A stretch of 64,000 nt of DNA from a virus: the IMG/VR virus record IMGVR_UViG_3300025132_008118; one strand, written 5' to 3'. The position numbers were made by a program, and so were the translations under genes. Positions 1-64,000 of this stretch are shown here, one piece after another. How positions within the stretch are numbered: position 1 is the first letter of the stretch; the number at the start of each line of letters is the position of its first letter. The notes beneath the pieces are model-generated. The model had not been told where the DNA came from, made no database searches, and worked only from the letters and a program-made list of their open reading frames with translations.

Positions 1-57
1 ACTAAAAGAATTGGTGAAAGGATACCCATTTTAAAGACAGTACTATTAGATAAATAA
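1..57 (+). CDS. 3' end of a CDS truncated by the window edge
   Basis: Open frame 1-57 (TKRIGERIPILKTVLLDK*), with its stop just before the next gene. Confidence 0.45.
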   Translation, partial: TKRIGERIPILKTVLLDK

Positions 58-61
58 TTAT

Positions 62-904
62 ATGTCAACTTCAGTAACAGGCTTAGCAGGTGAAATAGTA
101 GCGTTCACATATCCATCACTTATAAAAGTGGCCGATAATGGTAACATGCCTCCGGTTGCTAGTGGTAATAGAAATGGGCTCGCAGTTTTTACTCACCCTA
201 ATAGATCTGCATCACCCACAGCTTTATCAAGATTATCAGACGGTAGCGGTATTGTAGGCTCATTAGCAATAGGACCACAAACCGCCGGAGCTAAAATATT
301 TGGCCCATTACTAGTAGATGGCGGTACTGGTAGCGTCGAATCAAAAGTAGTAGAAATTAAAAATGGAGGTCTTTGCCTTGAAAAACAAATTTGTGCAGCG
401 GGTACAGGTACCCATACTATCAACGGTACCGCACAGCTAGGAACATTAAAAGTTACTGATGGCTCGACTTTATGCGGTGCTATTTTAGGCTGTAATAATT
501 TAGCAATATGCGGTACTTCTACTTTAAGCGGTTGCGTGACACTGCACGGGGGTCTCAATGTTGACAGTGGTAATCTTTTCGTTACCGGTACTATTGACGC
601 GACTGATGATATTACAGCATTTAAAACATCAGATAAAAGACTTAAAAATAATATTATCAAAATTGATGATTCAAATGATGTAATTAATAGTTTGAATGGC
701 TATAAATATGAATGGGATGAAAAAGCTACACAAAACGGGGAAGATGTTGGTGTAATAGCTCAAGAAGTTAAAGAATTTATACCTTCTGCAGTTAGAGAAA
801 ATGGAAAAGGTTATCTATCAGTAGATTATGTAAAACTTATACCATACTTAATTGAAGAGATAAAAAGCTTAAACAATAGAATTAAAATATTAGAGGAGAA
901 ATAA
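62..904 (+). CDS. Tail fibre/spike protein with C-terminal peptidase S74 intramolecular chaperone
   Basis: G/T/N-rich beta-repeat shaft; C-terminal TSDKRLKNNI...GVIAQEV...LSVDYVKLIPYLIEEIK chaperone signature. Confidence 0.85.
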   Translation: MSTSVTGLAGEIVAFTYPSLIKVADNGNMPPVASGNRNGLAVFTHPNRSASPTALSRLSDGSGIVGSLAIGPQTAGAKIFGPLLVDGGTGSVESKVVEIKNGGLCLEKQICAAGTGTHTINGTAQLGTLKVTDGSTLCGAILGCNNLAICGTSTLSGCVTLHGGLNVDSGNLFVTGTIDATDDITAFKTSDKRLKNNIIKIDDSNDVINSLNGYKYEWDEKATQNGEDVGVIAQEVKEFIPSAVRENGKGYLSVDYVKLIPYLIEEIKSLNNRIKILEEK

Positions 905-1668
905 TGGCAACTTTATTAGGAAAAAATATAAATGAAACGTACGAAGGTTTACTAAAAACCTTTACTAATCAGTGCCTGGGTTCAAATAACACAATTTCAG
1001 ATGGTTTAGGTAATCCTACTGCTTTAAATTTAGGCAGTTCTGGTAATGGTTCTTCTTTTGATAATTCATTAGTAGTCGGTACTACTTTACTCGCTTGTAA
1101 TGCTCTTACCACTAATAGCAATCTGTGTGTAAAAGGTTCCGGTACATTTGATAACAATATTAAGGTTACCGGTAATACCCTTGTAACTGGTAATCTAACA
1201 GCTTCAAACTTTTTATTTGCTGGAGCGGGTTGCTTCAATGGTGGTATTACTTTTAACAATACAATAGGAGTTTGCGGTGTATCAAACGTAAAAGATACTA
1301 ACGTTACCGGGTGCGTAGATATTACGTGTGATTTAACTGTAGGAGGTACTATTAGTGCTAGTGGTGATATTATTGCGTTTAACACATCTGATAGTAGATT
1401 AAAAGAAAATTTAATTCCAATTGATTCTGAAAATTTTGTTAGTAATTTAACTGGCTACGAATTTGACTGGAATGAAAGGTCAAAAAGATCTGGTAAAGGA
1501 AAAGGAATTATAGCTCAAGATTTATACAATATTGATGAAAGTTTAGTTAGAGAAAATGGCGATGGTTATCTCACTGTAGACTATACAAGTCTTATACCTG
1601 TACTAATTGAGGAAGTTAAAAGATTGAGCAAAGAAATAGATTCGTTAAAAAATTTACAACACCATTAA
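904..1668 (+). CDS. Second tail fibre protein with S74 chaperone domain
   Basis: TSDSRLKENL...GIIAQDL...LTVDYTSLIPVLIEEVK; ATG overlaps the upstream TAA. Confidence 0.85.
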   Translation: MATLLGKNINETYEGLLKTFTNQCLGSNNTISDGLGNPTALNLGSSGNGSSFDNSLVVGTTLLACNALTTNSNLCVKGSGTFDNNIKVTGNTLVTGNLTASNFLFAGAGCFNGGITFNNTIGVCGVSNVKDTNVTGCVDITCDLTVGGTISASGDIIAFNTSDSRLKENLIPIDSENFVSNLTGYEFDWNERSKRSGKGKGIIAQDLYNIDESLVRENGDGYLTVDYTSLIPVLIEEVKRLSKEIDSLKNLQHH

Positions 1669-2435
1669 TTAAACGTAGGCTCGAAATAACGGAAACTACC
1701 AAAACCTGAAGTACCCACTAACGTACTATCATCAGCTGATAACGTGCTTAGTAAAAGCTCCCCTGAAGACAATTTACCATATATAAAAGTACTATTAGTT
1801 TTTACACCATCAATAATTTCAAATTTTTCATCTGGTGATGTAAAGAAGAAACTTTTATTCTGATATTGGAAATTAGTATTATCTAAATAATTTTCTTCTA
1901 ATTGTAAAGGTGCATTATTTCCGTCTACACTAAGATTTATCTTGTAATTATTAGCTGACAATTCTTGTGATGTTGCAATATTATTAAATCTCGTTATTAA
2001 AAACTTTACTGTACTTTCACTTTCATTTTGCGTTTCTGCATCTTGCGTTAGAAAAATTTTATCAGGTACCGGGTCTTTAACGTTAATAACAAAACCTTCT
2101 CTAGATCTAAAAAAGTCCCCACCACTTGTAGCAACTACTAATGTAACTTGAAAATTACCAGATGTTTTATACGTATGGAATGCTGAAAGATTATTTTCAA
2201 TAATGGTACCATCACCAAAATCTATAAAAAAATTAGTATCTGAAATCATAGGATCAGCGGTTGAAAAATCAGGTACAGCATAAACCCCACCTAAGTTACC
2301 TGAATATATAGTACTACTAAGATCTGTGCTATTAGAAGTACCTCCTAATACTTTATCAAAATTTCTATTATATATACCAAGCTGTATAACTATACCTGAC
2401 AACGAACTATAATCTTTATTAAAACTGTAATTCAT
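1665..2435 (-). CDS. Virion protein with PKD-like domain
   Basis: FFIDFGDGT...HTYKTSGNFQVTLVV PKD-type motif; directly downstream of gp6. Confidence 0.55.
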   Translation of the reverse strand: MNYSFNKDYSSLSGIVIQLGIYNRNFDKVLGGTSNSTDLSSTIYSGNLGGVYAVPDFSTADPMISDTNFFIDFGDGTIIENNLSAFHTYKTSGNFQVTLVVATSGGDFFRSREGFVINVKDPVPDKIFLTQDAETQNESESTVKFLITRFNNIATSQELSANNYKINLSVDGNNAPLQLEENYLDNTNFQYQNKSFFFTSPDEKFEIIDGVKTNSTFIYGKLSSGELLLSTLSADDSTLVGTSGFGSFRYFEPTFN

Positions 2436-2436
2436 T

Positions 2437-4266
2437 TTATGCGTTTTCTACAATAATATTAGATAGTATGGATTTATTTGAAAGGTAAGGGTACTTAAAG
2501 AATGGTAATTTAATATCACTACCAATTATCTGTATATCATTATCAGGGTATATAGGGTTACAAACAACAAGACTAATTCCTTCGACTTCATTAACTTGGA
2601 CATTATTAACAATTCGTCTTGTTCGTATATCTTCAATACCTTCAATATTAAAAATTTGATTACTTATCTCCTTTAAACTTACTAAATCACCTAAATTTAA
2701 AGAATCAAAATAATTAATAAATATATTATTAATTCTTTCTTTTATTGCTTCTGTACTTGAATTACTTAATACGTTTCTCTTTATAACTAAAAAAGACTCA
2801 TTGTTTATATCTTTAGTAATAGTTTCAGTTTGATTTTCTCCTTTTCTGGCTCCTAAACCAAATGAAGTATATACCGGATCTACAGGTACAATATTAATAT
2901 TAGCCTGTTGTTGTTCTTTAAATGAATTTATAATTGATGATTTTTGAGAGGTTGAAACAAAATTAAGATTATCATTTTCATCGACATTGTTAAATTTAGA
3001 TACTAAAAATAAATAAACATTATTAATTTGATTTATAGAATTAAAATTTACCTGGTTAAATAAAACTCTACTATCATCATTTGGTTTATTTAAACCAATA
3101 TTTAAAAAATAATTTAAATACTGATCAACATAATCATCATTATTAACTACACTAAACGATTTTAAAACTTGCGAAAAATTAGCAGAAAGAAAATCATTAT
3201 AATCTTTTATGGTTATAATTCTGTTTTGTAATTGGAAATTTTTGGCAGCATTATTTCTAATAGTTTCAGTATCTTCTTTTTCTACTGGTGGTGTTGATTG
3301 AAGGCTGTTCGAAAAATTTAAATACTGAAGTTGTTGCGTAGTTAAAAAATTAAATGTATTATTGTATATATCTTGACTAATTTGATTGAATCTAGGAGTA
3401 GTATATAAAATTAATTTACTACCATCTAATACTCCCGGTGATATAACTCCTGCTTGCCCTGAACTTTGTATATAATATATAAAAATACTATCACCTTCAT
3501 TAAGTTTTTTACCAAACACTCCATTACCAAATTTAAATTCGTAAAGTCCATTTTCATTCAATCGTTTTTCGAATACAGTTGAATCTGAATTTTCTAAAAA
3601 TAAACTTGACGTTTCAGTATATTCAAGAATTTTTTTAGTATCAGCGTCCTGCACATAAATTCCAATAGAACCGCTATCTATATCAATTTTTAAATTATCA
3701 TCATTACTTTTCACTGCCAAAGTTACAGATTCAAAATCTTCCCCTAACGCAGTTATTTCTGGATACTCAAAATATTGACCCTCTCTTAAAATATTTTCAC
3801 TTGAAAAATTCTTTAAATTTTGTTCACCTGGTACAGTTTTATTAAAAGTACTATCATTAATAAATGAATAATAAAGACCGCCTACAGCAAAATAACTATA
3901 CCGTTTAATTGTATATGCGTCTTGTGGTAGTAAACTTGAAACGTTTAAATTAAATGAAAGTAAAGAAGTTTGATAACCTTTTGGCTTATAATCAATCAAT
4001 TTAACGATTCTATTCATATTTTCATATATACTTGTATCGGTAAACATCGACTCTGCAGACGTTTGATTAAGATAAAATAAAAGTAAATGGTAACTATAAG
4101 CAATAACGTCAATTATAGATGACATATTACTACCTTCAAAAGACTGGTCAGTGTATACACCACCTTGATTCAATCTTGTTTGAATGAGTTCTTTTAGTGA
4201 TTTTGCATCAAAAGCAGTATAACTGTCTCTTGATAGACTAAAATCAGTTAAATTTTCCTTCGCCAT
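2437..4266 (-). CDS. gp6: Baseplate wedge protein, T4 gp6-like
   Basis: DQSFEGSNMSSIIDVIAY, YEFKFGNGVFGK, ETIRNNAAKNFQLQNRIIT motifs. Confidence 0.9.
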   Translation of the reverse strand: MAKENLTDFSLSRDSYTAFDAKSLKELIQTRLNQGGVYTDQSFEGSNMSSIIDVIAYSYHLLLFYLNQTSAESMFTDTSIYENMNRIVKLIDYKPKGYQTSLLSFNLNVSSLLPQDAYTIKRYSYFAVGGLYYSFINDSTFNKTVPGEQNLKNFSSENILREGQYFEYPEITALGEDFESVTLAVKSNDDNLKIDIDSGSIGIYVQDADTKKILEYTETSSLFLENSDSTVFEKRLNENGLYEFKFGNGVFGKKLNEGDSIFIYYIQSSGQAGVISPGVLDGSKLILYTTPRFNQISQDIYNNTFNFLTTQQLQYLNFSNSLQSTPPVEKEDTETIRNNAAKNFQLQNRIITIKDYNDFLSANFSQVLKSFSVVNNDDYVDQYLNYFLNIGLNKPNDDSRVLFNQVNFNSINQINNVYLFLVSKFNNVDENDNLNFVSTSQKSSIINSFKEQQQANINIVPVDPVYTSFGLGARKGENQTETITKDINNESFLVIKRNVLSNSSTEAIKERINNIFINYFDSLNLGDLVSLKEISNQIFNIEGIEDIRTRRIVNNVQVNEVEGISLVVCNPIYPDNDIQIIGSDIKLPFFKYPYLSNKSILSNIIVENA

Positions 4267-4278
4267 AAATATATTTAA

Positions 4279-4752
4279 TTAATAACTATAAAAACCAGAT
4301 TTGTTTAATCTACCTTTTAAATTTAAAGGATTATTATTAAATTCAGGTATATTAATTAGTAGATTTAATTCATATTCCCCTGCTTCAATATCTGCTACAA
4401 CCTCAATTTCATTTATTTGTATCCTTGGTTCAAAACCAACAAAAGTATTATTTATTGTCTCACCAATTACAGTAGCTCTTGCCTTTGATACAGGTAAGAA
4501 TAAAAGATCTCCAAAGTTCATACCAAATTCCGGGTTAAGTATTTTTTGACCTGGAAAGGTAGTTATTAAATTAATTAATGAATTTTTTATAGCTTTAAAA
4601 TTAACCGATGTATTTAAATCTTTTAAATTTTCCGGACTTTCTAATTGGTCTCCCTTTACTACACCCACATTTACTTTCAGATCAATATCCCTATAAAGTA
4701 TATCATCAGTCTGATTTATTACAGGTTCTAAAATATTTAGTTTTATAGGCAT
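4279..4752 (-). CDS. gp25: Baseplate wedge subunit, gp25-like
   Basis: AIKNSLINLITTFPGQKILNPEFG...FEPRI motif; upstream of gp6. Confidence 0.88.
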   Translation of the reverse strand: MPIKLNILEPVINQTDDILYRDIDLKVNVGVVKGDQLESPENLKDLNTSVNFKAIKNSLINLITTFPGQKILNPEFGMNFGDLLFLPVSKARATVIGETINNTFVGFEPRIQINEIEVVADIEAGEYELNLLINIPEFNNNPLNLKGRLNKSGFYSY

Positions 4753-4773
4753 ATAGATATTTAGTAAAAGTTA

Positions 4774-7512
4774 TTATGTACTAATAAAATTATATAAAGT
4801 ATTATTTTTATCAATTAAATTAAATACAAAATTATCATTATTGGTTTTTTGGCCGTTAATAGCTTTTAACTCTAACGGTGTTAAGTCTGAAATTAATTTT
4901 ATAGCAACTAAATTAATAGTAGTTATACCACCATTTTCGTAATGTAATTTTATCGAACCAGTTGATGATATTGCATCATTAAATGATGTATAAATATGGC
5001 TAAAATTACTTAACTTAAGTGTATTATCAGATGATTGAAACTTTGAATATATTGTATCGGTACTATTATCACCGTAATCTATTTCCGCTTTATATAAACT
5101 CATACTGGCTGATAATTGAGTCACATTTTGTAAATCAAAATTTATATCAGTTGTACCAGAGTAAGCAAAAGTAACTGTTCTAGAGAAATCATCTTCTGGG
5201 AATGATAATGATGGTAAAGTTAAATCCCCTGAACCTGGTAAAAAATTAAAAGTGTCAGATAATTGAGCTGCATTTATAACTGCATTTCTCGTATTAGTAA
5301 TAGCTGAATTATTAAAATTTGTAAAAAGGTCATTAACAATAATGGAAATTTTATTATTAACTATTTTATAATTAAAATAATGTAATACTAGTGATTCGTT
5401 TTGATTTAAGAAAGTTGTTGTTAAAATATAAGAATCATCATAACTATTATATTTTAAATCACTATTAACTAATCTATTAATTGTTACACTAGCATCAGGT
5501 GAATTGAAATTGAATGTATTTAAAAAGTAAGTAGATGTTTCTGTGTTTCTAGTACTTATTTCATCTATAGTTTTCTTCTGTGTATCGAACTTATATAATT
5601 CATAACGAAATGTATTTGAATTACTTGAACCTGATAAACTTATATTAAATTTATATATCGAACCAGCATTATAACAATCTTTTGTAATGAATGCAAAACT
5701 AGGATGGGTTAGATCTTTTTCAATTATTAAAGGAGAAATTATTTGTTCTATATAATTACCATCATATTTAAAAGTATCAACAATTGAAAATGAACTTAAA
5801 TCTATACTATATGTATCTTCATAAACATTAATATCTAAGATATCAGAACTAGTGATTTGTTGATATAGAGTACTATTATGTGTAAATTTATTATAAATAG
5901 TATTGAAGTTTGAACTAGATAACGGTTTTAACGTTTTAGTCGTTACATCTTTAACATATATTGATTTTAAACTATTAATTTTACCACTAAAACCAGATAG
6001 TTGTTCAATAACGCCGTATCGGTTTTCGGAAATATCAATTGTATTACCTGATTCAAATGCAGCATTTTGAACGATATCTATATCAGCTGTATTTCTTATT
6101 ACACCTCTATTAGGTATTACTTGTATATATTCATTACCGTATATATCTGTTTCAATTTTATCCACTGAACCATAATTAACTAGATCAGTAACTGAATCCG
6201 GAAATTGACCACTATTATTGATATCGATACGTCTATTTTCTAATGATTGGTATGAATGGAAATAATGATTTCTTTCATTGGCTTTAACTGTGTTACGTGA
6301 AGAGGAAGAAGAAATATTCTTATAACTATTATTATCAAAATAGAAGTTAAAGGGGTTATCTCTTTTTGTGTTACTTAAGTTTATCACATCCCCATATTGA
6401 TCGGGGTCTGGAAAAACATACACATAATTATCAATTAGTTTAGATTTTATTTTTCTTATGTATTCACCGTCTACCTTTAAAATAGAAAATTTAGTAGGGT
6501 TAAAAAATAAACCAATATCTCTTTCAAAATCACTAGGTATTTTTTCTTTAGCCATTACTGAAGGGAAGTTAATATTAAATAAATTTTTTGCTTTATTTTT
6601 AGCCTCAAACAATTTACCAGATACAAATTCAGTACCAGTATTGCTCAAATAGTAATAATCAGTACCTACTAAATGTTCAGATAATTCAGCTTCAAAAAGA
6701 ACTCTATAAGTATCGGTATCATTAGTAATTTTATAATCTATAAAATCATCCCGACGTAATAGACTTGTATTAACTTCATTAAACTCAACTACTAATTTAT
6801 ATGGGTTTAATTCGGTAAGAGTAATCTTATTGTTATTTAGCACCTCTACCAATGCTTGATCAATATCTAAAAATGAATTTACATTTATATCATTAGTAAT
6901 ATACGTTTCGTTTGCTTCCACAGAAAGTGGGTTAACATCGAAATAATCGTTAAATGTATCGTACCCTAATTCTATATCAACCCTTAAAGATGATAATGAA
7001 ACAACATCTCCGGTGTAATCAGGACTAGTAAAAAAATTAGCAATGTTATTTCTAATTTGATCTTTAACACTTAAGTTACTACCTTTACCTTGTTTTTCTC
7101 TTAATTCTCTTTGGAATGTATTTCTTTTTTCTCTATAATAATCTAAAATTTCTACTATTTTTGCTCTATAAAATGGTATTATCTTAGTTAGAGAATCTTT
7201 ATCGAAAAAATCAACAGTATTAAAAAATCTTCTTTGTTCTTGTGTAGAATATTTTAAAGTTAAATCATTAAAGAAGTTTAAATAAATTGATCTAATATTA
7301 ACTGAGTTATTTTTATTATTATCAAAATCAGTTTCTTTCCACTTTTCTAAGTATTTTTTATATTGATTGAAATTTTCCAAATCATTAGTATCGATAACTT
7401 TTACATAATTTAAATACTCGATAAAATTAAATGGGCTACCGACGTCAAATTTATCGTCAGATAAAGTATTAGTTATACTATTATTAACAACATACTCTGT
7501 GAATTTTATCAT
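4774..7512 (-). CDS. Large virion/baseplate-associated protein
   Basis: 912-aa ORF between the gp5-like gene and gp25; late-type TAAATA upstream; C-terminal DYGD PKD-like motif. Confidence 0.5.
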   Translation of the reverse strand: MIKFTEYVVNNSITNTLSDDKFDVGSPFNFIEYLNYVKVIDTNDLENFNQYKKYLEKWKETDFDNNKNNSVNIRSIYLNFFNDLTLKYSTQEQRRFFNTVDFFDKDSLTKIIPFYRAKIVEILDYYREKRNTFQRELREKQGKGSNLSVKDQIRNNIANFFTSPDYTGDVVSLSSLRVDIELGYDTFNDYFDVNPLSVEANETYITNDINVNSFLDIDQALVEVLNNNKITLTELNPYKLVVEFNEVNTSLLRRDDFIDYKITNDTDTYRVLFEAELSEHLVGTDYYYLSNTGTEFVSGKLFEAKNKAKNLFNINFPSVMAKEKIPSDFERDIGLFFNPTKFSILKVDGEYIRKIKSKLIDNYVYVFPDPDQYGDVINLSNTKRDNPFNFYFDNNSYKNISSSSSRNTVKANERNHYFHSYQSLENRRIDINNSGQFPDSVTDLVNYGSVDKIETDIYGNEYIQVIPNRGVIRNTADIDIVQNAAFESGNTIDISENRYGVIEQLSGFSGKINSLKSIYVKDVTTKTLKPLSSSNFNTIYNKFTHNSTLYQQITSSDILDINVYEDTYSIDLSSFSIVDTFKYDGNYIEQIISPLIIEKDLTHPSFAFITKDCYNAGSIYKFNISLSGSSNSNTFRYELYKFDTQKKTIDEISTRNTETSTYFLNTFNFNSPDASVTINRLVNSDLKYNSYDDSYILTTTFLNQNESLVLHYFNYKIVNNKISIIVNDLFTNFNNSAITNTRNAVINAAQLSDTFNFLPGSGDLTLPSLSFPEDDFSRTVTFAYSGTTDINFDLQNVTQLSASMSLYKAEIDYGDNSTDTIYSKFQSSDNTLKLSNFSHIYTSFNDAISSTGSIKLHYENGGITTINLVAIKLISDLTPLELKAINGQKTNNDNFVFNLIDKNNTLYNFIST

Positions 7513-7551
7513 ACTATAATATTTAATACAGGTTAATAACTATCAAATTAA

Positions 7552-9936
7552 CTAAAACCCTCCAGTATAATCAGCTGAAGCTGGTCCTGAATATGTTTCA
7601 GCGTTGGTAGCTGCTCCATAGGTCGCTGCACTTGACAATGTTTTAGAATATGTTTCGTCAATAGTTATACCACTTTTTTGAGTATTAAATTGTGGTGAAG
7701 CAGGAACTCTTTGATCGCTATTGATACCATTATTTTTAGCTGAATTACGCACACTTTGATTACCATCAGTTAACGTTAAAGGTAGATTATTAAATGTATG
7801 AGTATGTGGATAAGTTGCAATTGTATCAGCTATCGGTATACCGGTCTGGGTACCACCGAACACTGGTACAGTAGCTGAACCAGGCCCATCTGTCCAAAAA
7901 TAGTCTACGTACCCGATAATAGCTCCTTGTACAGTTTGTCCTAATACTTGGGTTGTATTTGTTACTTGCGTTTCAGCCGGTGCAGTTACATGTTGTAAAT
8001 AAGTTTCTCCTTCTACTGATAAACCTCCACCAATTATTACGTTCTTATTTACCCCAAGACTACTATCTACTAAAACTTGTCTTTGTCTTTTATTACGTAG
8101 TTTTAAAATTTCTGCACTTATATTAATTACTTTAGCATCTAAATTAATTTCATTTTCCGAACCAATGTTAACTTGTTGACCAGCTACGTTAGTAATGCTA
8201 CCAGATATATTAGTTGGTCCGTATGATTTTAGATTAATACCACCAGCACCTACCATAACATTATACCTATTATTAACATTTAAATTATATGTACCACCGG
8301 GTAAATCTTGAACATCAACATATTCAAGTAACGGACCAGAATCACTATTAACATAAGTAGCTTTACTACCTACAAGAACTTCATTGTTTATTAGTTTACC
8401 AATTGGATCGAATCTAATACTACCGTAATCATTCATTACTGTTCCAATATTTTCTAATTTATTTTTACTAATTTCAATTATTTCACTACCACCAAGACCG
8501 AAATCTCTTTCTTTAATCATTAAATCAGCTTGAACTTTTGTTATTTCTTCACTTAAATTTTTGTCTTCTGGTTTCCAATCACCGTCTTGAGTTGATAGAC
8601 TCTTACCTTTCCCATTACTGAACGTATTACCTGATTCATCAGGCCAATCATCATCAGTAGTACCTATATTTGAACCAGGTGGGGATTTAGGTTCGGTTCC
8701 TGTTGATAACACCTTAAGGTTATTATCATAATAAGGGGCTTGACCACCGTTAAAGGTTCCTGATATATTTAATTCTGGAAAACCGGAACCAGCAAATGTA
8801 TTTATATTGTTTAAACCAAAATATTTTTTAGAGTTAGTAACAGGAAAATCAGCAAACGACCCAGACCTTTTTTGGTCAATGCTATTAAGTCTTAAAATAA
8901 TATCACCATTTGAGGTAACATTATTATTTTCAGTTCTTTTTATATCAAACAATTGTTTTATATCTTGTATTACACCAAAAGCTTGCTTCCACTTATCAAA
9001 GAATGCATCGTTTAAATTACCAATTTTTTTATACTTATCTCGTAAAACAATTTCATCATAATTTTTACCAGTAAATTCATTTTTGAACCCTTTAACAGTA
9101 TTGAATTCATCATTAATAACAAGCTTTTGATTATTTTTAGTAGCTAGCTCTGAATTGGTATTATTATTAAACTCTTTAAACGAACCAGAATAATGGGTTA
9201 ATTTTATTTTTTCATTATGATCAGTATTGTTTATTTCAAAAGTACCTCCTTTTTGATTTAAAACATATTTGTTCCTATAAGTTTTTACGTTATAATCTTC
9301 TTCAGTAGAACTACTATCATAATTTTCATATTTTCCAGGGTAATCTACTTCACTATCGTATATACCCTGCCAATCATCTTTACCAAATGATGTACCTATT
9401 AAGACAGGAAACTGAGTATTACCATCTCTGAAAAATACATAAACATGGGCACCGACGCTTGGAATACCAAATGAGCCTTTTGCTTTATTAGAGTAAGTAT
9501 TAGGTTTATAGTTGAAAGAGTATGGATTTATATTATTAACATTATTACTATTATCACTAAAAGCATCACTTAATCTAAACATACTTTGATCATATATTTC
9601 TCCAGTCGAAGCCGAACCATCTGCACTTAAATTTGCAAAAGCATTTGTATCTGATACAGTAGCTTTATTGGTATAATTATTATATCGTTTAGATGTATTT
9701 TCACTTGTTAATGGGCAGCTAACTTCCGCCCATGGTAATATGGTCTTTAATTTAGCCATTATAGGTTGGAGTTGACCATCTATAGACTTAAAGTATTTAT
9801 CAGTATTATCTTGTACCCAATTTTCATATACTGTAGGTGATAAATGAGGCACAAATACTTTAACCCTGCCTCTTTTTTTAGGGTCATTATTTTGGACTAC
9901 TATACCCAAATATATACTATTAAATTCTTTTTCCAT
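7552..9936 (-). CDS. gp5: Baseplate hub/central spike, gp5/VgrG-like OB-fold protein
   Basis: YLGIVVQNNDPKKRGRVKVFVP and IPSVGAHVYVFFRDGNTQFPVLIG OB-fold motifs, followed by beta-helix-like repeats. Confidence 0.8.
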   Translation of the reverse strand: MEKEFNSIYLGIVVQNNDPKKRGRVKVFVPHLSPTVYENWVQDNTDKYFKSIDGQLQPIMAKLKTILPWAEVSCPLTSENTSKRYNNYTNKATVSDTNAFANLSADGSASTGEIYDQSMFRLSDAFSDNSNNVNNINPYSFNYKPNTYSNKAKGSFGIPSVGAHVYVFFRDGNTQFPVLIGTSFGKDDWQGIYDSEVDYPGKYENYDSSSTEEDYNVKTYRNKYVLNQKGGTFEINNTDHNEKIKLTHYSGSFKEFNNNTNSELATKNNQKLVINDEFNTVKGFKNEFTGKNYDEIVLRDKYKKIGNLNDAFFDKWKQAFGVIQDIKQLFDIKRTENNNVTSNGDIILRLNSIDQKRSGSFADFPVTNSKKYFGLNNINTFAGSGFPELNISGTFNGGQAPYYDNNLKVLSTGTEPKSPPGSNIGTTDDDWPDESGNTFSNGKGKSLSTQDGDWKPEDKNLSEEITKVQADLMIKERDFGLGGSEIIEISKNKLENIGTVMNDYGSIRFDPIGKLINNEVLVGSKATYVNSDSGPLLEYVDVQDLPGGTYNLNVNNRYNVMVGAGGINLKSYGPTNISGSITNVAGQQVNIGSENEINLDAKVINISAEILKLRNKRQRQVLVDSSLGVNKNVIIGGGLSVEGETYLQHVTAPAETQVTNTTQVLGQTVQGAIIGYVDYFWTDGPGSATVPVFGGTQTGIPIADTIATYPHTHTFNNLPLTLTDGNQSVRNSAKNNGINSDQRVPASPQFNTQKSGITIDETYSKTLSSAATYGAATNAETYSGPASADYTGGF

Positions 9937-9949
9937 AATACCTTTATAT

Positions 9950-11017
9950 TTACCTATAATTTACAAATTTTCCATTATGATCAAGTGTTACAAGCCTACG
10001 TTTTGATGGGTCATTTACACTATCCTCAGTAACTTCGATTGCGTTATATAATAATATTTCATTAGTGTCGGGATCTCTTACAGCTGTCAAATTGGTGTAA
10101 GATATTGACCGTGTAACAGTAACTTCTGAAGCTACAAAATCATCATTAAATGTTTCTAAATAATTTAACGTTTCCTCTTCTTTATCAAATCTATTCACTA
10201 TATTTACATTTCTTGCTACTGGAGGTACAACTTCAGTTATATTAGTAAGCTTAAACTGCTGTTCAGCTATTGTATCTTTTGAAATAAAAGTTTCATCTAT
10301 AAATTTGGCATCTAAAAATGAAAAATTTGGATTGAAAGTTGTACTTGTAAAACTATCAACACTATTACTAGATATATCGGTAACCTGAGTATTATATATA
10401 GAAGTTTCAGATTTACCATTAAACGATAAATCAAAAATTTTATCTTTTTGTTGTTGCACTAAACCATTAACAAATGCTAGCTGTTTATCGGGGTTAAATG
10501 TAAAATCTCGTATTTGGGTATTCGAAAGTTTGGCAATTTCACCAATAACATTAAGTGAGCTTTTACCTGCAATTATACCTGCTTCAATTTCGCTACTAAT
10601 ATCATCTAATTGAGCATCTAAAGCTGCATTTAATTTAGTACCTAATGAAATATCATCCAAACTTAACTTATTAAATTTACTGATAATGGTTTTTGAAAAT
10701 TTATTTAAATTCGCTCCTATATTTTTATCAATAAGACCGTATAGGGAACTTAAATTTAATTTAGCTAAAGATGGAAATGGTAAACCTTTTAACCCGTTGG
10801 CAAAATTTATCGAACCGGTTAGTTTTGATAAATTTAAATTTAAACTCGACCCTATTAAACCTTGAATATTATTAAACAAATCACCTGTAGCTTGACTTAT
10901 TAAGTTAGTTTTAACCATACTACTAAGATTCTGTATTTTAGAAGCAGCTATACTTTTCAAATTATTAGTAATATTACCAATAATACTATTGAAATTTACA
11001 TTAAGTCCGAACGCCAT
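9950..11017 (-). CDS. Hypothetical late (virion) protein
   Basis: Start revised to ATG 11017 (MAFGLNV), which lies 5 nt after TAAATA like other late genes. Confidence 0.55.
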   Translation of the reverse strand: MAFGLNVNFNSIIGNITNNLKSIAASKIQNLSSMVKTNLISQATGDLFNNIQGLIGSSLNLNLSKLTGSINFANGLKGLPFPSLAKLNLSSLYGLIDKNIGANLNKFSKTIISKFNKLSLDDISLGTKLNAALDAQLDDISSEIEAGIIAGKSSLNVIGEIAKLSNTQIRDFTFNPDKQLAFVNGLVQQQKDKIFDLSFNGKSETSIYNTQVTDISSNSVDSFTSTTFNPNFSFLDAKFIDETFISKDTIAEQQFKLTNITEVVPPVARNVNIVNRFDKEEETLNYLETFNDDFVASEVTVTRSISYTNLTAVRDPDTNEILLYNAIEVTEDSVNDPSKRRLVTLDHNGKFVNYR

Positions 11018-11029
11018 ATATATATTTAC

Positions 11030-11063
11030 TTGATATACCATTTTCTGTCTATATAATTATAGT
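11030..11063 (+). promoter_or_regulatory. Sigma70-type promoter TTGATA-N16-TATAAT-N6-ATG (leaderless) of the dpdA-kinase-queF operon
   Basis: TTGATA 11030-35, TATAAT 11052-57, ATG 11064. Confidence 0.7.
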
Positions 11064-11855
11064 ATGTTAGTATCTCATGAAAGTCCGATTAGTATTTTAG
11101 ATAAATCTAAGTTGTATAATGATTACGATTATGCTCTTGTACATTTATTTGAAACCCAACCCAAGTATTATGACTATTTTAAGAATAGTGTAAAAATAGG
11201 TAGAGAAGTTCTCTTAGATAATAGTATTTTTGAACTTGGTGAATCTTTTGAACCAGGTAAATTTGCTAAATATGTAAAAGAACTTAAACCTTCTTATTAT
11301 ATTGTACCTGATGTTTTAGAAGATGGCTATGCAACTATTAAAAGTTTTCATGAGTTTACTAATAAGTATACCAATCTACCTGGTTTAAAGATAGGAGCAG
11401 TTCAAGGTAAGACATATGATGAAATAGTAGATTGTTATAATTATATGTCAGAAAATGCTGATTATATTGCAATTAGTTTCGACTTTAGCTATTATATTGT
11501 AACCGGTAAAGGTAAATCAAAACTAGAAAGGTGGTGCGATGGTAGACGTAGATTAATAGAACAGTTAAAGAAAGATGGTATTTGGAATAATCAGAAACCT
11601 CATCATCTATTAGGTTGTTCATTTGCTAAAGAGTTTAAAAACTACGTAGGGGATAAAACCATTAGGTCAGTAGATACCTCTAACCCGGTGGTTGCTGGTA
11701 TTAAGGAACTTAGATATACTGGTAATCTAGGATTAAATGAAAAGCCTTCAATTATGTTGGCTGATTTAATTGATCACGAAGTTACAGATACACAGATGGA
11801 AGACATAGAATATAACGTTAACTGTTTTAAAGATATTATTGACCATGGTAATTAG
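11064..11855 (+). CDS. dpdA: DpdA-like TGT-fold 7-deazaguanine transglycosylase/transferase
   Basis: TGT-like motifs LLDNSIFE, YIVPDV, KPHHLLG and VDTSNP; adjacent to queF; DpdA subclass not determinable by eye. Confidence 0.65.
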   Translation: MLVSHESPISILDKSKLYNDYDYALVHLFETQPKYYDYFKNSVKIGREVLLDNSIFELGESFEPGKFAKYVKELKPSYYIVPDVLEDGYATIKSFHEFTNKYTNLPGLKIGAVQGKTYDEIVDCYNYMSENADYIAISFDFSYYIVTGKGKSKLERWCDGRRRLIEQLKKDGIWNNQKPHHLLGCSFAKEFKNYVGDKTIRSVDTSNPVVAGIKELRYTGNLGLNEKPSIMLADLIDHEVTDTQMEDIEYNVNCFKDIIDHGN

Positions 11856-12393
11856 TTTTACGGGAGCTCAAAGTACCGGTAAGTCTACTTTACTTACTAA
11901 ATTGCAAACTGATGAAAGATTTCGTAAGTATAATTTTGTACCGGAAATAACTAGAGGTTTAAAAAAGAAATATAATCTAGATATCAATGAAGATGGTAAT
12001 GAATTTACTCAATTATTAACTGTAAATAGTCACTTATATAATTATTTTGACTTTAAAGGTAAAGATGTGGTATTAGATAGATGTATTTTAGATGGATTGA
12101 TATATACAACATATCAATATCATACAAAAAAAGTAAGTAAAGAAATATATAATTATAGTGAGTATCTCTTTAAGAAATTGATTGGTGAATTGGATATTAT
12201 ACTATATACAGAACCTGATATCCCCTTAGTAGATGATGGAGAGCGTAGCATAGATAAAGAGTTTCGCGATATTATAGTTAACTTATTTGAAGAGGCAATT
12301 AATCATTATAATATTAATGTAATTAGGTTGAGTGGTTCAGTTGATAATCGTATGAAAACAATTTATAATATAGTAGATAATTATGGCAAATAA
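11839..12393 (+). CDS. P-loop nucleotide kinase (NadR/Ttd14 AAA_28-like)
   Basis: ISFTGAQSTGKSTL Walker A, VLDRCILDGLIY, YTEPDIPLVDDGER. Confidence 0.75.
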   Translation: MTMVISFTGAQSTGKSTLLTKLQTDERFRKYNFVPEITRGLKKKYNLDINEDGNEFTQLLTVNSHLYNYFDFKGKDVVLDRCILDGLIYTTYQYHTKKVSKEIYNYSEYLFKKLIGELDIILYTEPDIPLVDDGERSIDKEFRDIIVNLFEEAINHYNINVIRLSGSVDNRMKTIYNIVDNYGK

Positions 12394-13312
12394 AGAATTA
12401 GATAATAGTAGAATTAGTAAGCATTTAGGTCAAACGTCTCAATATAAGAGTGCGTATGATTCTGAGTTGCTTGTAAGAGAACCTCGTAGTAATAATCGAG
12501 TATATTTAAATATATTCGATGATGATTTACCTTTCGTTGGATCTGATACATGGAATGCATATGAATGTTCATTCCTTCTAGATAATGGTCGCCCTGTAAC
12601 AGGCGTTGTGAAGTGTGTATATTCATGCAGTAGTAAATATATCGTTGAAAGTAAGAGTATTAAATTATACTTTAATTCATTTAATATGACTAAAATGGCT
12701 GCTGATAAAGATAAAGCTGTAGTTGCATTCGAAGATACTGCAAGTAAAGATCTAAGTAGATTATTGCAGACTGATGTTCAGGTTAAATTTCAAGATGGTG
12801 ATCGTGTTAATAAGAAATTCGATAGTCCTAATATGGAATGGGATATTGATGATTTTGATAATGTAGATTTACTACAAGATGATAAAGATTTTATATATAC
12901 TCAATATACTGAGGACCCTAGCCTATTAGAAGGTGTTATTCGTGGAAGAGATTTAGAGCAAAAGTTTTATTCAGGTCTATTAAAAAGTAATTGCCGTGTT
13001 ACTTCACAACCAGATTGGGGTGATGTATTTATCTATATTAAATCTAAGACTGCTATTGATGCTCATAGTATTAAGAATTATGTTGTATCATATAGAGATG
13101 AGTGCCATTTTCATGAAGAGATATGTGAATGCTTTTATAAAAGATTAAAAGATGCTTTCGATCCTTCTGAACTATTAGTAATGTGTTTATATGCTCGTAG
13201 AGGTGGTATTGATATTAACCCTGTAAGAGCTTCAAGTAAAGATCTTATCGAAAAGTACGCTGCTAATCTAATTGATCCTGAAGCAGTTCATATTAAAACC
13301 TCTAAGCAATAA
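12383..13312 (+). CDS. queF: NADPH-dependent preQ0 reductase QueF (bimodular, E. coli type)
   Basis: WNAYE, IVESKSIKLYFNSFN, LLKSNCRVTSQPDWG, HFHEEICE, YARRGGIDINP. Confidence 0.93.
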   Translation: MANKELDNSRISKHLGQTSQYKSAYDSELLVREPRSNNRVYLNIFDDDLPFVGSDTWNAYECSFLLDNGRPVTGVVKCVYSCSSKYIVESKSIKLYFNSFNMTKMAADKDKAVVAFEDTASKDLSRLLQTDVQVKFQDGDRVNKKFDSPNMEWDIDDFDNVDLLQDDKDFIYTQYTEDPSLLEGVIRGRDLEQKFYSGLLKSNCRVTSQPDWGDVFIYIKSKTAIDAHSIKNYVVSYRDECHFHEEICECFYKRLKDAFDPSELLVMCLYARRGGIDINPVRASSKDLIEKYAANLIDPEAVHIKTSKQ

Positions 13313-13386
13313 TGGATGTATTTATGACATGGGGTGCAGTGTTATGTATAATATTTTATGCATACTATATAGCATTTTATAATTAA
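13312..13386 (+). CDS. 24-aa hydrophobic micropeptide (not in ORF track)
   Basis: MDVFMTWGAVLCIIFYAYYIAFYN*; ATG overlaps the queF stop (TAATG). Confidence 0.4.
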   Translation: MDVFMTWGAVLCIIFYAYYIAFYN

Positions 13387-13422
13387 ACAAAAAGAGACCT
13401 GGCTCGTAATGAACCAGGTCTC
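13385..13422 (-). terminator. Intrinsic terminator downstream of gp23
   Basis: GAGACCTGG...CCAGGTCTC stem followed by TTTTTGTTT on the minus strand. Confidence 0.8.
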
Positions 13423-13447
13423 AAGCTGTTTGTATCTTATATTAAGA

Positions 13448-14935
13448 TTAGCCGAAGTACACCGAGTTAGTACCTGGTGTGAACGCTTCGCCGAGTGACT
13501 TAACAATGATAACGTGGTAGTAGAGATTTGCTCCGAAGATATTGTCTACGACACCATAACGGGTAAGCAAGCCTACACGTGGCGCGAAGTCATTAGGACC
13601 AATTGTTCTCTGAACCATAACTGGAATGTATGGGCAGTAGATGATACCAGTGTCATAAAACTCTGGACCCTTGTAACCAAGTAATGCATATTCAGGAGCA
13701 TCATTCGCAGAGGTTGTAAGACTGTTACCAATCGTTTGACCTTCTGTGCGAGTATCTCTATATACATTAAAACGACCACCAAGATTACCGATCTTTGCAA
13801 CGCCTACAGGTTGTGTATTGACATTACCTTGGACTGGTACCCACTGGAATTCAGGGAGCATTTCCAAGATAGCGCAAACACGAGGTGTTGCAACGATGAA
13901 GTTAGCTGCACCACGGCGATTTCTCACTGCGATACGGTTAGCTTCTACGATTAATCTTTGATAGAAGTCGCGGTTACGTTCTACTAGCCAACGGCCATCT
14001 GCAGAAGCAGGGCTCCATGTAGAGTACCCAACTCCGGTACCTGCATTAAGAGCAACCTGAATCATTCTCATAAGCATTTCACGGTCGATTTCGGCCTGAA
14101 TTTCATACGACATAGCGTTTGTCAATTCAGTATCGATATCGATACCATTCATATTCTTAAGATCCTGTTCAAGTTCAACTGACCAACGTGCGCCTAAGCG
14201 ACGTGTACCAGCTTCAACTGCTGTCTTTTCGAAAGAAACTTCCATAGTAGGGATATTACCCGTTACTTCGAAGTTTCTAAGAAGAGCAGCTACACCATCA
14301 TCTTTCGCGTTAAAAGCGAAGTCTGTGTTACCAGAAAGGTAACCAGCAGATGTACCGGTGTAATTAGTATAAAGCTCTTGGTAACCAGCTTCTGCATTCG
14401 CAGCAGTTGCTAATGCATTAACCTGGCCAGATGGAGAGTTACCAGCTGCTGACTTACCATCGATGCCATCACCAAGTGTTTCACCTGAGTAACGATAACG
14501 AAGAGCAAATGCAAGGCCAACTGGACCCGCCATTGGTTGAACACCAACGATTTCATTTGTAATTAACTCGGGAAAAGTACGACGAATCATTGGGATAAGA
14601 ATCTTTGGAAGACGGAAGTCATTCGTAGCATATGTGTCCGAACCAGGTGTACCGCTAGCAACGGAACCAGCACCGATAGATGCAGCACCACCAAGTGATC
14701 CATCTCTACCAGCTAAGTTACCATTAATGCCTGTACTACCATAGTTAGGTCCAGCTTCTTTCAAACACCATGTTTCTTGATTTTCAAGAAGCATTGCAGT
14801 GTTTAAACGAGTATGACTATCTTCAATCGCTGCAACACTCTTTGAAGTGTAATCCAGAACTGGAGCCCACTTTTCAAGTAGTTGCGACGCACGATTCTCA
14901 TCGATATAAGCCTGTGAAGGGCGTATTGAATTCAT
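13448..14935 (-). CDS. gp23: Major capsid protein, T4 gp23-like
   Basis: LLEKWAPVLD, IVGVQPMAGPVGLAFALRY, RRLGARWSVELEQDLK, YCPYIP motifs. Confidence 0.97.
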   Translation of the reverse strand: MNSIRPSQAYIDENRASQLLEKWAPVLDYTSKSVAAIEDSHTRLNTAMLLENQETWCLKEAGPNYGSTGINGNLAGRDGSLGGAASIGAGSVASGTPGSDTYATNDFRLPKILIPMIRRTFPELITNEIVGVQPMAGPVGLAFALRYRYSGETLGDGIDGKSAAGNSPSGQVNALATAANAEAGYQELYTNYTGTSAGYLSGNTDFAFNAKDDGVAALLRNFEVTGNIPTMEVSFEKTAVEAGTRRLGARWSVELEQDLKNMNGIDIDTELTNAMSYEIQAEIDREMLMRMIQVALNAGTGVGYSTWSPASADGRWLVERNRDFYQRLIVEANRIAVRNRRGAANFIVATPRVCAILEMLPEFQWVPVQGNVNTQPVGVAKIGNLGGRFNVYRDTRTEGQTIGNSLTTSANDAPEYALLGYKGPEFYDTGIIYCPYIPVMVQRTIGPNDFAPRVGLLTRYGVVDNIFGANLYYHVIIVKSLGEAFTPGTNSVYFG

Positions 14936-15017
14936 AATTTGTATTTTTCCTTTATATTCGACCCCAAGGTTTTAAAAAACCAGGAAACTCAGGAATACCT
15001 AAACAATATAGGAAATT

Positions 15018-15881
15018 CTAGTACTTAGATAGTTCGTCCATATATGGGCTATTTACACTTTCACTAACAATCTCTTGTGTAGTGTCTTCGTAAATGACCC
15101 TATCGACATCTTCTCTGGTACTTAAAGCTTCTTCTTTCAAAGTCTCGAGTCTATTGCTTTCTTTCTTTTTGAAGAGCTTCAATGTATAATCAAAGTTTTC
15201 AGCAATGAACTCAGCGTCCTTACCTTTTAATACTTTGTTTATAAATTGCTTAGATCTTTTATCAAGACCAACCGTTTTTTGTTCAAGTACTAAACCAGCT
15301 TTAACTGTATCTAATTCTTCTTTTAAAACTGCATTTTCTTCTGCAACAGACTCAAGCTTCTTTGAAGCTTCATTTATTTGATTATGACCGTCCATAACGG
15401 CCTCTTTAATGCTTTCTTTTTCTAAAGCACTATCAACTGCTAGATGGCTTCTTAAGCCTTCTAAAATTTTCTTAGCTTTTGTATTCTTTACTGCTTCTTG
15501 TACACTTTCAACTGGAACTGTTTCTTCCAGATAAACATCTAAATAATCAGAAATACTTTCAACTAATTGTGTTTGGAAACCTTCTGCTTCTTCATTTAAA
15601 GCACTTTCATACTTCTCAATAACTATTTTTAATTTATCAGCTCTATCACTATCAATAGCTTCTACAACTCTCTTAAGTTTATTAGAATGATCTTCATCGA
15701 TTTTTACTACTAATTCGTTAAGCTTTTCAGTATATAGTTCGTCTTGTTCATTGAGAGCGTTTTCTACGTGTATCTCAACCTTGTCGTTAAGCTTTTGTTC
15801 AAAGACGTTTTCGATTTCAGATAACACTTCTTCATTAAGTGCTCCGTTAGTTGCTTCAGATAAAATTTGTTTAATGTCCAT
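15018..15881 (-). CDS. gp22: Prohead core scaffolding protein, gp22-like
   Basis: Acidic coiled-coil protein between gp21 and gp23. Confidence 0.85.
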   Translation of the reverse strand: MDIKQILSEATNGALNEEVLSEIENVFEQKLNDKVEIHVENALNEQDELYTEKLNELVVKIDEDHSNKLKRVVEAIDSDRADKLKIVIEKYESALNEEAEGFQTQLVESISDYLDVYLEETVPVESVQEAVKNTKAKKILEGLRSHLAVDSALEKESIKEAVMDGHNQINEASKKLESVAEENAVLKEELDTVKAGLVLEQKTVGLDKRSKQFINKVLKGKDAEFIAENFDYTLKLFKKKESNRLETLKEEALSTREDVDRVIYEDTTQEIVSESVNSPYMDELSKY

Positions 15882-15883
15882 AA

Positions 15884-16027
15884 TTAGAATATATTTATAT
15901 TATTATTTAATATCTTTTGTTCCATTTTCTTGTTAATAGTGTTAGATAAATCAGTGCTAGCTTTTTTATAGTTACGATTCATTACGTTACTAATAAAATT
16001 TTTTAAATTTGTTTTAACTTCTTTCAT
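15884..16027 (-). CDS. 47-aa small protein, possible prohead core component (not in ORF track)
   Basis: MKEVKTNLKNFISNVMNRNYKKASTDLSNTINKKMEQKILNNNINIF* fills the gp21-gp22 gap. Confidence 0.55.
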   Translation of the reverse strand: MKEVKTNLKNFISNVMNRNYKKASTDLSNTINKKMEQKILNNNINIF

Positions 16028-16032
16028 ATTTA

Positions 16033-16701
16033 TTAAAGGGTTTTTAGGAATTTAATGATATTATCTTTTAAAAATTGATCTTTATTCTTTAAAGGCATAG
16101 TAGAAATATTATTTTCAAAGTTATCATACATTTCTTCGAACTGTCCATATTTATTTACTACATATTGCTTACTTTCCAAGATGCCATTTACAAAAGCTTT
16201 TGGAAAAGATGGGTCTGCTACACAATCAATAGCTACTAATTTAAAATCTTTAACTCTATTAATACCATCTGAGCCTGATTCTGGTATAAGTTGACCAAGA
16301 GCTCTTGAACTCATACCAACTCTTACACCATCATTAATAAGACTCCTGACGATTAAACCTGTTGGTGTTGATAATACTTTACTTTTACCGTAGAATACAT
16401 TACCATCCTGAGACATTTCAGTTACTAAATGACAAGCTCTCTCAAGATCAACATCAGCTGTAGTAGGGTGATTTAATTCTCCCATTGCTCTACCTGTCTT
16501 AACCATTAAATTCTCATAACGTTTCGTTTCACGAACCATTTCATCTAATGGGTATATTCTCTTGTTTCGATTAACTCCTTCGGCCATCATATATGGACCT
16601 TTAATAAAGAAATTTTGTTTGTCTTTTGAATTACCCTCTTCGACGATATACTCGAATTCCTCCTTCGGAGCTGGGGTTTCTACTATAAGGTTTAAACTCA
16701 T
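16033..16701 (-). CDS. gp21: Prohead protease, gp21-like
   Basis: GVNRNKRIYP, MGELNHP, GMSSRALG, DCVADPS; start revised to 16701 (5 nt after TAAATA). Confidence 0.95.
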   Translation of the reverse strand: MSLNLIVETPAPKEEFEYIVEEGNSKDKQNFFIKGPYMMAEGVNRNKRIYPLDEMVRETKRYENLMVKTGRAMGELNHPTTADVDLERACHLVTEMSQDGNVFYGKSKVLSTPTGLIVRSLINDGVRVGMSSRALGQLIPESGSDGINRVKDFKLVAIDCVADPSFPKAFVNGILESKQYVVNKYGQFEEMYDNFENNISTMPLKNKDQFLKDNIIKFLKTL

Positions 16702-16729
16702 ATAATTATTTATCAAATAGTTAACATTT

Positions 16730-17038
16730 TTATACTATTATTTCTTCTCCTGGCTTTTTACCAGTTAAAAGTGTATAATATGGCCCGTAAATATCTTCTT
16801 CATAATTTTCAATATCAAGACCATAATCATTACAACAATCAGATAAACTATCAAACCAAGTCCAGCCGCTAACTGGGTAAGTATATGATTCATGATTAGC
16901 TCTTAACAGAGTATTACCGTCTGGAAATTTTATTACTTTTTTAGCATGAAATAGCATTATTCTCCCTGTCCTAGTACTAGGACCATCTTTCATATAAAAA
17001 CCTTCAAAGGTGCTTGGACTAATAGTTTCTGTACTCAT
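16730..17038 (-). CDS. Hypothetical protein
   Basis: Intact 102-aa ORF (YTYPVSGWTWFD) downstream of the LRR gene. Confidence 0.6.
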   Translation of the reverse strand: MSTETISPSTFEGFYMKDGPSTRTGRIMLFHAKKVIKFPDGNTLLRANHESYTYPVSGWTWFDSLSDCCNDYGLDIENYEEDIYGPYYTLLTGKKPGEEIIV

Positions 17039-17053
17039 GACAATATATATAAA

Positions 17054-18919
17054 TTAATGCGTTACAGTCCAGCCTTTATCCGTTGCAATAGCTTCAACTT
17101 CTGCTGGTATATTATCAGCATAATCATTGTTAGTTAAAGTTATAGTAAATGAACCTGTTTTTAAATATCTAAATACATTTTCTATATTTTGGTGATCAAG
17201 TGGAAAGTATCTTAAACTAATACTTTGACTAAAACCTGTTTCATCAGATGATAACCCTGGAAATTCAAAATTAGCAATATTATAAGCGTTACTAAACGTA
17301 CCAGAATAATCACCACTATCATTTGCAGCATTAAAAGGCAACCCGGTTATTTTACTTAGCATATAATTTTGATAAAACATTTGATAGTACTCACCATTTC
17401 CAAATGTTTCGTCAACTGCAAAACCTGAAAATGTTACAGTTTTTAAACTTCTATTAGCAAAAAACATTCTATATATAGCGTTATTATTAGTCATTGTATT
17501 TGGACTAAATTTTAGTATTGGGTATTCCTTTATACAATAATTACCATTAAAGCCGTCTTGTAAATCTATTAAATTATCAAAATCAAAATAACCCTTTTCA
17601 TAATATTCAGGAGCAAAAAATTGAGCTCCACGACCATGTCTCGTAAAACCAACACCATAGCTACCACTATCTGTTTGATTATTTATTACATCTAATTCTA
17701 CCCCTACATATGGTAATATTTGTTGTGTCTCGCGCATACCCTGATACATATAACCCCTACAGTTAATAGAACGTGGTTGTTTAGCAGATGAATCCATGTC
17801 TTGTAAGTTCCAATCTCCAAAACTTTCTAAACGTACAGCATTATAAAGCATCAAATATAATTGCTCTGAAGAAGAAGTAGTTATATTATTAGCTCTAAAA
17901 TTTTTAGGAAGTCGTTTTAAATACTGGCAATCTTGAAACATTGACCTAACATGTATATGACTACCGGATGTCCTGCAAGGTAATTCTGGTATATAACATA
18001 ATTTGTAATTATACCTAAACATAAACCTATAATCTGTCACATTGGCTAATTCTGCCTGCGTACCTTGTTTAGTAAATATACCTTCGGGTAAATACTCTAA
18101 TTTATGGCAGCTATCAAAACAATAATACATGCTATTAGAATTCCAAAACCAATACCTATCCGGATCAGCAAAATCATCTGGTAAAAATCTTAGTTCACTA
18201 CAATATCTAAATGCTTCAGAGTGAGATTCAGTGGTATCTACATGCATATAAGGTACATGTACAATTTCTTGTAATGACTGCATACCGCTCCATATTCCGT
18301 TCTGCGGGGTAGTTAATCTATTACTTGTTGTATTATATAAGGCAACTCTTTCGCACATCTTATGTGGTCTAGAATTACCACCGATATCATAATTTGTAGC
18401 GTTACCGCTACTTATTTCCATATCTAGAATATTAGAATTATTTCTAGCAGATTCACTTATTATACCACCAGAAAACGGGCCGTCGATATCTGTTACAACC
18501 GCTGAAAATTTATTATTACTATCTGTAGGGTAACCTGATAGAACTACTTGTCTGTAACCTCTAAACTCACTTGATGCAGGTAAGTTATCATAATTATAAA
18601 CGTGAAAGTGGTCAGTATTTTGAGCTAAGTTTTCAATAGTACCATCACCCCAATCAACTGTAAATGTACCGCTATTAGTGACATCACAATGTATAGCAAC
18701 ATTATTAATAGCAGATATGGACGGTGCACCTGTTATTTGATTTGCTAAATATGTTTGATTACCTGGATTTGGTAAAACTGCAACTAAGAATGTAAACATT
18801 TCTGTTACCCCTGGTTCAGGAATAACTGCTAAATCTAAAAACTCAGTAGGCCTCGTATAATAAAAATTAGCAAGGTTGGATGTTGATAACGGTGCTGGTC
18901 CTAATGTTCTTCCTATCAT
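17054..18919 (-). CDS. PKD-like plus BspA/DUF285-type leucine-rich-repeat virion-associated protein
   Basis: VDWGDGT motif; repeats like MFxxCxxLxxLP (AFRYCSELRFLP, CFDSCHKLEYLP, MFQDCQYLKRLP). Confidence 0.65.
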   Translation of the reverse strand: MIGRTLGPAPLSTSNLANFYYTRPTEFLDLAVIPEPGVTEMFTFLVAVLPNPGNQTYLANQITGAPSISAINNVAIHCDVTNSGTFTVDWGDGTIENLAQNTDHFHVYNYDNLPASSEFRGYRQVVLSGYPTDSNNKFSAVVTDIDGPFSGGIISESARNNSNILDMEISSGNATNYDIGGNSRPHKMCERVALYNTTSNRLTTPQNGIWSGMQSLQEIVHVPYMHVDTTESHSEAFRYCSELRFLPDDFADPDRYWFWNSNSMYYCFDSCHKLEYLPEGIFTKQGTQAELANVTDYRFMFRYNYKLCYIPELPCRTSGSHIHVRSMFQDCQYLKRLPKNFRANNITTSSSEQLYLMLYNAVRLESFGDWNLQDMDSSAKQPRSINCRGYMYQGMRETQQILPYVGVELDVINNQTDSGSYGVGFTRHGRGAQFFAPEYYEKGYFDFDNLIDLQDGFNGNYCIKEYPILKFSPNTMTNNNAIYRMFFANRSLKTVTFSGFAVDETFGNGEYYQMFYQNYMLSKITGLPFNAANDSGDYSGTFSNAYNIANFEFPGLSSDETGFSQSISLRYFPLDHQNIENVFRYLKTGSFTITLTNNDYADNIPAEVEAIATDKGWTVTH

Positions 18920-21900
18920 TGTAAATTACCTCCTAAAAATGCAATAGTTTCATTTTTATAAAAAATATCTGCTTGTGCATATATAATGCTCATTTGATTT
19001 CTATCTTGATAACTATATAACCCGCTTAAACCTGTACCTGTGCTGAATACAACCGGAGACGCTCCTGCTTCCTTGATATATCTTGCAGAATATCCAGATA
19101 TCTGAGGGGTAAACGTTACGTTAATAGTACCACTAGTAGTATCTAATAATAATGTTCTACCATTATCTGATAACGACGGTGTAAATGATGCAGCACAAGT
19201 TATAATTGAACCACCACCGACTCTAACCCCATCTAAAGAAGTTATTGAACAACTATTAATTACACCTGGAGTGCTTAAATTATTAACAAACGTTGTACAA
19301 GCGGCATTAGATGATAAACTGGTACCTATAATAAAGGAACTATTATGGTCTGAATTTATACGATTACTAGCCCCTCCTAAAATAGAACCAAATGAACTGT
19401 AATTATTATTATAACAACCACCAACTACTGATGATGTTGTACCGAATGTGCGATTAAAACAACCACCAACGATAACTGCTGCAGAGCCGGCCGCTGTATT
19501 ACTAAATCCACCCCCGATAAAATCTTCTGAACTTAATGCTAAATTTTTAACACCACCAACGATAACTGAAGCTGTACCTATAGTTCTATTACCTTTATAT
19601 TGACCACCACCACCAACGATAACTGAACATGCTCCACATGCGTAATTACTTTGACCTCCGACTACAATAGCGTTATTTGCTTCAGTTCTATTTGCATTTC
19701 CATTACCTATAAAAGAAATGTGACCCCTTGCATGATTACCGACACCGCCACCTACAAATGAGTAGTCACCACATGCATAATTATAATACCCACCAACTAC
19801 ACTACTATGTACACACTTAGCTAAAGAAGAAGAACCGCCACCTACAAATGATTTAACTCCGCAAGCTTGATTATTTTGACCGCTACCTATAAAAGAACGA
19901 GAACCTATAGCTCTGTTAGTATATCCGCCACCTACAAATGAATGTGTTCCACATGATCTATTATAATACCCACCACCTACAAATGAACAAGCACCAGTAG
20001 CGCAGTTCTTCTTACCACCAACAATAGATGTATATATACCGCACGATTTATTATAACCGCCTCCAACCATAGTTGAACAAGCAGAAAGAGCTTGATTGCA
20101 TTTACCACCACCGGTAAATGCTGCGGCACAATGCGCTATATTACGGAAGCCACCACCAACAACAGAATAAGTACCAAGAGTTTGATTTCGGTAGCCGCTA
20201 CCTATATTACTATAACTACCAATAGCGCAGTTATAACGACCGCTTCCAACAAACGTACCACCACCGCCGGCACAATTTCTATAACCTCCACCTGCTACAG
20301 AACCAAAACCAGTAGCTGAAAGGCCATTGCCAGTTATAACAGACGCACATACACCGGTGACTTTATTATTTATACCGCCGCCGATAAACGATGCTGCTCC
20401 AGTGTTTATACTATTGATACCACTTGTAATCTTTGTTGCTGATAATCCATCTACAAATAAACTATTAGTAGTTGTATTACCTTGAGTTGTAACTTGTTGT
20501 AATGTAGGCGTTGAAGGGGTAGGTACCGATGTACATACTGCTAAGCCTCCTGAAAATACATTATTAGCGGATAAATCTCCACTTGCTGATATATTACCTG
20601 AAACAGTTAATAGTTCAGTTGGTGATGTAGCTCCTATACCGACATTACCTGTTTCAGTTATACAAACTCTAGTTGAGTTATTAGTTAAAAGTCTTAAGGG
20701 TTGCGAGTCGCATGTACCTATATGGAATGTCTTTACAGTAGATTTCATACAAACGCCACCAGCATCTAAATCAAAATCTATATTTGACGTTCCTCTACTA
20801 ATTCGTGCGTACTTTCCGGAAAAGCCAGAATAACTAATATCTAACTTAGCTTCTGGCGATGTAGTACCTATACCAACTGCATCCGCAAAATGACCTGCTG
20901 AAGAAGCAATTGTATTAGTTGCTGATATGTTACCTGAAACCGTTAATACTTCAGTAGGTGATGTAGTATTTATACCGACTTTACCAGCAGTATCTACAGT
21001 CATAGCTTCTATACTACAGTTAAAAATTCCTAATTTTGTATGGTCGCTTCCACCACTTTGATCCATACCTTTACTATTTCCTCGTACACCTCTTAAACCT
21101 AAACTTTGACCAGCTCGAACTGATTTACCGTTAAAACAAACATCATTACTATCTATAGTTATTATTTCATTAGCATCTGTATCTACAATATTACCACCAA
21201 GTTCTAAATTACCGGTTGAGATTATTTTAGTACCTTTTATATCTGCTGCAGATAAATTACCACTAGCTGATATGTTACCTGCAACAGTTAATTTTTCAGT
21301 ACCACCTGTCGTACCTATATTAACCTTACCTGTAGGTATTCTAAGTTCATGTGAAGCATTACCACATAACATTGTTATATGATTTGAAAGACTACCTAAA
21401 ATTAAACATTGGTTACCTATTATTGGGTGAATACAAAAAGCACCACCTGTTTGTATTAGTTGTGTTCTTTTTCCTGAACTATTACTACCATGTATTGTGA
21501 TACACTGATTTTCATTTTCATTAGGAAAACCTACATCTAAATCACCAGCAATAATTACATTATCGGTAAATTTTGCATCTATACCATCTGTAGATAAAGC
21601 AGGTGTAGTTAAACTACCACTAGATATATTACCACTAGCTGATAAATTACCTGTAACGTTAAAACCTGATAATTCAAATCCTATATCTAAATTAGTAGCA
21701 GATAAAATATTTGTAGCAAGTATAGTATCAGCAATAATCGTATTGTTACTACTAATTAAATTTGTAGTGGTATTACCATTATTAGTTACATCTTGTAAAT
21801 TAATTGAAGTATCTGAATTAAAAATATCAATTAAGTTAGTTCCCCCAGATAATATATTACCATTAACGTTTAGAGTACCGTCCATTGTACCACCAGCAGC

Positions 21901-23073
21901 GAATTGTTTTGCCACACTACCACCACCAGAAGACATTTCTACATATCTTTTTAAAGAAACTATATCACCTTTTAATGCACTGCTGATTTCTTCCTGTAAA
22001 GACTCTTTTATTTGGGTAAGTTCAACATCTTGTATCTTTTCTTTTAAAATTGTTTTATACTCTACAACATCTTTATTATTAAAAGCAGCTAATAATTCAT
22101 CATATTTTTTATTTTCTTCTTCAGATAAATTTTTAAACTTACTATCGATATCCTTAAATTCTTCATTAATAAATTTTTTAAGTTCTTCATTTTTTAAAAC
22201 CAATTCATCCTGTTCTAATAGTTTTTCTTTTAAAGAATTTAATTCTTCAAATTTTTTATTTGTTGTGCTATTATTCTCTTTTAATTTTTCTTTTATAGAA
22301 TTTAGTTCTAAAAAATTATGAGTAATTTTTTTATCACTAGATATAATTTTATTTTTATATTCTTTAGTTATACCCTCTAAAAATAAATTTACACTACTAT
22401 CAATCTCATTTATTTTCGTTTCTAAAATATTATCGATATTTTGTTTACTGAAATCTTCTACACCTTGAAGTTCTGATTGAAGCACTGTAAACTTTTCGTT
22501 TAAATCAGCAGTTATCTTTTCTAACTTTTCTTCAACTATTACTTTTTTTTTATCTTCTAACTTTTCGAAAAATAAATCTAACTTATTAGATATATCATCT
22601 TTTAAAGATACAATTTTTTCTTCAAATTGTTCCTCTAATTCATGAAGAAAAACTAATTTGTTATTAACATGGTGTTCAATAATATTTTCATAATTAACCT
22701 CTACATTATCTGAAGTTTCATCTTCAACTTCACTCTCTTCAACTTCACTCTCTTCTACGGTTAAATTTTCATTAGGTATGGTTCTAATAAAATATATATT
22801 TTCTTTATTCAATTCAACATATGTTGAACCGTTATCCACTAAAATAGCTTCTGCAGAATACTTTTTACCTTCAATATTAATTTCAAGTAAAACTTTTGGC
22901 CCTAATTCTGAATCTCCTACCTTTTCTAAAACTAATTTTTCGTCGTTTATTGTACACTCGTATACATCGAAGAATAATTCCTTTTTTGTATCGATAGAAA
23001 TAATATTTTCTTCTATAGTATCTGAATAAATTAAATCTATATCAATATTGTTGACTTGACATACTGCAGGCAT
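18916..23073 (-). CDS. Long fibre-like protein: acidic coiled-coil N-terminus, beta-shaft, 15-aa GGG-x2-N-x-A repeats
   Basis: VGIGTTSP-type shaft motifs; many FVGGGxxNxA repeats. Confidence 0.75.
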   Translation of the reverse strand: MPAVCQVNNIDIDLIYSDTIEENIISIDTKKELFFDVYECTINDEKLVLEKVGDSELGPKVLLEINIEGKKYSAEAILVDNGSTYVELNKENIYFIRTIPNENLTVEESEVEESEVEDETSDNVEVNYENIIEHHVNNKLVFLHELEEQFEEKIVSLKDDISNKLDLFFEKLEDKKKVIVEEKLEKITADLNEKFTVLQSELQGVEDFSKQNIDNILETKINEIDSSVNLFLEGITKEYKNKIISSDKKITHNFLELNSIKEKLKENNSTTNKKFEELNSLKEKLLEQDELVLKNEELKKFINEEFKDIDSKFKNLSEEENKKYDELLAAFNNKDVVEYKTILKEKIQDVELTQIKESLQEEISSALKGDIVSLKRYVEMSSGGGSVAKQFAAGGTMDGTLNVNGNILSGGTNLIDIFNSDTSINLQDVTNNGNTTTNLISSNNTIIADTILATNILSATNLDIGFELSGFNVTGNLSASGNISSGSLTTPALSTDGIDAKFTDNVIIAGDLDVGFPNENENQCITIHGSNSSGKRTQLIQTGGAFCIHPIIGNQCLILGSLSNHITMLCGNASHELRIPTGKVNIGTTGGTEKLTVAGNISASGNLSAADIKGTKIISTGNLELGGNIVDTDANEIITIDSNDVCFNGKSVRAGQSLGLRGVRGNSKGMDQSGGSDHTKLGIFNCSIEAMTVDTAGKVGINTTSPTEVLTVSGNISATNTIASSAGHFADAVGIGTTSPEAKLDISYSGFSGKYARISRGTSNIDFDLDAGGVCMKSTVKTFHIGTCDSQPLRLLTNNSTRVCITETGNVGIGATSPTELLTVSGNISASGDLSANNVFSGGLAVCTSVPTPSTPTLQQVTTQGNTTTNSLFVDGLSATKITSGINSINTGAASFIGGGINNKVTGVCASVITGNGLSATGFGSVAGGGYRNCAGGGGTFVGSGRYNCAIGSYSNIGSGYRNQTLGTYSVVGGGFRNIAHCAAAFTGGGKCNQALSACSTMVGGGYNKSCGIYTSIVGGKKNCATGACSFVGGGYYNRSCGTHSFVGGGYTNRAIGSRSFIGSGQNNQACGVKSFVGGGSSSLAKCVHSSVVGGYYNYACGDYSFVGGGVGNHARGHISFIGNGNANRTEANNAIVVGGQSNYACGACSVIVGGGGQYKGNRTIGTASVIVGGVKNLALSSEDFIGGGFSNTAAGSAAVIVGGCFNRTFGTTSSVVGGCYNNNYSSFGSILGGASNRINSDHNSSFIIGTSLSSNAACTTFVNNLSTPGVINSCSITSLDGVRVGGGSIITCAASFTPSLSDNGRTLLLDTTSGTINVTFTPQISGYSARYIKEAGASPVVFSTGTGLSGLYSYQDRNQMSIIYAQADIFYKNETIAFLGGNLQ

Positions 23074-23107
23074 ATAGGATATTTAGGTCAAAATACGTAT
23101 TATTCAA

Positions 23108-23590
23108 TTATATGTTCAATTCTTTTTCTGTTAAGATTAAAAACTTACAACCTTTTTTCTTTGACCATTCATTTGCAGCTTTCCATTTAGCTGTATTTTG
23201 GACATACATCTTTTGCTCGTATATGATAGTCTTTTGTTTTTTAAATTTAGTTTTAACTGGTCTTAAAGTCTGTTTACTTGGTTTAATCTCTATTAGAAAC
23301 TTATTTTTATTACCATTCTTATCTTTAAAGACGATATAATTATCAACAAAATATCTATGAACTTTACCATCTAAAGGATTTAAATAAGGTATTATAATAT
23401 TTTCACTACCCCAAGCTAATATATTTTCATTTAAATCTGCCCATCTAAAAAATTTTAACTCCCAGCCAGAACGATATGTAGGGTTACCTTTACCTATATA
23501 TTTTTGTGAATTAATAGGTTTAAAAATGCCTTGACGAAATTTTTTATTCTTTTTAATAAATATAGTTATGACATTTGAAGAGAAAATCAT
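23108..23590 (-). CDS. gp4: Head completion nuclease, gp4-like (TnsA-like fold); start uncertain
   Basis: KYIGKGNPTYRSGWELKFFRWAD, HRYFVD, IEIKP, NTAKWKAA. Confidence 0.88.
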   Translation of the reverse strand: MIFSSNVITIFIKKNKKFRQGIFKPINSQKYIGKGNPTYRSGWELKFFRWADLNENILAWGSENIIIPYLNPLDGKVHRYFVDNYIVFKDKNGNKNKFLIEIKPSKQTLRPVKTKFKKQKTIIYEQKMYVQNTAKWKAANEWSKKKGCKFLILTEKELNI

Positions 23591-24086
23591 TAAGAATAGT
23601 GAAATAAGACAAAAAAATTTAATGCGACCAGCTAAAATTGCATTTGAAAAACCAGATACTGGTGTGACTATTAATAAAAAGGGTGCATATTTTTTAATTA
23701 AAGACTCTGCTGATATAACTGTGAAATATTTACCATTATTATCGTATGGTAGTTTTAAGAATCCCATTATAGATTTAAAAGGTAAATTTACTCAATCAGA
23801 AATTATTGATTTCGTGGGTAGAGCAAAAGAAGAAAGTTATACTAATCAATTATTAAGTGTAATTTTAACTGATATTGGTTGTACTCAACCTATAACTCAA
23901 ATCGTAGATGATAATAAATCTGAAGAATTGGATTTATCTTTTAGTGATGACGAAGATGTTTACGGTGATTATGAAACCGAAGAAGAGGTTACTATTAAAA
24001 ACTCTTCATCCACCACCCAAGCAATAGATGTCGAAGATGCCAGTATAGTTATTCAAAAGCTTATAGAAGTTTTTAACGCTAAATAA
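23568..24086 (+). CDS. Hypothetical late protein
   Basis: 172-aa ORF with TAAATA-N5-ATG. Confidence 0.7.
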   Translation: MTFEEKIIKNSEIRQKNLMRPAKIAFEKPDTGVTINKKGAYFLIKDSADITVKYLPLLSYGSFKNPIIDLKGKFTQSEIIDFVGRAKEESYTNQLLSVILTDIGCTQPITQIVDDNKSEELDLSFSDDEDVYGDYETEEEVTIKNSSSTTQAIDVEDASIVIQKLIEVFNAK

Positions 24087-25244
24087 TTAACCAACGAAGA
24101 ATAAAGAAGGATCTGCATCTCCTTGACCTGGAGCAGATCCGGTCATTAACTGCTCTTCTAGTTTTTCTTTTTCCGATAAACCTTGCGTCATAAATTCAGA
24201 TGCATTTAAGCTACCACCTCCAAAGAGAGTAACATTACCATACTTACCTCTAATATTAGCAACTGACATTTTAGTCAACGCTAAGGCATATTGATATACC
24301 CATAACTCTTTTAATATATCTCTAATAGGTCTTTCGACGTAACAAGAAACAACTCCATAAAATCTAACGTTACTACTACTTGCGTTAGGTTGGGGGAACA
24401 TTCTTAGAATTTGCGTTCTTTCATCAAACGTATATGAACGTTTTGTAGCTAATAATTTTTCTCTAGTTTCAAGCCAATTTTTTAAAGTATACCAACTTAC
24501 TAAATCAAACCCATAATTACCCATTGCATAACTAAAATATGTTTGTTGAGCTAACGTCTGTTCAATTGTAAATAATGTATTGATACCTGTACTTGAACCT
24601 TCTTCAAAATCAGTAACAGCAATTACTTTTCTGTAATCCATTACATCATAATCAAAACTATTAATTAATTGATCAGTTTCACTAACTATAGACCCCTGCC
24701 TGGTAATATTATTTTTAACTTGAGGTATAAATAAATCGCTTATAGATGAAACTTCACTAATAATTTCACTATAAAAATCTTCAGCAAAAATATCATTAGC
24801 CGATATTCCATCCTCTAAAGCTGATGATAGACTTGAAATTGAACTAAATAATGAACCGGGTATGGTTGAGATAGCTGCGAATACGGTTTCTTTAGTATTA
24901 ATTGACTTAGTGAAGTCTTTATTAGGAGTCTTTAATTCTTTTTGTTCGGTAAATGTCTCGCTATTCTGTAAAGTAAAAAGGTCATCTATTTTTATACCGT
25001 AATCTTTTTTATATAAATTACTATCAAATATTAGATATTCTTTTGTATAACCTGCAAACTTACTAAAATATTCAATAGCTATACTAATATTTTCATAAAG
25101 CTGATCTCTATGTATTTCAACATTAGTAAAAGGATAACCTAAAGATCTTAGTATTCTATCACCAAGTCTGTTAAAATTATCTACTCTAGAATTAAGATTG
25201 GTACTTTGAAACCCTGATATAGGAGCTATTTCACACTTCGACAT
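24087..25244 (-). CDS. gp13: Neck protein, gp13-like
   Basis: ILRSLGYPFTNVEI..QLYENISIAIEYF; WVYQYALALTK...GKYGNVTLFGGGSLNA. Confidence 0.88.
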   Translation of the reverse strand: MSKCEIAPISGFQSTNLNSRVDNFNRLGDRILRSLGYPFTNVEIHRDQLYENISIAIEYFSKFAGYTKEYLIFDSNLYKKDYGIKIDDLFTLQNSETFTEQKELKTPNKDFTKSINTKETVFAAISTIPGSLFSSISSLSSALEDGISANDIFAEDFYSEIISEVSSISDLFIPQVKNNITRQGSIVSETDQLINSFDYDVMDYRKVIAVTDFEEGSSTGINTLFTIEQTLAQQTYFSYAMGNYGFDLVSWYTLKNWLETREKLLATKRSYTFDERTQILRMFPQPNASSSNVRFYGVVSCYVERPIRDILKELWVYQYALALTKMSVANIRGKYGNVTLFGGGSLNASEFMTQGLSEKEKLEEQLMTGSAPGQGDADPSLFFVG

Positions 25245-25288
25245 ACAATTATTTAATGAATTAGTTAACGGTTATATTAAATAATAAT

Positions 25289-25522
25289 ATGGCAGCAGGC
25301 GATATACATATTTCAGTAGTACCAGCATTATCAACAGTTAGCGAATATACGGTAGGTAATGCTTATGGAGGTACAAAAACTTTAAACACCAGAAGTATTG
25401 GTAATGACACTACACTTTTATCATTATATATAAATGAAGTGCAAGATGCATCTCCAGCAAAAACTTTATTACAAGTTTTAGATAGTGGTAACCGTCTAAC
25501 TTTAGTTTTAAAAGAAGATTAA
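25289..25522 (+). CDS. Hypothetical late protein
   Basis: 77-aa ORF with TAAATA-N5-ATG. Confidence 0.6.
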   Translation: MAAGDIHISVVPALSTVSEYTVGNAYGGTKTLNTRSIGNDTTLLSLYINEVQDASPAKTLLQVLDSGNRLTLVLKED

Positions 25523-27271
25523 TTAAACTTCAGGTTCTTCTGGAGCTGGAGCGGCTGGTTCTACACCAGGTTCAGTACCTACTTCAGCTGGCCCTCCACC
25601 AAATTCAGGTGGTGTCTCTCCGCTAATATCACCAGCTGGTGCACCTAAACCACCAGCTGCTGCATCACCCGCAGGGGCTGCTTGTAAATCATCTCTCCAG
25701 TTAGGCCCTCCAGATCCAATTTGCTGCAGCTCCCATTGTAATTCAGCATCTTTGCGTAAGAACTCTCTATTAGCTTTTACATCAACGTCATTCCAGCCTA
25801 GATAACGTTTTTGAGCATAAGTTGCTGCAACAAATTCATTAGACGCTAAAGAATTAAAGTTAGTAGCTTTTAATTCTAACTTCTGACTCTCTCTTAGTTC
25901 ATAGAAATTAGTAGGTACATTAAACTCTAAATGTATATTAGGAGCTTTAAGATCATATTCTTCGAATAACCCCTTTAATTTTAAATGAGTTATAAATCCA
26001 TTTTTTAGACCTCCTGCAAATTGTTGTTGCATTCTAATAATAAACTTAGCAAATTTTAATTCTTCTCTTAAGATTTCATTACCATCACTAAATTGACTAT
26101 CAGGATTTAATCTATTAAGCGGTACTTTTAATGCTTTATATAGTTTATTAACAAAATACATTAAGTCAGCTAACTCACCTAAATTAGCTCCCCCTTGTAA
26201 CTGTGTAACAGATGTACCTTCTGAACCTGCTCTTTTAGCAAACCAGAAGCTATCGAGCATAGACTGCGGATTAAACTTCTGAACTTGACCTGATTGATTT
26301 GTATCGAAAGTCTTTTTACTCCAATATTCTTGTATTAACTTTCTTAAATATGCCTCAGCCTTAGGTGGTGCCATGTTACCCACGTCAACGTTAAATACTA
26401 AACGTTCTGGAGCTCTAACTAATCTATAAATTACAATAGCATCTTCAACCAGTGATAACTGTCGGTATGCCCTTCTTGCATTTTCAATAAATGGTAATCT
26501 AAATGTCTTATCTTGATTCCATACACCAGAATTAATATATGACACTTGATTATCGTCCATTGGAATAAAATCAAACTTTTCTATTTTTTCTGGTTTATTA
26601 GGATCAAATATAGGTTTACGTAAAATATAACCTTTAATGATCATATTTTGTATATTATCATATATCGGATCAATTAAATCTGAAGGTAAAGCGACAGCAC
26701 CAAGAATTCCATCATCCGTATAACCTTGATGGATAATATGCTCGAAATAAAGTTCACCTTCAATTAATAATTGTCTAAAATATTCAAAACCTTTCTTTTC
26801 AAAGTTAAAATAATCTATATATTTTTCAAATTCATCTTTAATATTTTGCTGCTTCTCATCATCTATATCAGTATTTCTAAAAATTAAATTAATAATGTTA
26901 CCAAATTCATCTCTATTAATACATTCATCACATATTTCATCTAATGCATCGCTAATCTCAGAAAATGCAGCCATTATACGATAATCTCTCATTCTACCGC
27001 CTTTATTTTCTTCTACATTAGCATATACTAAAGCATTATAATTACCATCGACTGCAATTTGACCTGTACCGGTATTATTGAAATCATTATTATAAAAAAT
27101 AGAATTTTTAGCTAACGCTTCAACTCTTCGCATACCAGTATCCTGGAAGGTATCGTACTTAGGATTTAAATCACCTAATACTTTATTAAAGTCTACAGAT
27201 TGATATGGTAATTTATTAACTAAATTTTTTAGAAATCCAGATTGCCCTGTTTGTTTTTGTTGATCGGCCAT
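25523..27271 (-). CDS. gp20: Portal protein, gp20-like
   Basis: YRLVRAPERLVFNVDVGNM, SMLDSFWFAKR, YFVNKLYKALKVP. Confidence 0.97.
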   Translation of the reverse strand: MADQQKQTGQSGFLKNLVNKLPYQSVDFNKVLGDLNPKYDTFQDTGMRRVEALAKNSIFYNNDFNNTGTGQIAVDGNYNALVYANVEENKGGRMRDYRIMAAFSEISDALDEICDECINRDEFGNIINLIFRNTDIDDEKQQNIKDEFEKYIDYFNFEKKGFEYFRQLLIEGELYFEHIIHQGYTDDGILGAVALPSDLIDPIYDNIQNMIIKGYILRKPIFDPNKPEKIEKFDFIPMDDNQVSYINSGVWNQDKTFRLPFIENARRAYRQLSLVEDAIVIYRLVRAPERLVFNVDVGNMAPPKAEAYLRKLIQEYWSKKTFDTNQSGQVQKFNPQSMLDSFWFAKRAGSEGTSVTQLQGGANLGELADLMYFVNKLYKALKVPLNRLNPDSQFSDGNEILREELKFAKFIIRMQQQFAGGLKNGFITHLKLKGLFEEYDLKAPNIHLEFNVPTNFYELRESQKLELKATNFNSLASNEFVAATYAQKRYLGWNDVDVKANREFLRKDAELQWELQQIGSGGPNWRDDLQAAPAGDAAAGGLGAPAGDISGETPPEFGGGPAEVGTEPGVEPAAPAPEEPEV

Positions 27272-27287
27272 TATTATTATTTAATAC

Positions 27288-28436
27288 TTATTCTACTATA
27301 ATAAACGTATTATTACTACTCAACCCTCTACCACATAAAGTATCCATATATGAAAGATCTGAAAAATCATAACCAGCTTTATTTAAAGGTATGAATCTTA
27401 TAACACCTTTTAGTATAGGAGGTGAATTAAAAATTATAGTATTGTCATTTAAAATCGTAAAAGGTATTGACTGACCTGAAACTGCTACCTGTCTACTAAA
27501 ATTAGATACTGATGTAAGATTAGTATAACTAGTTTCAGTATTGGTACTAAATAGTACTGTTTCAGTGTTTGTGAAGCCACTACCATTTAATATAATACTA
27601 CCAGATGTATTAGAAGCAATAGTTAAATTTTCTTGAAGTAAAACCCCATTATAAAAAATATCAGTTATAAAAGGTGATCCAGATAACTCAAACGATTCAA
27701 TTCTATCATCAATAACCGAAGAGGCAGGATATGTATATGTATTACCTGATAATGATTCGTAGTTATCATAATATTCGAGTTTAGTTTCATTATGAAAATT
27801 ATTATCTATAAAGAATATATTACCTGATGGGTTATCAGTATCTTTAAATAACCACCCTTTAATAGTAAATGATGTATCTGCGGTAACTCTTGCTTTTTGA
27901 CTTGAATTGAGATCAGTAGGATAGTTCATATTAACGTCTCCGGTCCATAATACCTCACTTCTAATTTCTTGATCAACGCTTAAATTAAATTTTTCAGGTA
28001 CTTTCCATGATATAATTACATATGGATTACAAAAAGGCACAAAATTGCTTAGGATTTGATCCATATCAGTTTGGTATCTAGTTAAAACTGAAACTGATAA
28101 TGTAATGTTAATTGGTACAGGTGCCTTAATATGTCTAGATACTTTTTCATCCCCTATATTAGCTTGGTAATAAAACCCATCTAATTTATTGAAAACTCTA
28201 GATTGATCTCTAGAAATATTATTTACATTGACAGATACAACTGGTAATGTTAAAGTTTTATTTTCGTTTACTAGATCATATAATACTCTTTGTTTTGGAG
28301 CATATACATATCTAACATTAATCTTATCTTTCTCTACTCTATCTCTATTAAACCTACCGATAACAATATCATCAAACGCAGCAACGAACTGCGTAAGCAT
28401 ATCTTTAATTTCAAAATAAAAGGGTCGAGCTCTCAC
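27288..28436 (-). CDS. gp15: Tail terminator/sheath stabiliser, gp15-like (GTG start)
   Basis: FYFEIKDMLTQFVAAFDDIVI, VRYVYAPKQR, PVPINITLSVSV, QILSNFVPF. Confidence 0.85.
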   Translation of the reverse strand: MRARPFYFEIKDMLTQFVAAFDDIVIGRFNRDRVEKDKINVRYVYAPKQRVLYDLVNENKTLTLPVVSVNVNNISRDQSRVFNKLDGFYYQANIGDEKVSRHIKAPVPINITLSVSVLTRYQTDMDQILSNFVPFCNPYVIISWKVPEKFNLSVDQEIRSEVLWTGDVNMNYPTDLNSSQKARVTADTSFTIKGWLFKDTDNPSGNIFFIDNNFHNETKLEYYDNYESLSGNTYTYPASSVIDDRIESFELSGSPFITDIFYNGVLLQENLTIASNTSGSIILNGSGFTNTETVLFSTNTETSYTNLTSVSNFSRQVAVSGQSIPFTILNDNTIIFNSPPILKGVIRFIPLNKAGYDFSDLSYMDTLCGRGLSSNNTFIIVE

Positions 28437-28440
28437 TTAA

Positions 28441-28905
28441 TTATTTATCCCAAGGAAACTGTAACCAGCGAGTAGTATATAAAGTATTACCGGAAATAAT
28501 GTTATTATTGAATTCAGAACCATCTCTTTTTACTAAACTAGCATACAAAATATCATCACTATTAACTTTATAATTGCGATTTAATATAGAATTTACTGCA
28601 GTAAAAGTTCGCCCACTATCATTAATATCATCTACAACTAATATTTTTGAGCCTTCTTTAATACTATCAGGTCGTTGATATACTATTGTATCGAGATACT
28701 TACCATTCTCTTGCCTAGTATTAATTCCGATATTATAAAGCGTCTTTATATCTAATTTATAACTTAACATAGCTCCAGGTATTAAACCACCTCTGCCTAA
28801 GGCTGCAATGCAATCAAATTGCATATTTTTATTTTTTATTTGTTCAGCTAAACATTCAGTTAAAAAATCTATATTATTCCAAGTTAATTTTAATATATCC
28901 TCCAC
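28441..28905 (-). CDS. Type I purine phosphoribosyltransferase (gpt/hpt-like)
   Basis: GRGGLIPG, PRPP-binding ILVVDDINDSGRT, C-terminal WLQFPWD. Confidence 0.85.
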   Translation of the reverse strand: MEDILKLTWNNIDFLTECLAEQIKNKNMQFDCIAALGRGGLIPGAMLSYKLDIKTLYNIGINTRQENGKYLDTIVYQRPDSIKEGSKILVVDDINDSGRTFTAVNSILNRNYKVNSDDILYASLVKRDGSEFNNNIISGNTLYTTRWLQFPWDK

Positions 28906-28939
28906 ATACTAATTATAACATATGAACTTAAGAAATCAA
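28906..28939 (-). promoter_or_regulatory. Sigma70-type promoter TTGATT-N16-TATAAT-N6-GTG of the PRTase
   Basis: On the plus strand: attata 28912-17, aatcaa 28934-39. Confidence 0.6.
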
Positions 28940-29323
28940 GCCTTTTTTCTTCATCTGTTCTATAACTGTTGTATATAGATCTAGTTTGCTTTTTAATACA
29001 AAACCAGTTGCATTTTTTTCAATCAAATTATGTATATCATTTTTCACTCTTTCTAAGAATTTACTTGCTTGTTCACTGTCAATTACACCATAACCTTTAA
29101 GTTCTATTTCTTCGTCACCACTTATACCATTAGATATAAAAGGAGCTCCTTTAACTTTAGATGCATTAGTTGTAGGTACACTATATTTAGCATAAGAAGG
29201 TTTACCTTGATTAGGTGTATACTTACCATAATTTTTATCATTATTTCTTTGCTGCATAGAAGCAATTGCTGATTGATTTAAATTACTTTCGTAAAGATTA
29301 AAAATTTTTGATTGATCACTCAT
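28928..29323 (-). CDS. Hypothetical protein
   Basis: 131-aa ORF with TAAATA-N6-ATG. Confidence 0.6.
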   Translation of the reverse strand: MSDQSKIFNLYESNLNQSAIASMQQRNNDKNYGKYTPNQGKPSYAKYSVPTTNASKVKGAPFISNGISGDEEIELKGYGVIDSEQASKFLERVKNDIHNLIEKNATGFVLKSKLDLYTTVIEQMKKKGLIS

Positions 29324-29364
29324 TATTATTATTTAATATAAGAAAATTTAATAAATATATTAAA

Positions 29365-29757
29365 ATGGAAAAGCCTATTACTTTCTTTCGCTCTTTTTTG
29401 GAAAATATTAATTTTGCTACTTTTTTCTTAGCAGCAGTAGGCGCATTAGCCGCCCTTTGGTTAAATAGTAATTATGTTTCGCAAGAAGTGTATGAGAAGG
29501 ATCAACAAATAATTCAATTAAAAATTGAGAGTTTAGAAACAGAGACCCAAGCCTTACGATTTATGGCTCAAACAAATCAAACTGAGATAAGAGAATTGTT
29601 ACCATTGGTGGAAAAAATTGAAACATTAATAAGCAATTTTATAACACCAAGTGGTGATGTTATTATAACAGAGAGTATGAAAGAGATGGAAGTTGATATT
29701 GCTGAAATAAAGAAAGATATCGAGTATATGAAAGCTCGATTATGGCCAACAGATTAA
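29365..29757 (+). CDS. Membrane-anchored coiled-coil protein
   Basis: Start revised to MEKPITFF (TAAATA-N7-ATG); hydrophobic FATFFLAAVGALAALWL followed by heptads. Confidence 0.55.
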   Translation: MEKPITFFRSFLENINFATFFLAAVGALAALWLNSNYVSQEVYEKDQQIIQLKIESLETETQALRFMAQTNQTEIRELLPLVEKIETLISNFITPSGDVIITESMKEMEVDIAEIKKDIEYMKARLWPTD

Positions 29758-30200
29758 GAATACAATTCTAAATAGATCTTAGTATATTTATCTTCAAAAT
29801 CTCTTGCTTGTATTTCCATAGGATTTTTATAATACTTGTTAGTGTAATTTGCTGCATCAGCCTCTGTATAATCTAATTTAGAGTCTTTTACTTTATCTAA
29901 GTTATCTTGAGCAAAATGACACAACTCATGAAAATAGGAACTAATATACCATTCCTTCTTCTTAGCTAAGGTACGTTTTGATGTTTTAGTTCCTATTTCC
30001 ATTTCATTACATTCAAAGTAATAACCTGATGTATAACAATCTATAGTTTTAATTTGCAAATCATAGTTCCAGATCTTCCTAGTTCCTTTATATTCATTTA
30101 ATATAAAATTTGTAAATCGTTCCAGTTCCTTAACCTTTACATTAACTGACTTAAATAGTTCCTTTGCTTTCTTATTAAACTTACAGTTAACAATAATCAT
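29754..30200 (-). CDS. HExxH zinc-metallopeptidase-like protein
   Basis: YFHELCHFAQ followed by PMEIQA; has its own GGAAC promoter. Confidence 0.6.
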   Translation of the reverse strand: MIIVNCKFNKKAKELFKSVNVKVKELERFTNFILNEYKGTRKIWNYDLQIKTIDCYTSGYYFECNEMEIGTKTSKRTLAKKKEWYISSYFHELCHFAQDNLDKVKDSKLDYTEADAANYTNKYYKNPMEIQARDFEDKYTKIYLELYS

Positions 30201-30224
30201 ACTACTATTATATCACTGTTCCCA

Positions 30225-30259
30225 TAAAAAAAGATGCTCCCGTTTCCGGAAGCATCTTT
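30225..30259 (-). terminator. Intrinsic terminator
   Basis: AAAGATGCT...AGCATCTTT stem plus T-run on the minus strand. Confidence 0.7.
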
Positions 30260-30281
30260 ATTAAAAATATACTATTCAATC

Positions 30282-30659
30282 TTAAACGTAACCAAGTTGA
30301 TATAATCTTCTAAGTGTAGGTCCAACTGAGTTATTACCCTGAGCAGAAAGTGTTTGTAGATTACTACCACCTGTAAGAGCTCTTGTAAAAGTAAATTGAG
30401 TTGCTTTTCTATCACCATTAATGACTGCTAGTTCTTTTCCGATATATGCATTATCAATATCTAATTCATATACAATATCATCTATCTTTGCGCTAACAGT
30501 TGCTTGATGTGTCTGTAATGTATCTTCTTTGGTAAATAAAACTTTTGCAGAAGATCCATCTGATACTATCATACCTGATACACCTGTTATAGATGTTTGT
30601 TCATCTGCTAAACCAAAAGTAGTTTCGTTAAAAAATGCTATGTTGTCTCCGAGTGCCAT
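30282..30659 (-). CDS. Hypothetical late protein
   Basis: 125 aa; TAAATA-N5-ATG. Confidence 0.65.
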   Translation of the reverse strand: MALGDNIAFFNETTFGLADEQTSITGVSGMIVSDGSSAKVLFTKEDTLQTHQATVSAKIDDIVYELDIDNAYIGKELAVINGDRKATQFTFTRALTGGSNLQTLSAQGNNSVGPTLRRLYQLGYV

Positions 30660-30675
30660 GTAATTATTTAATCAA

Positions 30676-30978
30676 TTAGATGTTAAGATTACGAAGTCTT
30701 TGTCTTCTTTGTTCATCAGTTTCTTCAACTTGCACCTCTTCAGCTGAAACCCCAATGTCTGCTACTTGCTCTACTAGCTTTTCTTTAGTTAGTCTCTTGT
30801 CAAGCTCTACGCCATCTTCTCTTGCTAACTCTTCAAGCTGATCTTTAGATAAAGAAGAGATATGCTTTTCAAGCTGTTTAACCATTTTAGATTTTAAGAG
30901 CCTTCTATCTAACTCTACACCATACTTACGGGCAAGTTCTTCAAGCTCTTCTTTAGATAATTTAGAATATTCACTCAT
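30676..30978 (-). CDS. Protein with two Rho-N/HeH-like helical repeats
   Basis: LSKEELEELARKYGVELDRRLLK and LSKDQLEELAREDGVELDKRLTK; start revised to 30978. Confidence 0.6.
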   Translation of the reverse strand: MSEYSKLSKEELEELARKYGVELDRRLLKSKMVKQLEKHISSLSKDQLEELAREDGVELDKRLTKEKLVEQVADIGVSAEEVQVEETDEQRRQRLRNLNI

Positions 30979-31058
30979 ACTATTATTTATACAATCGCGC
31001 AAAATTCCCCGACACCAAACAAAGCGCGGATTTGTCGCAGATGGTCTTAAATAAAAAT

Positions 31059-31481
31059 ATGTACGAATATAAAGCAGTAGTAACTCGAGTTGTTGATGGT
31101 GATACCGTCGACGTTGATATAGATTTAGGTTTTAATGTATGGCTTAAAAAGCAGCGCATTCGCCTCTATGGTATAGATACACCAGAGAGTAGAACATCAG
31201 ATAAGGTAGAGAAGGTATTTGGTAATCTAGCTAAGTCTAAAGTGTTAGAATTTTGCCCAGTAGGCTCAAATATTATACTCCAAACCAAAACCGATGATAG
31301 TAGAGGTAAGTATGGTAGAATTTTAGGTGAGCTAGTTACACTAGAAGGTACTAATGTTAATACCTTTCTTATAGAGAACAATTACGGTGTTGCTTACTTT
31401 GGTAAGTCTAAAGATGAGATAGCTGATGAGCAATTAGCTAACAGGGATATACTAATAGAAAAAGGTGAAGTTACTCTTTAG
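31059..31481 (+). CDS. Thermonuclease (SNase-like) family protein
   Basis: VTRVVDGDTVDV, RIRLYGIDTPE, GKYGRILG; start revised to MYEYKA. Confidence 0.88.
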   Translation: MYEYKAVVTRVVDGDTVDVDIDLGFNVWLKKQRIRLYGIDTPESRTSDKVEKVFGNLAKSKVLEFCPVGSNIILQTKTDDSRGKYGRILGELVTLEGTNVNTFLIENNYGVAYFGKSKDEIADEQLANRDILIEKGEVTL

Positions 31482-31685
31482 TATAGCACTCATAGTGTTC
31501 CTTACCTCTTGTAAGACTACCCCAGGTACCGAGCGCAATATAGATCTAGATATAAGTGTTCCAGATTCTCAGTTCCTGATTGAGTGGTAATTTATTTTAT
31601 TAGAGAGAGATAACTCTCGTTCGGTTACCGGTATTTTTATTAATTTAAAGGAAAAACTCCTTGAAATAATGATTAAATATTGGTC

Positions 31686-31913
31686 ATGAATGAATTAATA
31701 TCAAACATAAAGAGCGGTCTAACCGCTATCACAGATATAGGACTCGGTGTAGTTTCTATTTCAATATTAGCAGAAATATTATTCGGTAAAGGAGCTCTAT
31801 TCGGAGCAGACGTTATCGGTAATGTTACTAACATAGTTTCTACTATAGGGGGATCTAATGGTCTCATCGGACTAGTAGCGCTATTTGTCTTAGCAGTACT
31901 ATTAAAGAAGTAA
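31686..31913 (+). CDS. Small membrane protein
   Basis: Two hydrophobic segments; TAAATA-N6-ATG. Confidence 0.65.
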   Translation: MNELISNIKSGLTAITDIGLGVVSISILAEILFGKGALFGADVIGNVTNIVSTIGGSNGLIGLVALFVLAVLLKK

Positions 31914-31950
31914 AAATCTATACGAGGCTCCGCGGTAAGTATAGTAATCA

Positions 31951-31984
31951 AAAGTCGTTCCTATTACAGGGGCGGCTTTTTTTT
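31951..31984 (+). terminator. Intrinsic terminator
   Basis: AAAGTCGTTCCT-ATTAC-AGGGGCGGCTTT plus T-run. Confidence 0.75.
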
Positions 31985-32141
31985 GGGAACGTTCCTCTTT
32001 ATATATAAATTTTTCTCGCGTCAAAAATTTTAAAAGGCATGGGGCCTCCCAAGGCCCGAGACCCGCTCTCTATATAGGAATTCTCCCACGGTAACTTCTC
32101 TCAGCGGGGTGGGTTGCTGCGCAGCAAAAGCTGCCGCAGAC

Positions 32142-32172
32142 AAAAAGAGGCCGCTCTATATAGAACGACCTC
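32142..32172 (-). terminator. Intrinsic terminator closing the early-gene array
   Basis: GAGGTCGTTCT-ATAT-AGAGCGGCCTC-TTTTT on the minus strand. Confidence 0.8.
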
Positions 32173-32201
32173 TCCAACAACAACACACTATCTAATTAGA
32201 C

Positions 32202-32405
32202 CTACATTGCAGGCTCTAAAATGCTATCTATATAAGCTCTGGCTTTACTACTTAACTCTACATCTGGGTCATCCATCATCCTAATTACTTCATCGGCATC
32301 TATACGATATTCGGTACCAGAGCGCTCACTATAAAGGATAAATCTCTTCTTATCGTAGTCAGTAAGCCCGTGGTCGGGGAGGTATATACGATACTTAGGC
32401 TTCAT
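32202..32405 (-). CDS. Hypothetical early protein
   Basis: 67-aa ORF, visibly GC-richer than its surroundings. Confidence 0.65.
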   Translation of the reverse strand: MKPKYRIYLPDHGLTDYDKKRFILYSERSGTEYRIDADEVIRMMDDPDVELSSKARAYIDSILEPAM

Positions 32406-32406
32406 C

Positions 32407-32694
32407 TTACTGGTTGCAGAAGGCTACCTTCTTCTCCATTTCGTATAGCTTCTTATCGCCTGCAGTAATGAAATCGGGCTTGATGCCGAATGCCTCGCGC
32501 ATGCGCTCGAGGGTATCAGCATAGTTATCATTGACCACGCCCATCACAGAGACCATCTCTGGGTTGAACTGCTCGGAGAGGGACTCGATGAGAGCTAGCT
32601 TAGAGCTCTCGTTAGCGGCTGCACGGCAGATGACGTCGACGGCATTATATAGCTCGCCAACGGTTACGGTATCGGTGTTGTTTAGGTTATCCAT
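32407..32694 (-). CDS. Hypothetical early protein
   Basis: 95 aa; GGAAC promoter; GC-rich third codon positions. Confidence 0.75.
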   Translation of the reverse strand: MDNLNNTDTVTVGELYNAVDVICRAAANESSKLALIESLSEQFNPEMVSVMGVVNDNYADTLERMREAFGIKPDFITAGDKKLYEMEKKVAFCNQ

Positions 32695-32978
32695 ACTACT
32701 ATTATATCGCAGTTCCTCTTACTGGGGGCGCCCCCTTCGGGGGCTTAGCCGCAGAGGGGGTGGATTGAAATGGGAACTCAGATATAATTTAGATATGAGA
32801 CCAGAGGGTCTGGGAAGGACTACCTCGAGGAAGGGGCCTCAGCGCCTGCGTTCCTCTTTCTTCCGGATTAAGGAACTGCCGTATAATTATATAGAGTGCG
32901 GAGACCCCTCACGTGTAGGCGTTTGCAGGAGGAGGAAAAATTTTGAGGAGATACTAACCTTTATACAAATTCTCTCTC

Positions 32979-33335
32979 TCACCCGTTAAAGCATCCTGGC
33001 TTGACATAGTCATCATCATCCTCATCGGGTACCGGTAAGTTACAAGTTGGATCAGATGCATCATACTCTAAGTACCATCCTCTGTCTTCGTCTTTAGCAT
33101 TGTACTCGGCCACTTCATTAAATGACTCTGGTAACTTATATATCTCTGATGGCTCATTGCCTACCTCTTCTGACCTCTTTAACATATGCGAGATCTGCGC
33201 TTTTAGCTCGTCGACTACCTCTTCCGGTATTGTAACCTCTCCTTTATAGTCATGCATGATCTTTACCTCTAGAGTATTAACCAAGCATTCTAAGTGCCCT
33301 TGCAAGCATCCATATCCTTTAGCGTAATTGTCCAT
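32979..33335 (-). CDS. Hypothetical acidic protein
   Basis: 118-aa ORF in the early array. Confidence 0.65.
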   Translation of the reverse strand: MDNYAKGYGCLQGHLECLVNTLEVKIMHDYKGEVTIPEEVVDELKAQISHMLKRSEEVGNEPSEIYKLPESFNEVAEYNAKDEDRGWYLEYDASDPTCNLPVPDEDDDDYVKPGCFNG

Positions 33336-33389
33336 CTCTTATATCTCCTTCTCTCAGCACAACGTATAAATTCTTACCATGTTTCAATC

Positions 33390-33575
33390 TTAGGTAAGCT
33401 TTAATAGATTTAATACCTCTTCACTTACATCGACATCAACTTGATTACTATTAGCAAATGCTACATCAGCTGATACTGGCCCTGACCTCTGGGTTGCTAT
33501 ATCAGTAAATATAAACTGACCGTCATTAAACGTCAGGCTATATGTCTTCTCTTCTACTTCTTCTACTATATCCAT
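33390..33575 (-). CDS. Hypothetical early protein
   Basis: 61 aa; GGAAC promoter. Confidence 0.7.
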   Translation of the reverse strand: MDIVEEVEEKTYSLTFNDGQFIFTDIATQRSGPVSADVAFANSNQVDVDVSEEVLNLLKLT

Positions 33576-33596
33576 ACTACTATTATATCACTGTTC

Positions 33597-33761
33597 CTAA
33601 TTAAAGATTGCACCCAATAACAATATCACTGCTGCTATTATGGCCGAGCCCACTACAATGCATGCTGAGAAGATTACATCATTGCCTCCCTTTACCAATT
33701 CACCATCTTCTTTACTACTTTGGTATTTTGTATTTTTCTTTCGTATTTTACTGTTTGCCAT
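33597..33761 (-). CDS. 54-aa protein with C-terminal TM helix (not in ORF track)
   Basis: MANSKIRKK...VIFSACIVVGSAIIAAVILLLGAIFN*. Confidence 0.55.
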   Translation of the reverse strand: MANSKIRKKNTKYQSSKEDGELVKGGNDVIFSACIVVGSAIIAAVILLLGAIFN

Positions 33762-33857
33762 AACGCTCTTTATGTTTATAAAGGTACTGTACTATACTTT
33801 ACCTCTTACTTTTATTTAAAAATTACCTCTTTTTACTTAAAATCTAACTCTTTTTGG

Positions 33858-34214
33858 TTAGTTCTCTCTCTTATAATGGTCACGAGGTCTTTCAAATTGC
33901 TTGGAAAGCTTATCCTTTTGCTCTAATCTCTTGAAGATACCGTATATATTCTCGTCCGTATAGCCATCTTTCTTTAGTGCATCGATTACTCTTCCGGCTG
34001 GTACGTATGCATATATCGGCTTATCGTACGTCGGATCATCTGCCCATTCCTTCAATAAGTCCTCTCTTACTCGAAAGCCTCTCTTATCAAACACTGCTAC
34101 CTCTACTTGAGTATAAGGTCCTTCATCGTCCTTTGGATAGCAGTAATGAAACTCGGAGGCCTGGATAGAGATCTCTCCATCTTTATAAGGTATTGGCATA
34201 TTCAAATCTTTCAT
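33858..34214 (-). CDS. Hypothetical early protein
   Basis: 118 aa; GGAAC promoter. Confidence 0.75.
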   Translation of the reverse strand: MKDLNMPIPYKDGEISIQASEFHYCYPKDDEGPYTQVEVAVFDKRGFRVREDLLKEWADDPTYDKPIYAYVPAGRVIDALKKDGYTDENIYGIFKRLEQKDKLSKQFERPRDHYKREN

Positions 34215-34221
34215 ACTATAA

Positions 34222-34392
34222 TTATATCAAAGTTCCTAATACTTTATCGGCATCTAAGTTAACTGAAACGTATGGCTTTTTACTCCATTTGAAAGCTTCA
34301 GCATTACTTAGCGGTATCTCATTTCTAGTTCTATTGTTAACTAAAACAAAACCAAACATCAGATTAAAACTTAAGTTGTATTCATTTTCCAT
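34222..34392 (-). CDS. 56-aa early protein (not in ORF track)
   Basis: MENEYNLSFN...KVLGTLI*; own promoter; its stop lies within the next promoter. Confidence 0.65.
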   Translation of the reverse strand: MENEYNLSFNLMFGFVLVNNRTRNEIPLSNAEAFKWSKKPYVSVNLDADKVLGTLI

Positions 34393-34433
34393 ACTACTAT
34401 TATATCTAAGTTCCGTAAAAAGGTTTGAGCATT

Positions 34434-34823
34434 TTATAGAGTGCTCACCTCTTGACTCACCTCGGATTTATTATATTGTGTCGGGTGGTGCGAATTTTCT
34501 AGATAGGCCTTTACTGCATCAAATGCATCATAGCTAAAACCTCCTACATGCCAGTTAAAGATTCCTTTCCGGCAGATTGAAGCATCATAAGTCTTCCAAT
34601 CATAAATCGTAGCAGTAACGTAAGGGTTTTCGTTATCAGTAGTCTCAAACTCTAAGGTCCACTCAGTAGTTACCTTACCATCGTCAGAGGGCTCATAGTA
34701 AGTAGGCTCACCAAAAGCCTTTACCAAGTCATCATACGTTGCTTTCAAATAGGAGCTTCCAACTAAAGAAGTTCCTGAAGTATTAATCGATTGCGAATTT
34801 CTTACGTTAATTATCTTGCTCAT
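34434..34823 (-). CDS. Hypothetical early protein
   Basis: 129 aa (GKVTTEW...TIYDWK...WHVGG); GGAAC promoter. Confidence 0.75.
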   Translation of the reverse strand: MSKIINVRNSQSINTSGTSLVGSSYLKATYDDLVKAFGEPTYYEPSDDGKVTTEWTLEFETTDNENPYVTATIYDWKTYDASICRKGIFNWHVGGFSYDAFDAVKAYLENSHHPTQYNKSEVSQEVSTL

Positions 34824-34830
34824 ACTAATA

Positions 34831-35067
34831 TTATATCACAGTTCCTGTTCTGATTCTTCCGGAAGGATCATACCATCGTGCTGCTGGTTGCTTTGTAGCA
34901 GTATTTAAGTACTCTGCATTTTCCTCTTCTAAGAATGATTTATAAAACTCTGCTACCTCATCTTCAGAAAGGTAACGTAAAAGCGATTCAAGTACATACT
35001 TATTAGTCAAGATGCCATCGTCGATAGCTTCTAGGATTTGATTAGTGGTTTTTCTTGCTGTGGTCAT
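34831..35067 (-). CDS. Hypothetical early protein
   Basis: 78 aa; GGAAC promoter. Confidence 0.7.
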   Translation of the reverse strand: MTTARKTTNQILEAIDDGILTNKYVLESLLRYLSEDEVAEFYKSFLEEENAEYLNTATKQPAARWYDPSGRIRTGTVI

Positions 35068-35088
35068 AGCTATATTATATCACTGTTC

Positions 35089-35268
35089 CTAAGAGGCATT
35101 GTTAAAGAATTCTCCGGAAGAAATCATAAGTTCCTTCTCGGCTGCAGCAGTAAAATGAATACCTGCTTCATAATGCTCCTCCACATCCTCAAAAGGAATC
35201 AAATCGCCATCCTTAAACGAGATGAACTCTCCATTTTCGGTAACGTCTACTGTATCAAAAGGGCACAT
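35089..35268 (-). CDS. 59-aa acidic protein (not in ORF track)
   Basis: MCPFDTVDVTENGEFISF...FFNNAS*. Confidence 0.55.
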   Translation of the reverse strand: MCPFDTVDVTENGEFISFKDGDLIPFEDVEEHYEAGIHFTAAAEKELMISSGEFFNNAS

Positions 35269-35270
35269 AA

Positions 35271-35447
35271 CTAAAAGGGTAGTTCTAGAGGTTTTAGATC
35301 CAAGATTGAATCCTCGATGTTGTCTAGACGCTCTATTGATACCTGATGCTCGCCTCCGTCTTCATCCATAACGTATGCAAGCCCTCTTTCGGTATCGATT
35401 TCTAAAACCTCTACCCAATTTTGCTTATCTAATGTTGCTGTTTTCAT
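35271..35447 (-). CDS. 58-aa early protein (not in ORF track)
   Basis: MKTATLDKQNWVEVLEIDTERG...LELPF*; GGAAC promoter. Confidence 0.65.
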   Translation of the reverse strand: MKTATLDKQNWVEVLEIDTERGLAYVMDEDGGEHQVSIERLDNIEDSILDLKPLELPF

Positions 35448-35471
35448 ACTATAATTATATAGTAGTTCCTC

Positions 35472-35855
35472 TTACATTGCAGCTGCATGATCCGGATACT
35501 CTTCATCAGAGTAATCAGTCGGGTATTTTCCGTCATAAATTTTCTCAATATCTAAACCAAACCTCTCAAGCTCATCCTTCTTATCGTAATCATACTGAGC
35601 AGCAACAATACTTACTGCATAACTTCTTTCAGCTCCAACTTCAGCATAAGGATAAACTTTATGAAAAAATTCAGTATCCCAATAACTTAACATCTCGAAC
35701 AAAGTTTCCTTTTCAAAAGTATCCTGAATATGAATAAACCTTCTCATAGCTTTTACATCTTTAGTAGCTACTATGTTTATCATTCTAGAGTAACGATTAA
35801 CATCCTCAAGTTTAGAGTTAATCGATTCGGTAAGTTGCATTATCAATTTATTCAT
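35472..35855 (-). CDS. Hypothetical early protein
   Basis: 127 aa; GGAAC promoter. Confidence 0.75.
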   Translation of the reverse strand: MNKLIMQLTESINSKLEDVNRYSRMINIVATKDVKAMRRFIHIQDTFEKETLFEMLSYWDTEFFHKVYPYAEVGAERSYAVSIVAAQYDYDKKDELERFGLDIEKIYDGKYPTDYSDEEYPDHAAAM

Positions 35856-35876
35856 ATCTATATTATATCACCGTTC

Positions 35877-36125
35877 CTAACTCCAATGAGAGTAGCTGTA
35901 AGGCTGTAAAGCGGCTCCAGGCAACGTGTAGCCTAGCGGTCGCTTGACCTCCTCTTGCGGTAAAGAATTAAGACTTACGTCTGCTTTAACTGAGAAGAAC
36001 GTCGTCGAGAGCTTATAATCCTGCGCCTGCTCTCTAGTAATATCGAGGCACTCTCCAGTACGAGTATTAGTCAATTGGTAGAGATTGCCGTAGCCTTTGT
36101 AATCGATAATATATTTAATTTTCAT
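35877..36125 (-). CDS. Hypothetical early protein
   Basis: 82 aa; GGAAC promoter. Confidence 0.7.
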   Translation of the reverse strand: MKIKYIIDYKGYGNLYQLTNTRTGECLDITREQAQDYKLSTTFFSVKADVSLNSLPQEEVKRPLGYTLPGAALQPYSYSHWS

Positions 36126-36157
36126 ACTACAATTATATCACAGTTCCCTTTTCCGGA

Positions 36158-36502
36158 TTAGTACAACCCAAATACGAGCTCTGCATCTACTTCATTGCAA
36201 GGAGCTTCTAACTCCTTCCAGCCGAAGGACTCACACAACCACTGCGTACCTTCCACCTCAACTACATCCCCTACTGAAAGAGAATAGTTATCAAGAGCTC
36301 TAAACTCTTGAGCAATAGAACGTTCCCAATCTTCGAGGAGCTCCTCAGGAGCATTCAAGATATGGAACATCTGCTCTGCTCCTTCCTTTCCGGACTTTAC
36401 TTCCTTAGAGGAAGTCTTATAAACTTCCGTACGAGTTCCTTTATAATCAGCACCATCGCCGAATTGATCTCGTGTACTTGTTGGTCGAATAATTCTTATC
36501 AT
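36158..36502 (-). CDS. Hypothetical early protein
   Basis: 114 aa (YSLSVGDVVEVEGTQWLCESFGW); GGAAC promoter. Confidence 0.75.
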   Translation of the reverse strand: MIRIIRPTSTRDQFGDGADYKGTRTEVYKTSSKEVKSGKEGAEQMFHILNAPEELLEDWERSIAQEFRALDNYSLSVGDVVEVEGTQWLCESFGWKELEAPCNEVDAELVFGLY

Positions 36503-36523
36503 ACTACTATTATATAACGGTTC

Positions 36524-36949
36524 CTAAAAATTTATAACGAGAGAATTTGCTATATCAGCAGGAGATTCAAACTCATAGTTATTCACTGCATTTTCTTCAG
36601 CTTTTTCAGCCTCGTATTGTGCATTAGCCCTTTCGATGCATTCAGATGCAAGGCGGTCCCACTCTTCAGCAGTCTCATCTGACCAATTAGTCCAACGAGG
36701 ACGAATGCCATTTTCAGACTTATAGCAGTCCATATACTCTTCCCAAGCCTTAGCTTGGTCCCACTCGGCAGGAGTCAGGCAGCGCTCACCTTTGGTGTAA
36801 TGCTCGCAATAGTGAAGAATATCAGCTTCATCATATGAAGCATAACCGCGAAACTCTCCTTCCGGAGCAGCTTCTGCCCAAGCTTTTGACTCGGCACATA
36901 ATGCGTTAACGTGATTGCGAAGATCTTCTGTAATAGTAATGTTTTGCAT
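36524..36949 (-). CDS. Hypothetical early protein
   Basis: 141 aa (YKSENGIRPRW); GGAAC promoter. Confidence 0.75.
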   Translation of the reverse strand: MQNITITEDLRNHVNALCAESKAWAEAAPEGEFRGYASYDEADILHYCEHYTKGERCLTPAEWDQAKAWEEYMDCYKSENGIRPRWTNWSDETAEEWDRLASECIERANAQYEAEKAEENAVNNYEFESPADIANSLVINF

Positions 36950-36971
36950 ACTACTATTATATCAAAGTTCC

Positions 36972-37067
36972 TTAAAGATTACCAATTAACCACCAAATTA
37001 TAAAACATAATAGACCAGCAGATAAAGCTGCTGATACTACCATTAAAATTTCAGATAAGTATGCCAT
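36972..37067 (-). CDS. 31-aa single-TM peptide (not in ORF track)
   Basis: MAYLSEILMVVSAALSAGLLCFIIWWLIGNL*. Confidence 0.5.
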   Translation of the reverse strand: MAYLSEILMVVSAALSAGLLCFIIWWLIGNL

Positions 37068-37073
37068 GTGTTC

Positions 37074-37235
37074 CTATTTAAATGTTCTACTAAACTCAAA
37101 GACTATAACAGCTACGCAGAGAAAATGCGCAAATGTTCCGGGATCGACCATTCCTAATCCAATATCGTTACCTGCCGCAGCAAGATTTAACAATAGTGTT
37201 GCTACTACGAATACCTTATATAAATGTTCTAACAT
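37074..37235 (-). CDS. 53-aa two-TM protein (not in ORF track)
   Basis: MLEHLYKVFVVATLLLNLAAAG...FLCVAVIVFEFSRTFK*. Confidence 0.55.
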   Translation of the reverse strand: MLEHLYKVFVVATLLLNLAAAGNDIGLGMVDPGTFAHFLCVAVIVFEFSRTFK

Positions 37236-37241
37236 AATTTA

Positions 37242-37517
37242 TTATGAAAAGCAATCGACTGCTTCCTCAATATCGTTATCAATCTCGTTATTCAATCGAG
37301 CTCGTTTTGCTTCCATCTCCTCATTTACATCTTCGAGATACATTTTATAATCATCAATCTTGTCGTTGATATGATCAACATCACCCATCAAGTCATCAGC
37401 CATTCTTCGAATGCGCCCATCCTTTGCAAAGGATTCAGCCCACATCAATCGATCCAAAGTTTCACTTACTATGTTTTGAAACTCAGACGCTTCCTTTATT
37501 CTCTTCTTAATCTTCAT
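37242..37517 (-). CDS. Hypothetical coiled-coil early protein
   Basis: 91 aa; GGAAC promoter. Confidence 0.7.
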   Translation of the reverse strand: MKIKKRIKEASEFQNIVSETLDRLMWAESFAKDGRIRRMADDLMGDVDHINDKIDDYKMYLEDVNEEMEAKRARLNNEIDNDIEEAVDCFS

Positions 37518-37564
37518 GTACTTATTATATCACTGTTCCCCTATGAGAGCCACGTTTAGTTAAT

Positions 37565-37588
37565 AAAAAAGGGTAATGTGATACCCTT
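37565..37588 (-). terminator. Intrinsic terminator
   Basis: AAGGGTA-TCACAT-TACCC-TTTTTT on the minus strand. Confidence 0.6.
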
Positions 37589-37662
37589 ACGTTTAATGTA
37601 CCAAATTGAAGAGCCCGAGGCTGGACCTAATCTCACCGAAATGCCTCGAGCCCTTCTTTTTG

Positions 37663-37890
37663 TTAAGCTGATACAATCTTATTGTTACGCAATGCTCGTG
37701 CCATTTCACGAGGCGCAACCTTCTCCCATGTTCCGGAGAACTGATTCTTCATTACCAGACGCTTTGCCTGATGACCTACGACGGAGAATGCTCCTGTTAC
37801 TGGATTTCGCTCAAGCATTACGTTGAACAAATTCGGGTTACGAGTTGCAGTTTCTACACCACGACGACTACTTTTACTTTTATTTTTCAT
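37663..37890 (-). CDS. Small basic early protein
   Basis: 75 aa, K/R-rich; GGAAC promoter. Confidence 0.7.
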   Translation of the reverse strand: MKNKSKSSRRGVETATRNPNLFNVMLERNPVTGAFSVVGHQAKRLVMKNQFSGTWEKVAPREMARALRNNKIVSA

Positions 37891-37913
37891 AATTTAATTA
37901 TATCACTGTTCCT

Positions 37914-38159
37914 TTATAAATCTTTATCTTCTAATTCTAAACCTGATTCAATAATCATTTTGTATGCCATTTCGAAATGACGTATTAAATCTTTATCGAA
38001 ATACTGCTTATATGCAACTAATTTTGTATTAGGAGATTTAACTCTCATATTATAATAACGATAGAACTCTTTGTGCTCAATAGTTTCCTCAAAGTTAAAA
38101 TGATCTATGTAAGTATGGTCTCCTCTTTTCTGAACTAACTTATAATCTCCTGCGTACAT
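37914..38159 (-). CDS. Hypothetical protein
   Basis: 81 aa; coupled to the upstream ORF. Confidence 0.65.
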   Translation of the reverse strand: MYAGDYKLVQKRGDHTYIDHFNFEETIEHKEFYRYYNMRVKSPNTKLVAYKQYFDKDLIRHFEMAYKMIIESGLELEDKDL

Positions 38160-38362
38160 TAGAACTGCTTCATTACACTACGACATCCTCTACGAGGTAC
38201 ATAATACTTTTTATTACGAGCATAGCTTTCAGCAGACATAACCTGCACACTACCACCAGTCTTATGATCAAACGTCATAACGCCTCGTACCTTTTCAGTA
38301 ATACGAGGAGGAGGATTATCTAATCCTAATATCTTTCTAACCTCTTTACTTTTAATTTCCAT
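38159..38362 (-). CDS. Hypothetical early protein
   Basis: 67 aa; GGAAC promoter. Confidence 0.7.
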   Translation of the reverse strand: MEIKSKEVRKILGLDNPPPRITEKVRGVMTFDHKTGGSVQVMSAESYARNKKYYVPRRGCRSVMKQF

Positions 38363-38621
38363 ACTCTTATTATATCATCGTTCCTAAAAAAGAGTTTAAT
38401 TAAATCTAACAGGCCCTTCCCATTCTGCTATGGGTCTTCCTCATTTATTTCAGGAGGGGTTCGGGCTTTCTCCGCCGGAGTCCGAAGACTTTAATATTCC
38501 ATTGGCATAGTATTTAATTAAACTGCAGAAAATCAAAGGTATTCGCCTGGTCGGGCTTTTTCGAAGGAATACCAGCTCCGTTTTTCTTGTTTATTTCGTG
38601 CACGCTTGATCGTCATCAAAG

Positions 38622-38747
38622 TTATGTAAAAAGAACTGCTATTAAAGCAAATAGATAGATAATATTTATGTCTCTCCCGCTATAAAAATCTAAAACTAAG
38701 CTACCTGCTAATGCTAAAATTGTGAATGCTTTGAATAATCTCATCAT
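38622..38747 (-). CDS. 41-aa two-TM early peptide (not in ORF track)
   Basis: MMRLFKAFTILALAGSLVLDFYSGRDINIIYLFALIAVLFT*; GGAAC promoter. Confidence 0.65.
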   Translation of the reverse strand: MMRLFKAFTILALAGSLVLDFYSGRDINIIYLFALIAVLFT

Positions 38748-38759
38748 ACTACTATTATA

Positions 38760-38951
38760 TCACTGTTCCTCTTTTAACCAATCTTTTTTAAACAGCTCTT
38801 TATCAATAGCTTCTACAACCTTTACTGCATCCTTCATCGTTTTCCATCTAGAGCCCCATTTCTGGCAAGATGGTCCATTATTCAAATCAGCATTTTCCTC
38901 CCATTTATCTTTACAAGCTTGTACATATTTTTCTAGAATATTGTTACTCAT
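38760..38951 (-). CDS. Hypothetical protein
   Basis: 63 aa; coupled start/stop. Confidence 0.6.
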   Translation of the reverse strand: MSNNILEKYVQACKDKWEENADLNNGPSCQKWGSRWKTMKDAVKVVEAIDKELFKKDWLKEEQ

Positions 38952-39175
38952 TACCGTTCTAAAATTACAAAGTCGCCAAACTCTTTATCAAAAACATTCA
39001 ATAGGTTTTCATAATCCCCTGACTGCATATCATTGAGAATTTTATCTATTTCAGGTTTATCATAACACAACTCTTTTGCAAAACGTTTAGCTGTACCCAT
39101 TAACGCAAATGCATTACCATCAGGACCAGTTAGGTCAATTACTATTTCATGAGGTATAGTTTTTTGTCTAATCAT
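38951..39175 (-). CDS. Hypothetical protein
   Basis: IDLTGPDGNAFALMG...SGDYENLL; a small-protein pattern I associate with phages. Confidence 0.75.
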   Translation of the reverse strand: MIRQKTIPHEIVIDLTGPDGNAFALMGTAKRFAKELCYDKPEIDKILNDMQSGDYENLLNVFDKEFGDFVILER

Positions 39176-39376
39176 TTACAATAAAATTAGCGTTATAATA
39201 AAACCTATCCCTATTGTTAGGAAGAGTACTGCGAATGCTAAATCTTTTACCTTCTGATCTTCATAGCTCGCAGCTCCTAAGTATACTTTTTTCTTTTTTC
39301 TTTTCATACTATCACTATATATTCGTTCACCCTTTACGCCGTGATAAACAATTCTATTTCTTTTATAATATCCCAT
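39176..39376 (-). CDS. Basic protein with C-terminal TM helix
   Basis: 66 aa; GGAAC promoter. Confidence 0.65.
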   Translation of the reverse strand: MGYYKRNRIVYHGVKGERIYSDSMKRKKKKVYLGAASYEDQKVKDLAFAVLFLTIGIGFIITLILL

Positions 39377-39402
39377 ACTATAATTATATCTAAGTTCCTA
39401 AA

Positions 39403-39479
39403 TGGTGGGCCCGGTCGGACTTGAACCGACGACCAAACGATTATGAGTCGTTTGCTCTGACCAACTGAGCTACAGGCCC
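39403..39479 (-). tRNA. tRNA-Ile2(CAT) (lysidine type; Met not fully excluded)
   Basis: GGGCCTGTAGCTCAGTTGGTCAGAGC-AACGA CT CAT AA TCGTT-GGTTCAAGTCC...ACCA. Confidence 0.9.
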
Positions 39480-39489
39480 ATACATTTTA

Positions 39490-39999
39490 TTAACAAAATC
39501 TAGCAAATTCGAACTCCGATTGCTCTAGAACGTTCTTAACCTTAAGCTCAAAAACACTTTCAACCTTACGAGTTGGTCTCCATTCTTCACCAACGTTATC
39601 AATCATCAAACCATTCTTTACAGTAAAGACATGACCTGATACTAATACCAAATAGATGCCTTCAGCAAAGTCCTTAATGAATGACTTAACTGTCTTCTTG
39701 CGAGCAATTACTTCACCATGAAGCTTATAAGTATTCGTTACCTTATCTTCGGGAAGAACGGTAATATCAAACTCAACGTCATCAATCTTCTGAGTTTCGC
39801 CTTCAAGCTTTTTAGCAGTATAATTCATCTTCTTACAACCCTTTTTATCTTCACGTTTAAAGGTCTCTTTCAAATAACTATGAGCTGAATCATAGTCAAC
39901 ATCAAGTGCAGTTGTGAATGCACGTACCGAACAATCATTCGTTTCCGAACCAGATTTATCAGTCGATTTAATTACTTCTTTTGAATTTATATATTGCAT
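39490..39999 (-). CDS. Hypothetical protein
   Basis: 169 aa, NDCSVRA...HV motifs; leadered GGAAC promoter at about 40029-40054. Confidence 0.75.
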   Translation of the reverse strand: MQYINSKEVIKSTDKSGSETNDCSVRAFTTALDVDYDSAHSYLKETFKREDKKGCKKMNYTAKKLEGETQKIDDVEFDITVLPEDKVTNTYKLHGEVIARKKTVKSFIKDFAEGIYLVLVSGHVFTVKNGLMIDNVGEEWRPTRKVESVFELKVKNVLEQSEFEFARFC

Positions 40000-40038
40000 T
40001 TCTTATTATATTAGGTTAATATTTCTGTTACTCTATAA

Positions 40039-40197
40039 TTATATCACTGTTCCTCTTCGGGAATTCTTCTTCTCCCATATCGATAATGCTTTCTGCACAT
40101 CATTATTGGAAGACGATAAGAGACGCTTAAAGACTTCCCATGTAGGTTTAGGATCTTTAATAGACTTCCATGCTTGCATTCTTTCTTCAGGTGACAT
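40039..40197 (-). CDS. 52-aa early protein (not in ORF track)
   Basis: MSPEERMQAWK...RRGTVI*; GGAAC promoter. Confidence 0.6.
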   Translation of the reverse strand: MSPEERMQAWKSIKDPKPTWEVFKRLLSSSNNDVQKALSIWEKKNSRRGTVI

Positions 40198-40223
40198 GCT
40201 ATAATTATAGCACTGTTCCTATT

Positions 40224-40394
40224 TTATTTTCCGGAAGGAACGCTCTTCCAAGTCACTACAAACCATAACCACCCTGCAAAGTTATTCAAAACTGTATCAC
40301 CGTACTCAGCTTTGATATCTTCATCAACTTCTGCTCTGTGCCAAGGCTTTAATTCGAAATCTGTAATGTCAATATTATAATGAAGTATGTTCAT
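40224..40394 (-). CDS. 56-aa protein (not in ORF track)
   Basis: MNILHYNIDITDFELKPWH...SGK*. Confidence 0.5.
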   Translation of the reverse strand: MNILHYNIDITDFELKPWHRAEVDEDIKAEYGDTVLNNFAGWLWFVVTWKSVPSGK

Positions 40395-40574
40395 TAAAAA
40401 TATTTATAACATTACCAGGATATCCTACCGTTATATTGAGGTAAAGATCGAGTTGGACGATCGTAAGGGTTATATTTCTTCCTTTCTGGTACCTCGTTAA
40501 AATTAGGAGCATAGTTACCTTTAGCAATACTCCTCATTCGTCTAGATACTACTTCACATTTATTTGCTTTCATA

Positions 40575-40982
40575 TTATATTTTTAAATTTGTAAAACCTT
40601 CATCGCGATCAACATTGATTGCATATGCAGTATCATCTTTATCATTGCCTGGCTTACGATCGTTAATTATATATCTAGGACCACACCCACAGCTCATAAC
40701 TAATTGGTCATATCCTATTCCCGCTTTTTTGAGAGCCCTTTCAGTTTCATATCTAAACATTTCTCTTCTTCCGGTAGTCAATATAATTTTGCATCCTTTC
40801 GTTTCCCATTCCCATAACTTCTCTCTAACACCTGGAAGCAGTTTCATCTTTTCAGTACCATTTGCAATACTTTTATACTCTTCGGGAGTGTGAGGAAAAC
40901 CTACTAAAGTACCGTCAATGTCTAAAAACATCGTCGGGGGTGATGCAAACTCACCGTTATCTATTTTATTGTTTATTTCCAT
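40575..40982 (-). CDS. HAD-superfamily phosphatase
   Basis: MFLDIDGTL motif I, ILTTGR motif II, IINDRK motif. Confidence 0.82.
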   Translation of the reverse strand: MEINNKIDNGEFASPPTMFLDIDGTLVGFPHTPEEYKSIANGTEKMKLLPGVREKLWEWETKGCKIILTTGRREMFRYETERALKKAGIGYDQLVMSCGCGPRYIINDRKPGNDKDDTAYAINVDRDEGFTNLKI

Positions 40983-41004
40983 ACATATATTATATCATAG
41001 TTCC

Positions 41005-41238
41005 TCAAAAGAACGTAGTAGATATAATAACGCCTGTACCGCACCCTAAACTACAACCTATACTATATTGCATTTTTTCTTTAAATGATCCATTTGCTAC
41101 GCTAGTAACATTATAGCACCAAACAATACCTATAAGGAAAGAAAATATAATGCTGTATAATATCTTACCAGTAGCAATATTGTAAGTATTCATACTCAAT
41201 AATAATAATTGCAAATAAGAGTAAAGTAAAATTTTCAT
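41005..41238 (-). CDS. Small multi-TM protein
   Basis: 77 aa with three hydrophobic stretches. Confidence 0.55.
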   Translation of the reverse strand: MKILLYSYLQLLLLSMNTYNIATGKILYSIIFSFLIGIVWCYNVTSVANGSFKEKMQYSIGCSLGCGTGVIISTTFF

Positions 41239-41246
41239 AGTTTAAA

Positions 41247-41323
41247 TGGTAACGGCGGAGGGGTTCGAACCCCCGGCCCTCGGTTTAGAAAACCGATGCT
41301 CTATCCAGCTGAGCTACGCCGTC
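41247..41323 (-). tRNA. tRNA-Arg(TCT)
   Basis: GACGGCGTAGCTCAGCTGGATAGAGC-TCGGT TT TCT AA ACCGA-GGTTCGAACCC...ACCA. Confidence 0.92.
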
Positions 41324-41332
41324 ATAATATTG

Positions 41333-41512
41333 TTATAATTTTCTAAATTCTTTTCCCCATCTAGCTCCTCGAGTCCATAGATTAAATATTTCATCATTTG
41401 TGTATCGAATCTCTTGAGTTGTCTTGCGTATTTCTTTAATATCGACGGGTTTAGAAGTAGATGCACATCCTGATAGGAATATTAAACTGCAGAGTAAAAA
41501 GATTTTTATCAT
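41333..41512 (-). CDS. 59-aa lipoprotein (not in ORF track)
   Basis: MIKIFLLCSLIFLSG-C lipobox; GGAAC promoter. Confidence 0.7.
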   Translation of the reverse strand: MIKIFLLCSLIFLSGCASTSKPVDIKEIRKTTQEIRYTNDEIFNLWTRGARWGKEFRKL

Positions 41513-41536
41513 AGTATAATTATATCACAGTTCCTA

Positions 41537-41611
<75 letters not shown>

Positions 41612-41614
41612 TGT

Positions 41615-41926
41615 TTAAGGAATAGTTATAAACTTAACGAAGTCGATAAAGTCTTTACTATACTTTGTTAGATATTTTTTTATACGGCTCTTTGGTATTA
41701 ACATCTTTATAAATTCATCATAATGCAAATCCATCCATTCTTGAACTGCATATTCCCAATTTATATCTCTACCTTTTCCGGATTCAATCCATTTATGGGT
41801 TCTAATCTCATCTTTAATTAGGCGGCTAATGTTAAAATGTAATTTATTATGGACGTGTTCATCATAACGTACATAGTCTTCTGATTGAAGTAAGTATTCA
41901 ATTACAGTTTTGGTTTGCTTGTCCAT
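41615..41926 (-). CDS. DUF4032-like (HKWIES motif) protein, paralog 1
   Basis: EIRTHKWIESGKGRDINWEYAVQEW. Confidence 0.6.
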   Translation of the reverse strand: MDKQTKTVIEYLLQSEDYVRYDEHVHNKLHFNISRLIKDEIRTHKWIESGKGRDINWEYAVQEWMDLHYDEFIKMLIPKSRIKKYLTKYSKDFIDFVKFITIP

Positions 41927-41950
41927 ATAATAATTTATTACTTAAACTAA

Positions 41951-42070
41951 TTATTTCAACAAAAAAAGTAAAAGACCTGCTACTATAATTTGTATAGAAA
42001 ATATAGTTATAATTATCTTATCAACTTTTGTTAGTTGATTACTCTGTTTACTATTCATTGATCGTTTCAT
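41951..42070 (-). CDS. Small TM peptide
   Basis: Start revised to 42070 because the longer frame runs through tRNA-Leu. Confidence 0.45.
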   Translation of the reverse strand: MKRSMNSKQSNQLTKVDKIIITIFSIQIIVAGLLLFLLK

Positions 42071-42082
42071 AATTATATTAAA

Positions 42083-42169
42083 TGGTACCGAAGGCCGGAC
42101 TCGAACCAGCACGCTCTTCCGAGCAACAGATTTTAAGTCTGCAGTGTCTACCCATTCCACCACTCCGGC
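42083..42169 (-). tRNA. tRNA-Leu(TAA)
   Basis: GCCGGAGTGGTGGAATGGGTAGAC-CAGA CT TAA AA TCTG, long variable arm, GGTTCGAGTCC...ACCA. Confidence 0.93.
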
Positions 42170-42381
42170 TTAGAATAAAATTTAGGAGGCTCAACATTTT
42201 CAACAATTAATTCTCTTTCCTCTTTTTTCTTATCAGGAAATAATTTACTATTCCAAAACGCATTGATTAATACATTTGTAAGGACTCCAAAAAAGACTCC
42301 ATATGATACGTTTATTATACCTGCTATAATTATAGTCGGAATTAATAACAAGATTATTCTTCTTTTGATTTTTTCTTTCAT
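42148..42381 (-). CDS. Small membrane protein
   Basis: 77 aa, hydrophobic N-terminal half; last codons overlap the 5' end of tRNA-Leu. Confidence 0.5.
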   Translation of the reverse strand: MKEKIKRRIILLLIPTIIIAGIINVSYGVFFGVLTNVLINAFWNSKLFPDKKKEERELIVENVEPPKFYSKPEWWNG

Positions 42382-42398
42382 TATGATTAAATATTTCT

Positions 42399-42656
42399 AT
42401 GAGCTTATCAGTTAATATATCTTCCGAAAAAACAGTTACAACAGTACCAGCTGAAACAGTTACAATACCAGCAGGTGATCTTAAGATTCTTCGTATCGTA
42501 GATTTACCACAACAAAAGAAAGTATTTGTTATGACAGATGAGCTAGGTAAAATCGAATTAGATGAGCTTAGCGGTGATAATTATGATAATCCTGCTGAAT
42601 GGACTAATGCTAGTCTCAAAACTGCAGTATCAAATTACATTGCAGCTCTTAGTTAA
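42399..42656 (+). CDS. Hypothetical late protein
   Basis: TAAATA-N5-ATG; 85 aa. Confidence 0.7.
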   Translation: MSLSVNISSEKTVTTVPAETVTIPAGDLKILRIVDLPQQKKVFVMTDELGKIELDELSGDNYDNPAEWTNASLKTAVSNYIAALS

Positions 42657-42822
42657 TTATTTTCCTTTCTATTATTTTTAATAGCTTGGTCAATCTTTTG
42701 AGTTACCTTATGACCGACATGTTCGTTATATACTAATGGTCCAAATGAACGTCCCATTCGTTTAGTATGTGTAGGGTTTGGAGCTCTTAAATCTACTCCT
42801 GGTTTTGCTCTTTTACTCATAA

Positions 42823-43023
42823 TTATTCGTTTAGTAGGGTTACAATATCATCTTCATTAACGTAAGTCATATTTTGACCACCGTTACCTTCTGATACTAA
42901 ATATTGTCTTTTGCCATTCATTACGCGTAGCTCTTCAACAGTACCATTACCATGCATTTCATTTTGCTGGCCAGGAAAGCGAACTTTGTACGTAATATAT
43001 TCTCCTTGTTTATATTCTTTCAT
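42823..43023 (-). CDS. Hypothetical protein
   Basis: 66-aa ORF. Confidence 0.6.
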   Translation of the reverse strand: MKEYKQGEYITYKVRFPGQQNEMHGNGTVEELRVMNGKRQYLVSEGNGGQNMTYVNEDDIVTLLNE

Positions 43024-43030
43024 ATTATTA

Positions 43031-43315
43031 TTATAGCTTATTTGGTTTAGATTTCAAGCGCATTTCAAATAATTCATCGGCTCTTTTGTAACCTTTTTTG
43101 ATAGCTTCTTCAGCTGTATCAATATCTGAAAATATTTCAGAGGAACTCATATACAATGTAAACTTTTTAGGGTCTCGATTATTCTTTTTATCCATTTCAG
43201 TCGACTGCAATCGAATAGTCATATAGAACGTCTTGTAATCTAGACACTTCCATACTTCATATTCCCCTTGCTTGATAAACTTTTTTCTTTTTGGATCTTG
43301 ACTTAACTTTGCCAC
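43031..43315 (-). CDS. Hypothetical early protein (GTG start)
   Basis: 94 aa; GGAAC promoter. Confidence 0.7.
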   Translation of the reverse strand: MAKLSQDPKRKKFIKQGEYEVWKCLDYKTFYMTIRLQSTEMDKKNNRDPKKFTLYMSSSEIFSDIDTAEEAIKKGYKRADELFEMRLKSKPNKL

Positions 43316-43651
43316 ATCTATATTATATCAAAGTTCCTTTTATATTTTACCTAAAGGGATTAAACATATAATATTACTATCTTTGTTAAATGTGTAATAG
43401 TAATTATTACCCTCAGATTTTAATTCTGGAGTAGAGTTATATACTTTTGAATAATTTTTAATAAAAAACTTATTTAGCTTCGCTTTTACTATCGGGTCCA
43501 TTGCTTCCAAATCTATCTATATTCTCTATGATATAATTTACTCCGGAAAGAGCTTCTTCTTTTTCGTTATTTTCGAGTTGTTTTTTTATTACTTTTAATT
43601 TCAATAATATTGTTGTTGTCATATGTTCTGTTATTTTCATAATAAGAAAGG

Positions 43652-43677
43652 AAAAGGGTCTCGCTTTCGCGAGACCC
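43652..43677 (-). terminator. Intrinsic terminator with GAAA tetraloop
   Basis: GGGTCTCGC-GAAA-GCGAGACCC-TTTT on the minus strand. Confidence 0.8.
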
Positions 43678-43690
43678 AGGTTTTAAATTA

Positions 43691-43885
43691 TTAGCTACCC
43701 ACCGTTAGGTGGTCCATTAAGATATAAGATATCTCAACCTCAAAGTCTTTTTGATCTTTAGCACTTACCTGGCTAATAAATACTGGCTGAACACCAGATA
43801 TATCACCAACTGTATCATATGCTTGTATCAATCCGTCTTCTTCTTGTACGAAAGTAAAACCTTGAGTTACTTCTTTGAATTTCAT
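43691..43885 (-). CDS. Hypothetical protein
   Basis: 64 aa; TAAATA-N5-ATG. Confidence 0.6.
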   Translation of the reverse strand: MKFKEVTQGFTFVQEEDGLIQAYDTVGDISGVQPVFISQVSAKDQKDFEVEISYILMDHLTVGS

Positions 43886-43906
43886 AATTATATTTATTTC
43901 AATTGG

Positions 43907-44908
43907 TTACTGATTTACCAGAGAAAGAAGCTTTGTACCTCTCTCAATCGTACGATTAGCAAGATCGTCGTTATTAATAACAGTCCAGAAACTTTGCTTA
44001 TTCATACGACCTAAACCAAACTCAGATGATACATATTGGTTAAGACGATTCTTACCTTTACCACGGGTACTGTTATGCGTATAGTAGTCAGTTACTGCAG
44101 AGAATGCATCTGCGTAGTTCTCACCTCGGTTACCAGCACCTCGCTTAAACAATGTATTCAAGCTATCTACCGTATTTAAACAGCGTGTACTAAGTCCTTC
44201 CTTAGGGTTATTACGCATCAAAAATCCAGTAAACAAAGACTGAGCTTTCTTATCAGTAATCTTTTTCTTTAGTAACCCGGTAAACTTCTCACGGAAGTCT
44301 GCTTGAGTACCTAAGAAGTCATCTACTACATTAGATAAATCAGCAAGTTTTAGTTCAATATCACCTCTATGAACAGCACTACCAACCATAGCAGACTTAT
44401 CATTTAAGTTATATGTAAATGTATTATCACATACAGTACATGTATTGGTATTATTAATCCAAAGCTTTGAAGTTTGATCATGAGCATTACCAAAGTTAAG
44501 ATAGTCTTTAAACTCTCTATCTCCTACTTTATAATTACTCTTACCATCCAAGCTTACAGTTACGAATACTTTACCTCGATTGCAAACTGAACCAATCGAT
44601 TCAATTTTAGCTTTAGGTAGCTTATTCATAGCATCACTAACAAGATCTAAAAACTTCTCGTTACTAATAGCTTTATAAGAAGGAGTCATAGGACGTCCGA
44701 TGATTTTATCATCATCTGAACCAACTAAGATTCCATATCCTGTCTCTTGTTCATTACCATCTACATCAACGTATGTAAGAGGCTTGCGCTCTACATCCCA
44801 TTTAGTCAAGACGTTATCACTAACGTCGATTTTATCAACGACATCGGTTAAACCGTGCCATGCTTGGCTCAAGCCTACTTGAGCATCTCTTTCTGTTATA
44901 TTATGCAT
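43907..44908 (-). CDS. DUF932/DUF945-family phage protein
   Basis: AWHGL..V, IESIGSVCNRGKVFV, YLNFGNAHD, VCDNT, H-x-G motifs. Confidence 0.8.
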   Translation of the reverse strand: MHNITERDAQVGLSQAWHGLTDVVDKIDVSDNVLTKWDVERKPLTYVDVDGNEQETGYGILVGSDDDKIIGRPMTPSYKAISNEKFLDLVSDAMNKLPKAKIESIGSVCNRGKVFVTVSLDGKSNYKVGDREFKDYLNFGNAHDQTSKLWINNTNTCTVCDNTFTYNLNDKSAMVGSAVHRGDIELKLADLSNVVDDFLGTQADFREKFTGLLKKKITDKKAQSLFTGFLMRNNPKEGLSTRCLNTVDSLNTLFKRGAGNRGENYADAFSAVTDYYTHNSTRGKGKNRLNQYVSSEFGLGRMNKQSFWTVINNDDLANRTIERGTKLLSLVNQ

Positions 44909-44970
44909 TTTTTATTACACTTTATTGTTACTTTTCATAAAACTTATACTATTATTTTATCACTGTTCCT

Positions 44971-45207
44971 TTAAATTTCAAGGAGTATTTCCTTAGAATA
45001 TAATTCAGTTATGAATTTATTTATATCTTTTGCAGAATAGTATATATTATTATAGCAAAAATCTACTAATTCATGTTCTAAATCCGGAAACATTTCTTTA
45101 TGTTTATCTTTTATTTCATCTAAAAGCTCTTGAAAAATCTTTTCTTGCTTTTCTTGCAAGAGAATTATATGATACCTTGCATCTATTAGATTTTCTTCAG
45201 TTAGCAT
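44971..45207 (-). CDS. Hypothetical early protein
   Basis: 78 aa; GGAAC promoter. Confidence 0.65.
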   Translation of the reverse strand: MLTEENLIDARYHIILLQEKQEKIFQELLDEIKDKHKEMFPDLEHELVDFCYNNIYYSAKDINKFITELYSKEILLEI

Positions 45208-45241
45208 ATAGTAATTATATTATAGTTCCTTAAATAATATT

Positions 45242-46441
45242 ATGCCCGGGTTAACAATTAATAATGGTAATGGTAATATTACAAAAGTAGTTATTGATAC
45301 AACTTCTACAAATAAATTAGGCGGTGTTATAAATGCAAATAAAATAGCTTCTATAGAGGAAATAACTGTTAATAGTAGCGGTATAACTCAATTTACTGGA
45401 GGAGATAATTTAAAAAAGGTAATATTAACTGAAAATAATATTCCTAACTTTTCAGCTATTTTACCCGGTATATCTTCTTTTGACTCTCTTACACAATTTA
45501 CGCTATCTGGAGATAATGTCACTACCGGAAGCGTACCTTCTTTAGATAATAACACACAATTAGAAATATTAGATTTAAACAATAATAACTTAACTGGTTC
45601 GGTACCAGCTATTAGTTCTTTGCCAGCTTTAAAGGTTGCTGATTTTAGTCAAAATTCATTTACAGGAAATATTCCATTATTGAGTGCTAACCATGAACTT
45701 GAAACTTTTTTAGTTTCAACTGAGTTTTCAAGAAACTCTAATAATTTAGCTGGTCCTCTACCATTATTATCTAGTACAAAACTAGTAAATTTCGCCATAA
45801 CTCAGCATAATGTAACAGGTGAAGTACATGATTTTCATGATACACCTTTATTAGAAAATTATTTTGCATTTCAATGTGGGTTATCCGGTAACTTACCAGC
45901 ATTTAGTGCTGCTCCTAATTTAAAAAAAATCGGTTGGAATGACAATTTATTTACTGGCTCGGTACCATATTTAAATAATCTTACTTCTTTGGTAGTGTTA
46001 AACTTAAACAATAATGGTCTATCTGGACAATTTTCTGAAATTACCAATCTATCAGCTTTAGAAAGATTAAGATTTAATAAAAATGATAAAAATACTAACG
46101 CTGGGTTTATAGGAGATATTCCAGATTTATCTGGTTGCCAAAATCTAATTACATTAGATATTGCAGAAAATGGATTATCTGGTTATGCTGGTACCGTATG
46201 GCCATCAGTCCAATTCGAAAATATACAATGTCAAAAAAATGATTTAACTACAGCCGCGGTGGATACTTTATTATCTGCTTTATGTGCAACTGGATTAGAT
46301 GGTAGTATACCTGGAGGTGGTGCACGACAAGCAAACTTTGGTGGAACCGGAGGTGCTGGAGAAAATAGCTCCCCAACTGGAGGTGCTTCAAACCCTCAAA
46401 AAGTTCATCTTGAAGGTAGGGGTTGGAATGTTATTATCTAG
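45242..46441 (+). CDS. Leucine-rich-repeat protein with plant-specific-type LxxLxLxxNxLtGxiP repeats
   Basis: LEILDLNNNNLTGSVP, LVVLNLNNNGLSGQF, LITLDIAENGLSG; late promoter. Confidence 0.8.
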   Translation: MPGLTINNGNGNITKVVIDTTSTNKLGGVINANKIASIEEITVNSSGITQFTGGDNLKKVILTENNIPNFSAILPGISSFDSLTQFTLSGDNVTTGSVPSLDNNTQLEILDLNNNNLTGSVPAISSLPALKVADFSQNSFTGNIPLLSANHELETFLVSTEFSRNSNNLAGPLPLLSSTKLVNFAITQHNVTGEVHDFHDTPLLENYFAFQCGLSGNLPAFSAAPNLKKIGWNDNLFTGSVPYLNNLTSLVVLNLNNNGLSGQFSEITNLSALERLRFNKNDKNTNAGFIGDIPDLSGCQNLITLDIAENGLSGYAGTVWPSVQFENIQCQKNDLTTAAVDTLLSALCATGLDGSIPGGGARQANFGGTGGAGENSSPTGGASNPQKVHLEGRGWNVII

Positions 46442-46466
46442 TATAAAATTTAATAAATAATACTAT

Positions 46467-46799
46467 ATGGCTATAAGATATAATAGTTCAATTACAAATT
46501 CTAGAATTAAACCCCCAGGCGTTAAGCAAACTCTATCTTTAGATAGTATACGAAGAAATACTAGAGACCGAAATAACAAATCAATTAAACTTCGACAGAA
46601 AGTTTTCACGATTTACGGTGGACCTAAAACACCTGAAATTGTTAGTAGTTTATTATGGGATTTTAATGAACCAGGCGGTACTGAAGTTGTAAATTATACA
46701 TTTAACTTCTCTGGTAGTATTAGTGTATTAGATTTTGGAGATGGTACGAGTCAAGATAGTGTGACCAGTGGTCAAACTATTACTAAATCATATAGTTAG
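46467..46799 (+). CDS. Small late protein with PKD-like C-terminus
   Basis: VLDFGDGTSQ motif; TAAATA-N7-ATG. Confidence 0.55.
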   Translation: MAIRYNSSITNSRIKPPGVKQTLSLDSIRRNTRDRNNKSIKLRQKVFTIYGGPKTPEIVSSLLWDFNEPGGTEVVNYTFNFSGSISVLDFGDGTSQDSVTSGQTITKSYS

Positions 46800-46832
46800 G
46801 CAGTTTTACGACTTGCCTAGGTCATCATGAAC

Positions 46833-47738
46833 CTAAATTAACTTATAGATAGCGTCCTTACCTTTACCATACTTCACCATCTTACTATTATTAACTAAGT
46901 CTCTAAGTAAGTAACTAGCTCTCATATAATCTATACCTAAGGTACCCATTACCCTGTCGCAATTTATTAGAGGCGGCTCTTTCATATCTAAAATTTTCTC
47001 AAGCTCTTCTTTCTTCTTACTCTTCTTACTCTTAGCTTTAGTTTCAGTCTCAACTACTACAGGGGTATTGAAATCGTAACCATGAGCTCCGATAAATAGA
47101 GTTAACTCATTTAAAGGACCAAAACGATTCTTAGTAAAGAATATCTTACGAGCATTATCATCAATATCACCTTCAATAGTAATATTCATATTAACATCAA
47201 CGGTATGAGGTACAATAGTACCACCCTTTAGCTTACCATCTTTAGTAAGATGCATAATAAAGAATACAGTACACTCTTTATCTTTAGCAGCTCTAGTAAG
47301 CTTACTCACAGCATACTTTTCAAGAGCTCTACTATTCATCTTCTTCTTAGTAGTTAAAGCCTGAAAGCTATCTACTACAAGAGCATCTAAATCATCCATC
47401 GCATCGACAAGTTCATCGATATCGGTCATATTAGCAACTGCTACCTTTCTAACACCAATACGGTCGCAAGTGAAAGCTAACTGATAAGTATTTTCTTCAC
47501 CTGAAGAGTAACCAACGTTATAACCGTTCTTACTCAATCCTTCTAACAACTGAAGAAGGAGAGTAGTCTTACCGCAACCAGCGGAAGCACACATCGTTAC
47601 TGAACTACCAGGAAGTATACCTTCACCGAATAGTTCATCCATTACTAAAATACCGCTTTTATATCTGCGGTAGAAGATATCGGGTATCTCGATATCACTT
47701 ACTGTCTTGAAGTTTGTATTTGTATAATTTAGGTTCAT
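46833..47738 (-). CDS. RadA/Sms-like RecA-fold ATPase
   Basis: GEGILPGS, Walker A ASAGCGKTT, Walker B LVVDSFQ, HLTKDG..G....HTVD, KNRFG. Confidence 0.85.
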   Translation of the reverse strand: MNLNYTNTNFKTVSDIEIPDIFYRRYKSGILVMDELFGEGILPGSSVTMCASAGCGKTTLLLQLLEGLSKNGYNVGYSSGEENTYQLAFTCDRIGVRKVAVANMTDIDELVDAMDDLDALVVDSFQALTTKKKMNSRALEKYAVSKLTRAAKDKECTVFFIMHLTKDGKLKGGTIVPHTVDVNMNITIEGDIDDNARKIFFTKNRFGPLNELTLFIGAHGYDFNTPVVVETETKAKSKKSKKKEELEKILDMKEPPLINCDRVMGTLGIDYMRASYLLRDLVNNSKMVKYGKGKDAIYKLI

Positions 47739-47750
47739 GCTATTATTATA

Positions 47751-47927
47751 TCACTGTTCCTTATTTGAGTACCATATCTCAAATAGAGTAGACATTTGTG
47801 TAGGGAAAATCTTTGCTGTTTCTACAATTGCAAAGTATGCAGCGTACACTCCGGCAACTATACATATAGGAATTATTCCAAAGACTATAGCTGCAGCTGC
47901 ACCTAGTTCATATAGATATTTTCTCAT
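47751..47927 (-). CDS. 58-aa TM early protein (not in ORF track)
   Basis: MRKYLYELGAAAAIVFGIIPICIVAGVYAAYFAIV...; GGAAC promoter. Confidence 0.65.
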   Translation of the reverse strand: MRKYLYELGAAAAIVFGIIPICIVAGVYAAYFAIVETAKIFPTQMSTLFEIWYSNKEQ

Positions 47928-47930
47928 TCT

Positions 47931-48347
47931 TTAATTATATGACTGTTCCGCTTGTTTAACTACTTCTTCTAAATTATTATTGTATCTCTTTGAATAGCAA
48001 TCACTTAAAAAACTTAGCTTACCCGAACGAGCAGAATCTTCTAATGAGGGGTCATTTTTATAAGCCATATAACTAGTTACTAGATATTGTCTATAACCTT
48101 CCGGAGCAGTATTATACTCTCCGTTTTCGTCTCTATTATTTTCTTCCGGCTTGTTACCTTTCTTAATATAAGTAGCTTTAAATACACTATAGTTATTGCG
48201 ATATTTATTTTCAATTAATCTAGCTAATTGCTTATGATACATCCTTACCTTCTCTTTAGTTTGCGTACAGGTGACAACTATTGAAGAAGAAAATGACTTA
48301 GTGCAGTCGATAAACTCATAATTAAATTGTTTTTTCTTTCGAGCCAT
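47931..48347 (-). CDS. Hypothetical early protein
   Basis: 138 aa; GGAAC promoter. Confidence 0.7.
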   Translation of the reverse strand: MARKKKQFNYEFIDCTKSFSSSIVVTCTQTKEKVRMYHKQLARLIENKYRNNYSVFKATYIKKGNKPEENNRDENGEYNTAPEGYRQYLVTSYMAYKNDPSLEDSARSGKLSFLSDCYSKRYNNNLEEVVKQAEQSYN

Positions 48348-48379
48348 ATATTATTATATCACAGTTCCTAAATAATTAT

Positions 48380-48622
48380 ATGGAAGATGATATATTTTTT
48401 GATGTAAAAACTAGATTAGATGAATTTACTGATATATTATATATCGACTATGAGAGAGAAAGTGTTCTCTTAGAGGTACGTAAAGATTATTTGGACGAAA
48501 TTGTTAAAATTCTCAAAAATAATTGGTTATCCTTAGAAATTATTTTTCAAAAAGAAATAGAAAAAAATATATTAACCGTTCTTGCATGCGTACCACATAT
48601 AATAGATGTGTATGATGAATAA
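48380..48622 (+). CDS. Hypothetical late protein
   Basis: TAAATA-N5-ATG. Confidence 0.6.
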   Translation: MEDDIFFDVKTRLDEFTDILYIDYERESVLLEVRKDYLDEIVKILKNNWLSLEIIFQKEIEKNILTVLACVPHIIDVYDE

Positions 48623-48630
48623 ATAATAAT

Positions 48631-51600
48631 ATGGCCATATGCAAAGTACCAATTTCAGACTTACCAATTTCAGATTCTTTAGATGGGAGTGAAATTGTAC
48701 CAGTTGTTGAAGGTGTATTCACTAAACAAACTGCTTTAAGCGAATTAAGTGGTTTCGTAAATTTACAATATGTAACTGATAGTAATAATACTACAACTAC
48801 CGGGTTAAGTACTTCAGGTTTAATAACAGGTAATAATATTGTATCAATTAATAATATTACTACTACATCATTAAGTAGCACTGATATAAAAAATAATGCC
48901 AATATTGAAACTTTTACTTTAAGCAGCACGCATGCTGCAATTTCCGGTAGTTTAATCACGGATTCACTAAGCTCTAATAGTATTGATAATGTTGGTAATA
49001 TTAAAACAAGTACACTTAGTTCTGATAATATAAACAATTTAAACGATATTACAACCAACCATCTTAGAACATCAACTTTATGTGCGGATGATATAACTAT
49101 TGGTAATAATATTACAACTGAATCGATAAGCAGTACAAATATTGAAAATAAAGGCTTTATCGTTACAGATTCATTAAGTGCTACAGTTATAACTGCAGTG
49201 TCGTCGCATACAACATATATTGATATAAAACAATATGAATTATCTGGTTTTGATGTTACAGGTTCTATATCAGTTAGTGGTGATATAACTGCTTCACAAT
49301 CTCTAAAATCATTTGGTTTAAATGTTGATGAAGGATCTCTTTTTGTTGACCCATATAATAATAGAGTTGGTATTAATACATCTAACCCAATATCTGGTTT
49401 AGATATTAATAGCGGAGGTTTGCGAGTAAAAGGAGGAGCATTTCTTTCATCAGGTCGCGTTGATATATCAGATGATTTAGCAGTAGATGCTGATACTTTA
49501 TTTGTAGATAGTGTTAATGATAGAGTTGGTATTAATACATCTAACCCAATATCTGGTTTAGATGTTAATAACGGTTTAAAGGTAGATGGAGGAGTATTTC
49601 TTTCATCAGGTCGCGTTGATATATCAGATGATTTAGCAGTAGATGCTGATACTTTATTTGTAGATTCGGTAAACGATAGAGTAGGTATTAATAAATCAGG
49701 ACCAAGTGAAGCATTAGACGTAGATGGTAATATTAAAATACCTGCTGATAAATTTTATAGAATGGCTGGAGATGCATTCCAAATCGGTACCGATGGTGGT
49801 CATCAAGGTATGCATTTCCACGCAGGAGGAAGCGAAAAAGTAACTTTATTATCTGGAGGTAATTTAGGTATAGCAGTAACTGATCCTGACCAGAAATTAG
49901 AAGTAGATGGTAATATTAAAATAAGTGCTGAAAGATATTTGCAATTCGCGGGGGATGCTTACCAAATTGGTGTAGATGGTATTCCTAAACGTATACAATT
50001 CCACACCGATGGTCAAGAAGTAGTATCTATTTTATCTGGAGGCAATTTAGGTATAGGTACTATTGATCCTAATAAAACTTTAACAGTTGTTGGGGACATT
50101 TCAGCAACTGAACATTTATTCAGTAAGGGTGTATGCGGAAACCAAATAGGTAGTATTCATAATACTAATGTATTATTATCAGATGATCTTATTTTACAAA
50201 CTGGTACTGCTTTACCTAGTAATAGACTTATAATTAAACCTTCCGGTGAAGTTGGTATTGGTGTAACCCCTACTAATGGGGTTAGTTTAGCAACAACTAG
50301 TTTTTCAGCTCAAAGTTTATCAGCTAATAAAATAATTGGTGGTGTATTTAATAAAGCGACCGCAGGCGATAGCGGGGTACTCGCCGGTAATTTTAATGTT
50401 GCTAGTGGTTGTGGTTCAGCTGTATTAGGTGGTAGTCTAAATGTAGCTAGCTATACAGGTGCAGCTGTTGTAGCAGGTACTGGTAACCAAGCAAGTAATG
50501 GCATTGGGTCAGCTATATTAGGTGGTCAATTTAATGTAGCTAACTTCGTTTCTGTCGTTGTTGGTGGTACTACTAATACAGCTAGTGGTTTAAGATCAAT
50601 CGTAGGTGCTGGTCGGTGTAATCAAGCTGAAGGTACTGACTCATCAGTCGTTGGAGGTTTTAGTGGTGGAGCTATTGGCACTAATTCATTTATAGGAGGC
50701 GGTGAAATTAATGTAGCTAGTGGCACTGACTCATCAGTCGTTGGTGGGTTGAGTAGTATAGCTAGTGGTACTAATTCATTTATAGGTGGTGGTAACGGTA
50801 ATGTTGCCAGCGGTATTGAATCAACTATTGCTGGAGGTATTAGTATTAGTGCTTGTGGAAAGCAATCATTTGTAGGTGGTGGTCGTTGTAATACAGCCGG
50901 TGGTTACCGTTCAACCGTAGGTGGTGGTGATTTTAATACAGCTATTGCTAATAGAACGACGGTAGCAGGCGGCGCCGGTAATACAGCTTGTGCTAATTGC
51001 GCTACCGTTGGTGGTGGTCAAATTAATATAGCATCCGGCGTTCATTCATTCATTGGAGGGGGTTGTGCTAATATAGCTAGTGGCACTCATTCAACAGTAG
51101 CAGGGGGGGAAGATAATACAGCTAGCGGTAATCGCTCATTCGTAGGTGGAGGAGAAGATAATATAGCTAGTGGTATTAATTCAACTATAGCTGGTGGGTG
51201 CTGTAGTATAGCCAGCGGCACTTTTTCATTTATCGGTGCTGGTTTTAAAAATGAAGCTATTGGTCACAGTACAGCAATTGGCACTGGTTTTTGTAATATT
51301 GCTAGTGGTGATTATTCCACGATTGCCGGTGGTTTTAGTAGTAGAGCTAGCGGTAATAAATCATTTATAGGTGGTGGTTGTTGTAATGTATCATCTGGTT
51401 CTGCAGCATTCGTAGGCAGTGGTTATTTTAATAACGCTAGTGGTCATTATTCATCAGTAGTTGGTGGTTTAAGTAGTATAGCTAGCGGTAATAATTCATT
51501 TATAGGTGGTGGTTGTCATAATAAAGCTACTGGTACTTATTCATTTATTGGAGCCGGTGAAAGTAATAGAGCTACTGGTTACCAATCATTTGTAGGAGGT

Positions 51601-53439
51601 GGTCAGAATAATACATCTAGTGCCAATAGAACGACGGTAGCAGGCGGCGCCGGGGTTGAGGCAACTGCTAATTGTGCAACAGCAGCTGGTGGTCAAATTA
51701 ATATAGCATCTGGTGTTCATTCATTCATTGGAGGTGGTTGTAAAAATACAGCTAGCAATCAGTGTTCAACAGTTGCTGGTGGTCGTTGTAATACAGCTAG
51801 TGGTAATCGCTCATTCGTAGGTGGAGGAGAAGAAAATATAGCTAGTGGTAGTATGTCAAATGTTGGTGGAGGTTGTTTTAATCAAGCTAATGCTAATAGT
51901 GCTACTGTGGCCGGGGGTTTTCTTAATATAGCTGCTAGCGTTCATTCAACTATTGCTGGAGGTTTTAGTAGCTGTGCAACCGGTAATAATACATTTATAG
52001 GTGGAGGTCGTACTAATGTAGCATCCGGTTCAGGAGCAGTTATTGGTGGGGGTTGTAGTAACGTAGCATCCGGTTCAGGAACATTTATAGGAGGTGGTCA
52101 TAATAATACAGCATCTGGTAATTATTCATCAGTAGATGGTGGTAATAATAATACAGCATCTGGTGATAGCTCATTTGTAGGCGGAGGTCTCGGTAATGTC
52201 GCTTCAGGTAGTAAATCATTTATTGGTGGTGGGGGCGATGTTTACAATGGCTTGTTTTATGCTAATACAGCTTCAGGTGGTAAATCATTTATTGGTAATG
52301 GTGGTCAATACGGCGGTGGTACTGGTGTACAAATAGCGACCAATCATTATTCATTTATTGGTAACGGTACTGGTAATGCAGCATCTGGTGTAAAATCGAC
52401 TGTTTTAAACGGTGGTTGTAATGGAGCATCTAATACATATGCGACTGTTTTAAACGGTGTATATAATGCAGCAACGGCTGGTGGCGCAGCTGTTGTAAAC
52501 GGTACTTGTAATGTAGCTAAAGGTTTAAATAGTACAATAATAAATGGAACTTATAATACTATATGCGGAGTAGCGGGTAATGGTAGAGATAATTTTATCG
52601 GTGGAGGTTTTAGGCATTGCATTCTTAACCTTGGTGTTCGTTCAGGTATTGTTAATGGTGCATGTAACATAGTTAATAGTTCATGTAGTTTTATAGGTGG
52701 TGGTTATAAGAATTACACATCTGGTTTACAATCATCAGTGGTCGGTGGAGAATGCAATAAAGCTAACGGTAGCCGTTCAACCGTAGGTGGAGGAGAAGAT
52801 AATATAGCTAGTAATACTACTTCAACAATAGCTGGTGGGTTTAGTGGTAGAGCTATTGGTAGACAAACATTTATAGGAGGTGGTTATACTAATGTAGCAT
52901 CTGGTTCAGCAACTAGTGTTGTTGGAGGTTGTCAAAATCGTTCGTGTGCAGATAATTCATTCATTGGTGGTGGTTTAACCAACAGTGTTTTCGCATCAGC
53001 AGGGGCTATTGTCGGAGGTGCTCGAAATTGTATCCCAACAGGTACCGTGGCCGCGACATTTATTGGTGGTGGTGAAAATAATTATAATTGTGGCACCAAT
53101 TCAGCAATAGTTGGTGGTAGAACAAATCAAATAGTTCATCATTGTGGCTTTATTGGTGGTGGTAGGAATAATCTCGTGTATTCGCAGGGATCAGCTGTTG
53201 TAGGAGGCTGCAGCAATCGTTCATGCGGTAGTTACAGTACAATTATAGGTGGTAGGGGCAATGAAGTCTACCGTGGCCATACAAATTCGTTTATTGGTGG
53301 TACGGGTATTTTGTCAGTTTCATCAAATATGTTCCATACAAATAGCTTATTTTTAAGTGCTGGAGCATTACCTACAAGTGACCCAGGCGTAGTAGGTGTT
53401 GTTTGGAGAGATGGTACTGACCTTAAGATCAGTGTTTAA
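48631..53439 (+). CDS. 1602-aa tail fibre/adhesin with shaft repeats and many 15-aa GGG-x2-N-x-A-S-G repeats
   Basis: NRVGINTSNP/GNLGIG shaft motifs; SFIGGGxxNxASG repeats; C-terminal LPTSDPGVVGVVWRDG. Confidence 0.85.
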   Translation: MAICKVPISDLPISDSLDGSEIVPVVEGVFTKQTALSELSGFVNLQYVTDSNNTTTTGLSTSGLITGNNIVSINNITTTSLSSTDIKNNANIETFTLSSTHAAISGSLITDSLSSNSIDNVGNIKTSTLSSDNINNLNDITTNHLRTSTLCADDITIGNNITTESISSTNIENKGFIVTDSLSATVITAVSSHTTYIDIKQYELSGFDVTGSISVSGDITASQSLKSFGLNVDEGSLFVDPYNNRVGINTSNPISGLDINSGGLRVKGGAFLSSGRVDISDDLAVDADTLFVDSVNDRVGINTSNPISGLDVNNGLKVDGGVFLSSGRVDISDDLAVDADTLFVDSVNDRVGINKSGPSEALDVDGNIKIPADKFYRMAGDAFQIGTDGGHQGMHFHAGGSEKVTLLSGGNLGIAVTDPDQKLEVDGNIKISAERYLQFAGDAYQIGVDGIPKRIQFHTDGQEVVSILSGGNLGIGTIDPNKTLTVVGDISATEHLFSKGVCGNQIGSIHNTNVLLSDDLILQTGTALPSNRLIIKPSGEVGIGVTPTNGVSLATTSFSAQSLSANKIIGGVFNKATAGDSGVLAGNFNVASGCGSAVLGGSLNVASYTGAAVVAGTGNQASNGIGSAILGGQFNVANFVSVVVGGTTNTASGLRSIVGAGRCNQAEGTDSSVVGGFSGGAIGTNSFIGGGEINVASGTDSSVVGGLSSIASGTNSFIGGGNGNVASGIESTIAGGISISACGKQSFVGGGRCNTAGGYRSTVGGGDFNTAIANRTTVAGGAGNTACANCATVGGGQINIASGVHSFIGGGCANIASGTHSTVAGGEDNTASGNRSFVGGGEDNIASGINSTIAGGCCSIASGTFSFIGAGFKNEAIGHSTAIGTGFCNIASGDYSTIAGGFSSRASGNKSFIGGGCCNVSSGSAAFVGSGYFNNASGHYSSVVGGLSSIASGNNSFIGGGCHNKATGTYSFIGAGESNRATGYQSFVGGGQNNTSSANRTTVAGGAGVEATANCATAAGGQINIASGVHSFIGGGCKNTASNQCSTVAGGRCNTASGNRSFVGGGEENIASGSMSNVGGGCFNQANANSATVAGGFLNIAASVHSTIAGGFSSCATGNNTFIGGGRTNVASGSGAVIGGGCSNVASGSGTFIGGGHNNTASGNYSSVDGGNNNTASGDSSFVGGGLGNVASGSKSFIGGGGDVYNGLFYANTASGGKSFIGNGGQYGGGTGVQIATNHYSFIGNGTGNAASGVKSTVLNGGCNGASNTYATVLNGVYNAATAGGAAVVNGTCNVAKGLNSTIINGTYNTICGVAGNGRDNFIGGGFRHCILNLGVRSGIVNGACNIVNSSCSFIGGGYKNYTSGLQSSVVGGECNKANGSRSTVGGGEDNIASNTTSTIAGGFSGRAIGRQTFIGGGYTNVASGSATSVVGGCQNRSCADNSFIGGGLTNSVFASAGAIVGGARNCIPTGTVAATFIGGGENNYNCGTNSAIVGGRTNQIVHHCGFIGGGRNNLVYSQGSAVVGGCSNRSCGSYSTIIGGRGNEVYRGHTNSFIGGTGILSVSSNMFHTNSLFLSAGALPTSDPGVVGVVWRDGTDLKISV
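49361..49665 (+). repeat. In-frame tandem duplication (period 156-159 nt)
   Basis: 49432-49509 nearly identical to 49588-49665; 49361-49404 repeated at 49520-49563. Confidence 0.85.
50951..51850 (+). repeat. Internal duplication with 675-nt period (15 x 45-nt units)
   Basis: Matching blocks at 50951/51626, 51031/51706 and 51121/51796. Confidence 0.8.
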
Positions 53440-54260
53440 TCGATATAAGCGAAAGCCTTTTGATACCATCCATATTCAGTATCAATTCTATTACAAGATT
53501 CTTCTCCTATTATTTCTTTATAATTATCTACTAAAGGTTCTACCTTATTTCTAATAGTATGTAGATCATTATCTAAAGCATGTATAACATCATTTTCTTT
53601 AGTTGTTTGTTCAATATTATTAAAGTTATGATTGTATCTTTCTAAATTTAAAATATCATAAACTTCATCCATTATTTGTTGAGGCTGTGATGTTAAATCT
53701 TCAGCACGTATAAACATTATTTTATTTTCTAGACCTAATTCATAAATCTCTTGAATTCTATCTAAACTAATACTAACTGGTATATTATTTAGATACATAT
53801 CAACTCTCTTATATACTGTTGTGCCTCTAGCTTCATGGTTTACTAACCATTGAGATGTTTTATCTGGATTCTTTCTATGTAATTTTTCAAAAGATGCTAC
53901 TATACTTTTTAAGTTTCTTACCATACAGAAAATTTTAGGTTGTTCACCTAGAAAGTTTTCCATCCAAGGTATATTACCTTTCCAACCTCTACCCTTTAAT
54001 ATAATATTTGGTTTATTAGTTAGAGTATTGCAATAGGCTTGCATACCACCTTTACAAAAGTTACGCCATGATTGTAAATATGTATCTTGATCTATAGCTG
54101 CTTTAAATTCAACACCATCTGTAAATCGTTGTCTTGCTCCATCTAATAATTCTATAAGACCATCAGTTGCAGTAGCGTGAAAGTTAGGGTTTTGAGCAAA
54201 TATATTTTGTAATAATGTACTACAAGCTCTGGGCATCGAGGAATTAAAAATTATATTCAT
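53436..54260 (-). CDS. Sulfotransferase family protein
   Basis: PAPS-binding SMPRACSTLL, MVRNLKSIVASFEKL, IRAEDLTSQP. Confidence 0.85.
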   Translation of the reverse strand: MNIIFNSSMPRACSTLLQNIFAQNPNFHATATDGLIELLDGARQRFTDGVEFKAAIDQDTYLQSWRNFCKGGMQAYCNTLTNKPNIILKGRGWKGNIPWMENFLGEQPKIFCMVRNLKSIVASFEKLHRKNPDKTSQWLVNHEARGTTVYKRVDMYLNNIPVSISLDRIQEIYELGLENKIMFIRAEDLTSQPQQIMDEVYDILNLERYNHNFNNIEQTTKENDVIHALDNDLHTIRNKVEPLVDNYKEIIGEESCNRIDTEYGWYQKAFAYID

Positions 54261-55198
54261 TTTACTATACTATCGTAAACTGCTTGTAAGTCGAAAATAT
54301 CAAAATTATCATACGGAAACTCATGTTCAGGGCCATTAAAATCATGATCAAAAAACAAACTATCAATCATACTACCACCGCATGGTTTTATTTTTTCTTT
54401 ATTTGGTAATATATTTTTATGCATTTGATATCCAAAAACATCTGGACTGGTACCAATCCAGCACACTGTCGAATGTAATTTAAATGCAGCAGCTGCATGC
54501 TGTAAACAGCTATCAATTAATAATCTTTTTTCTGATTTAAGTAGTAATGATAAAAACGTACGTTTACTTGCAATTGCATCGACCCTTTCTGCATTATTTA
54601 AAGATGGTCCATTTTTTCTTGTAACGTGATATATCTTATATTTTTTTGATAGTTCATTAACTAAAATTTGCGATTGTGACACTGGTAAATCTCTAGTCCA
54701 ACAATACGATCGACCATCTTCATAATTACCCCCATTCGTTTGCATAACTAATATTGGTTTATCGCTTTGAATATTATGCGCATAATATGTCTGTTCAGCA
54801 ATATTAAAATAAAGTTCAGGTTGTATATTTCCGTCAAAAGGCAGATCGTGAAGTTCACACCACGACTTAATTAAATGTTGCTTACTATATAAGTGATCTG
54901 TACAAAAATATGGTTCACCTTTTAAAACTATACTTTCTCTTCCTTCAAGATAATCTCTATAAAAGTAAGGGGTATTGCCTGATTGTAAAACTCTATGAAC
55001 TCTTGGATTATTTAAGAAAATTTCTGCCCATGGTGTTAGTACAATTATTTTATGGTCAGGATATTTAGCTTGAATACATCTAACTACTGCAGTAGATGCA
55101 ATTATTTTACCTAAACCACCTTCCGGATTAAAGATTATATAATTATCTTTTTTTGACATATAATTAGTTATTAGTATGGATTTGATATTCCATATCAA
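54257..55198 (-). CDS. GT-B glycosyltransferase (GT9/heptosyltransferase-like)
   Basis: EGGLGKIIASTAV...YPDHKIIV, LIDSCLQHAAAA...TVCW. Confidence 0.7.
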   Translation of the reverse strand: MIWNIKSILITNYMSKKDNYIIFNPEGGLGKIIASTAVVRCIQAKYPDHKIIVLTPWAEIFLNNPRVHRVLQSGNTPYFYRDYLEGRESIVLKGEPYFCTDHLYSKQHLIKSWCELHDLPFDGNIQPELYFNIAEQTYYAHNIQSDKPILVMQTNGGNYEDGRSYCWTRDLPVSQSQILVNELSKKYKIYHVTRKNGPSLNNAERVDAIASKRTFLSLLLKSEKRLLIDSCLQHAAAAFKLHSTVCWIGTSPDVFGYQMHKNILPNKEKIKPCGGSMIDSLFFDHDFNGPEHEFPYDNFDIFDLQAVYDSIVK

Positions 55199-56144
55199 CT
55201 AAAGAAGTAATATTATTAACACCTGCATAGCTCATACAGCTTTGTATCCCTTGATTAATTCTATTAAAGTATTGTATATATGTTTCATTTCTCATATCCA
55301 TATACACTGTTTGACCTTCTACATAACCATCATGACCTTTATTAGTTGACGATGCGCTACCGTAAAACACTTTTTTATCAACATTACCCATTGCAGGTCC
55401 TCCAATAATATCAGCAGGGCTATCTTCACACTTTGCAAATTCACTGCCTATCATAACCATATTAGCTCCCGCTACTAGTGCTTTACATACATCCCCTACT
55501 TCTCTTATTTGACCATCAGCTATAATAGGTATGGTAGTTTCCCAGCTAAAGAATTTAGCATTTGCTATGCTTTCAACTGCAGAGAACATAGGGGTACCAA
55601 CCCCAGTACAGTTATACGTAGTACAGCTCTTACCCATCGACAAACCGACTTTAACAGCATCAGCTCCCCACTCATATAAATCAGTTGCTGCGTCATAAGT
55701 ACCTACATTACCTGCTATAATTTTTACGTTTAACCTATCCTTTATATAAGTAATCATATTTTTTACCAAAACATGATGACCATGAGCAACATCAATAGTA
55801 ATAAAATCTACACTTACATCTTTTTCTACAATATTGTCAATAAAATTTCGATCCTTTTCATTTACCCCGACGGATATTGAAATAGTTTTCATATCTTCGT
55901 TTTCAATTATCCAATCTAAAATATCCCCGTAATCATAAAATCTATGCAGTACGTAAAAATAACCAGCTTCACTTAACTCTCTAGCTTTTTTAAAATCAAT
56001 AGTGCATTTCATATTAGCTGGTATAGCAGCGCTTTCAAATCTTTTACCTAAAAACTTTACTGATGCATCTAAAGATGATCTTGATTTAATTTCAGAGTAT
56101 GCAGGTTGCAATACTATATCTTTATAACTATAGAATGTATTCAT
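55164..56144 (-). CDS. guaC: GMP reductase
   Basis: IDVAHGH, IIAGNVGT, GADAVKVG..GKSCTT, PIIADG, KALVAGA. Confidence 0.88.
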   Translation of the reverse strand: MNTFYSYKDIVLQPAYSEIKSRSSLDASVKFLGKRFESAAIPANMKCTIDFKKARELSEAGYFYVLHRFYDYGDILDWIIENEDMKTISISVGVNEKDRNFIDNIVEKDVSVDFITIDVAHGHHVLVKNMITYIKDRLNVKIIAGNVGTYDAATDLYEWGADAVKVGLSMGKSCTTYNCTGVGTPMFSAVESIANAKFFSWETTIPIIADGQIREVGDVCKALVAGANMVMIGSEFAKCEDSPADIIGGPAMGNVDKKVFYGSASSTNKGHDGYVEGQTVYMDMRNETYIQYFNRINQGIQSCMSYAGVNNITSLVDMEYQIHTNN

Positions 56145-56341
56145 TATTTATTTCCTTTCATAAATGCTATTAAGCAATCGTATGGGCTAAACCCAACGTT
56201 TTGTAATTTAATATACTGGTCACAAAAATCATCTTGCATATGTTTTTTCTCAATATCTCTTAAAACGGTATCAACTGTACCTTGTTGCTTTTTATCTACT
56301 TCCACACGTAATTGCTCTCGTATAGCATTATACTTACTCAT
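56144..56341 (-). CDS. Hypothetical protein, first gene of the guaC operon
   Basis: 65 aa; start 1-nt coupled to guaC. Confidence 0.65.
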   Translation of the reverse strand: MSKYNAIREQLRVEVDKKQQGTVDTVLRDIEKKHMQDDFCDQYIKLQNVGFSPYDCLIAFMKGNK

Positions 56342-56375
56342 ATATATATTATAGCTTATGCTATTAAGATTTCAA
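56342..56375 (-). promoter_or_regulatory. Sigma70-type promoter TTGAAA-N16-TATAAT-N6-ATG
   Basis: On the plus strand: attata 56348-53, tttcaa 56370-75. Confidence 0.65.
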
Positions 56376-56581
56376 GAGTCGTTTAAACTTTTTAACCATT
56401 TTTTTCTATGGTGCCTCGTCCATAAAAAAACCGCTTGTATTTTTCCAATATCGCGGCCTTGTTTTTCGGATTCTATCCACTTTAGTTTATCAATTTCTTG
56501 CTGTTCTAGCAAATAAAATTGGTAAACTTTAGAGTCATAAAACCCTTTACCCATAACTATATTTATTTGGTCTTGTAACAT
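56372..56581 (-). CDS. DUF4032-like (KWIESEK) small protein, paralog 2
   Basis: SKVYQFY..EQQEIDKLKWIESEKQGRDIG...W..HHRKKW. Confidence 0.7.
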   Translation of the reverse strand: MLQDQINIVMGKGFYDSKVYQFYLLEQQEIDKLKWIESEKQGRDIGKIQAVFLWTRHHRKKWLKSLNDS

Positions 56582-56841
56582 AAAAATATTATAATCATTA
56601 ATAAACTACAAATGGCTCCGAATACATAATTTGTAATTAAAATTAAATTAAAACCTATATCAGATAATGTATAAATTATTGCAGATATATAGCCTAATAA
56701 AGATAAAATGAAAAGTGAAACACTAATATCATTAACCTTTTTCGTTTTAAGGCTTTTAACTATCTGCGGTATATAACAAATAGCAAAACATAAAGTATAA
56801 AACCAACCGACTACTACCATTTCAATACTTAATAGCTCCAA
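56563..56841 (-). CDS. PQ-loop/SemiSWEET-type small transporter
   Basis: CYIPQIVKSLKTKKVNDIS; three TM helices. Confidence 0.8.
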   Translation of the reverse strand: MELLSIEMVVVGWFYTLCFAICYIPQIVKSLKTKKVNDISVSLFILSLLGYISAIIYTLSDIGFNLILITNYVFGAICSLLMIIIFLCYKTK

Positions 56842-57269
56842 AAATATTCAATTTCTTTACCGGTCCTTTTAAACTTATCCTTATAGTATTGATTATCTTT
56901 CTTAATAAGATTACTTCGATGTGATAAATGTACTCTTGCATCTTTTATAAATTTGGGATATACAACTGGTTTAGATTTATCAAAATGAGCTTCTATTTTT
57001 TCAGTACATGTATCTTTATACCCTCTACGTTTCCACTCTTTACAAATTGATAGACCATAAAGACATAATGCATTAGAATAATCACCTTTATCATTATACC
57101 ACATCTTTCTAGCTGGGTGATTCTTCCAACCTTTAACTGGTTCTTTATTCTTAAGCTTTTTAATACTGTTAAGTAATTGTAGTACTTCTACTCGCTGCTT
57201 ACCAAGCCTTCTATAATCTAAAGCCTTAGCTGATTCTTTAAATGACCCATAAGGTAAAAACGTCTGCAT
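56829..57269 (-). CDS. Pyrimidine-dimer DNA glycosylase-like protein (MSMEG_6728 family)
   Basis: MQTFLPY...LDYRRLGKQRVE...HPARKMW...EWKRRGY...HLSHRSNL. Confidence 0.85.
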   Translation of the reverse strand: MQTFLPYGSFKESAKALDYRRLGKQRVEVLQLLNSIKKLKNKEPVKGWKNHPARKMWYNDKGDYSNALCLYGLSICKEWKRRGYKDTCTEKIEAHFDKSKPVVYPKFIKDARVHLSHRSNLIKKDNQYYKDKFKRTGKEIEYFWSY

Positions 57270-57358
57270 TCATATATTATATGAAAGTTCCTTTATAATG
57301 CCCACCATCCGTCCCCTGTTTAGTTTTATAGTTATGCTCCGACCTTTAACTATTTATA

Positions 57359-57775
57359 TTAAACGGTATACTTTTTAATATATTCCTCTTTCTTTCTTCG
57401 GGGAACGCTTACTCTAAGCATACCATCGGCATATTTGAACTTAATCTTATTTAGGTCATACTCTTTACCAATAGAAAAACTTCTATTGTATGTCTGAGTT
57501 TCTTCACTGTCATGTGTTAAGACGGATCTTTTACCTTCAATATAGACGTCTCTTCGTTCAGAATCAACCTTAAGGTCTAGATCATCTTTCATTACACCTG
57601 GTATGTCAATATCTACGTTTAGCCCATCTTCACGTTGAGCAAAACGAACTTGATCACCAGTTCTATATACTTCTTCCAAATTATGGAAGACAGGAGTTAT
57701 GTTAAAAAAGCCATTTAAGGCTTGTTCTATTTCATTTATGGGGTTAGTATACCCTCTTGTAGTTAGTTTAGTCAT
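57359..57775 (-). CDS. hsp20: Small heat-shock protein (Hsp20/alpha-crystallin)
   Basis: DIPGVMKDDLDL, YNRSFSI, YADGMLRVSVPR. Confidence 0.85.
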   Translation of the reverse strand: MTKLTTRGYTNPINEIEQALNGFFNITPVFHNLEEVYRTGDQVRFAQREDGLNVDIDIPGVMKDDLDLKVDSERRDVYIEGKRSVLTHDSEETQTYNRSFSIGKEYDLNKIKFKYADGMLRVSVPRRKKEEYIKKYTV

Positions 57776-57835
57776 AGAAAAATATTTAGTTATAAAATAA
57801 AAAAACTCAATAAATTTTGATTAAATATATATGAG

Positions 57836-57906
57836 TCGTTCATCTCTTTTAGAGATCTCTTTAAAGGAGACGGAAGTAAGAGACATAGTGTCCCTGAAGG
57901 AACGCG
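57836..57906 (+). ncRNA. Glutamine-I (glnA motif) riboswitch-like RNA
   Basis: P1 CGTTC/GAACG; 12-bp P2 TCTCTTTTAGAG-ATCT-CTTTAAAGGAGA; junction CGGAAGTAAG; P3 GACA-TAG-TGTC; TGAAG; TAAATA promoter at 57822. Confidence 0.82.
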
Positions 57907-57937
57907 TGAATTAAAAAACACGTACCAAAGGAAAATT

Positions 57938-58075
57938 ATGAATAAAACAATATGGAGAGGCTCCGAATACGATCTTAAAGCTAGATCGCAAAAGGTAGCT
58001 AAGCATACTGTACAAGGTATCTATAGAGGGGTAAAGCACCTTATCGATTTACCTAGTAAAAAAGTGAGAGTATAA
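57938..58075 (+). CDS. 45-aa basic YRG-motif (DUF4278-like) peptide (not in ORF track)
   Basis: MNKTIWRGSEYDLKARSQKVAKHTVQGIYRGVKHLIDLPSKKVRV*; SD AAAGGA upstream; terminator downstream. Confidence 0.75.
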   Translation: MNKTIWRGSEYDLKARSQKVAKHTVQGIYRGVKHLIDLPSKKVRV

Positions 58076-58095
58076 TAGCCTCGTAATTAAAGTTC

Positions 58096-58126
58096 AAGAG
58101 CTGATTCCGGAGTCAGCTCTTTTTTT
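58096..58126 (+). terminator. Intrinsic terminator after the YRG peptide gene
   Basis: AAGAGCTGA-TTCCGGAG-TCAGCTCTT followed by a T-run. Confidence 0.85.
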
Positions 58127-58130
58127 GTGC

Positions 58131-58162
58131 AAAAAAAAGGCGTAGCATATGCTACACCTTTT
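58131..58162 (-). terminator. Intrinsic terminator after the porin-like gene
   Basis: AAAAGGTGTAGC-ATAT-GCTACGCCTTTTTTTT on the minus strand. Confidence 0.8.
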
Positions 58163-58180
58163 AAATTATATTAGTTTAAT

Positions 58181-58924
58181 TTAAAAACTAAATGCTAAAC
58201 CAGCTGTAACTGATACATCAAAATCACCATCGGTACCTTCTGATGAAAGATCATTTACAATACCTAGATTATTCTTAAGAGCATTAACTTGAACAAAAAC
58301 TGGTAAGTCATTTGCTAAAGTATCAAATCTTACATAACCGTGTGTGTACTCAAGTTCATCATCGAGTCCAAATGATTGACCGTATTCAGCCCCTACAGTA
58401 ACGTCTACTGCATCACCTACTACAAAAGTCTTTGATACAACAAATGCAGGGGTAACAATCTTGCTATCATATTCTGAACCAACTTCACTACCATCTTCTA
58501 CAGCAACTGTAATAGATGTATCGAGCGATTCAAACCAGTTTAGGTCATAAGCACCATTCAATTCGAATGTAGTATCAGCACCTTCAATAGTATGCATTAC
58601 TACACGCGTATCGACACCACCAATAAACGTATTAAGATACGTTCCAAGTGAATAGTGCAGCTGATAGTCATCTGAATGAACGTACTCTAAACCTCCGACA
58701 AAAGAAAGACCAGCAAAGTCTCCTGCTTTAGTCGATGCTTTAAAGTAGCCCACATCCTGCGCCCCGTAAAGGCCGCCTGAAATGCGCTTTTCATAGTAAC
58801 CTGTGGTGACATCTACCTTCCAGGTCTTTTCTTGTTCTACTTCTTGAGCTTCTGCTTTACCGCACAATGCAAGATATGCAATGACAGCTACAGCAGCGCC
58901 AATAATAATATATTTCTTTTTCAT
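58181..58924 (-). CDS. Outer-membrane beta-barrel (porin-like) protein with signal peptide
   Basis: MKKKYIIIGAAVAVIAYLALCGKAEA signal; amphipathic strands; C-terminal GLAFSF. Confidence 0.75.
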   Translation of the reverse strand: MKKKYIIIGAAVAVIAYLALCGKAEAQEVEQEKTWKVDVTTGYYEKRISGGLYGAQDVGYFKASTKAGDFAGLSFVGGLEYVHSDDYQLHYSLGTYLNTFIGGVDTRVVMHTIEGADTTFELNGAYDLNWFESLDTSITVAVEDGSEVGSEYDSKIVTPAFVVSKTFVVGDAVDVTVGAEYGQSFGLDDELEYTHGYVRFDTLANDLPVFVQVNALKNNLGIVNDLSSEGTDGDFDVSVTAGLAFSF

Positions 58925-58960
58925 AGCCTTCTATTATAGACTATGTTTATTGTGAATCAA
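58925..58960 (-). promoter_or_regulatory. Sigma70-type promoter TTGATT-N16-TATAAT-N8-ATG
   Basis: On the plus strand: attata 58933-38, aatcaa 58955-60. Confidence 0.55.
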
Positions 58961-59168
58961 CTTCTTTTTCTTGAGTAAATAATTTATCTATAGTTTCAAT
59001 TTTTGAATTAAGATTATCTATAGTTTCAATTTTCTTTTCTATTTCTTCGCCAATATTTGGATGTTCACCAATAGCTACAGGAGATGAAATATACACTTGA
59101 AGATCGGAGATTTCAATATCTCTTTGACCTGTTAATTTTGTTTTAATTGCTTGAATGTAATTTGACAT
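58947..59168 (-). CDS. Hypothetical protein
   Basis: 73 aa, VYISSPVAIGEHPNI motif. Confidence 0.7.
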   Translation of the reverse strand: MSNYIQAIKTKLTGQRDIEISDLQVYISSPVAIGEHPNIGEEIEKKIETIDNLNSKIETIDKLFTQEKEVDSQ

Positions 59169-59182
59169 AAAAATTATTTATA

Positions 59183-60262
59183 TTAAAGATCAAAATCATC
59201 AAATGCTTCTTCATCTATTTCTGTATCTCTTGCACCGATTTTATAAGAACTAATTTCAGTTTCTTGAGGAGCTACTTGCACTTTAGAACTATCTGAGTAA
59301 CCATTTAACCACCCACCAATTGGATTAGTTGTTTGATCAAAGATTTTATCGTAACCTAAAGAACGTAATCTTGTATTAGCTAACCATTCGATATAACCGT
59401 TTAACATTTCTGCATTAAGGCCTAATAAAGAACCATTCGAGAAGAGATATTCAGCCCACTTCTTTTCATTCTCTACTGCTAATCCATACATGTCGTATAT
59501 CTTCTGCTCATTATCTTTTACTACTTGCTGGAATCCTTCATCTTTATTTTCTCTCCAATACTTGATAATATTTTGCGTAATAGCAGCATGTAGGTTTTCA
59601 TCTCTTGCAATTAAACCTATAATTTTAGCATTACCTTCCATCTTACCTTTATAACCAAAGAAGTAAGAACAAGCAAATGATACATAGAAAGCTAAACCTT
59701 CTGTAATCTGAGTAGATAGTACCGCATTAAAGATCTTTTGCTTTATATCATCTTTATCGTCTCCGAGTAATGTGTTATATGCTCCGCTAATTTCAGTAGC
59801 TCTTCTAGTTATTTCTTTATCTTCTAATATAGAGTCAAAAAATGCAGTAGCATCTTTAGCAATATTTTGTAATGTATATGTATATGAATAACTATGAATA
59901 GTTTCAAATCTTGCCCAGCTAGTCATGCATATTTCTAACTCGGGGTTTGATACATAATTTTTAATATTATGAATACTTCTAGAAAGCATACTATCAGTCA
60001 TAGTTTGCCATCTTAAATTACTATTAAAAATAAATCTTTCAGTATCAGTTAAGTTTTCATAATCATTACGATCTTTAGTTAACGACACTTCTTCAGGTAA
60101 CCAATGAAACTCTTCTTGCTTTCTCCATAGATCGAAAAACTTAGGGTATTTAAACCTATCATATCTTTGAAGAGCTAAATCCTCTCCAAGAAACATAGGC
60201 TGTTTCGTAGTATCAACATTTTTAACATTCAGTACAGTATCCATAAATTTATTATCCATCAT
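59183..60262 (-). CDS. nrdB: Ribonucleotide reductase class Ia beta subunit
   Basis: FHWLPEEVSL, ETIHSYSY, TEGLAFYVSF, IARDENLH, VAPQETEISSY. Confidence 0.96.
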   Translation of the reverse strand: MMDNKFMDTVLNVKNVDTTKQPMFLGEDLALQRYDRFKYPKFFDLWRKQEEFHWLPEEVSLTKDRNDYENLTDTERFIFNSNLRWQTMTDSMLSRSIHNIKNYVSNPELEICMTSWARFETIHSYSYTYTLQNIAKDATAFFDSILEDKEITRRATEISGAYNTLLGDDKDDIKQKIFNAVLSTQITEGLAFYVSFACSYFFGYKGKMEGNAKIIGLIARDENLHAAITQNIIKYWRENKDEGFQQVVKDNEQKIYDMYGLAVENEKKWAEYLFSNGSLLGLNAEMLNGYIEWLANTRLRSLGYDKIFDQTTNPIGGWLNGYSDSSKVQVAPQETEISSYKIGARDTEIDEEAFDDFDL

Positions 60263-60482
60263 TTCCTATTGCTTCAACTGGGCAACCTTCCATTGCCTCT
60301 ACACATAATTCTAATTCTACATCATTTTCAGGCTGCTTATATACATATGAATAACCACCATCTTCTTCTCTGGTAAAATTATCCGGAGCAGTTTCCCTAC
60401 ATAGGTCACAATCAATGCATTGTTCGTCGACATAGAAAGCTCCTTCTACGTTTTCTGCCCATTTTTCTTCTTTATCTGCCAT
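60252..60482 (-). CDS. Ferredoxin (4Fe-4S/3Fe-4S type)
   Basis: CIDCDLC...CPVEAI; start revised to MADKEE. Confidence 0.9.
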   Translation of the reverse strand: MADKEEKWAENVEGAFYVDEQCIDCDLCRETAPDNFTREEDGGYSYVYKQPENDVELELCVEAMEGCPVEAIGNDG

Positions 60483-60493
60483 CGTTAATATAT

Positions 60494-62761
60494 TTAGAGT
60501 GCGCAAGCTCCTGATTCACATCCATCTTCAATATTATCTTTCTGTTCCTCTTCATTGAAGCTCTGCTTATCCCCATCATCAGTATTGTTATAGTAACCTG
60601 TTCTCCAGCCTAATTTATATGCTAATAGTATTTCTTTAATAACCTTTGAATCAGGTAATGCTCCGTTATCATAATGAGCATAATTATAATACATATTAGC
60701 ACTGATACTCATATCGATCCATTTCTGTAAAGCGCCTACAATTTTAATCAAACCAGTATTATCTTCCATATCATATGCAAGAGTATACTTATTTTTATAT
60801 GATGTATAGTTTGGTACAATAACAGGTAACGTACGAGCTTTAGATTTCTTATAGGTAATATAAGATCTAATAGGTTCTATACCATTTGTAGAGCACTGAA
60901 TTACCGAAGAGCTCTCGCAGGGCATTATAGCTGATACTGTGCTATGTCTTAGTCCAAACTCTTTTATCCTTGCTCGTAAGCCTTCCCAATCCATACTATT
61001 TTTTCTTGTAACAAATTCATCAATTTCTTTCTTATAGTTATCGATTGGTAACCAACCTTGGCTATACTTTGTCTTATTAAATTTAGGACATCTACCCTTT
61101 TCACTTGATAGGTTACAGGATGAACTTAATAGATAATACTGAACCTTTTCCATCAACTCATCAGCCACATTAGGGGCTTCATCATCTGTATATTTTACAC
61201 CTTGCTTTGCAAGATATGCAGCAAAGTTAGTAATACCAATACCTAATGATCTACGATTTTTGGTAAAGTTTTCAGCAGCAGGTAAAAAGTAATCTTGGTA
61301 ATCAATTAACTGATCTAAAATACGTACAATAATATCGCATACCTTTTCCATTTCTGCATCTGATTGAATCTCTAATACATTAATAGCAGATAAAATACAA
61401 ATACCAATTTCTGCATTCTTATCATCTGGATGCTGTAGAGGCTTAGTAGGATGCAATACTTCAACACACAAGTTAGTCATCTTAATATCATCATCCCAAG
61501 CTGATCTCTGATTGCAATGATCGATATTCATAAAGTATATACGACCGGTCTCAACTCTTTCTTTAATAAACAACGACATTAACTTTCTTGCTTTAACAGT
61601 CTTCTTAAACTTAAGACTCGTCTTACGTTCATATTGCTCATATAACTCATCAAAATTTTCATGACCAAAAGCATCATACAATTCTTTAGCTTCGCAAGGC
61701 GAAAAAAGAGTTATGTCTTCATTCTTTAAAAATCTTTTATAAAATAACTCACTAAATTGAATACAATAATCTAACTTACGTACTCGATTATCGTCCGTAC
61801 CAGAATTATTTTTTAGTACTAACATATCTTCTGCTTCATAATGCCAGAAAGGAAAGTTAACAGTAGCAGACCCTCCACGAATACCATTCTGATGGCATGA
61901 CTTAACTGTCGATTCCATTAACTTAAGAAAAGGTATTACCCCTGTATGAACAACTTCACCATTACGAATAGGGGAGTTAAGAGGACGTATACGTCCCATA
62001 TTTAAACCAATACCATAACGAGATCCTGTAGCATACCCAGCAGCTGTAGATGAGGAGAAGATAGAAGGTAAGGTATCATCTACATCAATTAAACAACAAG
62101 ATGCATATTGTCTTACTTTACTACGTACACCGGCCATTAAAGGGGTCGGTAAATTAATCTTAAACTTGGAAAAATAATCATAAGCTTTCTTCACATAAGA
62201 AATACGAGCTGGTCCTTCATATTGACCAAAACATACCATAGCAATAATCATATATGCAAACTGAGGTGTTTCATAAATCTTAGTTTCAGATCTATCTTGA
62301 ATAAGATACTTATCACATAACTGACGCATACCAGCATACGTAAAATTATTATCTCTTGAATGATCTACATACTCGTCAAGTTTATTTATTTCTGTATCAG
62401 TATACAACATTAAAATATCTTCATCATAAACATCATATTCATGAACGTTTTTATTAATAAAATCTACTAACTTAGGAGGGTTCTTACCACCCCAAACATC
62501 TTTACGTAATTGGTAGGAAAGTAATCTTGACGCGACATACTGATAATTGGGTGATTGTAATGATATTAAATTAACAGCAGAATCAATTAACACGTTATGA
62601 ATTTCACGTGTTGTTATACCTTCTTTCATCTGAAGCTTGGCATTTATTTCAATATCAGAAGCTGTTACACCTTTAATGTCATTAACTGCCCAACCTACAA
62701 CGCGATGTATTCTATCGACGTCAAACGGTACCATTTCGCCAGTTCTCTTTACTATATTCAT
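60494..62761 (-). CDS. nrdA: Ribonucleotide reductase class Ia alpha subunit with ATP cone
   Basis: IVKRTG ATP cone, PTPLMAG, ASCCL, TNLCVEV, NRRSLGIG, MPCESSS. Confidence 0.97.
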   Translation of the reverse strand: MNIVKRTGEMVPFDVDRIHRVVGWAVNDIKGVTASDIEINAKLQMKEGITTREIHNVLIDSAVNLISLQSPNYQYVASRLLSYQLRKDVWGGKNPPKLVDFINKNVHEYDVYDEDILMLYTDTEINKLDEYVDHSRDNNFTYAGMRQLCDKYLIQDRSETKIYETPQFAYMIIAMVCFGQYEGPARISYVKKAYDYFSKFKINLPTPLMAGVRSKVRQYASCCLIDVDDTLPSIFSSSTAAGYATGSRYGIGLNMGRIRPLNSPIRNGEVVHTGVIPFLKLMESTVKSCHQNGIRGGSATVNFPFWHYEAEDMLVLKNNSGTDDNRVRKLDYCIQFSELFYKRFLKNEDITLFSPCEAKELYDAFGHENFDELYEQYERKTSLKFKKTVKARKLMSLFIKERVETGRIYFMNIDHCNQRSAWDDDIKMTNLCVEVLHPTKPLQHPDDKNAEIGICILSAINVLEIQSDAEMEKVCDIIVRILDQLIDYQDYFLPAAENFTKNRRSLGIGITNFAAYLAKQGVKYTDDEAPNVADELMEKVQYYLLSSSCNLSSEKGRCPKFNKTKYSQGWLPIDNYKKEIDEFVTRKNSMDWEGLRARIKEFGLRHSTVSAIMPCESSSVIQCSTNGIEPIRSYITYKKSKARTLPVIVPNYTSYKNKYTLAYDMEDNTGLIKIVGALQKWIDMSISANMYYNYAHYDNGALPDSKVIKEILLAYKLGWRTGYYNNTDDGDKQSFNEEEQKDNIEDGCESGACAL

Positions 62762-62778
62762 ATTCATTATTTAAATTA

Positions 62779-63288
62779 TTATGTTATTATCAACGCTATA
62801 ATAGAACCAAATTTTTGAAAGTCAAACTTACTTTCATCTATATCAAGCATATGTTGTAATATTTTTTTATCTTTTGATACTTTATCGTCTGTTAGATGTC
62901 TAAATTTTTTAAAATCTATAGGATATATACCGCTCTTAAAGTAAGCATAACAATCATTACATGTAAGGTTAAATTCACTTAAAAGATTTTGATAGACCAC
63001 TAAATTAATATCGTATGATTTTTCTTGATCACTTATTGTTTTAATAATACTATCGCCTACATCATTCGGCTTTAAACAAATTCCGTATAATGGTAACATA
63101 TTACTTTTACTTTCAGTTTTATATAACCGGAAGAACTTTTTAGGGTTATACTTTTCGTTTATTTTTAACCGTTTATTGTCGTATTCATTTTTTATAATGA
63201 ACCCTAAAAATATTGACGGTTCTAAAGGAGTTTTATATGAAAACTCTTCTCCCTCTACCGGGGACTCTACTAAAGATACATCTATCAT
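62779..63288 (-). CDS. Hypothetical protein
   Basis: 169-aa ORF. Confidence 0.65.
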   Translation of the reverse strand: MIDVSLVESPVEGEEFSYKTPLEPSIFLGFIIKNEYDNKRLKINEKYNPKKFFRLYKTESKSNMLPLYGICLKPNDVGDSIIKTISDQEKSYDINLVVYQNLLSEFNLTCNDCYAYFKSGIYPIDFKKFRHLTDDKVSKDKKILQHMLDIDESKFDFQKFGSIIALIIT

Positions 63289-63512
63289 TATAGATTTATT
63301 TCTCTTTTTAAAGTAGCACCTTTAAGACTATATACTCTGATCTTATCTTTACCACCGTTATTAGGGTGAATAGTAACAGTAGCGGTATCACCGGTTACCA
63401 CGGGTCCACTATAAGTACAAGAACCTGGTAGTTCAGCTGTATGTTGTATTGAACCGTTTTCAGCATTGAAAATGATTAATTTACTTCCTTCTATTCTTGG
63501 TACTAAATTCAT
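63288..63512 (-). CDS. Hypothetical protein
   Basis: 74 aa; coupled ORFs. Confidence 0.65.
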   Translation of the reverse strand: MNLVPRIEGSKLIIFNAENGSIQHTAELPGSCTYSGPVVTGDTATVTIHPNNGGKDKIRVYSLKGATLKREINL

Positions 63513-63871
63513 ACTTTAATTATATATTTATTTATAAAAGATTCAACTTCGGGATCGGATTTATTATAAGTAAATGAAGATAAATTTTCATTTATTGTTG
63601 GTATCTTTAAACTGCTAGTTTTAAATCTTTCTTCGAGTTGTTCAATAATAGATTGATCAGGGATTTCAATATCATCAGATACATTTAATATATTTCTAAT
63701 TTCTATTACACCATAACCTCTTTTAAAAAGAGTTTTTACATCTCTACTTATGTAGAGTTTTTGCAATGTTTCTACATCTTTATACTCTTCTATTTTCTTT
63801 CTCAAATAGTCACCAGAAAATAAACTTTCTTTATTTGTAACTATACACTTAACCTTTAAGGATTTAACCAT
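63509..63871 (-). CDS. Hypothetical protein
   Basis: 120 aa; promoter TTGAAA-N16-TATAAT-N5-ATG at 63872-63904. Confidence 0.7.
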   Translation of the reverse strand: MVKSLKVKCIVTNKESLFSGDYLRKKIEEYKDVETLQKLYISRDVKTLFKRGYGVIEIRNILNVSDDIEIPDQSIIEQLEERFKTSSLKIPTINENLSSFTYNKSDPEVESFINKYIIKV

Positions 63872-63893
63872 ATCTTATTATAAATATAATTAT

Positions 63894-64000
63894 ATGAATT
63901 TCAATGGTATAGTCAAAGATATATTAGAAGATTTTAAAGCCCCGGTAGATACTAAAAGACCGACCAAAAGATCTAAAGGTAAATATGGTACTGTTAACCC
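63894..64000 (+). CDS. 5' end of a late CDS truncated by the window edge
   Basis: TAAATA-N7-ATG (63881); open frame to the end of the window. Confidence 0.5.
   Translation, partial: MNFNGIVKDILEDFKAPVDTKRPTKRSKGKYGTVN

Follow-up and report, generated by a model that had tools for sequence, protein, structure and literature searches.

To our knowledge, phages encoding the DpdA3 subfamily are the only ones to have a 7-deazaguanine in place of every guanine, and we know of no demonstration of DpdA3 activity either in vitro or in E. coli. The paper that defines DpdA3 reports complete guanine replacement in DpdA3 phages, among them CP220, finds DpdA3 alone to be inactive in E. coli, and proposes that insertion is post-replicative for all DpdA families, DpdA3 included (PMC10516641). 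DNA as the substrate has so far been proposed, not demonstrated by experiment, for any DpdA3, and the word "kinase" never appears in that paper (PMC10516641). Searches of the accessible literature found no further paper that deals with phage DpdA3 proteins or with kinases of DpdA3 clusters.

The cassette considered here lies in a window of 64 kb (the whole stretch of DNA that was analyzed) from an uncultured, marine, T4-like phage. Flavobacterium phage immuto carries orthologs of its DpdA3 (51% identity), kinase (34%) and QueF (45%) in identical order, is likewise a large T4-like phage, and has a homolog of a phosphoribosyltransferase (PRT) found in the window. Immuto differs in having DpdN, and thus formyl-dPreQ1, whereas plain dPreQ1 is predicted for the window, and in having an adjacent QueD-QueE-PRT-FolE-PRA-PH block, which the window lacks, its Que genes being dispersed. 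The clade of the window, in turn, adds a GMP-reductase-like gene and has the cassette as a three-gene island between baseplate and head genes. Campylobacter phage CP220 (Firehammervirus; dADG), also a T4-like myovirus, has DpdA3 (48%) followed at once by an orthologous AAA_28 kinase (37%), but it lacks QueF (ADG being its end product), carries an HD-AAA_33 fusion upstream of DpdA3 (gp055), and encodes a second kinase paralog (gp006) that adjoins dUTPase. Cellulophaga phage phiST (dDG; DpdL) has a distant DpdA3 (CGPG_00065; 27% identity) and an adjacent gene of P-loop kinase fold, but its kinase belongs to the AAA_18/AAA_33 families, MazG is in the cluster, QueC and QueF are missing, and the product is 7-deazaguanine.

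The bacterial DpdA/DpdB/DpdC system (Salmonella Montevideo; 7ui4) resembles the cassette in having a TGT-fold exchange enzyme with the same catalytic motif, and a separate ATP-using protein, DpdB, is needed for exchange. It differs in that DpdA has 413 to 436 residues, DpdB has a ParB rather than a nucleotide-kinase fold, modification is site-specific and reaches <1% of G, and action on DNA has been demonstrated (PMC10164549).

Phages T4 (dCTPase, dCMP hydroxymethylase, gp1) and S-2L (MazZ, PurZ, DatZ) offer a likeness of logic, in which a monophosphate is modified, phosphorylated and polymerized, with complete replacement as the result. The complete base replacements known from other phages (hydroxymethyl-C in T4, Z in S-2L, hydroxymethyl-U in SPO1) are pre-replicative and make use of a dedicated or permissive dNMP kinase. 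T4 gene 1, like the kinase gene of the cassette, is embedded among structural genes. These systems have no sequence kinship to the cassette, however, no canonical-nucleotide hydrolase was found in the clade of the window, and the modifying enzyme in the window would be a base-exchange enzyme.

The DpdA3, kinase and QueF genes of the cassette

The ORF listing gives three ORFs for the cassette, all on the plus strand (Table 1). Both gene junctions overlap by exactly 11 nt if ORF2 is started at ATG 11845, which is the likely start because homologs open with MVISF or MIISF, and the two overlaps would fit translational coupling. The preliminary description had three overlapping ORFs transcribed from one promoter; the ORFs and their overlaps are all present, and the TTGATA-16-TATAAT sequence is too, yet such sites occur in the region at chance density (20 found versus 18.8 expected from shuffling). 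We therefore call it only promoter-like. On the 3′ side, the hairpin of the convergent capsid gene has its T-run on the minus strand and is preceded by an A-run on the plus strand, and it may act as a terminator in both directions. The cassette had no megablast match in cultured phages.

Table 1. Features of the cassette and possible accessory genes in the window
Feature	Coordinates	Strand	Basis or remark
Promoter-like site TTGATA, 16 nt, TATAAT	11030..11057	+	11/12 consensus matches; 6 nt 5′ of ORF1 start codon
ORF1, predicted DpdA3-subfamily TGT-fold guanine/7-deazaguanine transglycosylase	11064..11855	+	263 aa; homology, fold, invariant residues
ORF2, predicted AAA_28 small P-loop kinase (NadR-RNK/deoxynucleoside-kinase-like)	11845..12393	+	182 aa from ATG 11845; 184 aa from TTG 11839
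ORF3, predicted bimodular (type II) QueF, NADPH-dependent preQ0 reductase	12383..13312	+	309 aa; QueF_N + QueF
12-bp GC-rich hairpin, terminator of convergent capsid gene	13394..13422	-	closes island on 3′ side
Xanthine/guanine-type phosphoribosyltransferase	28441..28905	-	Pfam Pribosyltran 7.5e-10
GMP-reductase-like protein	55164..56144	-	IMPDH/GMPR domain 1e-50

ORF1 is 50.8% identical to the DpdA3 of immuto (gp206) and 48% identical to CP220 gp056, and a profile of the ORF1 family matched immuto at 3e-114, CP220 at 3e-88 and the DpdA3 of phiST at 8e-26. Searches of Pfam and NCBIfam returned zero matches, the Pfam TGT model included, PHROGs matches were solely to families of unknown function, and the only sequence match of the profile in the PDB was a marginal one to DpdA 7ui4 (E 0.065) over the catalytic motif. 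The fold was settled by structure alone. The AlphaFold model (pLDDT 97.3) matched Zymomonas TGT in Foldseek at an E value of about 3e-9, and VIA-align gave Z scores of 18.0 for archaeosine TGT, 17.3 for bacterial TGT and 17.1 for DpdA 7ui4, with about 230 of the 263 residues aligned at an rmsd of about 3.1 Å. The comparison with DpdA and TGT that the preliminary description had proposed thus places ORF1 at Z 17 to 18 from all three folds. Residues D52, D83, D204, S206 and P208 are invariant in the family; D52 sits in LDNS and D83 in PD, Q114 (VQG) is conserved in 87%, and D204 aligns with the HLLG...SIDSTTP motif of DpdA 7ui4. By motif resemblance, not residue-level superposition, we take D52, D83 and Q114 to be the counterparts of D102, D156 and Q203 of TGT. 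We conclude from homology and the model that ORF1 is a predicted member of the DpdA3 subfamily with a TGT-type TIM-barrel fold, and the earlier call of a TGT-fold, DpdA-like protein is borne out and narrowed.

An argument from acidity and Zn sites for a nucleotide rather than a DNA substrate was considered and dropped. The DpdA3 family has a median pI of 5.5 and no CxCxxC cluster, and neither property is informative on substrate because the validated DNA-acting DpdA1 of phage 9g likewise is acidic (pI 5.6) and lacks the cluster.

ORF2 matched Pfam AAA_28 (PF13521) with a score of 62.1 bits (cut-off, 27; E 1e-16) and is 37% identical to CP220 gp057 and 34% identical to immuto gp203. Its family has 35 invariant positions, including Walker A (GAQSTGKS), DRC and a Gly/Arg-rich LID-like segment. 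The model of ORF2 (pLDDT 90.4) lies nearest to the ribosylnicotinamide-kinase (RNK) domain of NadR, deoxyadenosine kinase and thymidylate kinase, with scores that are nearly alike, and the best Foldseek matches in the PDB were the NadR RNK domains 6gzo and 6gyf (TM 0.70 to 0.74). PHROG 2107, which is named thymidylate kinase, matched ORF2 at 1e-30, and the same name is attached to the immuto and CP220 proteins. Nevertheless, none of the thymidylate-kinase models of Pfam and NCBIfam matched ORF2, and its profile reached PDB thymidylate kinase at E 7e-4 with NadR and deoxynucleoside kinases scoring alike. Homology to T4 gp1 was rejected (hhalign probability of 0.8% against the kinase family), but ORF2 may, by analogy, still work like gp1. 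Identity as a DpdB-type ATPase was also rejected, as the fold is that of a nucleoside/NMP kinase and not the ParB-like NTPase fold with its DGQQR motif. We conclude that a P-loop kinase does stand between the two other genes, as first described, but that "monophosphate" in "monophosphate-kinase-like" goes too far, since the modeled fold is as near to NadR RNK and deoxynucleoside kinases as to thymidylate kinases and would not separate a nucleoside from an NMP substrate.

ORF3 carries both QueF_N (4e-31) and QueF (3e-21), each over its Pfam cut-off, and matched V. cholerae QueF (3bp1) at 1e-40 with ESKS.KLY, KSNC..QPDWG and FHE conserved. Its score with TIGR03138 was 238 bits, under the bacterial equivalog cut-off of 293, as expected for a diverged phage copy; that threshold does not define the enzyme biochemically. 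The full bimodular QueF of the preliminary description is thereby supported, and we conclude that ORF3 is, as read from its sequence, a predicted two-module QueF that is intact and keeps its catalytic motifs.

Pathway genes outside the cassette

Probes consisting of immuto proteins and the Que genes of close relatives found no folE, queD, queE or queC in the window, in agreement with what had been reported at first. QueC and QueD are present in each of the near-complete relatives G001, G002 and G004, a QueE-like radical-SAM gene is also present in near-complete relatives, and these genes are located 45 to 90 kb from the cassette. The preliminary description had left preQ0 to come from the host or from genes elsewhere, and the gene content of the relatives favors the second source. 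Thus, preQ0 would most likely be supplied by Que genes elsewhere in the phage genome. The formyltransferase DpdN is absent from the window, and for this reason the predicted base is plain dPreQ1, which would be a fourth chemical outcome for DpdA3.

Two genes that lie in the window far from the cassette could belong to the pathway. The best NCBIfam match of the PRT was xanthine PRT at 71 bits, under its cut-off, and the protein is 26% identical to immuto gp211, whose gene is inside the immuto Que cluster; the PRT was found in phiST and immuto and is absent from CP220, BSTP12 and MA9V-3. The best NCBIfam match of the GMP-reductase-like protein was GMP reductase (NF003966; 268 bits versus a cut-off of 344), and the gene is present in relatives G001 (84% identity) and G002 (59%) and absent from immuto, CP220 and phiST. 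In toyocamycin and sangivamycin biosynthesis in Streptomyces, the PRT ToyH and the GMP reductase ToyE act on preQ0-derived nucleotides. That route likewise joins a purine-type PRT and a GMP-reductase-family enzyme to preQ0 genes and sets a precedent for making 7-deazapurine nucleotides via PRPP, but it is a secondary-metabolite path to free nucleosides and has no TGT-fold enzyme. The PRT is a possible accessory of the pathway, as is the GMP-reductase-like protein, which could draw down the pool of guanine nucleotides.

Nucleotide pyrophosphohydrolases occur in other DpdA3 clusters, namely, MazG in phiST and gp208 (PRA-PH type) in immuto. No dGTP-clearing MazG, HD or PRA-PH hydrolase was recognizable in the clade of the window: all three types were absent from five relatives, and the clade includes a 221-kb relative that is 100% complete.

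The kinase and the timing of base exchange

In 65 IMG/VR loci, the order was DpdA3-[DpdN]-kinase-QueF wherever the DNA was long enough, with the kinase directly upstream of QueF, and the kinase remained beside DpdN and QueF even where DpdA3 was 7 kb away. Among 50,697 phage records, strong kinase homologs (E<1e-18) were confined to DpdA3 phages (Firehammervirus and immuto). A remote full-length relative of ORF2 is BSTP12_039. Paralogs of the kinase have DNA-precursor or Que genes for neighbors, CP220 gp006 adjoining dUTPase and a paralog in G002 adjoining QueD. In phiST and MA9V-3, the gene immediately 5′ of DpdA3 encodes a different P-loop kinase (AAA_18/AAA_33), a non-orthologous replacement; the phiST and MA9V-3 kinases share 32% identity (E 1e-17). 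We conclude that the kinase belongs to the cassette as a conserved, specific component and is not a chance neighbor.

AAA_28 homologs of Streptomyces phages, tried as an independent test, were distant and adjoin an FkbM methyltransferase with no TGT-fold protein or deazaguanine genes. No fused or longer form of the kinase was found in a Rosetta-stone search, and the long DpdA3 forms examined had DpdN, a NUMOD3 homing-endonuclease motif or DUF3310 as fusion partner or bore unassigned extensions without a P-loop, none being a DpdA3-kinase fusion. Prediction of a complex between DpdA3 and the kinase scored 0.27, relative to a mark of 0.32, and counts neither way.

In the pathway that we propose, preQ0 would be made by QueC, QueD and QueE-type genes elsewhere in the genome and reduced to preQ1 by QueF, and DpdA3 would then swap guanine for preQ1 at the N-glycosidic bond by TGT-type aspartate chemistry. 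As in other DpdA3 phages, dPreQ1 would probably replace most or all G. This general scheme, from Que genes through QueF and DpdA3 exchange to plain dPreQ1, is well supported and very probably correct. Exchange could take place on a free guanine deoxynucleoside or deoxynucleotide, such as dGMP from host DNA breakdown, after which the embedded kinase would phosphorylate the 7-deaza product into the dNTP pool for incorporation by the phage polymerase. Replacement would thus precede replication, as for hydroxymethyl-C in T4 or 2-aminoadenine in S-2L. Gene context points to this order of events, to which we give close to an even chance. Taken together with the general scheme, it is the best explanation that we can offer overall, though we hold the whole to be slightly more likely wrong than right. 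As a second-order element, the PRT and the GMP-reductase-like enzyme might serve as a sink for guanine set free by the exchange (guanine to GMP to IMP). The fullest version, in which DpdA3 is the first enzyme of the TGT superfamily to exchange the base of a free deoxynucleoside or deoxynucleotide, leads to a 7-deaza-dGTP together with the kinase and has the displaced guanine removed by the Gpt-like PRT and GMP reductase, is tentative and more doubtful again.

Several points count against pre-replicative exchange. We know of no TGT-superfamily enzyme with mononucleotides as substrates, and in structure ORF1 resembles the DNA insertase DpdA as much as it does the tRNA TGTs. In addition, the clade has no recognizable dGTP-excluding hydrolase, and some DpdA3 phages lack the PRT or the GMP reductase. 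The neighborhood of the Streptomyces phage homologs, the lack of a DpdA3-kinase fusion among the long forms examined, a kinase fold that does not point to one substrate and the post-replicative proposal of the authors who defined DpdA3 also weigh against it. Because the role of the kinase is read from gene context, the pre-replicative route put forward in the preliminary description is made plausible by the conserved kinase and is not thereby established. Its accompanying statement that such a route had been proposed for phages with extensive dG replacement is at odds with the current literature.

Alternatively, DpdA3 could exchange G for preQ1 in newly made phage DNA, with the kinase as an accessory that serves either as a general (d)NMP or nucleoside kinase analogous to T4 gene 1 or as an ATP-using helper of DpdA3 like DpdB. 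We regard this as a serious possibility that nonetheless falls clearly short of even. It is the model published for all DpdA families (PMC10516641), it is in line with the ATP hydrolysis by DpdB on which bacterial DpdA depends (PMC10164549), and both the match of ORF1 to 7ui4 and the lack of a dGTP-clearing enzyme in the clade agree with it. Like the gene for ORF2, T4 gene 1 has tail and baseplate genes for neighbors, and a search for gp1 homologs in G001, G002, immuto, CP220 and phiST found none, so the ORF2-type kinase may be the general kinase of these phages; a general kinase, however, is expected in T4-like phages without DpdA3 as well, whereas the strong homologs are confined to DpdA3 phages, and in CP220 the second paralog in the replication/dUTPase module leaves the DpdA3-linked kinase free for a special task. 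As for a DpdB-like helper, ORF2 is folded like a small-molecule kinase, with numerous invariant residues in the pocket, and not like ParB, and the occurrence of two unrelated kinase families in the same position is easier to reconcile with a catalytic step than with a specific protein partner. Moreover, we know of no precedent for a 260-aa enzyme that replaces every G in double-stranded DNA completely and independently of sequence.

The kinase could instead be a nicotinamide riboside kinase for NAD salvage that is only loosely linked to the cassette, for example through the NADPH demand of QueF or through shared early expression. Its membership in AAA_28, its best structural matches to NadR RNK, the name "nicotinamide riboside kinase" that JGI gives to several metagenome homologs and its constant place beside QueF where QueF exists are all compatible with that role, but ORF2 and NadR share only about 20% identity, and the scores of deoxyadenosine and thymidylate kinases are nearly as good. 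CP220 keeps the kinase beside DpdA3 without having QueF and has the paralog next to dUTPase, and the window ORFs scanned (a subset of those of at least 100 aa) included neither an NMN adenylyltransferase nor any other NAD gene, all of which makes NAD salvage improbable. Least likely of all is that ORF1 modifies tRNA, so that position 34 of GUN-anticodon tRNAs, among them the phage's own tRNA-Asn(GUU), would receive preQ1 or queuosine. The window does encode tRNA-Asn(GTT), and the fold suits tRNA enzymes as well as DpdA, but the 48 to 51% identity of ORF1 is to DpdA3 proteins of phages with complete G replacement in DNA, and the additional domains and insertions that tRNA TGTs carry are missing from ORF1 (263 aa versus 360 to 580, with about 230 aligned), which the Pfam TGT model does not match either.

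A constant kinase partner of DpdA3 offers a concrete reason for the failure of earlier reconstitution. If the base is built on free nucleotides, as in the pre-replicative pathway that we prefer, the TGT superfamily would be broader in its catalysis, the published post-replicative model would be contradicted, and complete G replacement would arise by polymerization. It would also allow 7-deaza-dGTP analogues, of use for sequencing and PCR of GC-rich templates and for restriction-resistant DNA, to be made enzymatically. The family is abundant in marine metagenomes (about 4,000 clusters at the 90% identity level), and many T4-like phages of the ocean may therefore have fully G-substituted DNA, which would affect the recovery of such phages by sequencing.

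The DpdA3, kinase and QueF genes

The window derives from an uncultured T4-like myovirus and has a G+C content of ~30-35%. It encodes a class I RNR along with a T4-type portal, a gp15-like protein and a gp4 homolog, and the capsid protein shares just 33% identity with cyanophage capsid proteins. Three genes, ORF1 to ORF3, form a plus-strand island within a minus-strand structural module, flanked on one side by a gp5-like baseplate hub and a 363-aa gene and on the other by the genes for the major capsid protein, scaffold and prohead protease. Because homologs of ORF2 begin with MVISF or MIISF, the ATG is its likely start, and with that start the genes overlap by exactly 11 nt at both junctions, as is typical where translation is coupled. 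The promoter-like site ahead of ORF1 is of a kind that matches at chance density in the window's AT-rich DNA, and the sole strong hairpin belongs to the convergently transcribed capsid gene as its terminator.

Features of the window and of related phage DNA
Feature	Coordinates	Strand	Remarks
Two consecutive Peptidase_S74 genes	62-1668	+	chaperone domain at the end of each gene
gp5-like baseplate hub	7552-9936		flanks cassette
Promoter-like site	11030-11057		TTGATA, 16 nt, TATAAT
ORF1 (DpdA3)	11064-11855	+	263 aa
ORF2 (kinase)	11839/11845-12393	+	start TTG 11839 or ATG 11845
ORF3 (QueF)	12383-13312	+	309 aa
Hairpin	13394-13422
Major capsid protein	13448-14935		flanks cassette
Very large ORF	18916-23073	-	1385 aa; no Pfam match
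Xanthine/guanine-type phosphoribosyltransferase (PRT)	28441-28905	-	between gp15-like tail gene and small unassigned genes
tRNA genes (n=4)	39403-42169	-	Met-CAT, Arg-TCT, Asn-GTT, Leu-TAA
DUF932 and leucine-rich-repeat (LRR) proteins	43907-46441	-/+	divergent; 333 and 399 aa
Very large ORF	48631-53439	+	1602 aa; no Pfam match
Reductase trio	53436-56144	-	GMP-reductase-like gene, 313-aa gene, sulfotransferase-domain gene (274 aa)
GMP-reductase-like protein	55164-56144	-	326 aa
CP220 gp006	L091:5407-5940	+	second AAA_28 kinase paralog
G002 kinase paralog	L075:319-1137	+	272 aa
Karimac gp95-gp96	L090:6204-7615		kinase overlaps end of FkbM-type methyltransferase

Searches of Pfam and NCBIfam with ORF1 returned zero matches. 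Its weaker matches were to phiST-type Cellulophaga phages, one Chryseobacterium phage and some Bacillus phages, and the DpdA3 subfamily was defined in the phages that ORF1 matches (PMC10516641). The family is mostly marine and comprises 3,967 clusters at 90% identity (E<1e-5) and 1,629 representatives at 50%. An AlphaFold model of ORF1 made from 94 diverse sequences (mean pLDDT 97.3) matched Zymomonas TGT in Foldseek (E ~3e-9), and VIA-align gave Z scores of 18.0 for archaeosine TGT, 17.3 for bacterial TGT and 17.1 for the DNA insertase DpdA (7ui4). These alignments covered ~230 of the 263 residues, from which ORF1 is predicted to be a minimal TGT barrel. The sole PDB sequence match was again 7ui4 (E 0.065), where HLLG...DTSNP of ORF1 aligned with HLLG...SIDSTTP so that D204 coincides with the nucleophile; D204 is invariant in the family, as are D52, E57, D83, R161, H181, S206 and P208. 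We conclude that the preliminary description was correct in calling the first ORF a TGT-fold protein, the precise assignment being DpdA3.

ORF3 contains QueF_N and QueF domains, matches Vibrio cholerae QueF (E 1e-40), and retains ESKS.KLY, which is the substrate motif, as well as FHE and KSNC..QPDWG, whose Cys is catalytic. Its score lay under the NCBI equivalog threshold, and by its sequence we take ORF3 to be an intact, diverged bimodular preQ0 reductase.

ORF2 matched AAA_28, the family of the NadR ribosylnicotinamide kinase domain (1e-16), as well as PHROG 2107, named "thymidylate kinase". A profile of 47 homologs gave only weak matches in the PDB, to thymidylate kinase (7e-4), then a deoxynucleoside kinase, then NadR. 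The folds nearest to its model (pLDDT 90.4) were NadR ribosylnicotinamide kinase domains (TM 0.70-0.74), Mycoplasma deoxyadenosine kinase and thymidylate kinases, and the nearest viral models were CP20 and CP220 proteins. The family's 35 invariant positions include the Walker A motif, DRC at the DRY/ERS motif position and a Gly/Arg-rich LID-like segment. On the basis of these folds and invariant features, we predict that ORF2 is a small-molecule nucleoside or nucleotide kinase, with a fold compatible with either a nucleoside or a monophosphate substrate.

Association of the kinase with DpdA3

Several independent grounds indicate that the kinase belongs to the DpdA3 system. The order DpdA3-[DpdN]-kinase-QueF, DpdN being a formyltransferase, was found wherever enough sequence was present among 65 related IMG/VR loci; in four, DpdA3 lay 7 kb away and the kinase was still beside DpdN and QueF. 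The order in immuto is DpdA3, a hypothetical gene, DpdN, kinase and QueF, and in CP220 DpdA3 is followed by the kinase; the two kinases are orthologs of ORF2 (34% and 37% identity, respectively). Across 50,697 phage records, AAA_28 homologs at E<1e-18 were limited to DpdA3 phages of the immuto and CP220 type. The AAA_28 kinase was not found anywhere in the whole genomes of distant DpdA3 lineages; instead, phiST and MA9V-3 carry an AAA_18/AAA_33 P-loop kinase directly upstream of DpdA3 (homologous to each other, E 1e-17), and in BSTP12 the upstream neighbor is related to ORF2 remotely but over its full length. As a control, phage 9g, a DpdA1 phage that modifies about 25% of its G, lacked a kinase of this sort across the 50 kb examined of its 56.7-kb genome. 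The word "kinase" appears nowhere in the paper that defined DpdA3 (PMC10516641).

Kinase paralogs were also detected. CP220 has an HD and AAA_33 fusion upstream of DpdA3. Its second AAA_28 paralog, gp006, lies directly upstream of a dUTPase, amid a topoisomerase/primase/clamp-loader replication module, and from this position the AAA_28 family appears to have been duplicated within DNA-precursor metabolism. The longer paralog in G002, a 221-kb relative, is separated by ~300 nt from QueD, which lies downstream of it (profile E 3e-20), and its C-terminus is extended by ~65 unassigned residues. A search for longer or fused forms found zero kinase fusions. Long DpdA3 forms included natural fusions with a DpdN-type formyltransferase, and others carried unassigned extensions or a NUMOD3 homing-endonuclease motif. 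These long proteins included P0256 and P0297 (447 aa), P0277 (475 aa) and P0264 (586 aa, of which a 320-aa N-terminal region is one such extension).

About 38 Streptomyces phage records, each near 130 kb, contain distant AAA_28 homologs, which overlap the end of an FkbM-type methyltransferase gene. In one, Karimac, MazG lies 5 kb upstream of the kinase/FkbM pair, which could be another nucleotide-modification pair.

Where guanine may be exchanged

In the proposed pathway, QueF would produce preQ1 and DpdA3 would exchange guanine for it, core steps supported by gene identities and by homology to experimentally characterized phages. We give close to an even chance to a pre-replicative route, in which the swap occurs at the nucleotide level. 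Consistent with this route, DpdA3 always has a small-molecule kinase with it, drawn from two families or more, and the clusters of phiST, immuto and CP220 contain MazG, PRA-PH or HD hydrolases. Moreover, in established complete base replacements the change precedes replication. The route is also favored by reports that G replacement is complete in DpdA3 phages, that DpdA3 alone failed in Escherichia coli, and that the ADG nucleoside was found in infected cells (PMC10516641). However, ORF1 is equally near DpdA and tRNA enzymes, no MazG, HD or PRA-PH hydrolase was recognizable in the window clade, and distant AAA_28 kinases exist without deazaguanine genes. Moreover, we know of no TGT-family enzyme that acts on mononucleotides.

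A post-replicative route with an accessory kinase is possible, and we hold it as a more doubtful reading. Because bacterial DpdA requires an ATPase partner (PMC10164549), it is conceivable by analogy that the kinase helps DpdA3, but ORF2 has a kinase fold rather than a ParB fold. Complex prediction for DpdA3 with the kinase scored 0.27, against a mark of 0.32, and speaks neither for nor against a complex. The remaining probability falls to other readings. Net charge and a missing Zn site were rejected as a substrate discriminator, as the DNA-acting DpdA1 of phage 9g has both.

PreQ0 supply, predicted base and other genes

Probing the 64-kb window found no folE, queD, queE or queC, bearing out an observation made from the sequence earlier. 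Two relatives, G001 (185 kb, 88% complete; 83% identity in ORF1) and G002 (221 kb, 100% complete; 65%), have QueC and QueD genes, together with a radical-SAM gene of QueE-like type, at distances of 45-90 kb from the cassette, and type I FolE was not found in either. DpdN is absent from the window clade, and the end product is thus predicted to be plain dPreQ1. Described products of DpdA3 phages are dADG in CP220, dDG in phiST and fdPreQ1 in immuto (PMC10516641); plain dPreQ1 has not yet been described as the outcome for any of them.

A homolog of the PRT (26% identity) lies inside the immuto Que cluster, and several IMG/VR loci have a similar gene ~7 kb upstream of DpdA3. The reductase trio is likewise adjacent in G001 (84/74/85% identity) and G002 (about 59/58%). 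Neither the PRT nor the GMP-reductase-like gene is universal in DpdA3 phages. Together, the two enzymes could clear guanine freed by base exchange, from guanine to GMP to IMP.

The region 31500-43900 has a G+C content of 0.35-0.43, versus ~0.30 elsewhere, and, apart from short ORFs (mostly <170 aa), has only the tRNA genes. One of these specifies tRNA-Asn(GUU), of a class that normally has queuosine at position 34, and is here carried by a phage predicted to make preQ1. GC skew is positive around the 1602-aa ORF, opposite to most of the window. LRR proteins, such as that of the divergent pair, are unusual in phages, and the Peptidase_S74 intramolecular-chaperone domain is typical of tail fibers or spikes.

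Follow-up and report, generated by a model that had tools for sequence, protein, structure and literature searches.

A conserved TTGAWW-N16-TATAAT promoter motif precedes DNA-metabolism and deazaguanine genes in a marine T4-like phage lineage

Sites matching TTGAWW-N16-TATAAT are genuine, conserved promoters in the phage DNA studied here, and we consider it probable that they form a general pre-late promoter class for DNA metabolism (class C), host-sigma-70-type and leaderless, in an uncultured marine T4-like myovirus with a DpdA3 system. Though a first-pass annotation of the 64,000-nucleotide stretch analysed (the window) had proposed that this motif links scattered purine and deazaguanine genes into a regulon, these genes would be co-regulated because they belong to a general pre-replicative programme, with no regulon of their own.

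The motif in the window and in relatives

A pattern scan of the window gave seven exact matches compared to 0.48 expected, and none of 100 shuffled windows reached seven. The 16-nucleotide spacing is real, since it alone rises in a scan of spacers from 13 to 21 nucleotides, every other length giving at most one match. The sites satisfy the criteria for a -35/-10 promoter, with TTGAWW near to TTGACA, a TATAAT box and a spacer inside the accepted range of 16–18 nucleotides. All seven are co-oriented with an ORF of 65–263 residues, whose ATG or GTG lies 4–8 nucleotides beyond TATAAT, and usually 6 (five of seven sites). Five promoters had originally been described as identically spaced and as lacking both GGAAC and TAAATA (11030, 28939, 56375, 58960 and 63904), and all five are exactly as described; beyond these are 43057 and 63546, the latter with TAAATA inside its spacer (Table 1).

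Table 1. Promoters and genes of the window, in order of position; the seven class C sites are exact matches to the pattern
Feature	Position	Strand	Remarks
Late promoter TAAATA-N5-ATG	11023-11028	-	back to back with class C site 11030; serves the gene starting at 11017
Class C promoter 11030, TTGATA-N16-TATAAT	11030..11057	+	6 nt 5′ of the ATG of the DpdA3-type gene
DpdA3-type protein, 263 aa, predicted TGT fold	11064..11855	+	homology, predicted structure
P-loop kinase	11839..12393	+	AAA_28; resembles NadR ribosylnicotinamide-kinase domain, thymidylate kinases, deoxynucleoside kinases
Bimodular QueF (preQ0 reductase)	12383..13312	+	Pfam QueF_N and QueF; TIGR03138, 238 bits
6-oxopurine-type phosphoribosyltransferase, 154 aa	28441..28905	-	Pfam Pribosyltran; PRPP-binding loop
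Class C promoter 28939	28912..28939	-	6 nt 5′ of phosphoribosyltransferase GTG
Class C promoter 43057	43030..43057	-	6 nt 5′ of 66-aa ORF (42823-43023); followed by small ORFs and tRNA genes
Hybrid promoter	44954..44981	-	TTGAAA, GGAAC within 16-nt spacer, TAAAAT
313-aa virus-only protein, then 274-aa sulfotransferase	53436..55198	-	downstream in guaC operon
GMP-reductase-like protein	55164..56144	-	IMPDH/GMPR family, no CBS domain; Pfam IMPDH 1e-50
Class C promoter 56375	56348..56375	-	6 nt 5′ of 65-aa ORF (56144-56341), first of guaC operon
Class C promoter 58960	58933..58960	-	8 nt 5′ of 247-aa secreted-protein gene (58181-58924)
nrdA (757 aa), 4Fe-4S ferredoxin (84 aa), nrdB (359 aa)	59183..62767	-	
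Class C promoter 63546	63519..63546	-	6 nt 5′ of 74-aa ORF
Class C promoter 63904	63877..63904	-	5 nt 5′ of 120-aa ORF (63509-63871)

It is exceedingly improbable that the matches arose by chance in AT-rich DNA. A loose sigma-70 scan does show no enrichment in the window (96 found, 99 expected), only the strict pattern being enriched, but chance would not account for an excess at one spacer length, with a common orientation and fixed distance to the start codon that are kept across relatives.

For genome-wide content we used two near-complete relatives, G001 (185 kb) and G002. Each contains 19 matches, compared to one each for a control pattern, while two relatives of a more distant branch have none. 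All seven window sites are retained in G001, six with a 16- and one with a 17-nucleotide spacer, and the site before DpdA3 recurs in about 45 related loci and persists down to loci where protein identity is about 63%; hexamers and spacing hold while the spacer letters drift. Individual geometries recur as well, with that of 28939 found in G001 and before the phosphoribosyltransferase orthologues of L041 and L042, site 43057 found at 182668 in G001, and the longer distance of 58960 shared by L025/G001.

Most of the names first given to the downstream genes hold, namely QueF, the P-loop kinase, the phosphoribosyltransferase, the GMP-reductase-like protein, the sulfotransferase, NrdA/NrdB and the ferredoxin, and the dpdA is of the DpdA3 type. 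Two do not: the supposed porin is a protein with a signal peptide, ending in AFSF, that matches no family and may be an outer-membrane beta-barrel, and the supposed glycosyltransferase (the 313-residue protein) also matches no family, a weak Atlas lead making that function possible. The nrdA–ferredoxin–nrdB genes follow the 74-residue ORF of site 63546 in a gapless run, after a 169-residue ORF. They are probably transcribed from 63904, where an overlapping second match (TTGACT-N16-TATAAT) begins at 63916, from 63546, and from a weak look-alike (TTGATA-N16-AATAAT) at 62793, directly 5′ of nrdA.

Gene content and timing of the class

For the replication genes we relied on relatives, whose nucleotide identity to the window is about 80–90% and lower. 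One class C unit of G001 starts with the late sigma factor gp55 (phrog_234, 7e-29) and continues through gp47, gp46, a glycosyltransferase and DNA polymerase; another holds UvsX and QueC, and a third an amidotransferase, a GNAT protein, a MazZ-like protein, a glycosyltransferase, gp41 helicase and a DHH protein. The motif also heads gp32, primase, dUTPase, an exonuclease, FolE2, the phosphoribosyltransferase, DpdA3–kinase–QueF and the nrd operon. In G002 dUTPase, gp32, UvsX, DNA polymerase, gp55 and FolE2 independently stand behind it, and across the two genomes so do an epimerase and small ORFs. One site in G003 runs counter to a DNA-metabolism class by heading a baseplate-like gene.

The late TAAATA class heads structural genes, and T4-type late promoters require gp55. 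As gp55 itself lies behind class C, the class would act before late transcription. We suggest that host RNA polymerase reads class C as sigma-70-type -35/-10 promoters. With the start codon 4–8 nucleotides after TATAAT, transcription would begin at it or 1–2 nucleotides away, which implies leaderless mRNAs. Replication, recombination, nucleotide-supply and deazaguanine genes would thus be driven alike, together with the late sigma factor.

The proposal of a regulon fares only partly well against this content. Deazaguanine and purine genes scattered over the DNA do share one promoter class: four of the seven window units contain purine, deazaguanine or ribonucleotide reductase genes, and all the deazaguanine genes found in G001 sit in TTGA...TATAAT units, with the exact 16-nucleotide spacer for FolE2, UvsX–QueC, DpdA3–kinase–QueF, the phosphoribosyltransferase and the amidotransferase/MazZ-like cluster, a 17-nucleotide spacer for QueE and the guaC operon, and 16 nucleotides with CATAAT for QueD. 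However, core replisome and recombination genes, dUTPase, gp55 and unrelated small ORFs carry the same motif in G001 and G002, and a simple column count over 23 aligned sites found no invariant position beyond the two hexamers. Promoter type is also swapped among orthologues: a GGAAC-type promoter precedes DpdA3 in L039, L041 and L045 and DNA polymerase in G001, the guaC operon of G002 has a -10 element only, and either form is found on some relatives' DpdA3, DNA polymerase and guaC orthologues. A motif restricted to purine and deazaguanine genes is rejected, and co-control dedicated to making modified G nucleotides while depleting dGTP is very unlikely, being largely refuted by the gene content of the two relatives.

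The boundary between class C and the GGAAC class is not clean: hybrid promoters exist, and the one in the window has an orthologue in G001 at 177784. Instead of a temporal class of its own, class C could be one of two forms, TTGAWW-N16-TATAAT and GGAAC-N5-TATAAT, that recruit the same holoenzyme and fire together, through a -35 contact in one and an extended -10 plus GGAAC in the other. TATAAT at 6 nucleotides from ATG is common to 26 of 29 GGAAC and five of seven class C sites, hybrids fit GGAAC within the 16-nucleotide spacer, and the switching of orthologues between types points the same way. No MotA or AsiA homologue was detected in G001–G003 (PF09010/PF09114), though the control genomes gave no match either. 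What argues against a single class is that gene content differs strongly: the GGAAC array comprises about 27 mostly small ORFs without family match (median 82 residues), compared to a median of 229 for genes headed by class C in G001. We hold joint firing to be unlikely, if worth keeping in mind.

Deazaguanine genes and the replacement of G

The DpdA3-type protein is 51% identical to DpdA of Flavobacterium phage immuto, 48% to CP220 gp056 and 27% to the phiST protein. Its AlphaFold2 model (pLDDT 91.5) predicts the TGT TIM-barrel fold, with tRNA-guanine transglycosylases as best Foldseek matches (E ~3e-9, probability 1.0, TMq 0.62–0.68), and the invariant Asp-containing motifs are kept in DpdA3-type proteins. 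Pfam, including TGT, gave no match, and the C-terminal zinc-binding subdomain of TGT is missing (263 versus about 370 residues, no Cys cluster, C124 the sole invariant Cys). In published work, DpdA3 could not be tested successfully in E. coli (PMC10516641). The kinase is 37% and 34% identical to those adjoining DpdA3 in CP220 and immuto, and adjoins DpdA3 in every lineage examined bar the phiST group; the order DpdA3–kinase–QueF holds in all 65 viral-contig loci examined that extend far enough.

The phosphoribosyltransferase matches the NCBIfam xanthine enzyme below the curated cut-off and, in the PDB, Sulfolobus GpT-2 and E. coli XGPRT. Six phage lineages have it together with deazaguanine genes: it adjoins FolE/QueD/QueE genes in immuto, Synechococcus phage BUCT-ZZ01 and Brevundimonas MaInes, and shares a genome with them in CP220, phiST and G001. 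The BUCT-ZZ01 locus reads QueE-PRT-x-QueD-FolE, and neither of two profiles detected a DpdA there. The GMP-reductase-like gene (best NCBIfam match GMP reductase PRK05458, 268 bits against a cut-off of 344) is found in the window, G001 and G002, and is absent from DpdA3 phages outside the marine lineage.

These distributions partly support the earlier idea of a coherent route to modified G nucleotides. The phosphoribosyltransferase and kinase do accompany DpdA3 in several lineages, and there is a precedent in TubE, which joins 7-carboxy-7-deazaguanine to PRPP in tubercidin synthesis (PMC6112128). Ribonucleotide reductase is uninformative since it is common to T4-like phages, and guaC is confined to the marine lineage. 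For the latter, a drain on GMP had been suggested; a documented alternative, by analogy with the action proposed for TubD/ToyE (PMC6112128), is that its substrate may be a deaza-GMP analogue.

A possible reading, less likely than not, is that DpdA3 phages achieve their complete G replacement at least partly on nucleotides, ahead of replication. A 7-deazaguanine base would be coupled to PRPP by a TubE/ToyH-like phosphoribosyltransferase, and conversion to the deoxy-triphosphate would then fall to the DpdA3-adjoining kinase, to ribonucleotide reductase and to host NDP kinase. The GMP-reductase-like enzyme of the marine lineage would have one of two roles, acting on the deaza-GMP analogue or lowering the GMP pool. 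DpdA3 would act on nucleotides or merely patch residual G, and the genes of the route would be fired from the promoter class of the replisome. If true, this would bring back the modified-dGTP idea that PMC6884629 cites for Campylobacter phages, in opposition to the post-replicative model (PMC10516641).

Deazaguanine synthesis starts from GTP, and the phosphoribosyltransferase and kinase could instead recycle guanine freed by DpdA3 base exchange after replication, by way of GMP, GTP and FolE2 to preQ0. This has a real chance of being right, though we would not bet on it. The precursor itself, the xanthine/guanine type of the phosphoribosyltransferase, and the predicted TGT fold of DpdA3 with its motifs intact all suit such recycling, and Hutinet et al. 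2023 (PMC10516641) proposed post-replicative insertion for all DpdA families. It sits less well with the completeness of G replacement in DpdA3 phages (PMC10516641), with a kinase kept beside DpdA3 outside the phiST group, with the substrate of TubE, itself a purine-type phosphoribosyltransferase, and with the BUCT-ZZ01 homologue embedded among deazaguanine genes where no DpdA was detected.

Comparison with known systems

Sigma-70 -35/-10 promoters drive the prereplicative genes of T4-like phages, in the early class of T4 and the early and middle sets of cyanomyoviruses. Class C resembles these in its TTGA-type -35, TATAAT and 16-nucleotide spacer, in heading replication, recombination and nucleotide-metabolism genes plus gene 55, and in coexisting with a late TAAATA class 5′ of structural genes. 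It differs in that its spacing is strictly 16 nucleotides and the promoter abuts the start codon, leaving the first gene without leader or Shine-Dalgarno sequence. Compared to T4, the abundant GGAAC plus extended -10 class replaces the early small-gene array, and neither a MotA box nor, as in the control genomes, a MotA or AsiA match was found.

With other DpdA3 phages (PMC10516641) the window shares the DpdA3 itself at 48–51% identity, the adjacent kinase of CP220 and immuto, QueF next to it as in immuto, and a phosphoribosyltransferase homologue present in all three. It belongs, however, to a deeply branching group of marine T4-like phages whose major capsid protein reaches only about 33% identity with any isolate's. 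An extra GMP-reductase-like gene and FolE2 in the place of FolE also set it apart, as does a MazZ-like dATP/dGTP diphosphohydrolase present in relatives. At the level of gene families there is also a likeness to Streptomyces tubercidin/toyocamycin synthesis (TubE/ToyH, TubD/ToyE), in GTP cyclohydrolase, QueD, QueE, (QueC), the purine-type phosphoribosyltransferase and the GMP-reductase-family enzyme. Homologues of PurA/PurB, the toyocamycin branch, gave no PF00709 match in G001–G005, with a control that worked. Beyond these families the phage has QueF and a DpdA3 of predicted TGT fold, and the end product would presumably be DNA, not a free nucleoside.

Bases are replaced before replication in T4, by dCTPase, dCMP hydroxymethylase and gp1 kinase, and in Z-genome phages, by MazZ, PurZ and DatZ. 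Action on nucleotides is a prediction here, and the MazZ-like family, absent among the CP220, phiST and immuto matches, is widespread in phages without known G replacement. The likeness to Z-genome phages lies in the MazZ-family diphosphohydrolase of relatives G001 and G002, and that to both systems in a putative nucleotide-modifying enzyme adjoining a dedicated kinase, with genes that would be expressed together with the replisome.

Pattern, placement and conservation of the class C promoters

The first-pass annotation had described five promoters of the form TTGAWW-N16-TATAAT (class C) and taken them to mark a possible purine and deazaguanine regulon that makes modified G nucleotides. An exact-pattern scan of the window recovers all five precisely where they had been placed and finds two more, 7 matches against 0.48 expected, a number that no shuffle reached. 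The 16-nt spacing is indeed fixed, every other spacer length between 13 and 21 nt giving 0–1 matches; a loose promoter scan was uninformative in such AT-rich DNA. All seven sites are aimed at an open reading frame (65–263 aa), with TATAAT lying 5, 6 (five cases) or 8 nt from the start codon, which is ATG except for the GTG of the phosphoribosyltransferase. In the established geometry of sigma-70 promoters, a distance of this kind makes the initial base of that codon the expected transcription start, and class C transcription would begin there, judging from the sequence. Among RNA runs looked up for window 54001-64000, none was listed as carrying the sequence. Since AGGAG-like sequences lie upstream of some genes that do not head units, leaderless transcripts appear to be confined to the gene at the head of each unit. 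This predicted leaderless placement is the unusual trait of class C, which is otherwise of a known sort.

We followed the promoters into two related genomes, G001 (185 kb, 88% complete, roughly 80–90% identical in nucleotide sequence to the window where aligned) and G002 (221 kb, 100% complete). In G001 all seven stand before the corresponding orthologues, with N16 in six and N17 in one; their spacer sequences have diverged from the window's, and the unusual 8-nt gap before the gene for a 247-aa protein is preserved. The promoter of DpdA3, a TGT-fold protein, keeps its TTGA, TATAAT, 16-nt spacing and 6-nt gap in about 45 viral-contig loci, down to roughly 63% protein identity, and in more distant loci the motif is found at the phosphoribosyltransferase (L041, L042), the kinase (L043) or QueF (L045). 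Genome-wide, exact matches number 19 in G001 and 19 in G002, against 1 each for a control pattern, and the two most distantly branching genomes gave none when scanned. Class C is thus a real, lineage-specific promoter type.

The virus carrying these promoters has an NrdA about 54% identical to those of cyanomyoviruses and Pelagibacter phage Mosig, a major capsid protein of the T4 gp23 type whose identity to its counterpart in any isolate is only about 33%, and structural genes for the gp20 portal, gp15, gp25, a gp5-like hub, prohead protease and scaffold. Near-identical DNA was not found among the 50,697 records of an isolate phage collection, and IMG/VR holds 65 related loci in which identity of the DpdA3-type protein grades from 97% to 48%; we therefore regard it as an uncultured, deep-branching T4-like myovirus. 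The related loci appear to be marine from the sample series of their record numbers, and the G+C content of the window is about 32%. Within the structural module lies a gene for a protein with a TnsA-like endonuclease domain, which probably represents a mobile or homing element.

Coordinates of promoters, genes and neighbouring features
Feature	Sequence	Position (strand)	Remark
Class C promoter, DpdA3-kinase-QueF	window	11030	
Class C promoter, phosphoribosyltransferase	window	28939	
Class C promoter, guaC operon	window	56375	
Class C promoter, 247-aa protein	window	58960	
Class C promoter, genes upstream of nrdA and nrdB	window	63904	
Additional class C promoters	window	43057 (-), 63546 (-)	
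DpdA3	window	11064..11855 (+)	263 aa
Divergent control region	window	11018-11063	46 bp
TnsA-like endonuclease domain protein	window	23108-23767	
GGAAC sites	window	29700-48400, 57276-57291	
Hybrid promoter	window	44981	TTGA and GGAAC together
DnaB/KaiC-like ATPase	window	46833-47738	headed by GGAAC site
1602-aa ORF	window	48631-53439 (+)	raised G+C, strong positive GC skew; surroundings otherwise minus-strand
guaC (GMP-reductase-like)	window	55164..56144 (-)	
denV	window	56829-57269	headed by GGAAC site
247-aa protein	window	58181-58924	signal peptide, C-terminal ...AFSF, no family match
4Fe-4S ferredoxin gene	window	60252-60506	between nrdA and nrdB
DUF366 (PF04017) protein	G001	L100:1544-2131	directly behind TTGA...TATAAT promoter
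DUF366 (PF04017) protein	G003 (related genome)	L068:1535-2116	directly behind TTGA...TATAAT promoter
Amidotransferase operon	G001	L103:4950-7084	just upstream of gp41 helicase
Second AAA_28 kinase-like protein	G002	L097:1535-2353	272 aa, longer, own class C promoter
Phosphoribosyltransferase cluster	Synechococcus phage BUCT-ZZ01	L112:6090-8870	

Genes behind the three promoter classes

In the window, class C heads DpdA3-kinase-QueF, the phosphoribosyltransferase, a 66-aa ORF with small ORFs and tRNA genes downstream, a 65-aa ORF followed by guaC, a 313-aa protein and a sulfotransferase, the secreted 247-aa protein, and two units of small ORFs continuing, with no gap, into nrdA, the ferredoxin gene and nrdB. 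The features of the 247-aa protein suggest an outer-membrane beta-barrel, and with it a Gram-negative-type host. As replication genes are absent from the window, we turned to the whole of G001 and annotated each gene behind the motif. There the exact N16 form stands before the phosphoribosyltransferase, DpdA3-kinase-QueF, the gene for the 247-aa protein and the nrd operon, and further before an NAD-dependent epimerase, an exonuclease, FolE2, gp32, primase, dUTPase, UvsX followed by QueC, and two longer operons. One of these comprises the gp55 late sigma factor (phrog_234, E 7e-29), gp47, gp46, a glycosyltransferase and DNA polymerase; the other an amidotransferase of the glutamine type, a GNAT protein, a MazZ-like dATP/dGTP diphosphohydrolase (PF18909), a glycosyltransferase, gp41 helicase and a DHH protein. 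QueC, near the latter operon, is co-transcribed with UvsX as a predicted unit. The N17 or one-mismatch form heads QueE, QueD, DUF366 and the guaC operon, and in G002 class C independently heads dUTPase, gp32, UvsX, DNA polymerase, gp55, FolE2 and the second AAA_28 protein. The DUF366 protein of G001 adjoins the NAD-dependent epimerase and may belong to the modification pathway.

Together, the gene content in G001 and G002 matches the T4 prereplicative gene set, and because gene 55 is a member, class C would have to act ahead of the TAAATA late class. Deazaguanine and purine genes do belong to it, as proposed, but without being its particular targets, as it also covers the replisome, UvsX, gp55 and dUTPase; scattered genes of both kinds are tied together because class C is probably the general pre-late DNA-metabolism class of the phage. 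On its motif and gene content, what had been called a third class would be the ordinary pre-replicative programme, which for the promoter question is mostly a clarification.

The other two motifs share with class C the geometry of abutting the start codon. For GGAAC-N5-TATAAT there are 29 sites where 0.1 would be expected, and in 26 the gap to the ATG is exactly 6 nt; GGAAC has a fixed position inside the would-be 16-nt spacer, and in most of these promoters TGn directly precedes TATAAT, giving an extended -10. TAAATA, which is T4-late-like, serves structural genes, its distance to their ATG being mostly 5–6 nt. The window has a hybrid of TTGA and GGAAC and G001 has several, GGAAC-type or hybrid promoters precede DpdA3 in L039, L041 and L045, DNA polymerase of G001 has its own GGAAC promoter, and the guaC operon of G002 has a -10 element only. 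Given such swaps among orthologues, the GGAAC and class C types are interchangeable over evolutionary time, and their timing may be the same or different. In gene content GGAAC serves an array of small ORFs lacking family matches, while class C serves recognisable DNA-metabolism genes. Family searches of the relatives found no AsiA or MotA homologue, a weak negative as there was no positive control. Immediately upstream of DpdA3, its class C promoter stands back to back with the late TAAATA-N5-ATG promoter of a minus-strand gene, an arrangement conserved in relatives; the true start of that gene is probably 11017, not 11041. The sequence thus yields a three-class promoter map (GGAAC/extended -10, -35/-10, TAAATA late) for an uncultured lineage, against which genes of unknown function in these phages could all be dated.

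DpdA3, its partners and a possible nucleotide-level route

DpdA3 lacks a Pfam match, and searching PDB sequences with a profile of its alignment gave nothing meaningful (best E 0.17), so that a fold search was needed to reveal its relationship to TGT. A confident AlphaFold2 model built from 18 homologues (pLDDT 91.5) finds tRNA-guanine transglycosylases as its best structural matches (E about 3e-9, TMq 0.62–0.68); in length the protein falls about 100 residues short of TGT, and a conserved Cys cluster that would form the zinc subdomain was not found in it. The divergent 363-aa gene upstream, considered as a relative of the CP220 HD/P-loop protein gp055, proved unrelated on comparison. The kinase directly follows DpdA3 in every fetched locus that extends far enough, and in CP220 and immuto. 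Its similarities are to the NadR ribosylnicotinamide-kinase domain, to thymidylate kinases and to deoxynucleoside kinases. Its substrate could be a nucleoside or a nucleoside monophosphate. CP220-type phages have two places that match it.

The phosphoribosyltransferase, of the 6-oxopurine type, has homologues in only 25 of the 50,697 phage records, and 22 of the 25 belong to phages with deazaguanine-synthesis genes. It accompanies DpdA3 in Campylobacter Firehammervirus-type phages such as CP220, a type with ADG-modified DNA (PMC10516641), and occurs in the phiST group, where DpdA3 is also present. In Brevundimonas phage MaInes the order is RNR, dNMP kinase, FolE and phosphoribosyltransferase, with a weak DpdA3-like match elsewhere in the genome; the cyanophage BUCT-ZZ01 has QueE, phosphoribosyltransferase, a hypothetical gene, QueD and FolE, and neither the TGT nor the DpdA3-like profile detected a DpdA there; immuto carries a divergent copy between QueE and FolE. 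Including the marine lineage, six separate lineages combine this enzyme with deazaguanine genes.

The other proposed partners fared differently. Among DpdA3 phages guaC is confined to the marine lineage: G001 and G002 have it, searches did not find it in CP220, phiST or immuto, and the remaining phage matches are unrelated jumbo and Gram-positive phages. Ribonucleotide reductase is near-universal in T4-like phages and hence uninformative. In G001 and G002 a MazZ-family diphosphohydrolase is served by a class C promoter. It fails as a marker of DpdA3 phages, since its 413 phage matches are mostly actinophages, the family is widespread without known G replacement, and no Campylobacter, Cellulophaga or Flavobacterium phage is among the matches listed. 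A search of the relatives gave no PurA/PurZ homologue.

Overall, the promoter observation is confirmed and extended, and its interpretation is partly supported: comparative support for a phosphoribosyltransferase and kinase feeding a nucleotide-level route is real, whereas the guaC and ribonucleotide reductase parts are unsupported. Guanine salvage supporting post-replicative exchange is an equally good reading of the phosphoribosyltransferase and kinase. A modified-dGTP proposal for Campylobacter phages is mentioned by Hutinet et al. 2019 (PMC6884629), and Hutinet et al. 2023 (PMC10516641) named DpdA3, found replacement complete and argued for post-replicative insertion; the words "phosphoribosyl" and "kinase" are absent from both papers, these genes being undiscussed there, and we found no published nucleotide-level route with these genes in the literature searched. 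The more valuable by-product of the analysis is comparative: in several phage lineages unrelated to one another, DpdA3 and the genes of deazaguanine synthesis are accompanied by a phosphoribosyltransferase of the purine type and a specific kinase. The conserved DpdA3-kinase-phosphoribosyltransferase association is the lead most worth following, as it makes complete 7-deazaguanine replacement, before versus after replication, directly testable with four enzymes. For the nucleotide-level route, tubercidin biosynthesis provides a biochemical precedent: TubE joins 7-carboxy-7-deazaguanine to PRPP, and TubD (ToyE in toyocamycin), a GMP-reductase homologue assayed in vitro with GMP only, is the proposed reducer of the deaza-GMP analogue (PMC6112128; gene sets also listed in bioRxiv 10.64898/2026.04.15.718813).

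Follow-up and report, generated by a model that had tools for sequence, protein, structure and literature searches.

Positions 57822 to 58126 of the window, by which we mean the whole stretch of 64,000 nucleotides of the IMG/VR virus record IMGVR_UViG_3300025132_008118, hold a type-I glutamine (glnA) aptamer followed by a small open reading frame with two YRG motifs. Taken as a whole this region is, in our judgement quite probably, a phage transcript in which a translational ON switch of the glutamine-I class governs a mini-protein of the DUF4278 type that would act on the nitrogen assimilation of the host. With this finding a deep-branching, uncultured T4-like marine phage lineage joins the phages which sense host glutamine by an RNA switch. 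It occurs widely in metagenomes from the ocean, and metatranscriptomes show that it is expressed. Both components of the system, and also their occurrence in marine phages, are already known; the phage lineage is new.

The transcription unit and its aptamer

The original prediction had described a self-contained unit, and a TAAATA box, a leader, an open reading frame and a terminator are indeed all in place within these 305 nt, with every named element found exactly where it had been located. The promoter-like box, the leader, the reading frame and the terminator probably make up a short monocistronic phage transcript.

That the leader contains a glutamine-I RNA was examined with the Rfam covariance model for the glnA RNA (RF01739). 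The model matches positions 57835-57908 on the plus strand over its full length (model positions 1-53 of 53) with a score of 48.3 bits, the gathering score being 35, and the E-value is 1.7e-7 when the complete 64 kb are scanned and 6.2e-9 for the local 2.4 kb. No other riboswitch match is present in the 64 kb window, and rescanning the local 2.4 kb did not give a second aptamer. Stem P1 is formed by CGUUC (57837-57841) and GAACG (57900-57904). P2 is an unusually long hairpin of 12 bp (57843-57854 with 57859-57870), and P3, which is also extended, pairs AGAGAC (57879-57884) with GUCCCU (57890-57895) and includes one A.C mismatch. The conserved junction blocks CGUUCA, ACGGAAGUA and GAAGGAACGC are all exact, and the conserved C directly 3′ of P1 is found as C57905. 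Judged by the model score and these sequence blocks the RNA is a genuine type-I glutamine riboswitch.

We compared the region with 18 related loci from different marine metagenomes, in which the gene order is constant: hsp20 on the minus strand, the peptide gene on the plus strand, a 247-aa open reading frame on the minus strand, a 76-78-aa open reading frame and nrdB. In the leader only 10 of the 125 aligned columns vary, and the seven that lie inside the RNA fall on the apex of P2, the loop of P3, the loop of a hairpin in the linker (see below) and the positions just before the AUG. Since hardly any change has accumulated in the leader among the relatives found, it offers no covariation for the window aptamer. 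Variation of P1 is seen across the RF01739 family, where the aptamer of phage Mosig has CGUUU/AAACG at this stem.

A TAAATA box which resembles the late promoters of T4-type phages is located at 57822-57827 on the plus strand, 9 nt upstream of P1, and is invariant across the 18 related loci. In T4-type late units a TATAAATA-like box lies about 6-10 nt before the RNA start, and transcription depends on gp55 and gp33. In a set of 105 distinct leaders of viral glutamine riboswitches an enrichment of TAAATA is seen directly upstream of the aptamer, with a peak at -12 (21 leaders) and -13 (8 leaders); the box of the window is at -15 and thus off the class peak of -12. Taken alone the TAAATA motif is weak evidence, because the DNA has a GC content of 32% and copies are numerous in the window (65 on the plus strand and 76 on the minus strand). 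In 24 of the 71 open reading frames of the window a TAAATA motif starts 9-16 nt before the ATG. Late timing of the unit is plausible, with the box at -15 as its sole basis.

The transcript would start a few nucleotides past this box, at about 57833-57836, and would end at the intrinsic terminator at 58096-58128 (plus strand), whose 11-bp stem (58096-58121) has four GC pairs and a 4-nt loop and is followed by a T run. In the relative L013 a compensatory change converts GCUGA/UCAGC of this terminator to GCUAA/UUAGC. RNA contigs from four metatranscriptome runs of three studies map to 57844-58083, beginning at 57844-57854 and ending at or before 58083, these being assembled, strandless sequences whose ends are not true RNA ends and which come from runs picked for holding part of the stretch. 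In the same four runs no RNA contig was found on the spacer 57704-57839 or on 58112-58500. The runs contain small shares of the stretch and are uninformative on the habitat. We take the contigs as moderate evidence that the unit is transcribed and as a weak hint on where the transcript begins and ends.

The start region and its predicted masking

From the sequence a ribosome-binding region can be read at 57927-57940 on the plus strand, consisting of AAAGGA (57927-57932), a spacer of 5 nt and the AUG (57938). The original prediction had singled out this gene as one of very few with a leader and a Shine-Dalgarno sequence, and the count bears this out, since a Shine-Dalgarno-like 4-mer at -20 to -5 is found in just 8 of the 71 open reading frames of the window, the chance rate being 9.5%. 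Because Shine-Dalgarno use in this phage is at chance level, masking of the AUG may matter more for expression than masking of the Shine-Dalgarno sequence.

The small CGTG/CACG hairpin that had been proposed to overlap the 3′ side of P1 was recovered by fold prediction. It is a hairpin of 4-5 bp at 57904-57923 (plus strand) in which (G)CGUG (57904-57908) pairs with CACG(U) (57919-57923), so that the last pair of P1 and C57905 are taken into it. The hairpin is predicted in the unconstrained fold and also when the aptamer is enforced, and its stem is kept with a variable loop in the relatives and in a more divergent RNA contig (loose end 57909).

The unconstrained minimum free energy fold of the leader (-31.8 kcal/mol) sequesters both the AGG of the Shine-Dalgarno sequence and the AUG. 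In the free ensemble the paired probability is 0.93-1.0 for the AGG and 0.93-0.97 for the AUG together with the three bases before it. When P1, P2 and P3 are enforced, at a cost of 6.4 kcal/mol, the paired probability of the start region is 0.21 or less. The predicted alternative pairs are CCU (57893-57895) with AGG, GG with CC, ACG with CGU, and CAUAGU of the P3 loop with AUUAUG, and the same fold is predicted for the relatives L005, L013 and L017. Combining the start region of the window with 80 foreign aptamers gave a mean pairing of 0.27 versus 0.67 with the native aptamer.

Experiments on the leader of Synechocystis gifB have shown this riboswitch class to be glutamine-ON and translational, the ribosome-binding site being masked there by the conserved C 3′ of P1 and by nucleotides that follow it (Klaehn et al. 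2018, PMC6212724). In 81 viral leaders we find pairing of the ribosome-binding site with the first 10 nt past P1 at 0.37 versus 0.18 in linker-shuffled controls (p 5e-14). The window leader is unlike this class, since its first 10 nt past P1 form the separate linker hairpin and it is the aptamer's own 3′ half that is predicted to mask the start. Pairing of the ribosome-binding site to the aptamer body is seen in only 5 of the 81 viral leaders, and the helix predicted for the window is thus atypical for the class. We also swapped the aptamers among the 81 viral leaders and looked for co-adaptation of P3 and the ribosome-binding site, yet there was no class-wide signal (0.159 with the native and 0.152 with swapped aptamers). 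Accordingly the mask in the window is either specific to this lineage or perhaps an artefact of the folding.

The folding results support translational ON control by a leader whose expression platform is a variant one. When glutamine is low, CCU of the P3 3′ strand, GG of GAAGGAACG, ACG of P1 and CAUAGU of the P3 loop, which together make up the aptamer's 3′ half, would pair with the linker, with AAGG of the ribosome-binding site and with the AUG. When glutamine is high, the aptamer would be locked by P1, by P3 and by the long-range pair of the conserved C57905, the alternative helix would melt and the start region would become exposed.

The aptamer could also be real and leave translation of the reading frame uncontrolled, acting as a glutamine-sensing non-coding RNA (a sponge or an element for stability or processing) or at the level of transcription. 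Such a role would agree with the published view of the riboswitches of the OM43 phage Melnitz and of Mosig, which were tied to the tmRNA with no peptide mentioned (Buchholz et al. 2022, PMC9004378), with the position of the Shine-Dalgarno sequence outside the linker hairpin and with the chance-level use of Shine-Dalgarno sequences by the phage. It is, however, difficult to reconcile with the coding-type substitutions and the invariant YRG motifs of the reading frame (see below), and the stretch that leads from the aptamer to the AUG contains no stem followed by a U run that would resemble a terminator. The reading frame moreover starts 33 nt past the aptamer, which is a distance typical of the class, and in Mosig the aptamer directly precedes an annotated gene of 51 codons. 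We consider a purely non-translational function very unlikely and keep to the translational ON switch as the preferred reading.

How typical the arrangement is became apparent from an exact-pattern scan of IMG/VR, which found the aptamer in at least 120 viral contigs, nearly all of them with an open reading frame of 28-65 codons located 20-35 nt past the aptamer. At least six peptide families stand behind the viral aptamers, the YRG family being one of them and being present in many contigs among the matches listed. In Mosig, a phage of SAR11, the RF01739 match (50 bits) is preceded by a TAAATA box at a distance of 8 nt and followed after 17 nt by the annotated gene Mosig_00116. It appears that the glutamine riboswitches of phages control a tiny protein and not the tmRNA or a metabolic enzyme, and that this applies to Mosig as well. 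The novelty implied by the original prediction does not hold in two respects, since glutamine riboswitches in phages of non-cyanobacterial hosts have already been published (Melnitz on OM43 and Mosig on SAR11; PMC9004378) and since the cassette of riboswitch and small open reading frame is very common among marine viral contigs.

The YRG peptide, its relatives and the host

The open reading frame at 57938-58075 (plus strand, 45 codons), which is apparent from the list of reading frames, from the relatives and from the RNA contigs, encodes a basic mini-protein with two YRG motifs, IWRGSEY at residues 5-11 and IYRGVKH at residues 28-34. In its layout a [YW]RG-x-x-Y motif lies close to the N terminus, and I-Y-R-G-V-K-H follows about 22 residues further on. 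Relatives from marine metagenomes form eight protein clusters with 82-96% identity. In the relatives 27 of the 132 columns of the reading frame vary, and 15 of these are third positions of codons, whereas no change is seen in the YRG motifs; in a peptide alignment R7, G8, Y29, R30 and G31 never change. The coding-type substitution pattern, the invariant motifs and the coverage by RNA contigs show that the small open reading frame, which had been proposed as unannotated, is real.

The assignment of the peptide to DUF4278 stands in part. The Pfam model (PF14105) scores the window peptide with 16.6 bits (E 0.01), which is below the gathering score of 25.3, and the close relative P0007 with 19.6 bits. 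On the other side the layout with two YRG motifs agrees with this family, the nearest ESM Atlas clusters of the window peptide are DUF4278, and 20 of the 21 riboswitch-linked YRG peptides that we aligned from viral contigs match DUF4278 (best E-value 3e-9). By the strict Pfam rule the window peptide is therefore outside DUF4278, and its likeness to these sequences supports regarding it as a protein of the YRG/DUF4278 kind. An AlphaFold2 model of low confidence (pLDDT 63) consists of two beta-hairpins, each having R-G at its turn, that are separated by a helix. Searching the PDB sequences with a YRG profile gave chance-level matches only.

The mini-protein may act on the nitrogen-assimilation machinery of the host, where the candidate targets would be glutamine synthetase, by an action like that of IF17, or partners of PII such as the ammonium channel AmtB. 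The first of these had been put forward in the original prediction. The idea of a glutamine synthetase inhibitor is weak, because DUF4278 belongs to the N-terminal part of IF17 and is not its enzyme-binding part, and the C-terminal IF17 residues that are crucial for binding of glutamine synthetase are missing from short DUF4278-only proteins (Klaehn et al. 2018, PMC6212724). The window peptide consists of just the two YRG hairpins and stops 11 residues past the second YRG motif, and an IF7-like C-terminal region, which holds the arginines required to bind and inactivate glutamine synthetase, is absent from it.

An ordinary cyanophage cassette would mean a Prochlorococcus or Synechococcus host and a riboswitch and peptide copied from a system like gifB/IF17 in order to inhibit glutamine synthetase. 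The best isolate matches are in fact T4-like cyanophages for NrdB (45%), the major capsid protein (33%) and the portal (30%), but with identities of 30-45% to any isolate for these three proteins the cyanophages are no nearer than Aeromonas phages and the SAR11 phage Mosig, all being about equally distant. At the DNA level the unit and its surroundings gave no meaningful match with megablast and blastn against 50,697 phage records. The GC content of 32% would suit phages of high-light Prochlorococcus, and weak homologues of the window peptide occur in the cyanophages P-SSM2, S-RIM32 and S-N03, some of them near aptamers that resemble glutamine-I or -II. However, the best cellular relatives of the window peptide are YRG peptides of the SAR86 order with 18-22 bits, compared with at most 16.8 bits for about 80 cyanobacterial IF17-like proteins, in a sample with a bias from the choice of loci, and a DUF4278-only peptide does not have the part with which IF17 binds glutamine synthetase. 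A cyanophage cassette of this kind is in our view unlikely, and a host that is not cyanobacterial, as the original prediction had proposed, is likely.

The aptamer pattern was found in the genomes of cyanobacteria, SAR86, other marine Gammaproteobacteria, SAR116 and in AT-rich alphaproteobacterial single-cell genomes. Of the sampled genomes of the SAR86 order 51 out of 101 give RF01739 matches that exceed the cut-off, frequently as tandem copies, compared with one of 101 for the Pelagibacterales; the presence of RF01739 in SAR86 has been mentioned in passing (PMC12379486). The genes that follow the aptamers in SAR86 and related Gammaproteobacteria are those of glutamine synthetase, glutamate synthase and outer-membrane proteins. 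The YRG peptide is present in 12 of 61 genomes of the SAR86 order, and all five loci that we rescanned have a long-insert RF01739 aptamer ahead of it (35-48 bits). In 8 of 10 genomes the cassette is not more than 2.5 kb away from an amt gene, and in four genomes it is convergent with the amt gene at a distance of about 115-170 nt, the amt gene of genome G014 belonging to glnK-amtB; these genomes are kin, so that few independent events are represented.

We looked for further genes which would link the phage to SAR86 and found none when searching 41 SAR86-order genomes for the outer-membrane-like 247-aa neighbour and 266 SAR86-order genomes for the capsid protein. The neighbour likewise has no match in Pfam, PHROGs or NCBIfam. 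For the capsid protein the search gave only T4-like capsids with 33-37% identity in 3 of the 266 SAR86-order genomes and nothing in 401 genomes of Pelagibacterales.

A different action of the peptide is suggested by the signalling protein PII. In its T-loop R47 plugs AmtB and Y51 is the site of uridylylation. The YRG mini-protein could be a mimic of this loop, its hairpins copying the tip Y46-R47-G48-x-E50-Y51 of GlnB/GlnK. Being made only at high glutamine, it would dock at the pore exit of AmtB, at GlnD or at another PII receptor and would not inhibit glutamine synthetase. The window sequence TIWRGSEY agrees with TSYRGSEY of a SAR86-order GlnK at six of eight positions (pairwise E 0.005), and the cellular YRG peptide L239 shares 11 of 14 positions with the T-loop of a PII protein encoded in the same genome (E 2e-5), but the similarity spans just 8-14 residues, the PII proteins used for comparison were hand-picked, and the Pfam P-II model gives no match on YRG peptides. 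The proximity to amt genes described above and the R-G at the turn of both hairpins would fit the mimic; against this, the synteny cases are from related and not from independent genomes and the AlphaFold2 model is of low confidence. We regard T-loop mimicry as rather unlikely. If it were true, the phage would take over ammonium uptake and PII signalling of its host late in infection, and the mimicry would be the first mechanism for the DUF4278 family and a new class of riboswitch-gated peptides that mimic a signalling protein.

The adjacency to amt genes in the SAR86-order genomes together with the match to the T-loop tip is a concrete lead on the function of DUF4278/YRG mini-proteins. Following this lead, if it is correct, phages would manipulate the uptake of ammonium or the signalling through PII in heterotrophs that are among the most abundant of the ocean.

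Comparison with known systems

Among the nearest parallels to the preferred reading, a glutamine-sensing leader that switches on a mini-protein, are Mosig and Melnitz. Like the phage of the window they are T4-like marine myophages with an RF01739 aptamer, and in Mosig a TAAATA box upstream and a small open reading frame downstream are arranged as in the window. The reading frame of Mosig, however, encodes a peptide of another family (51 residues, ending in DDPRMQGI) and not a YRG peptide, and the structural proteins of Mosig are only about 30% identical to those of the window.

For cyanobacteria the link of DUF4278 to glutamine riboswitches has been published (Klaehn et al. 2018, PMC6212724). 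The leader of gifB (IF17) in Synechocystis sp. PCC 6803 is similar to the window leader in that an RF01739 aptamer within the 5′ UTR precedes the start codon by about 30 nt and is followed by a YRG protein. In contrast to gifB the copy in the window is phage-borne behind a T4-type TAAATA box and has much longer P2 (12 bp) and P3 stems, and the mask is predicted to be formed by the 3′ half of P3 and P1 of the aptamer itself, from which a hairpin in the linker separates the start region. The proteins differ as well, since the window peptide has 45 residues and two YRG hairpins only, and lacks the IF7-like C-terminal part by which IF17 inactivates glutamine synthetase.

A second known arrangement is the glutamine-II riboswitch (Downstream-peptide motif, RF01704), which occurs with IF17-like peptides in marine picocyanobacteria and cyanophages (Weinberg 2010, PMC2864571; Klaehn et al. 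2018). Here, too, a glutamine-sensing leader stands before a short conserved DUF4278 peptide, but the glutamine-II aptamer is of the pseudoknot type whereas the window RNA is clearly of type I.

The cassettes of the SAR86 order share with the window a long-insert RF01739 aptamer directly before a YRG peptide with the motif GIYRG[VTI]KH. They differ in that the cellular peptides have three YRG units and 52-67 residues and are usually encoded beside ammonium transporter genes, whereas the phage peptide has two units plus a helix and is located between hsp20 and nrdB.

Neighbourhood of the cassette in the window

Immediately beyond the terminator of the YRG peptide lies a second hairpin on the minus strand (58133-58170; GGCGTAGCATATGCTACACC between A and T runs), which stands back to back with the first and is the terminator of the convergent gene for a protein of 247 residues (58181-58924, minus strand). 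Weak, sub-threshold Rfam matches to STnc40 and to the Plastid-psbA-1 3'UTR at 58133-58170 probably reflect merely this terminator hairpin. The 247-residue protein is outer-membrane-like, with a signal peptide, a beta-rich sequence and a C-terminal Phe. Its gene adjoins the riboswitch-YRG cassette in all related metagenome loci; searches of Pfam, PHROGs and NCBIfam gave no match to the protein, and none of the 41 SAR86-order genomes searched yielded it.

We also analyzed the start signals of the 71 ORFs in the window. Shine-Dalgarno-like 4-mers precede just 8 of them, which is the chance level, and in 24 a TAAATA sequence starts 9-16 nt upstream of the ATG. This pattern fits with late mRNAs that are mostly leaderless.

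Glutamine-I riboswitches in cellular genomes

Glutamine-I riboswitches are abundant in the SAR86 order, RF01739 being found above the cut-off in 51 of 101 genomes (AG-461-E16, a SAR86 single-cell genome, together with 100 others from its order), with a maximum of seven aptamers in a single 1-Mb genome. At the loci inspected (L150, L166, L175, L177, L185, L200, L255 and L257) the aptamers occur in double and triple tandems, and the downstream genes code for glutamine synthetase and for the large and small subunits of glutamate synthase, and likewise for a porin-like protein and a TonB-dependent receptor. The riboswitch-YRG cassette itself was compared in ten genomes of this order, namely at L282 (G014:C1:88000-91500) and in nine others. 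An ammonium transporter gene is located within 2.5 kb of the cassette in eight of the ten; in four of these it is convergent at a distance of about 115-170 nt, and the convergent amt gene of G014 belongs to glnK-amtB.

Among 101 Pelagibacterales genomes just one, Pelagibacteraceae MAG CP.1 (L263, a 263-kb contig), carries RF01739. Here the aptamer precedes a peptide of 70 residues that belongs to the '...INGNGTSGYVVKNGPHKGKVLGH...' family, which outside this contig occurs in viral contigs; possible explanations are a prophage, mis-binning of the contig or a transfer event.

Peptides behind viral aptamers

Among the IMG/VR matches listed (L023-L142), nearly all the glutamine-I aptamers are followed 20-35 nt downstream by peptides of 28-65 residues, which belong to at least six unrelated families: YRG repeats, W..C/YCR..LLKL helices, ...INGxGTSGY.VK.G..., ...DPRLQ[KG]I, MTKY..R.VKK...LP.YI..NP[FY]YP and MKTKNNWQLVLIK.... 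About 10% of these listed leaders have tandem aptamers. In marine virus AG-345-E15 (MH319742.1; L001:1420-1881) a degenerate glutamine-I/II-like aptamer, scoring 28-30 bits and thus below the cut-offs, lies upstream of a YRG-like ORF, and about 60 nt downstream of this ORF there is a strong manA RNA (RF01745, 162 bits).

The published glutamine riboswitch of Pelagibacter phage Mosig (L144:1330-1560, minus strand, corresponding to MT647606.1 92025-92250) scores 50 bits with RF01739, has a P1 of CGUUU/AAACG and is preceded by a TAAATA box 8 nt upstream. The annotated 51-codon gene Mosig_00116 begins 17 nt downstream of the aptamer; its peptide ends in DDPRMQGI, and the same peptide family stands behind aptamers in viral contigs L030, L036, L058, L089, L092, L100 and L131. 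The Mosig riboswitch looks like a peptide switch rather than a controller of tmRNA.
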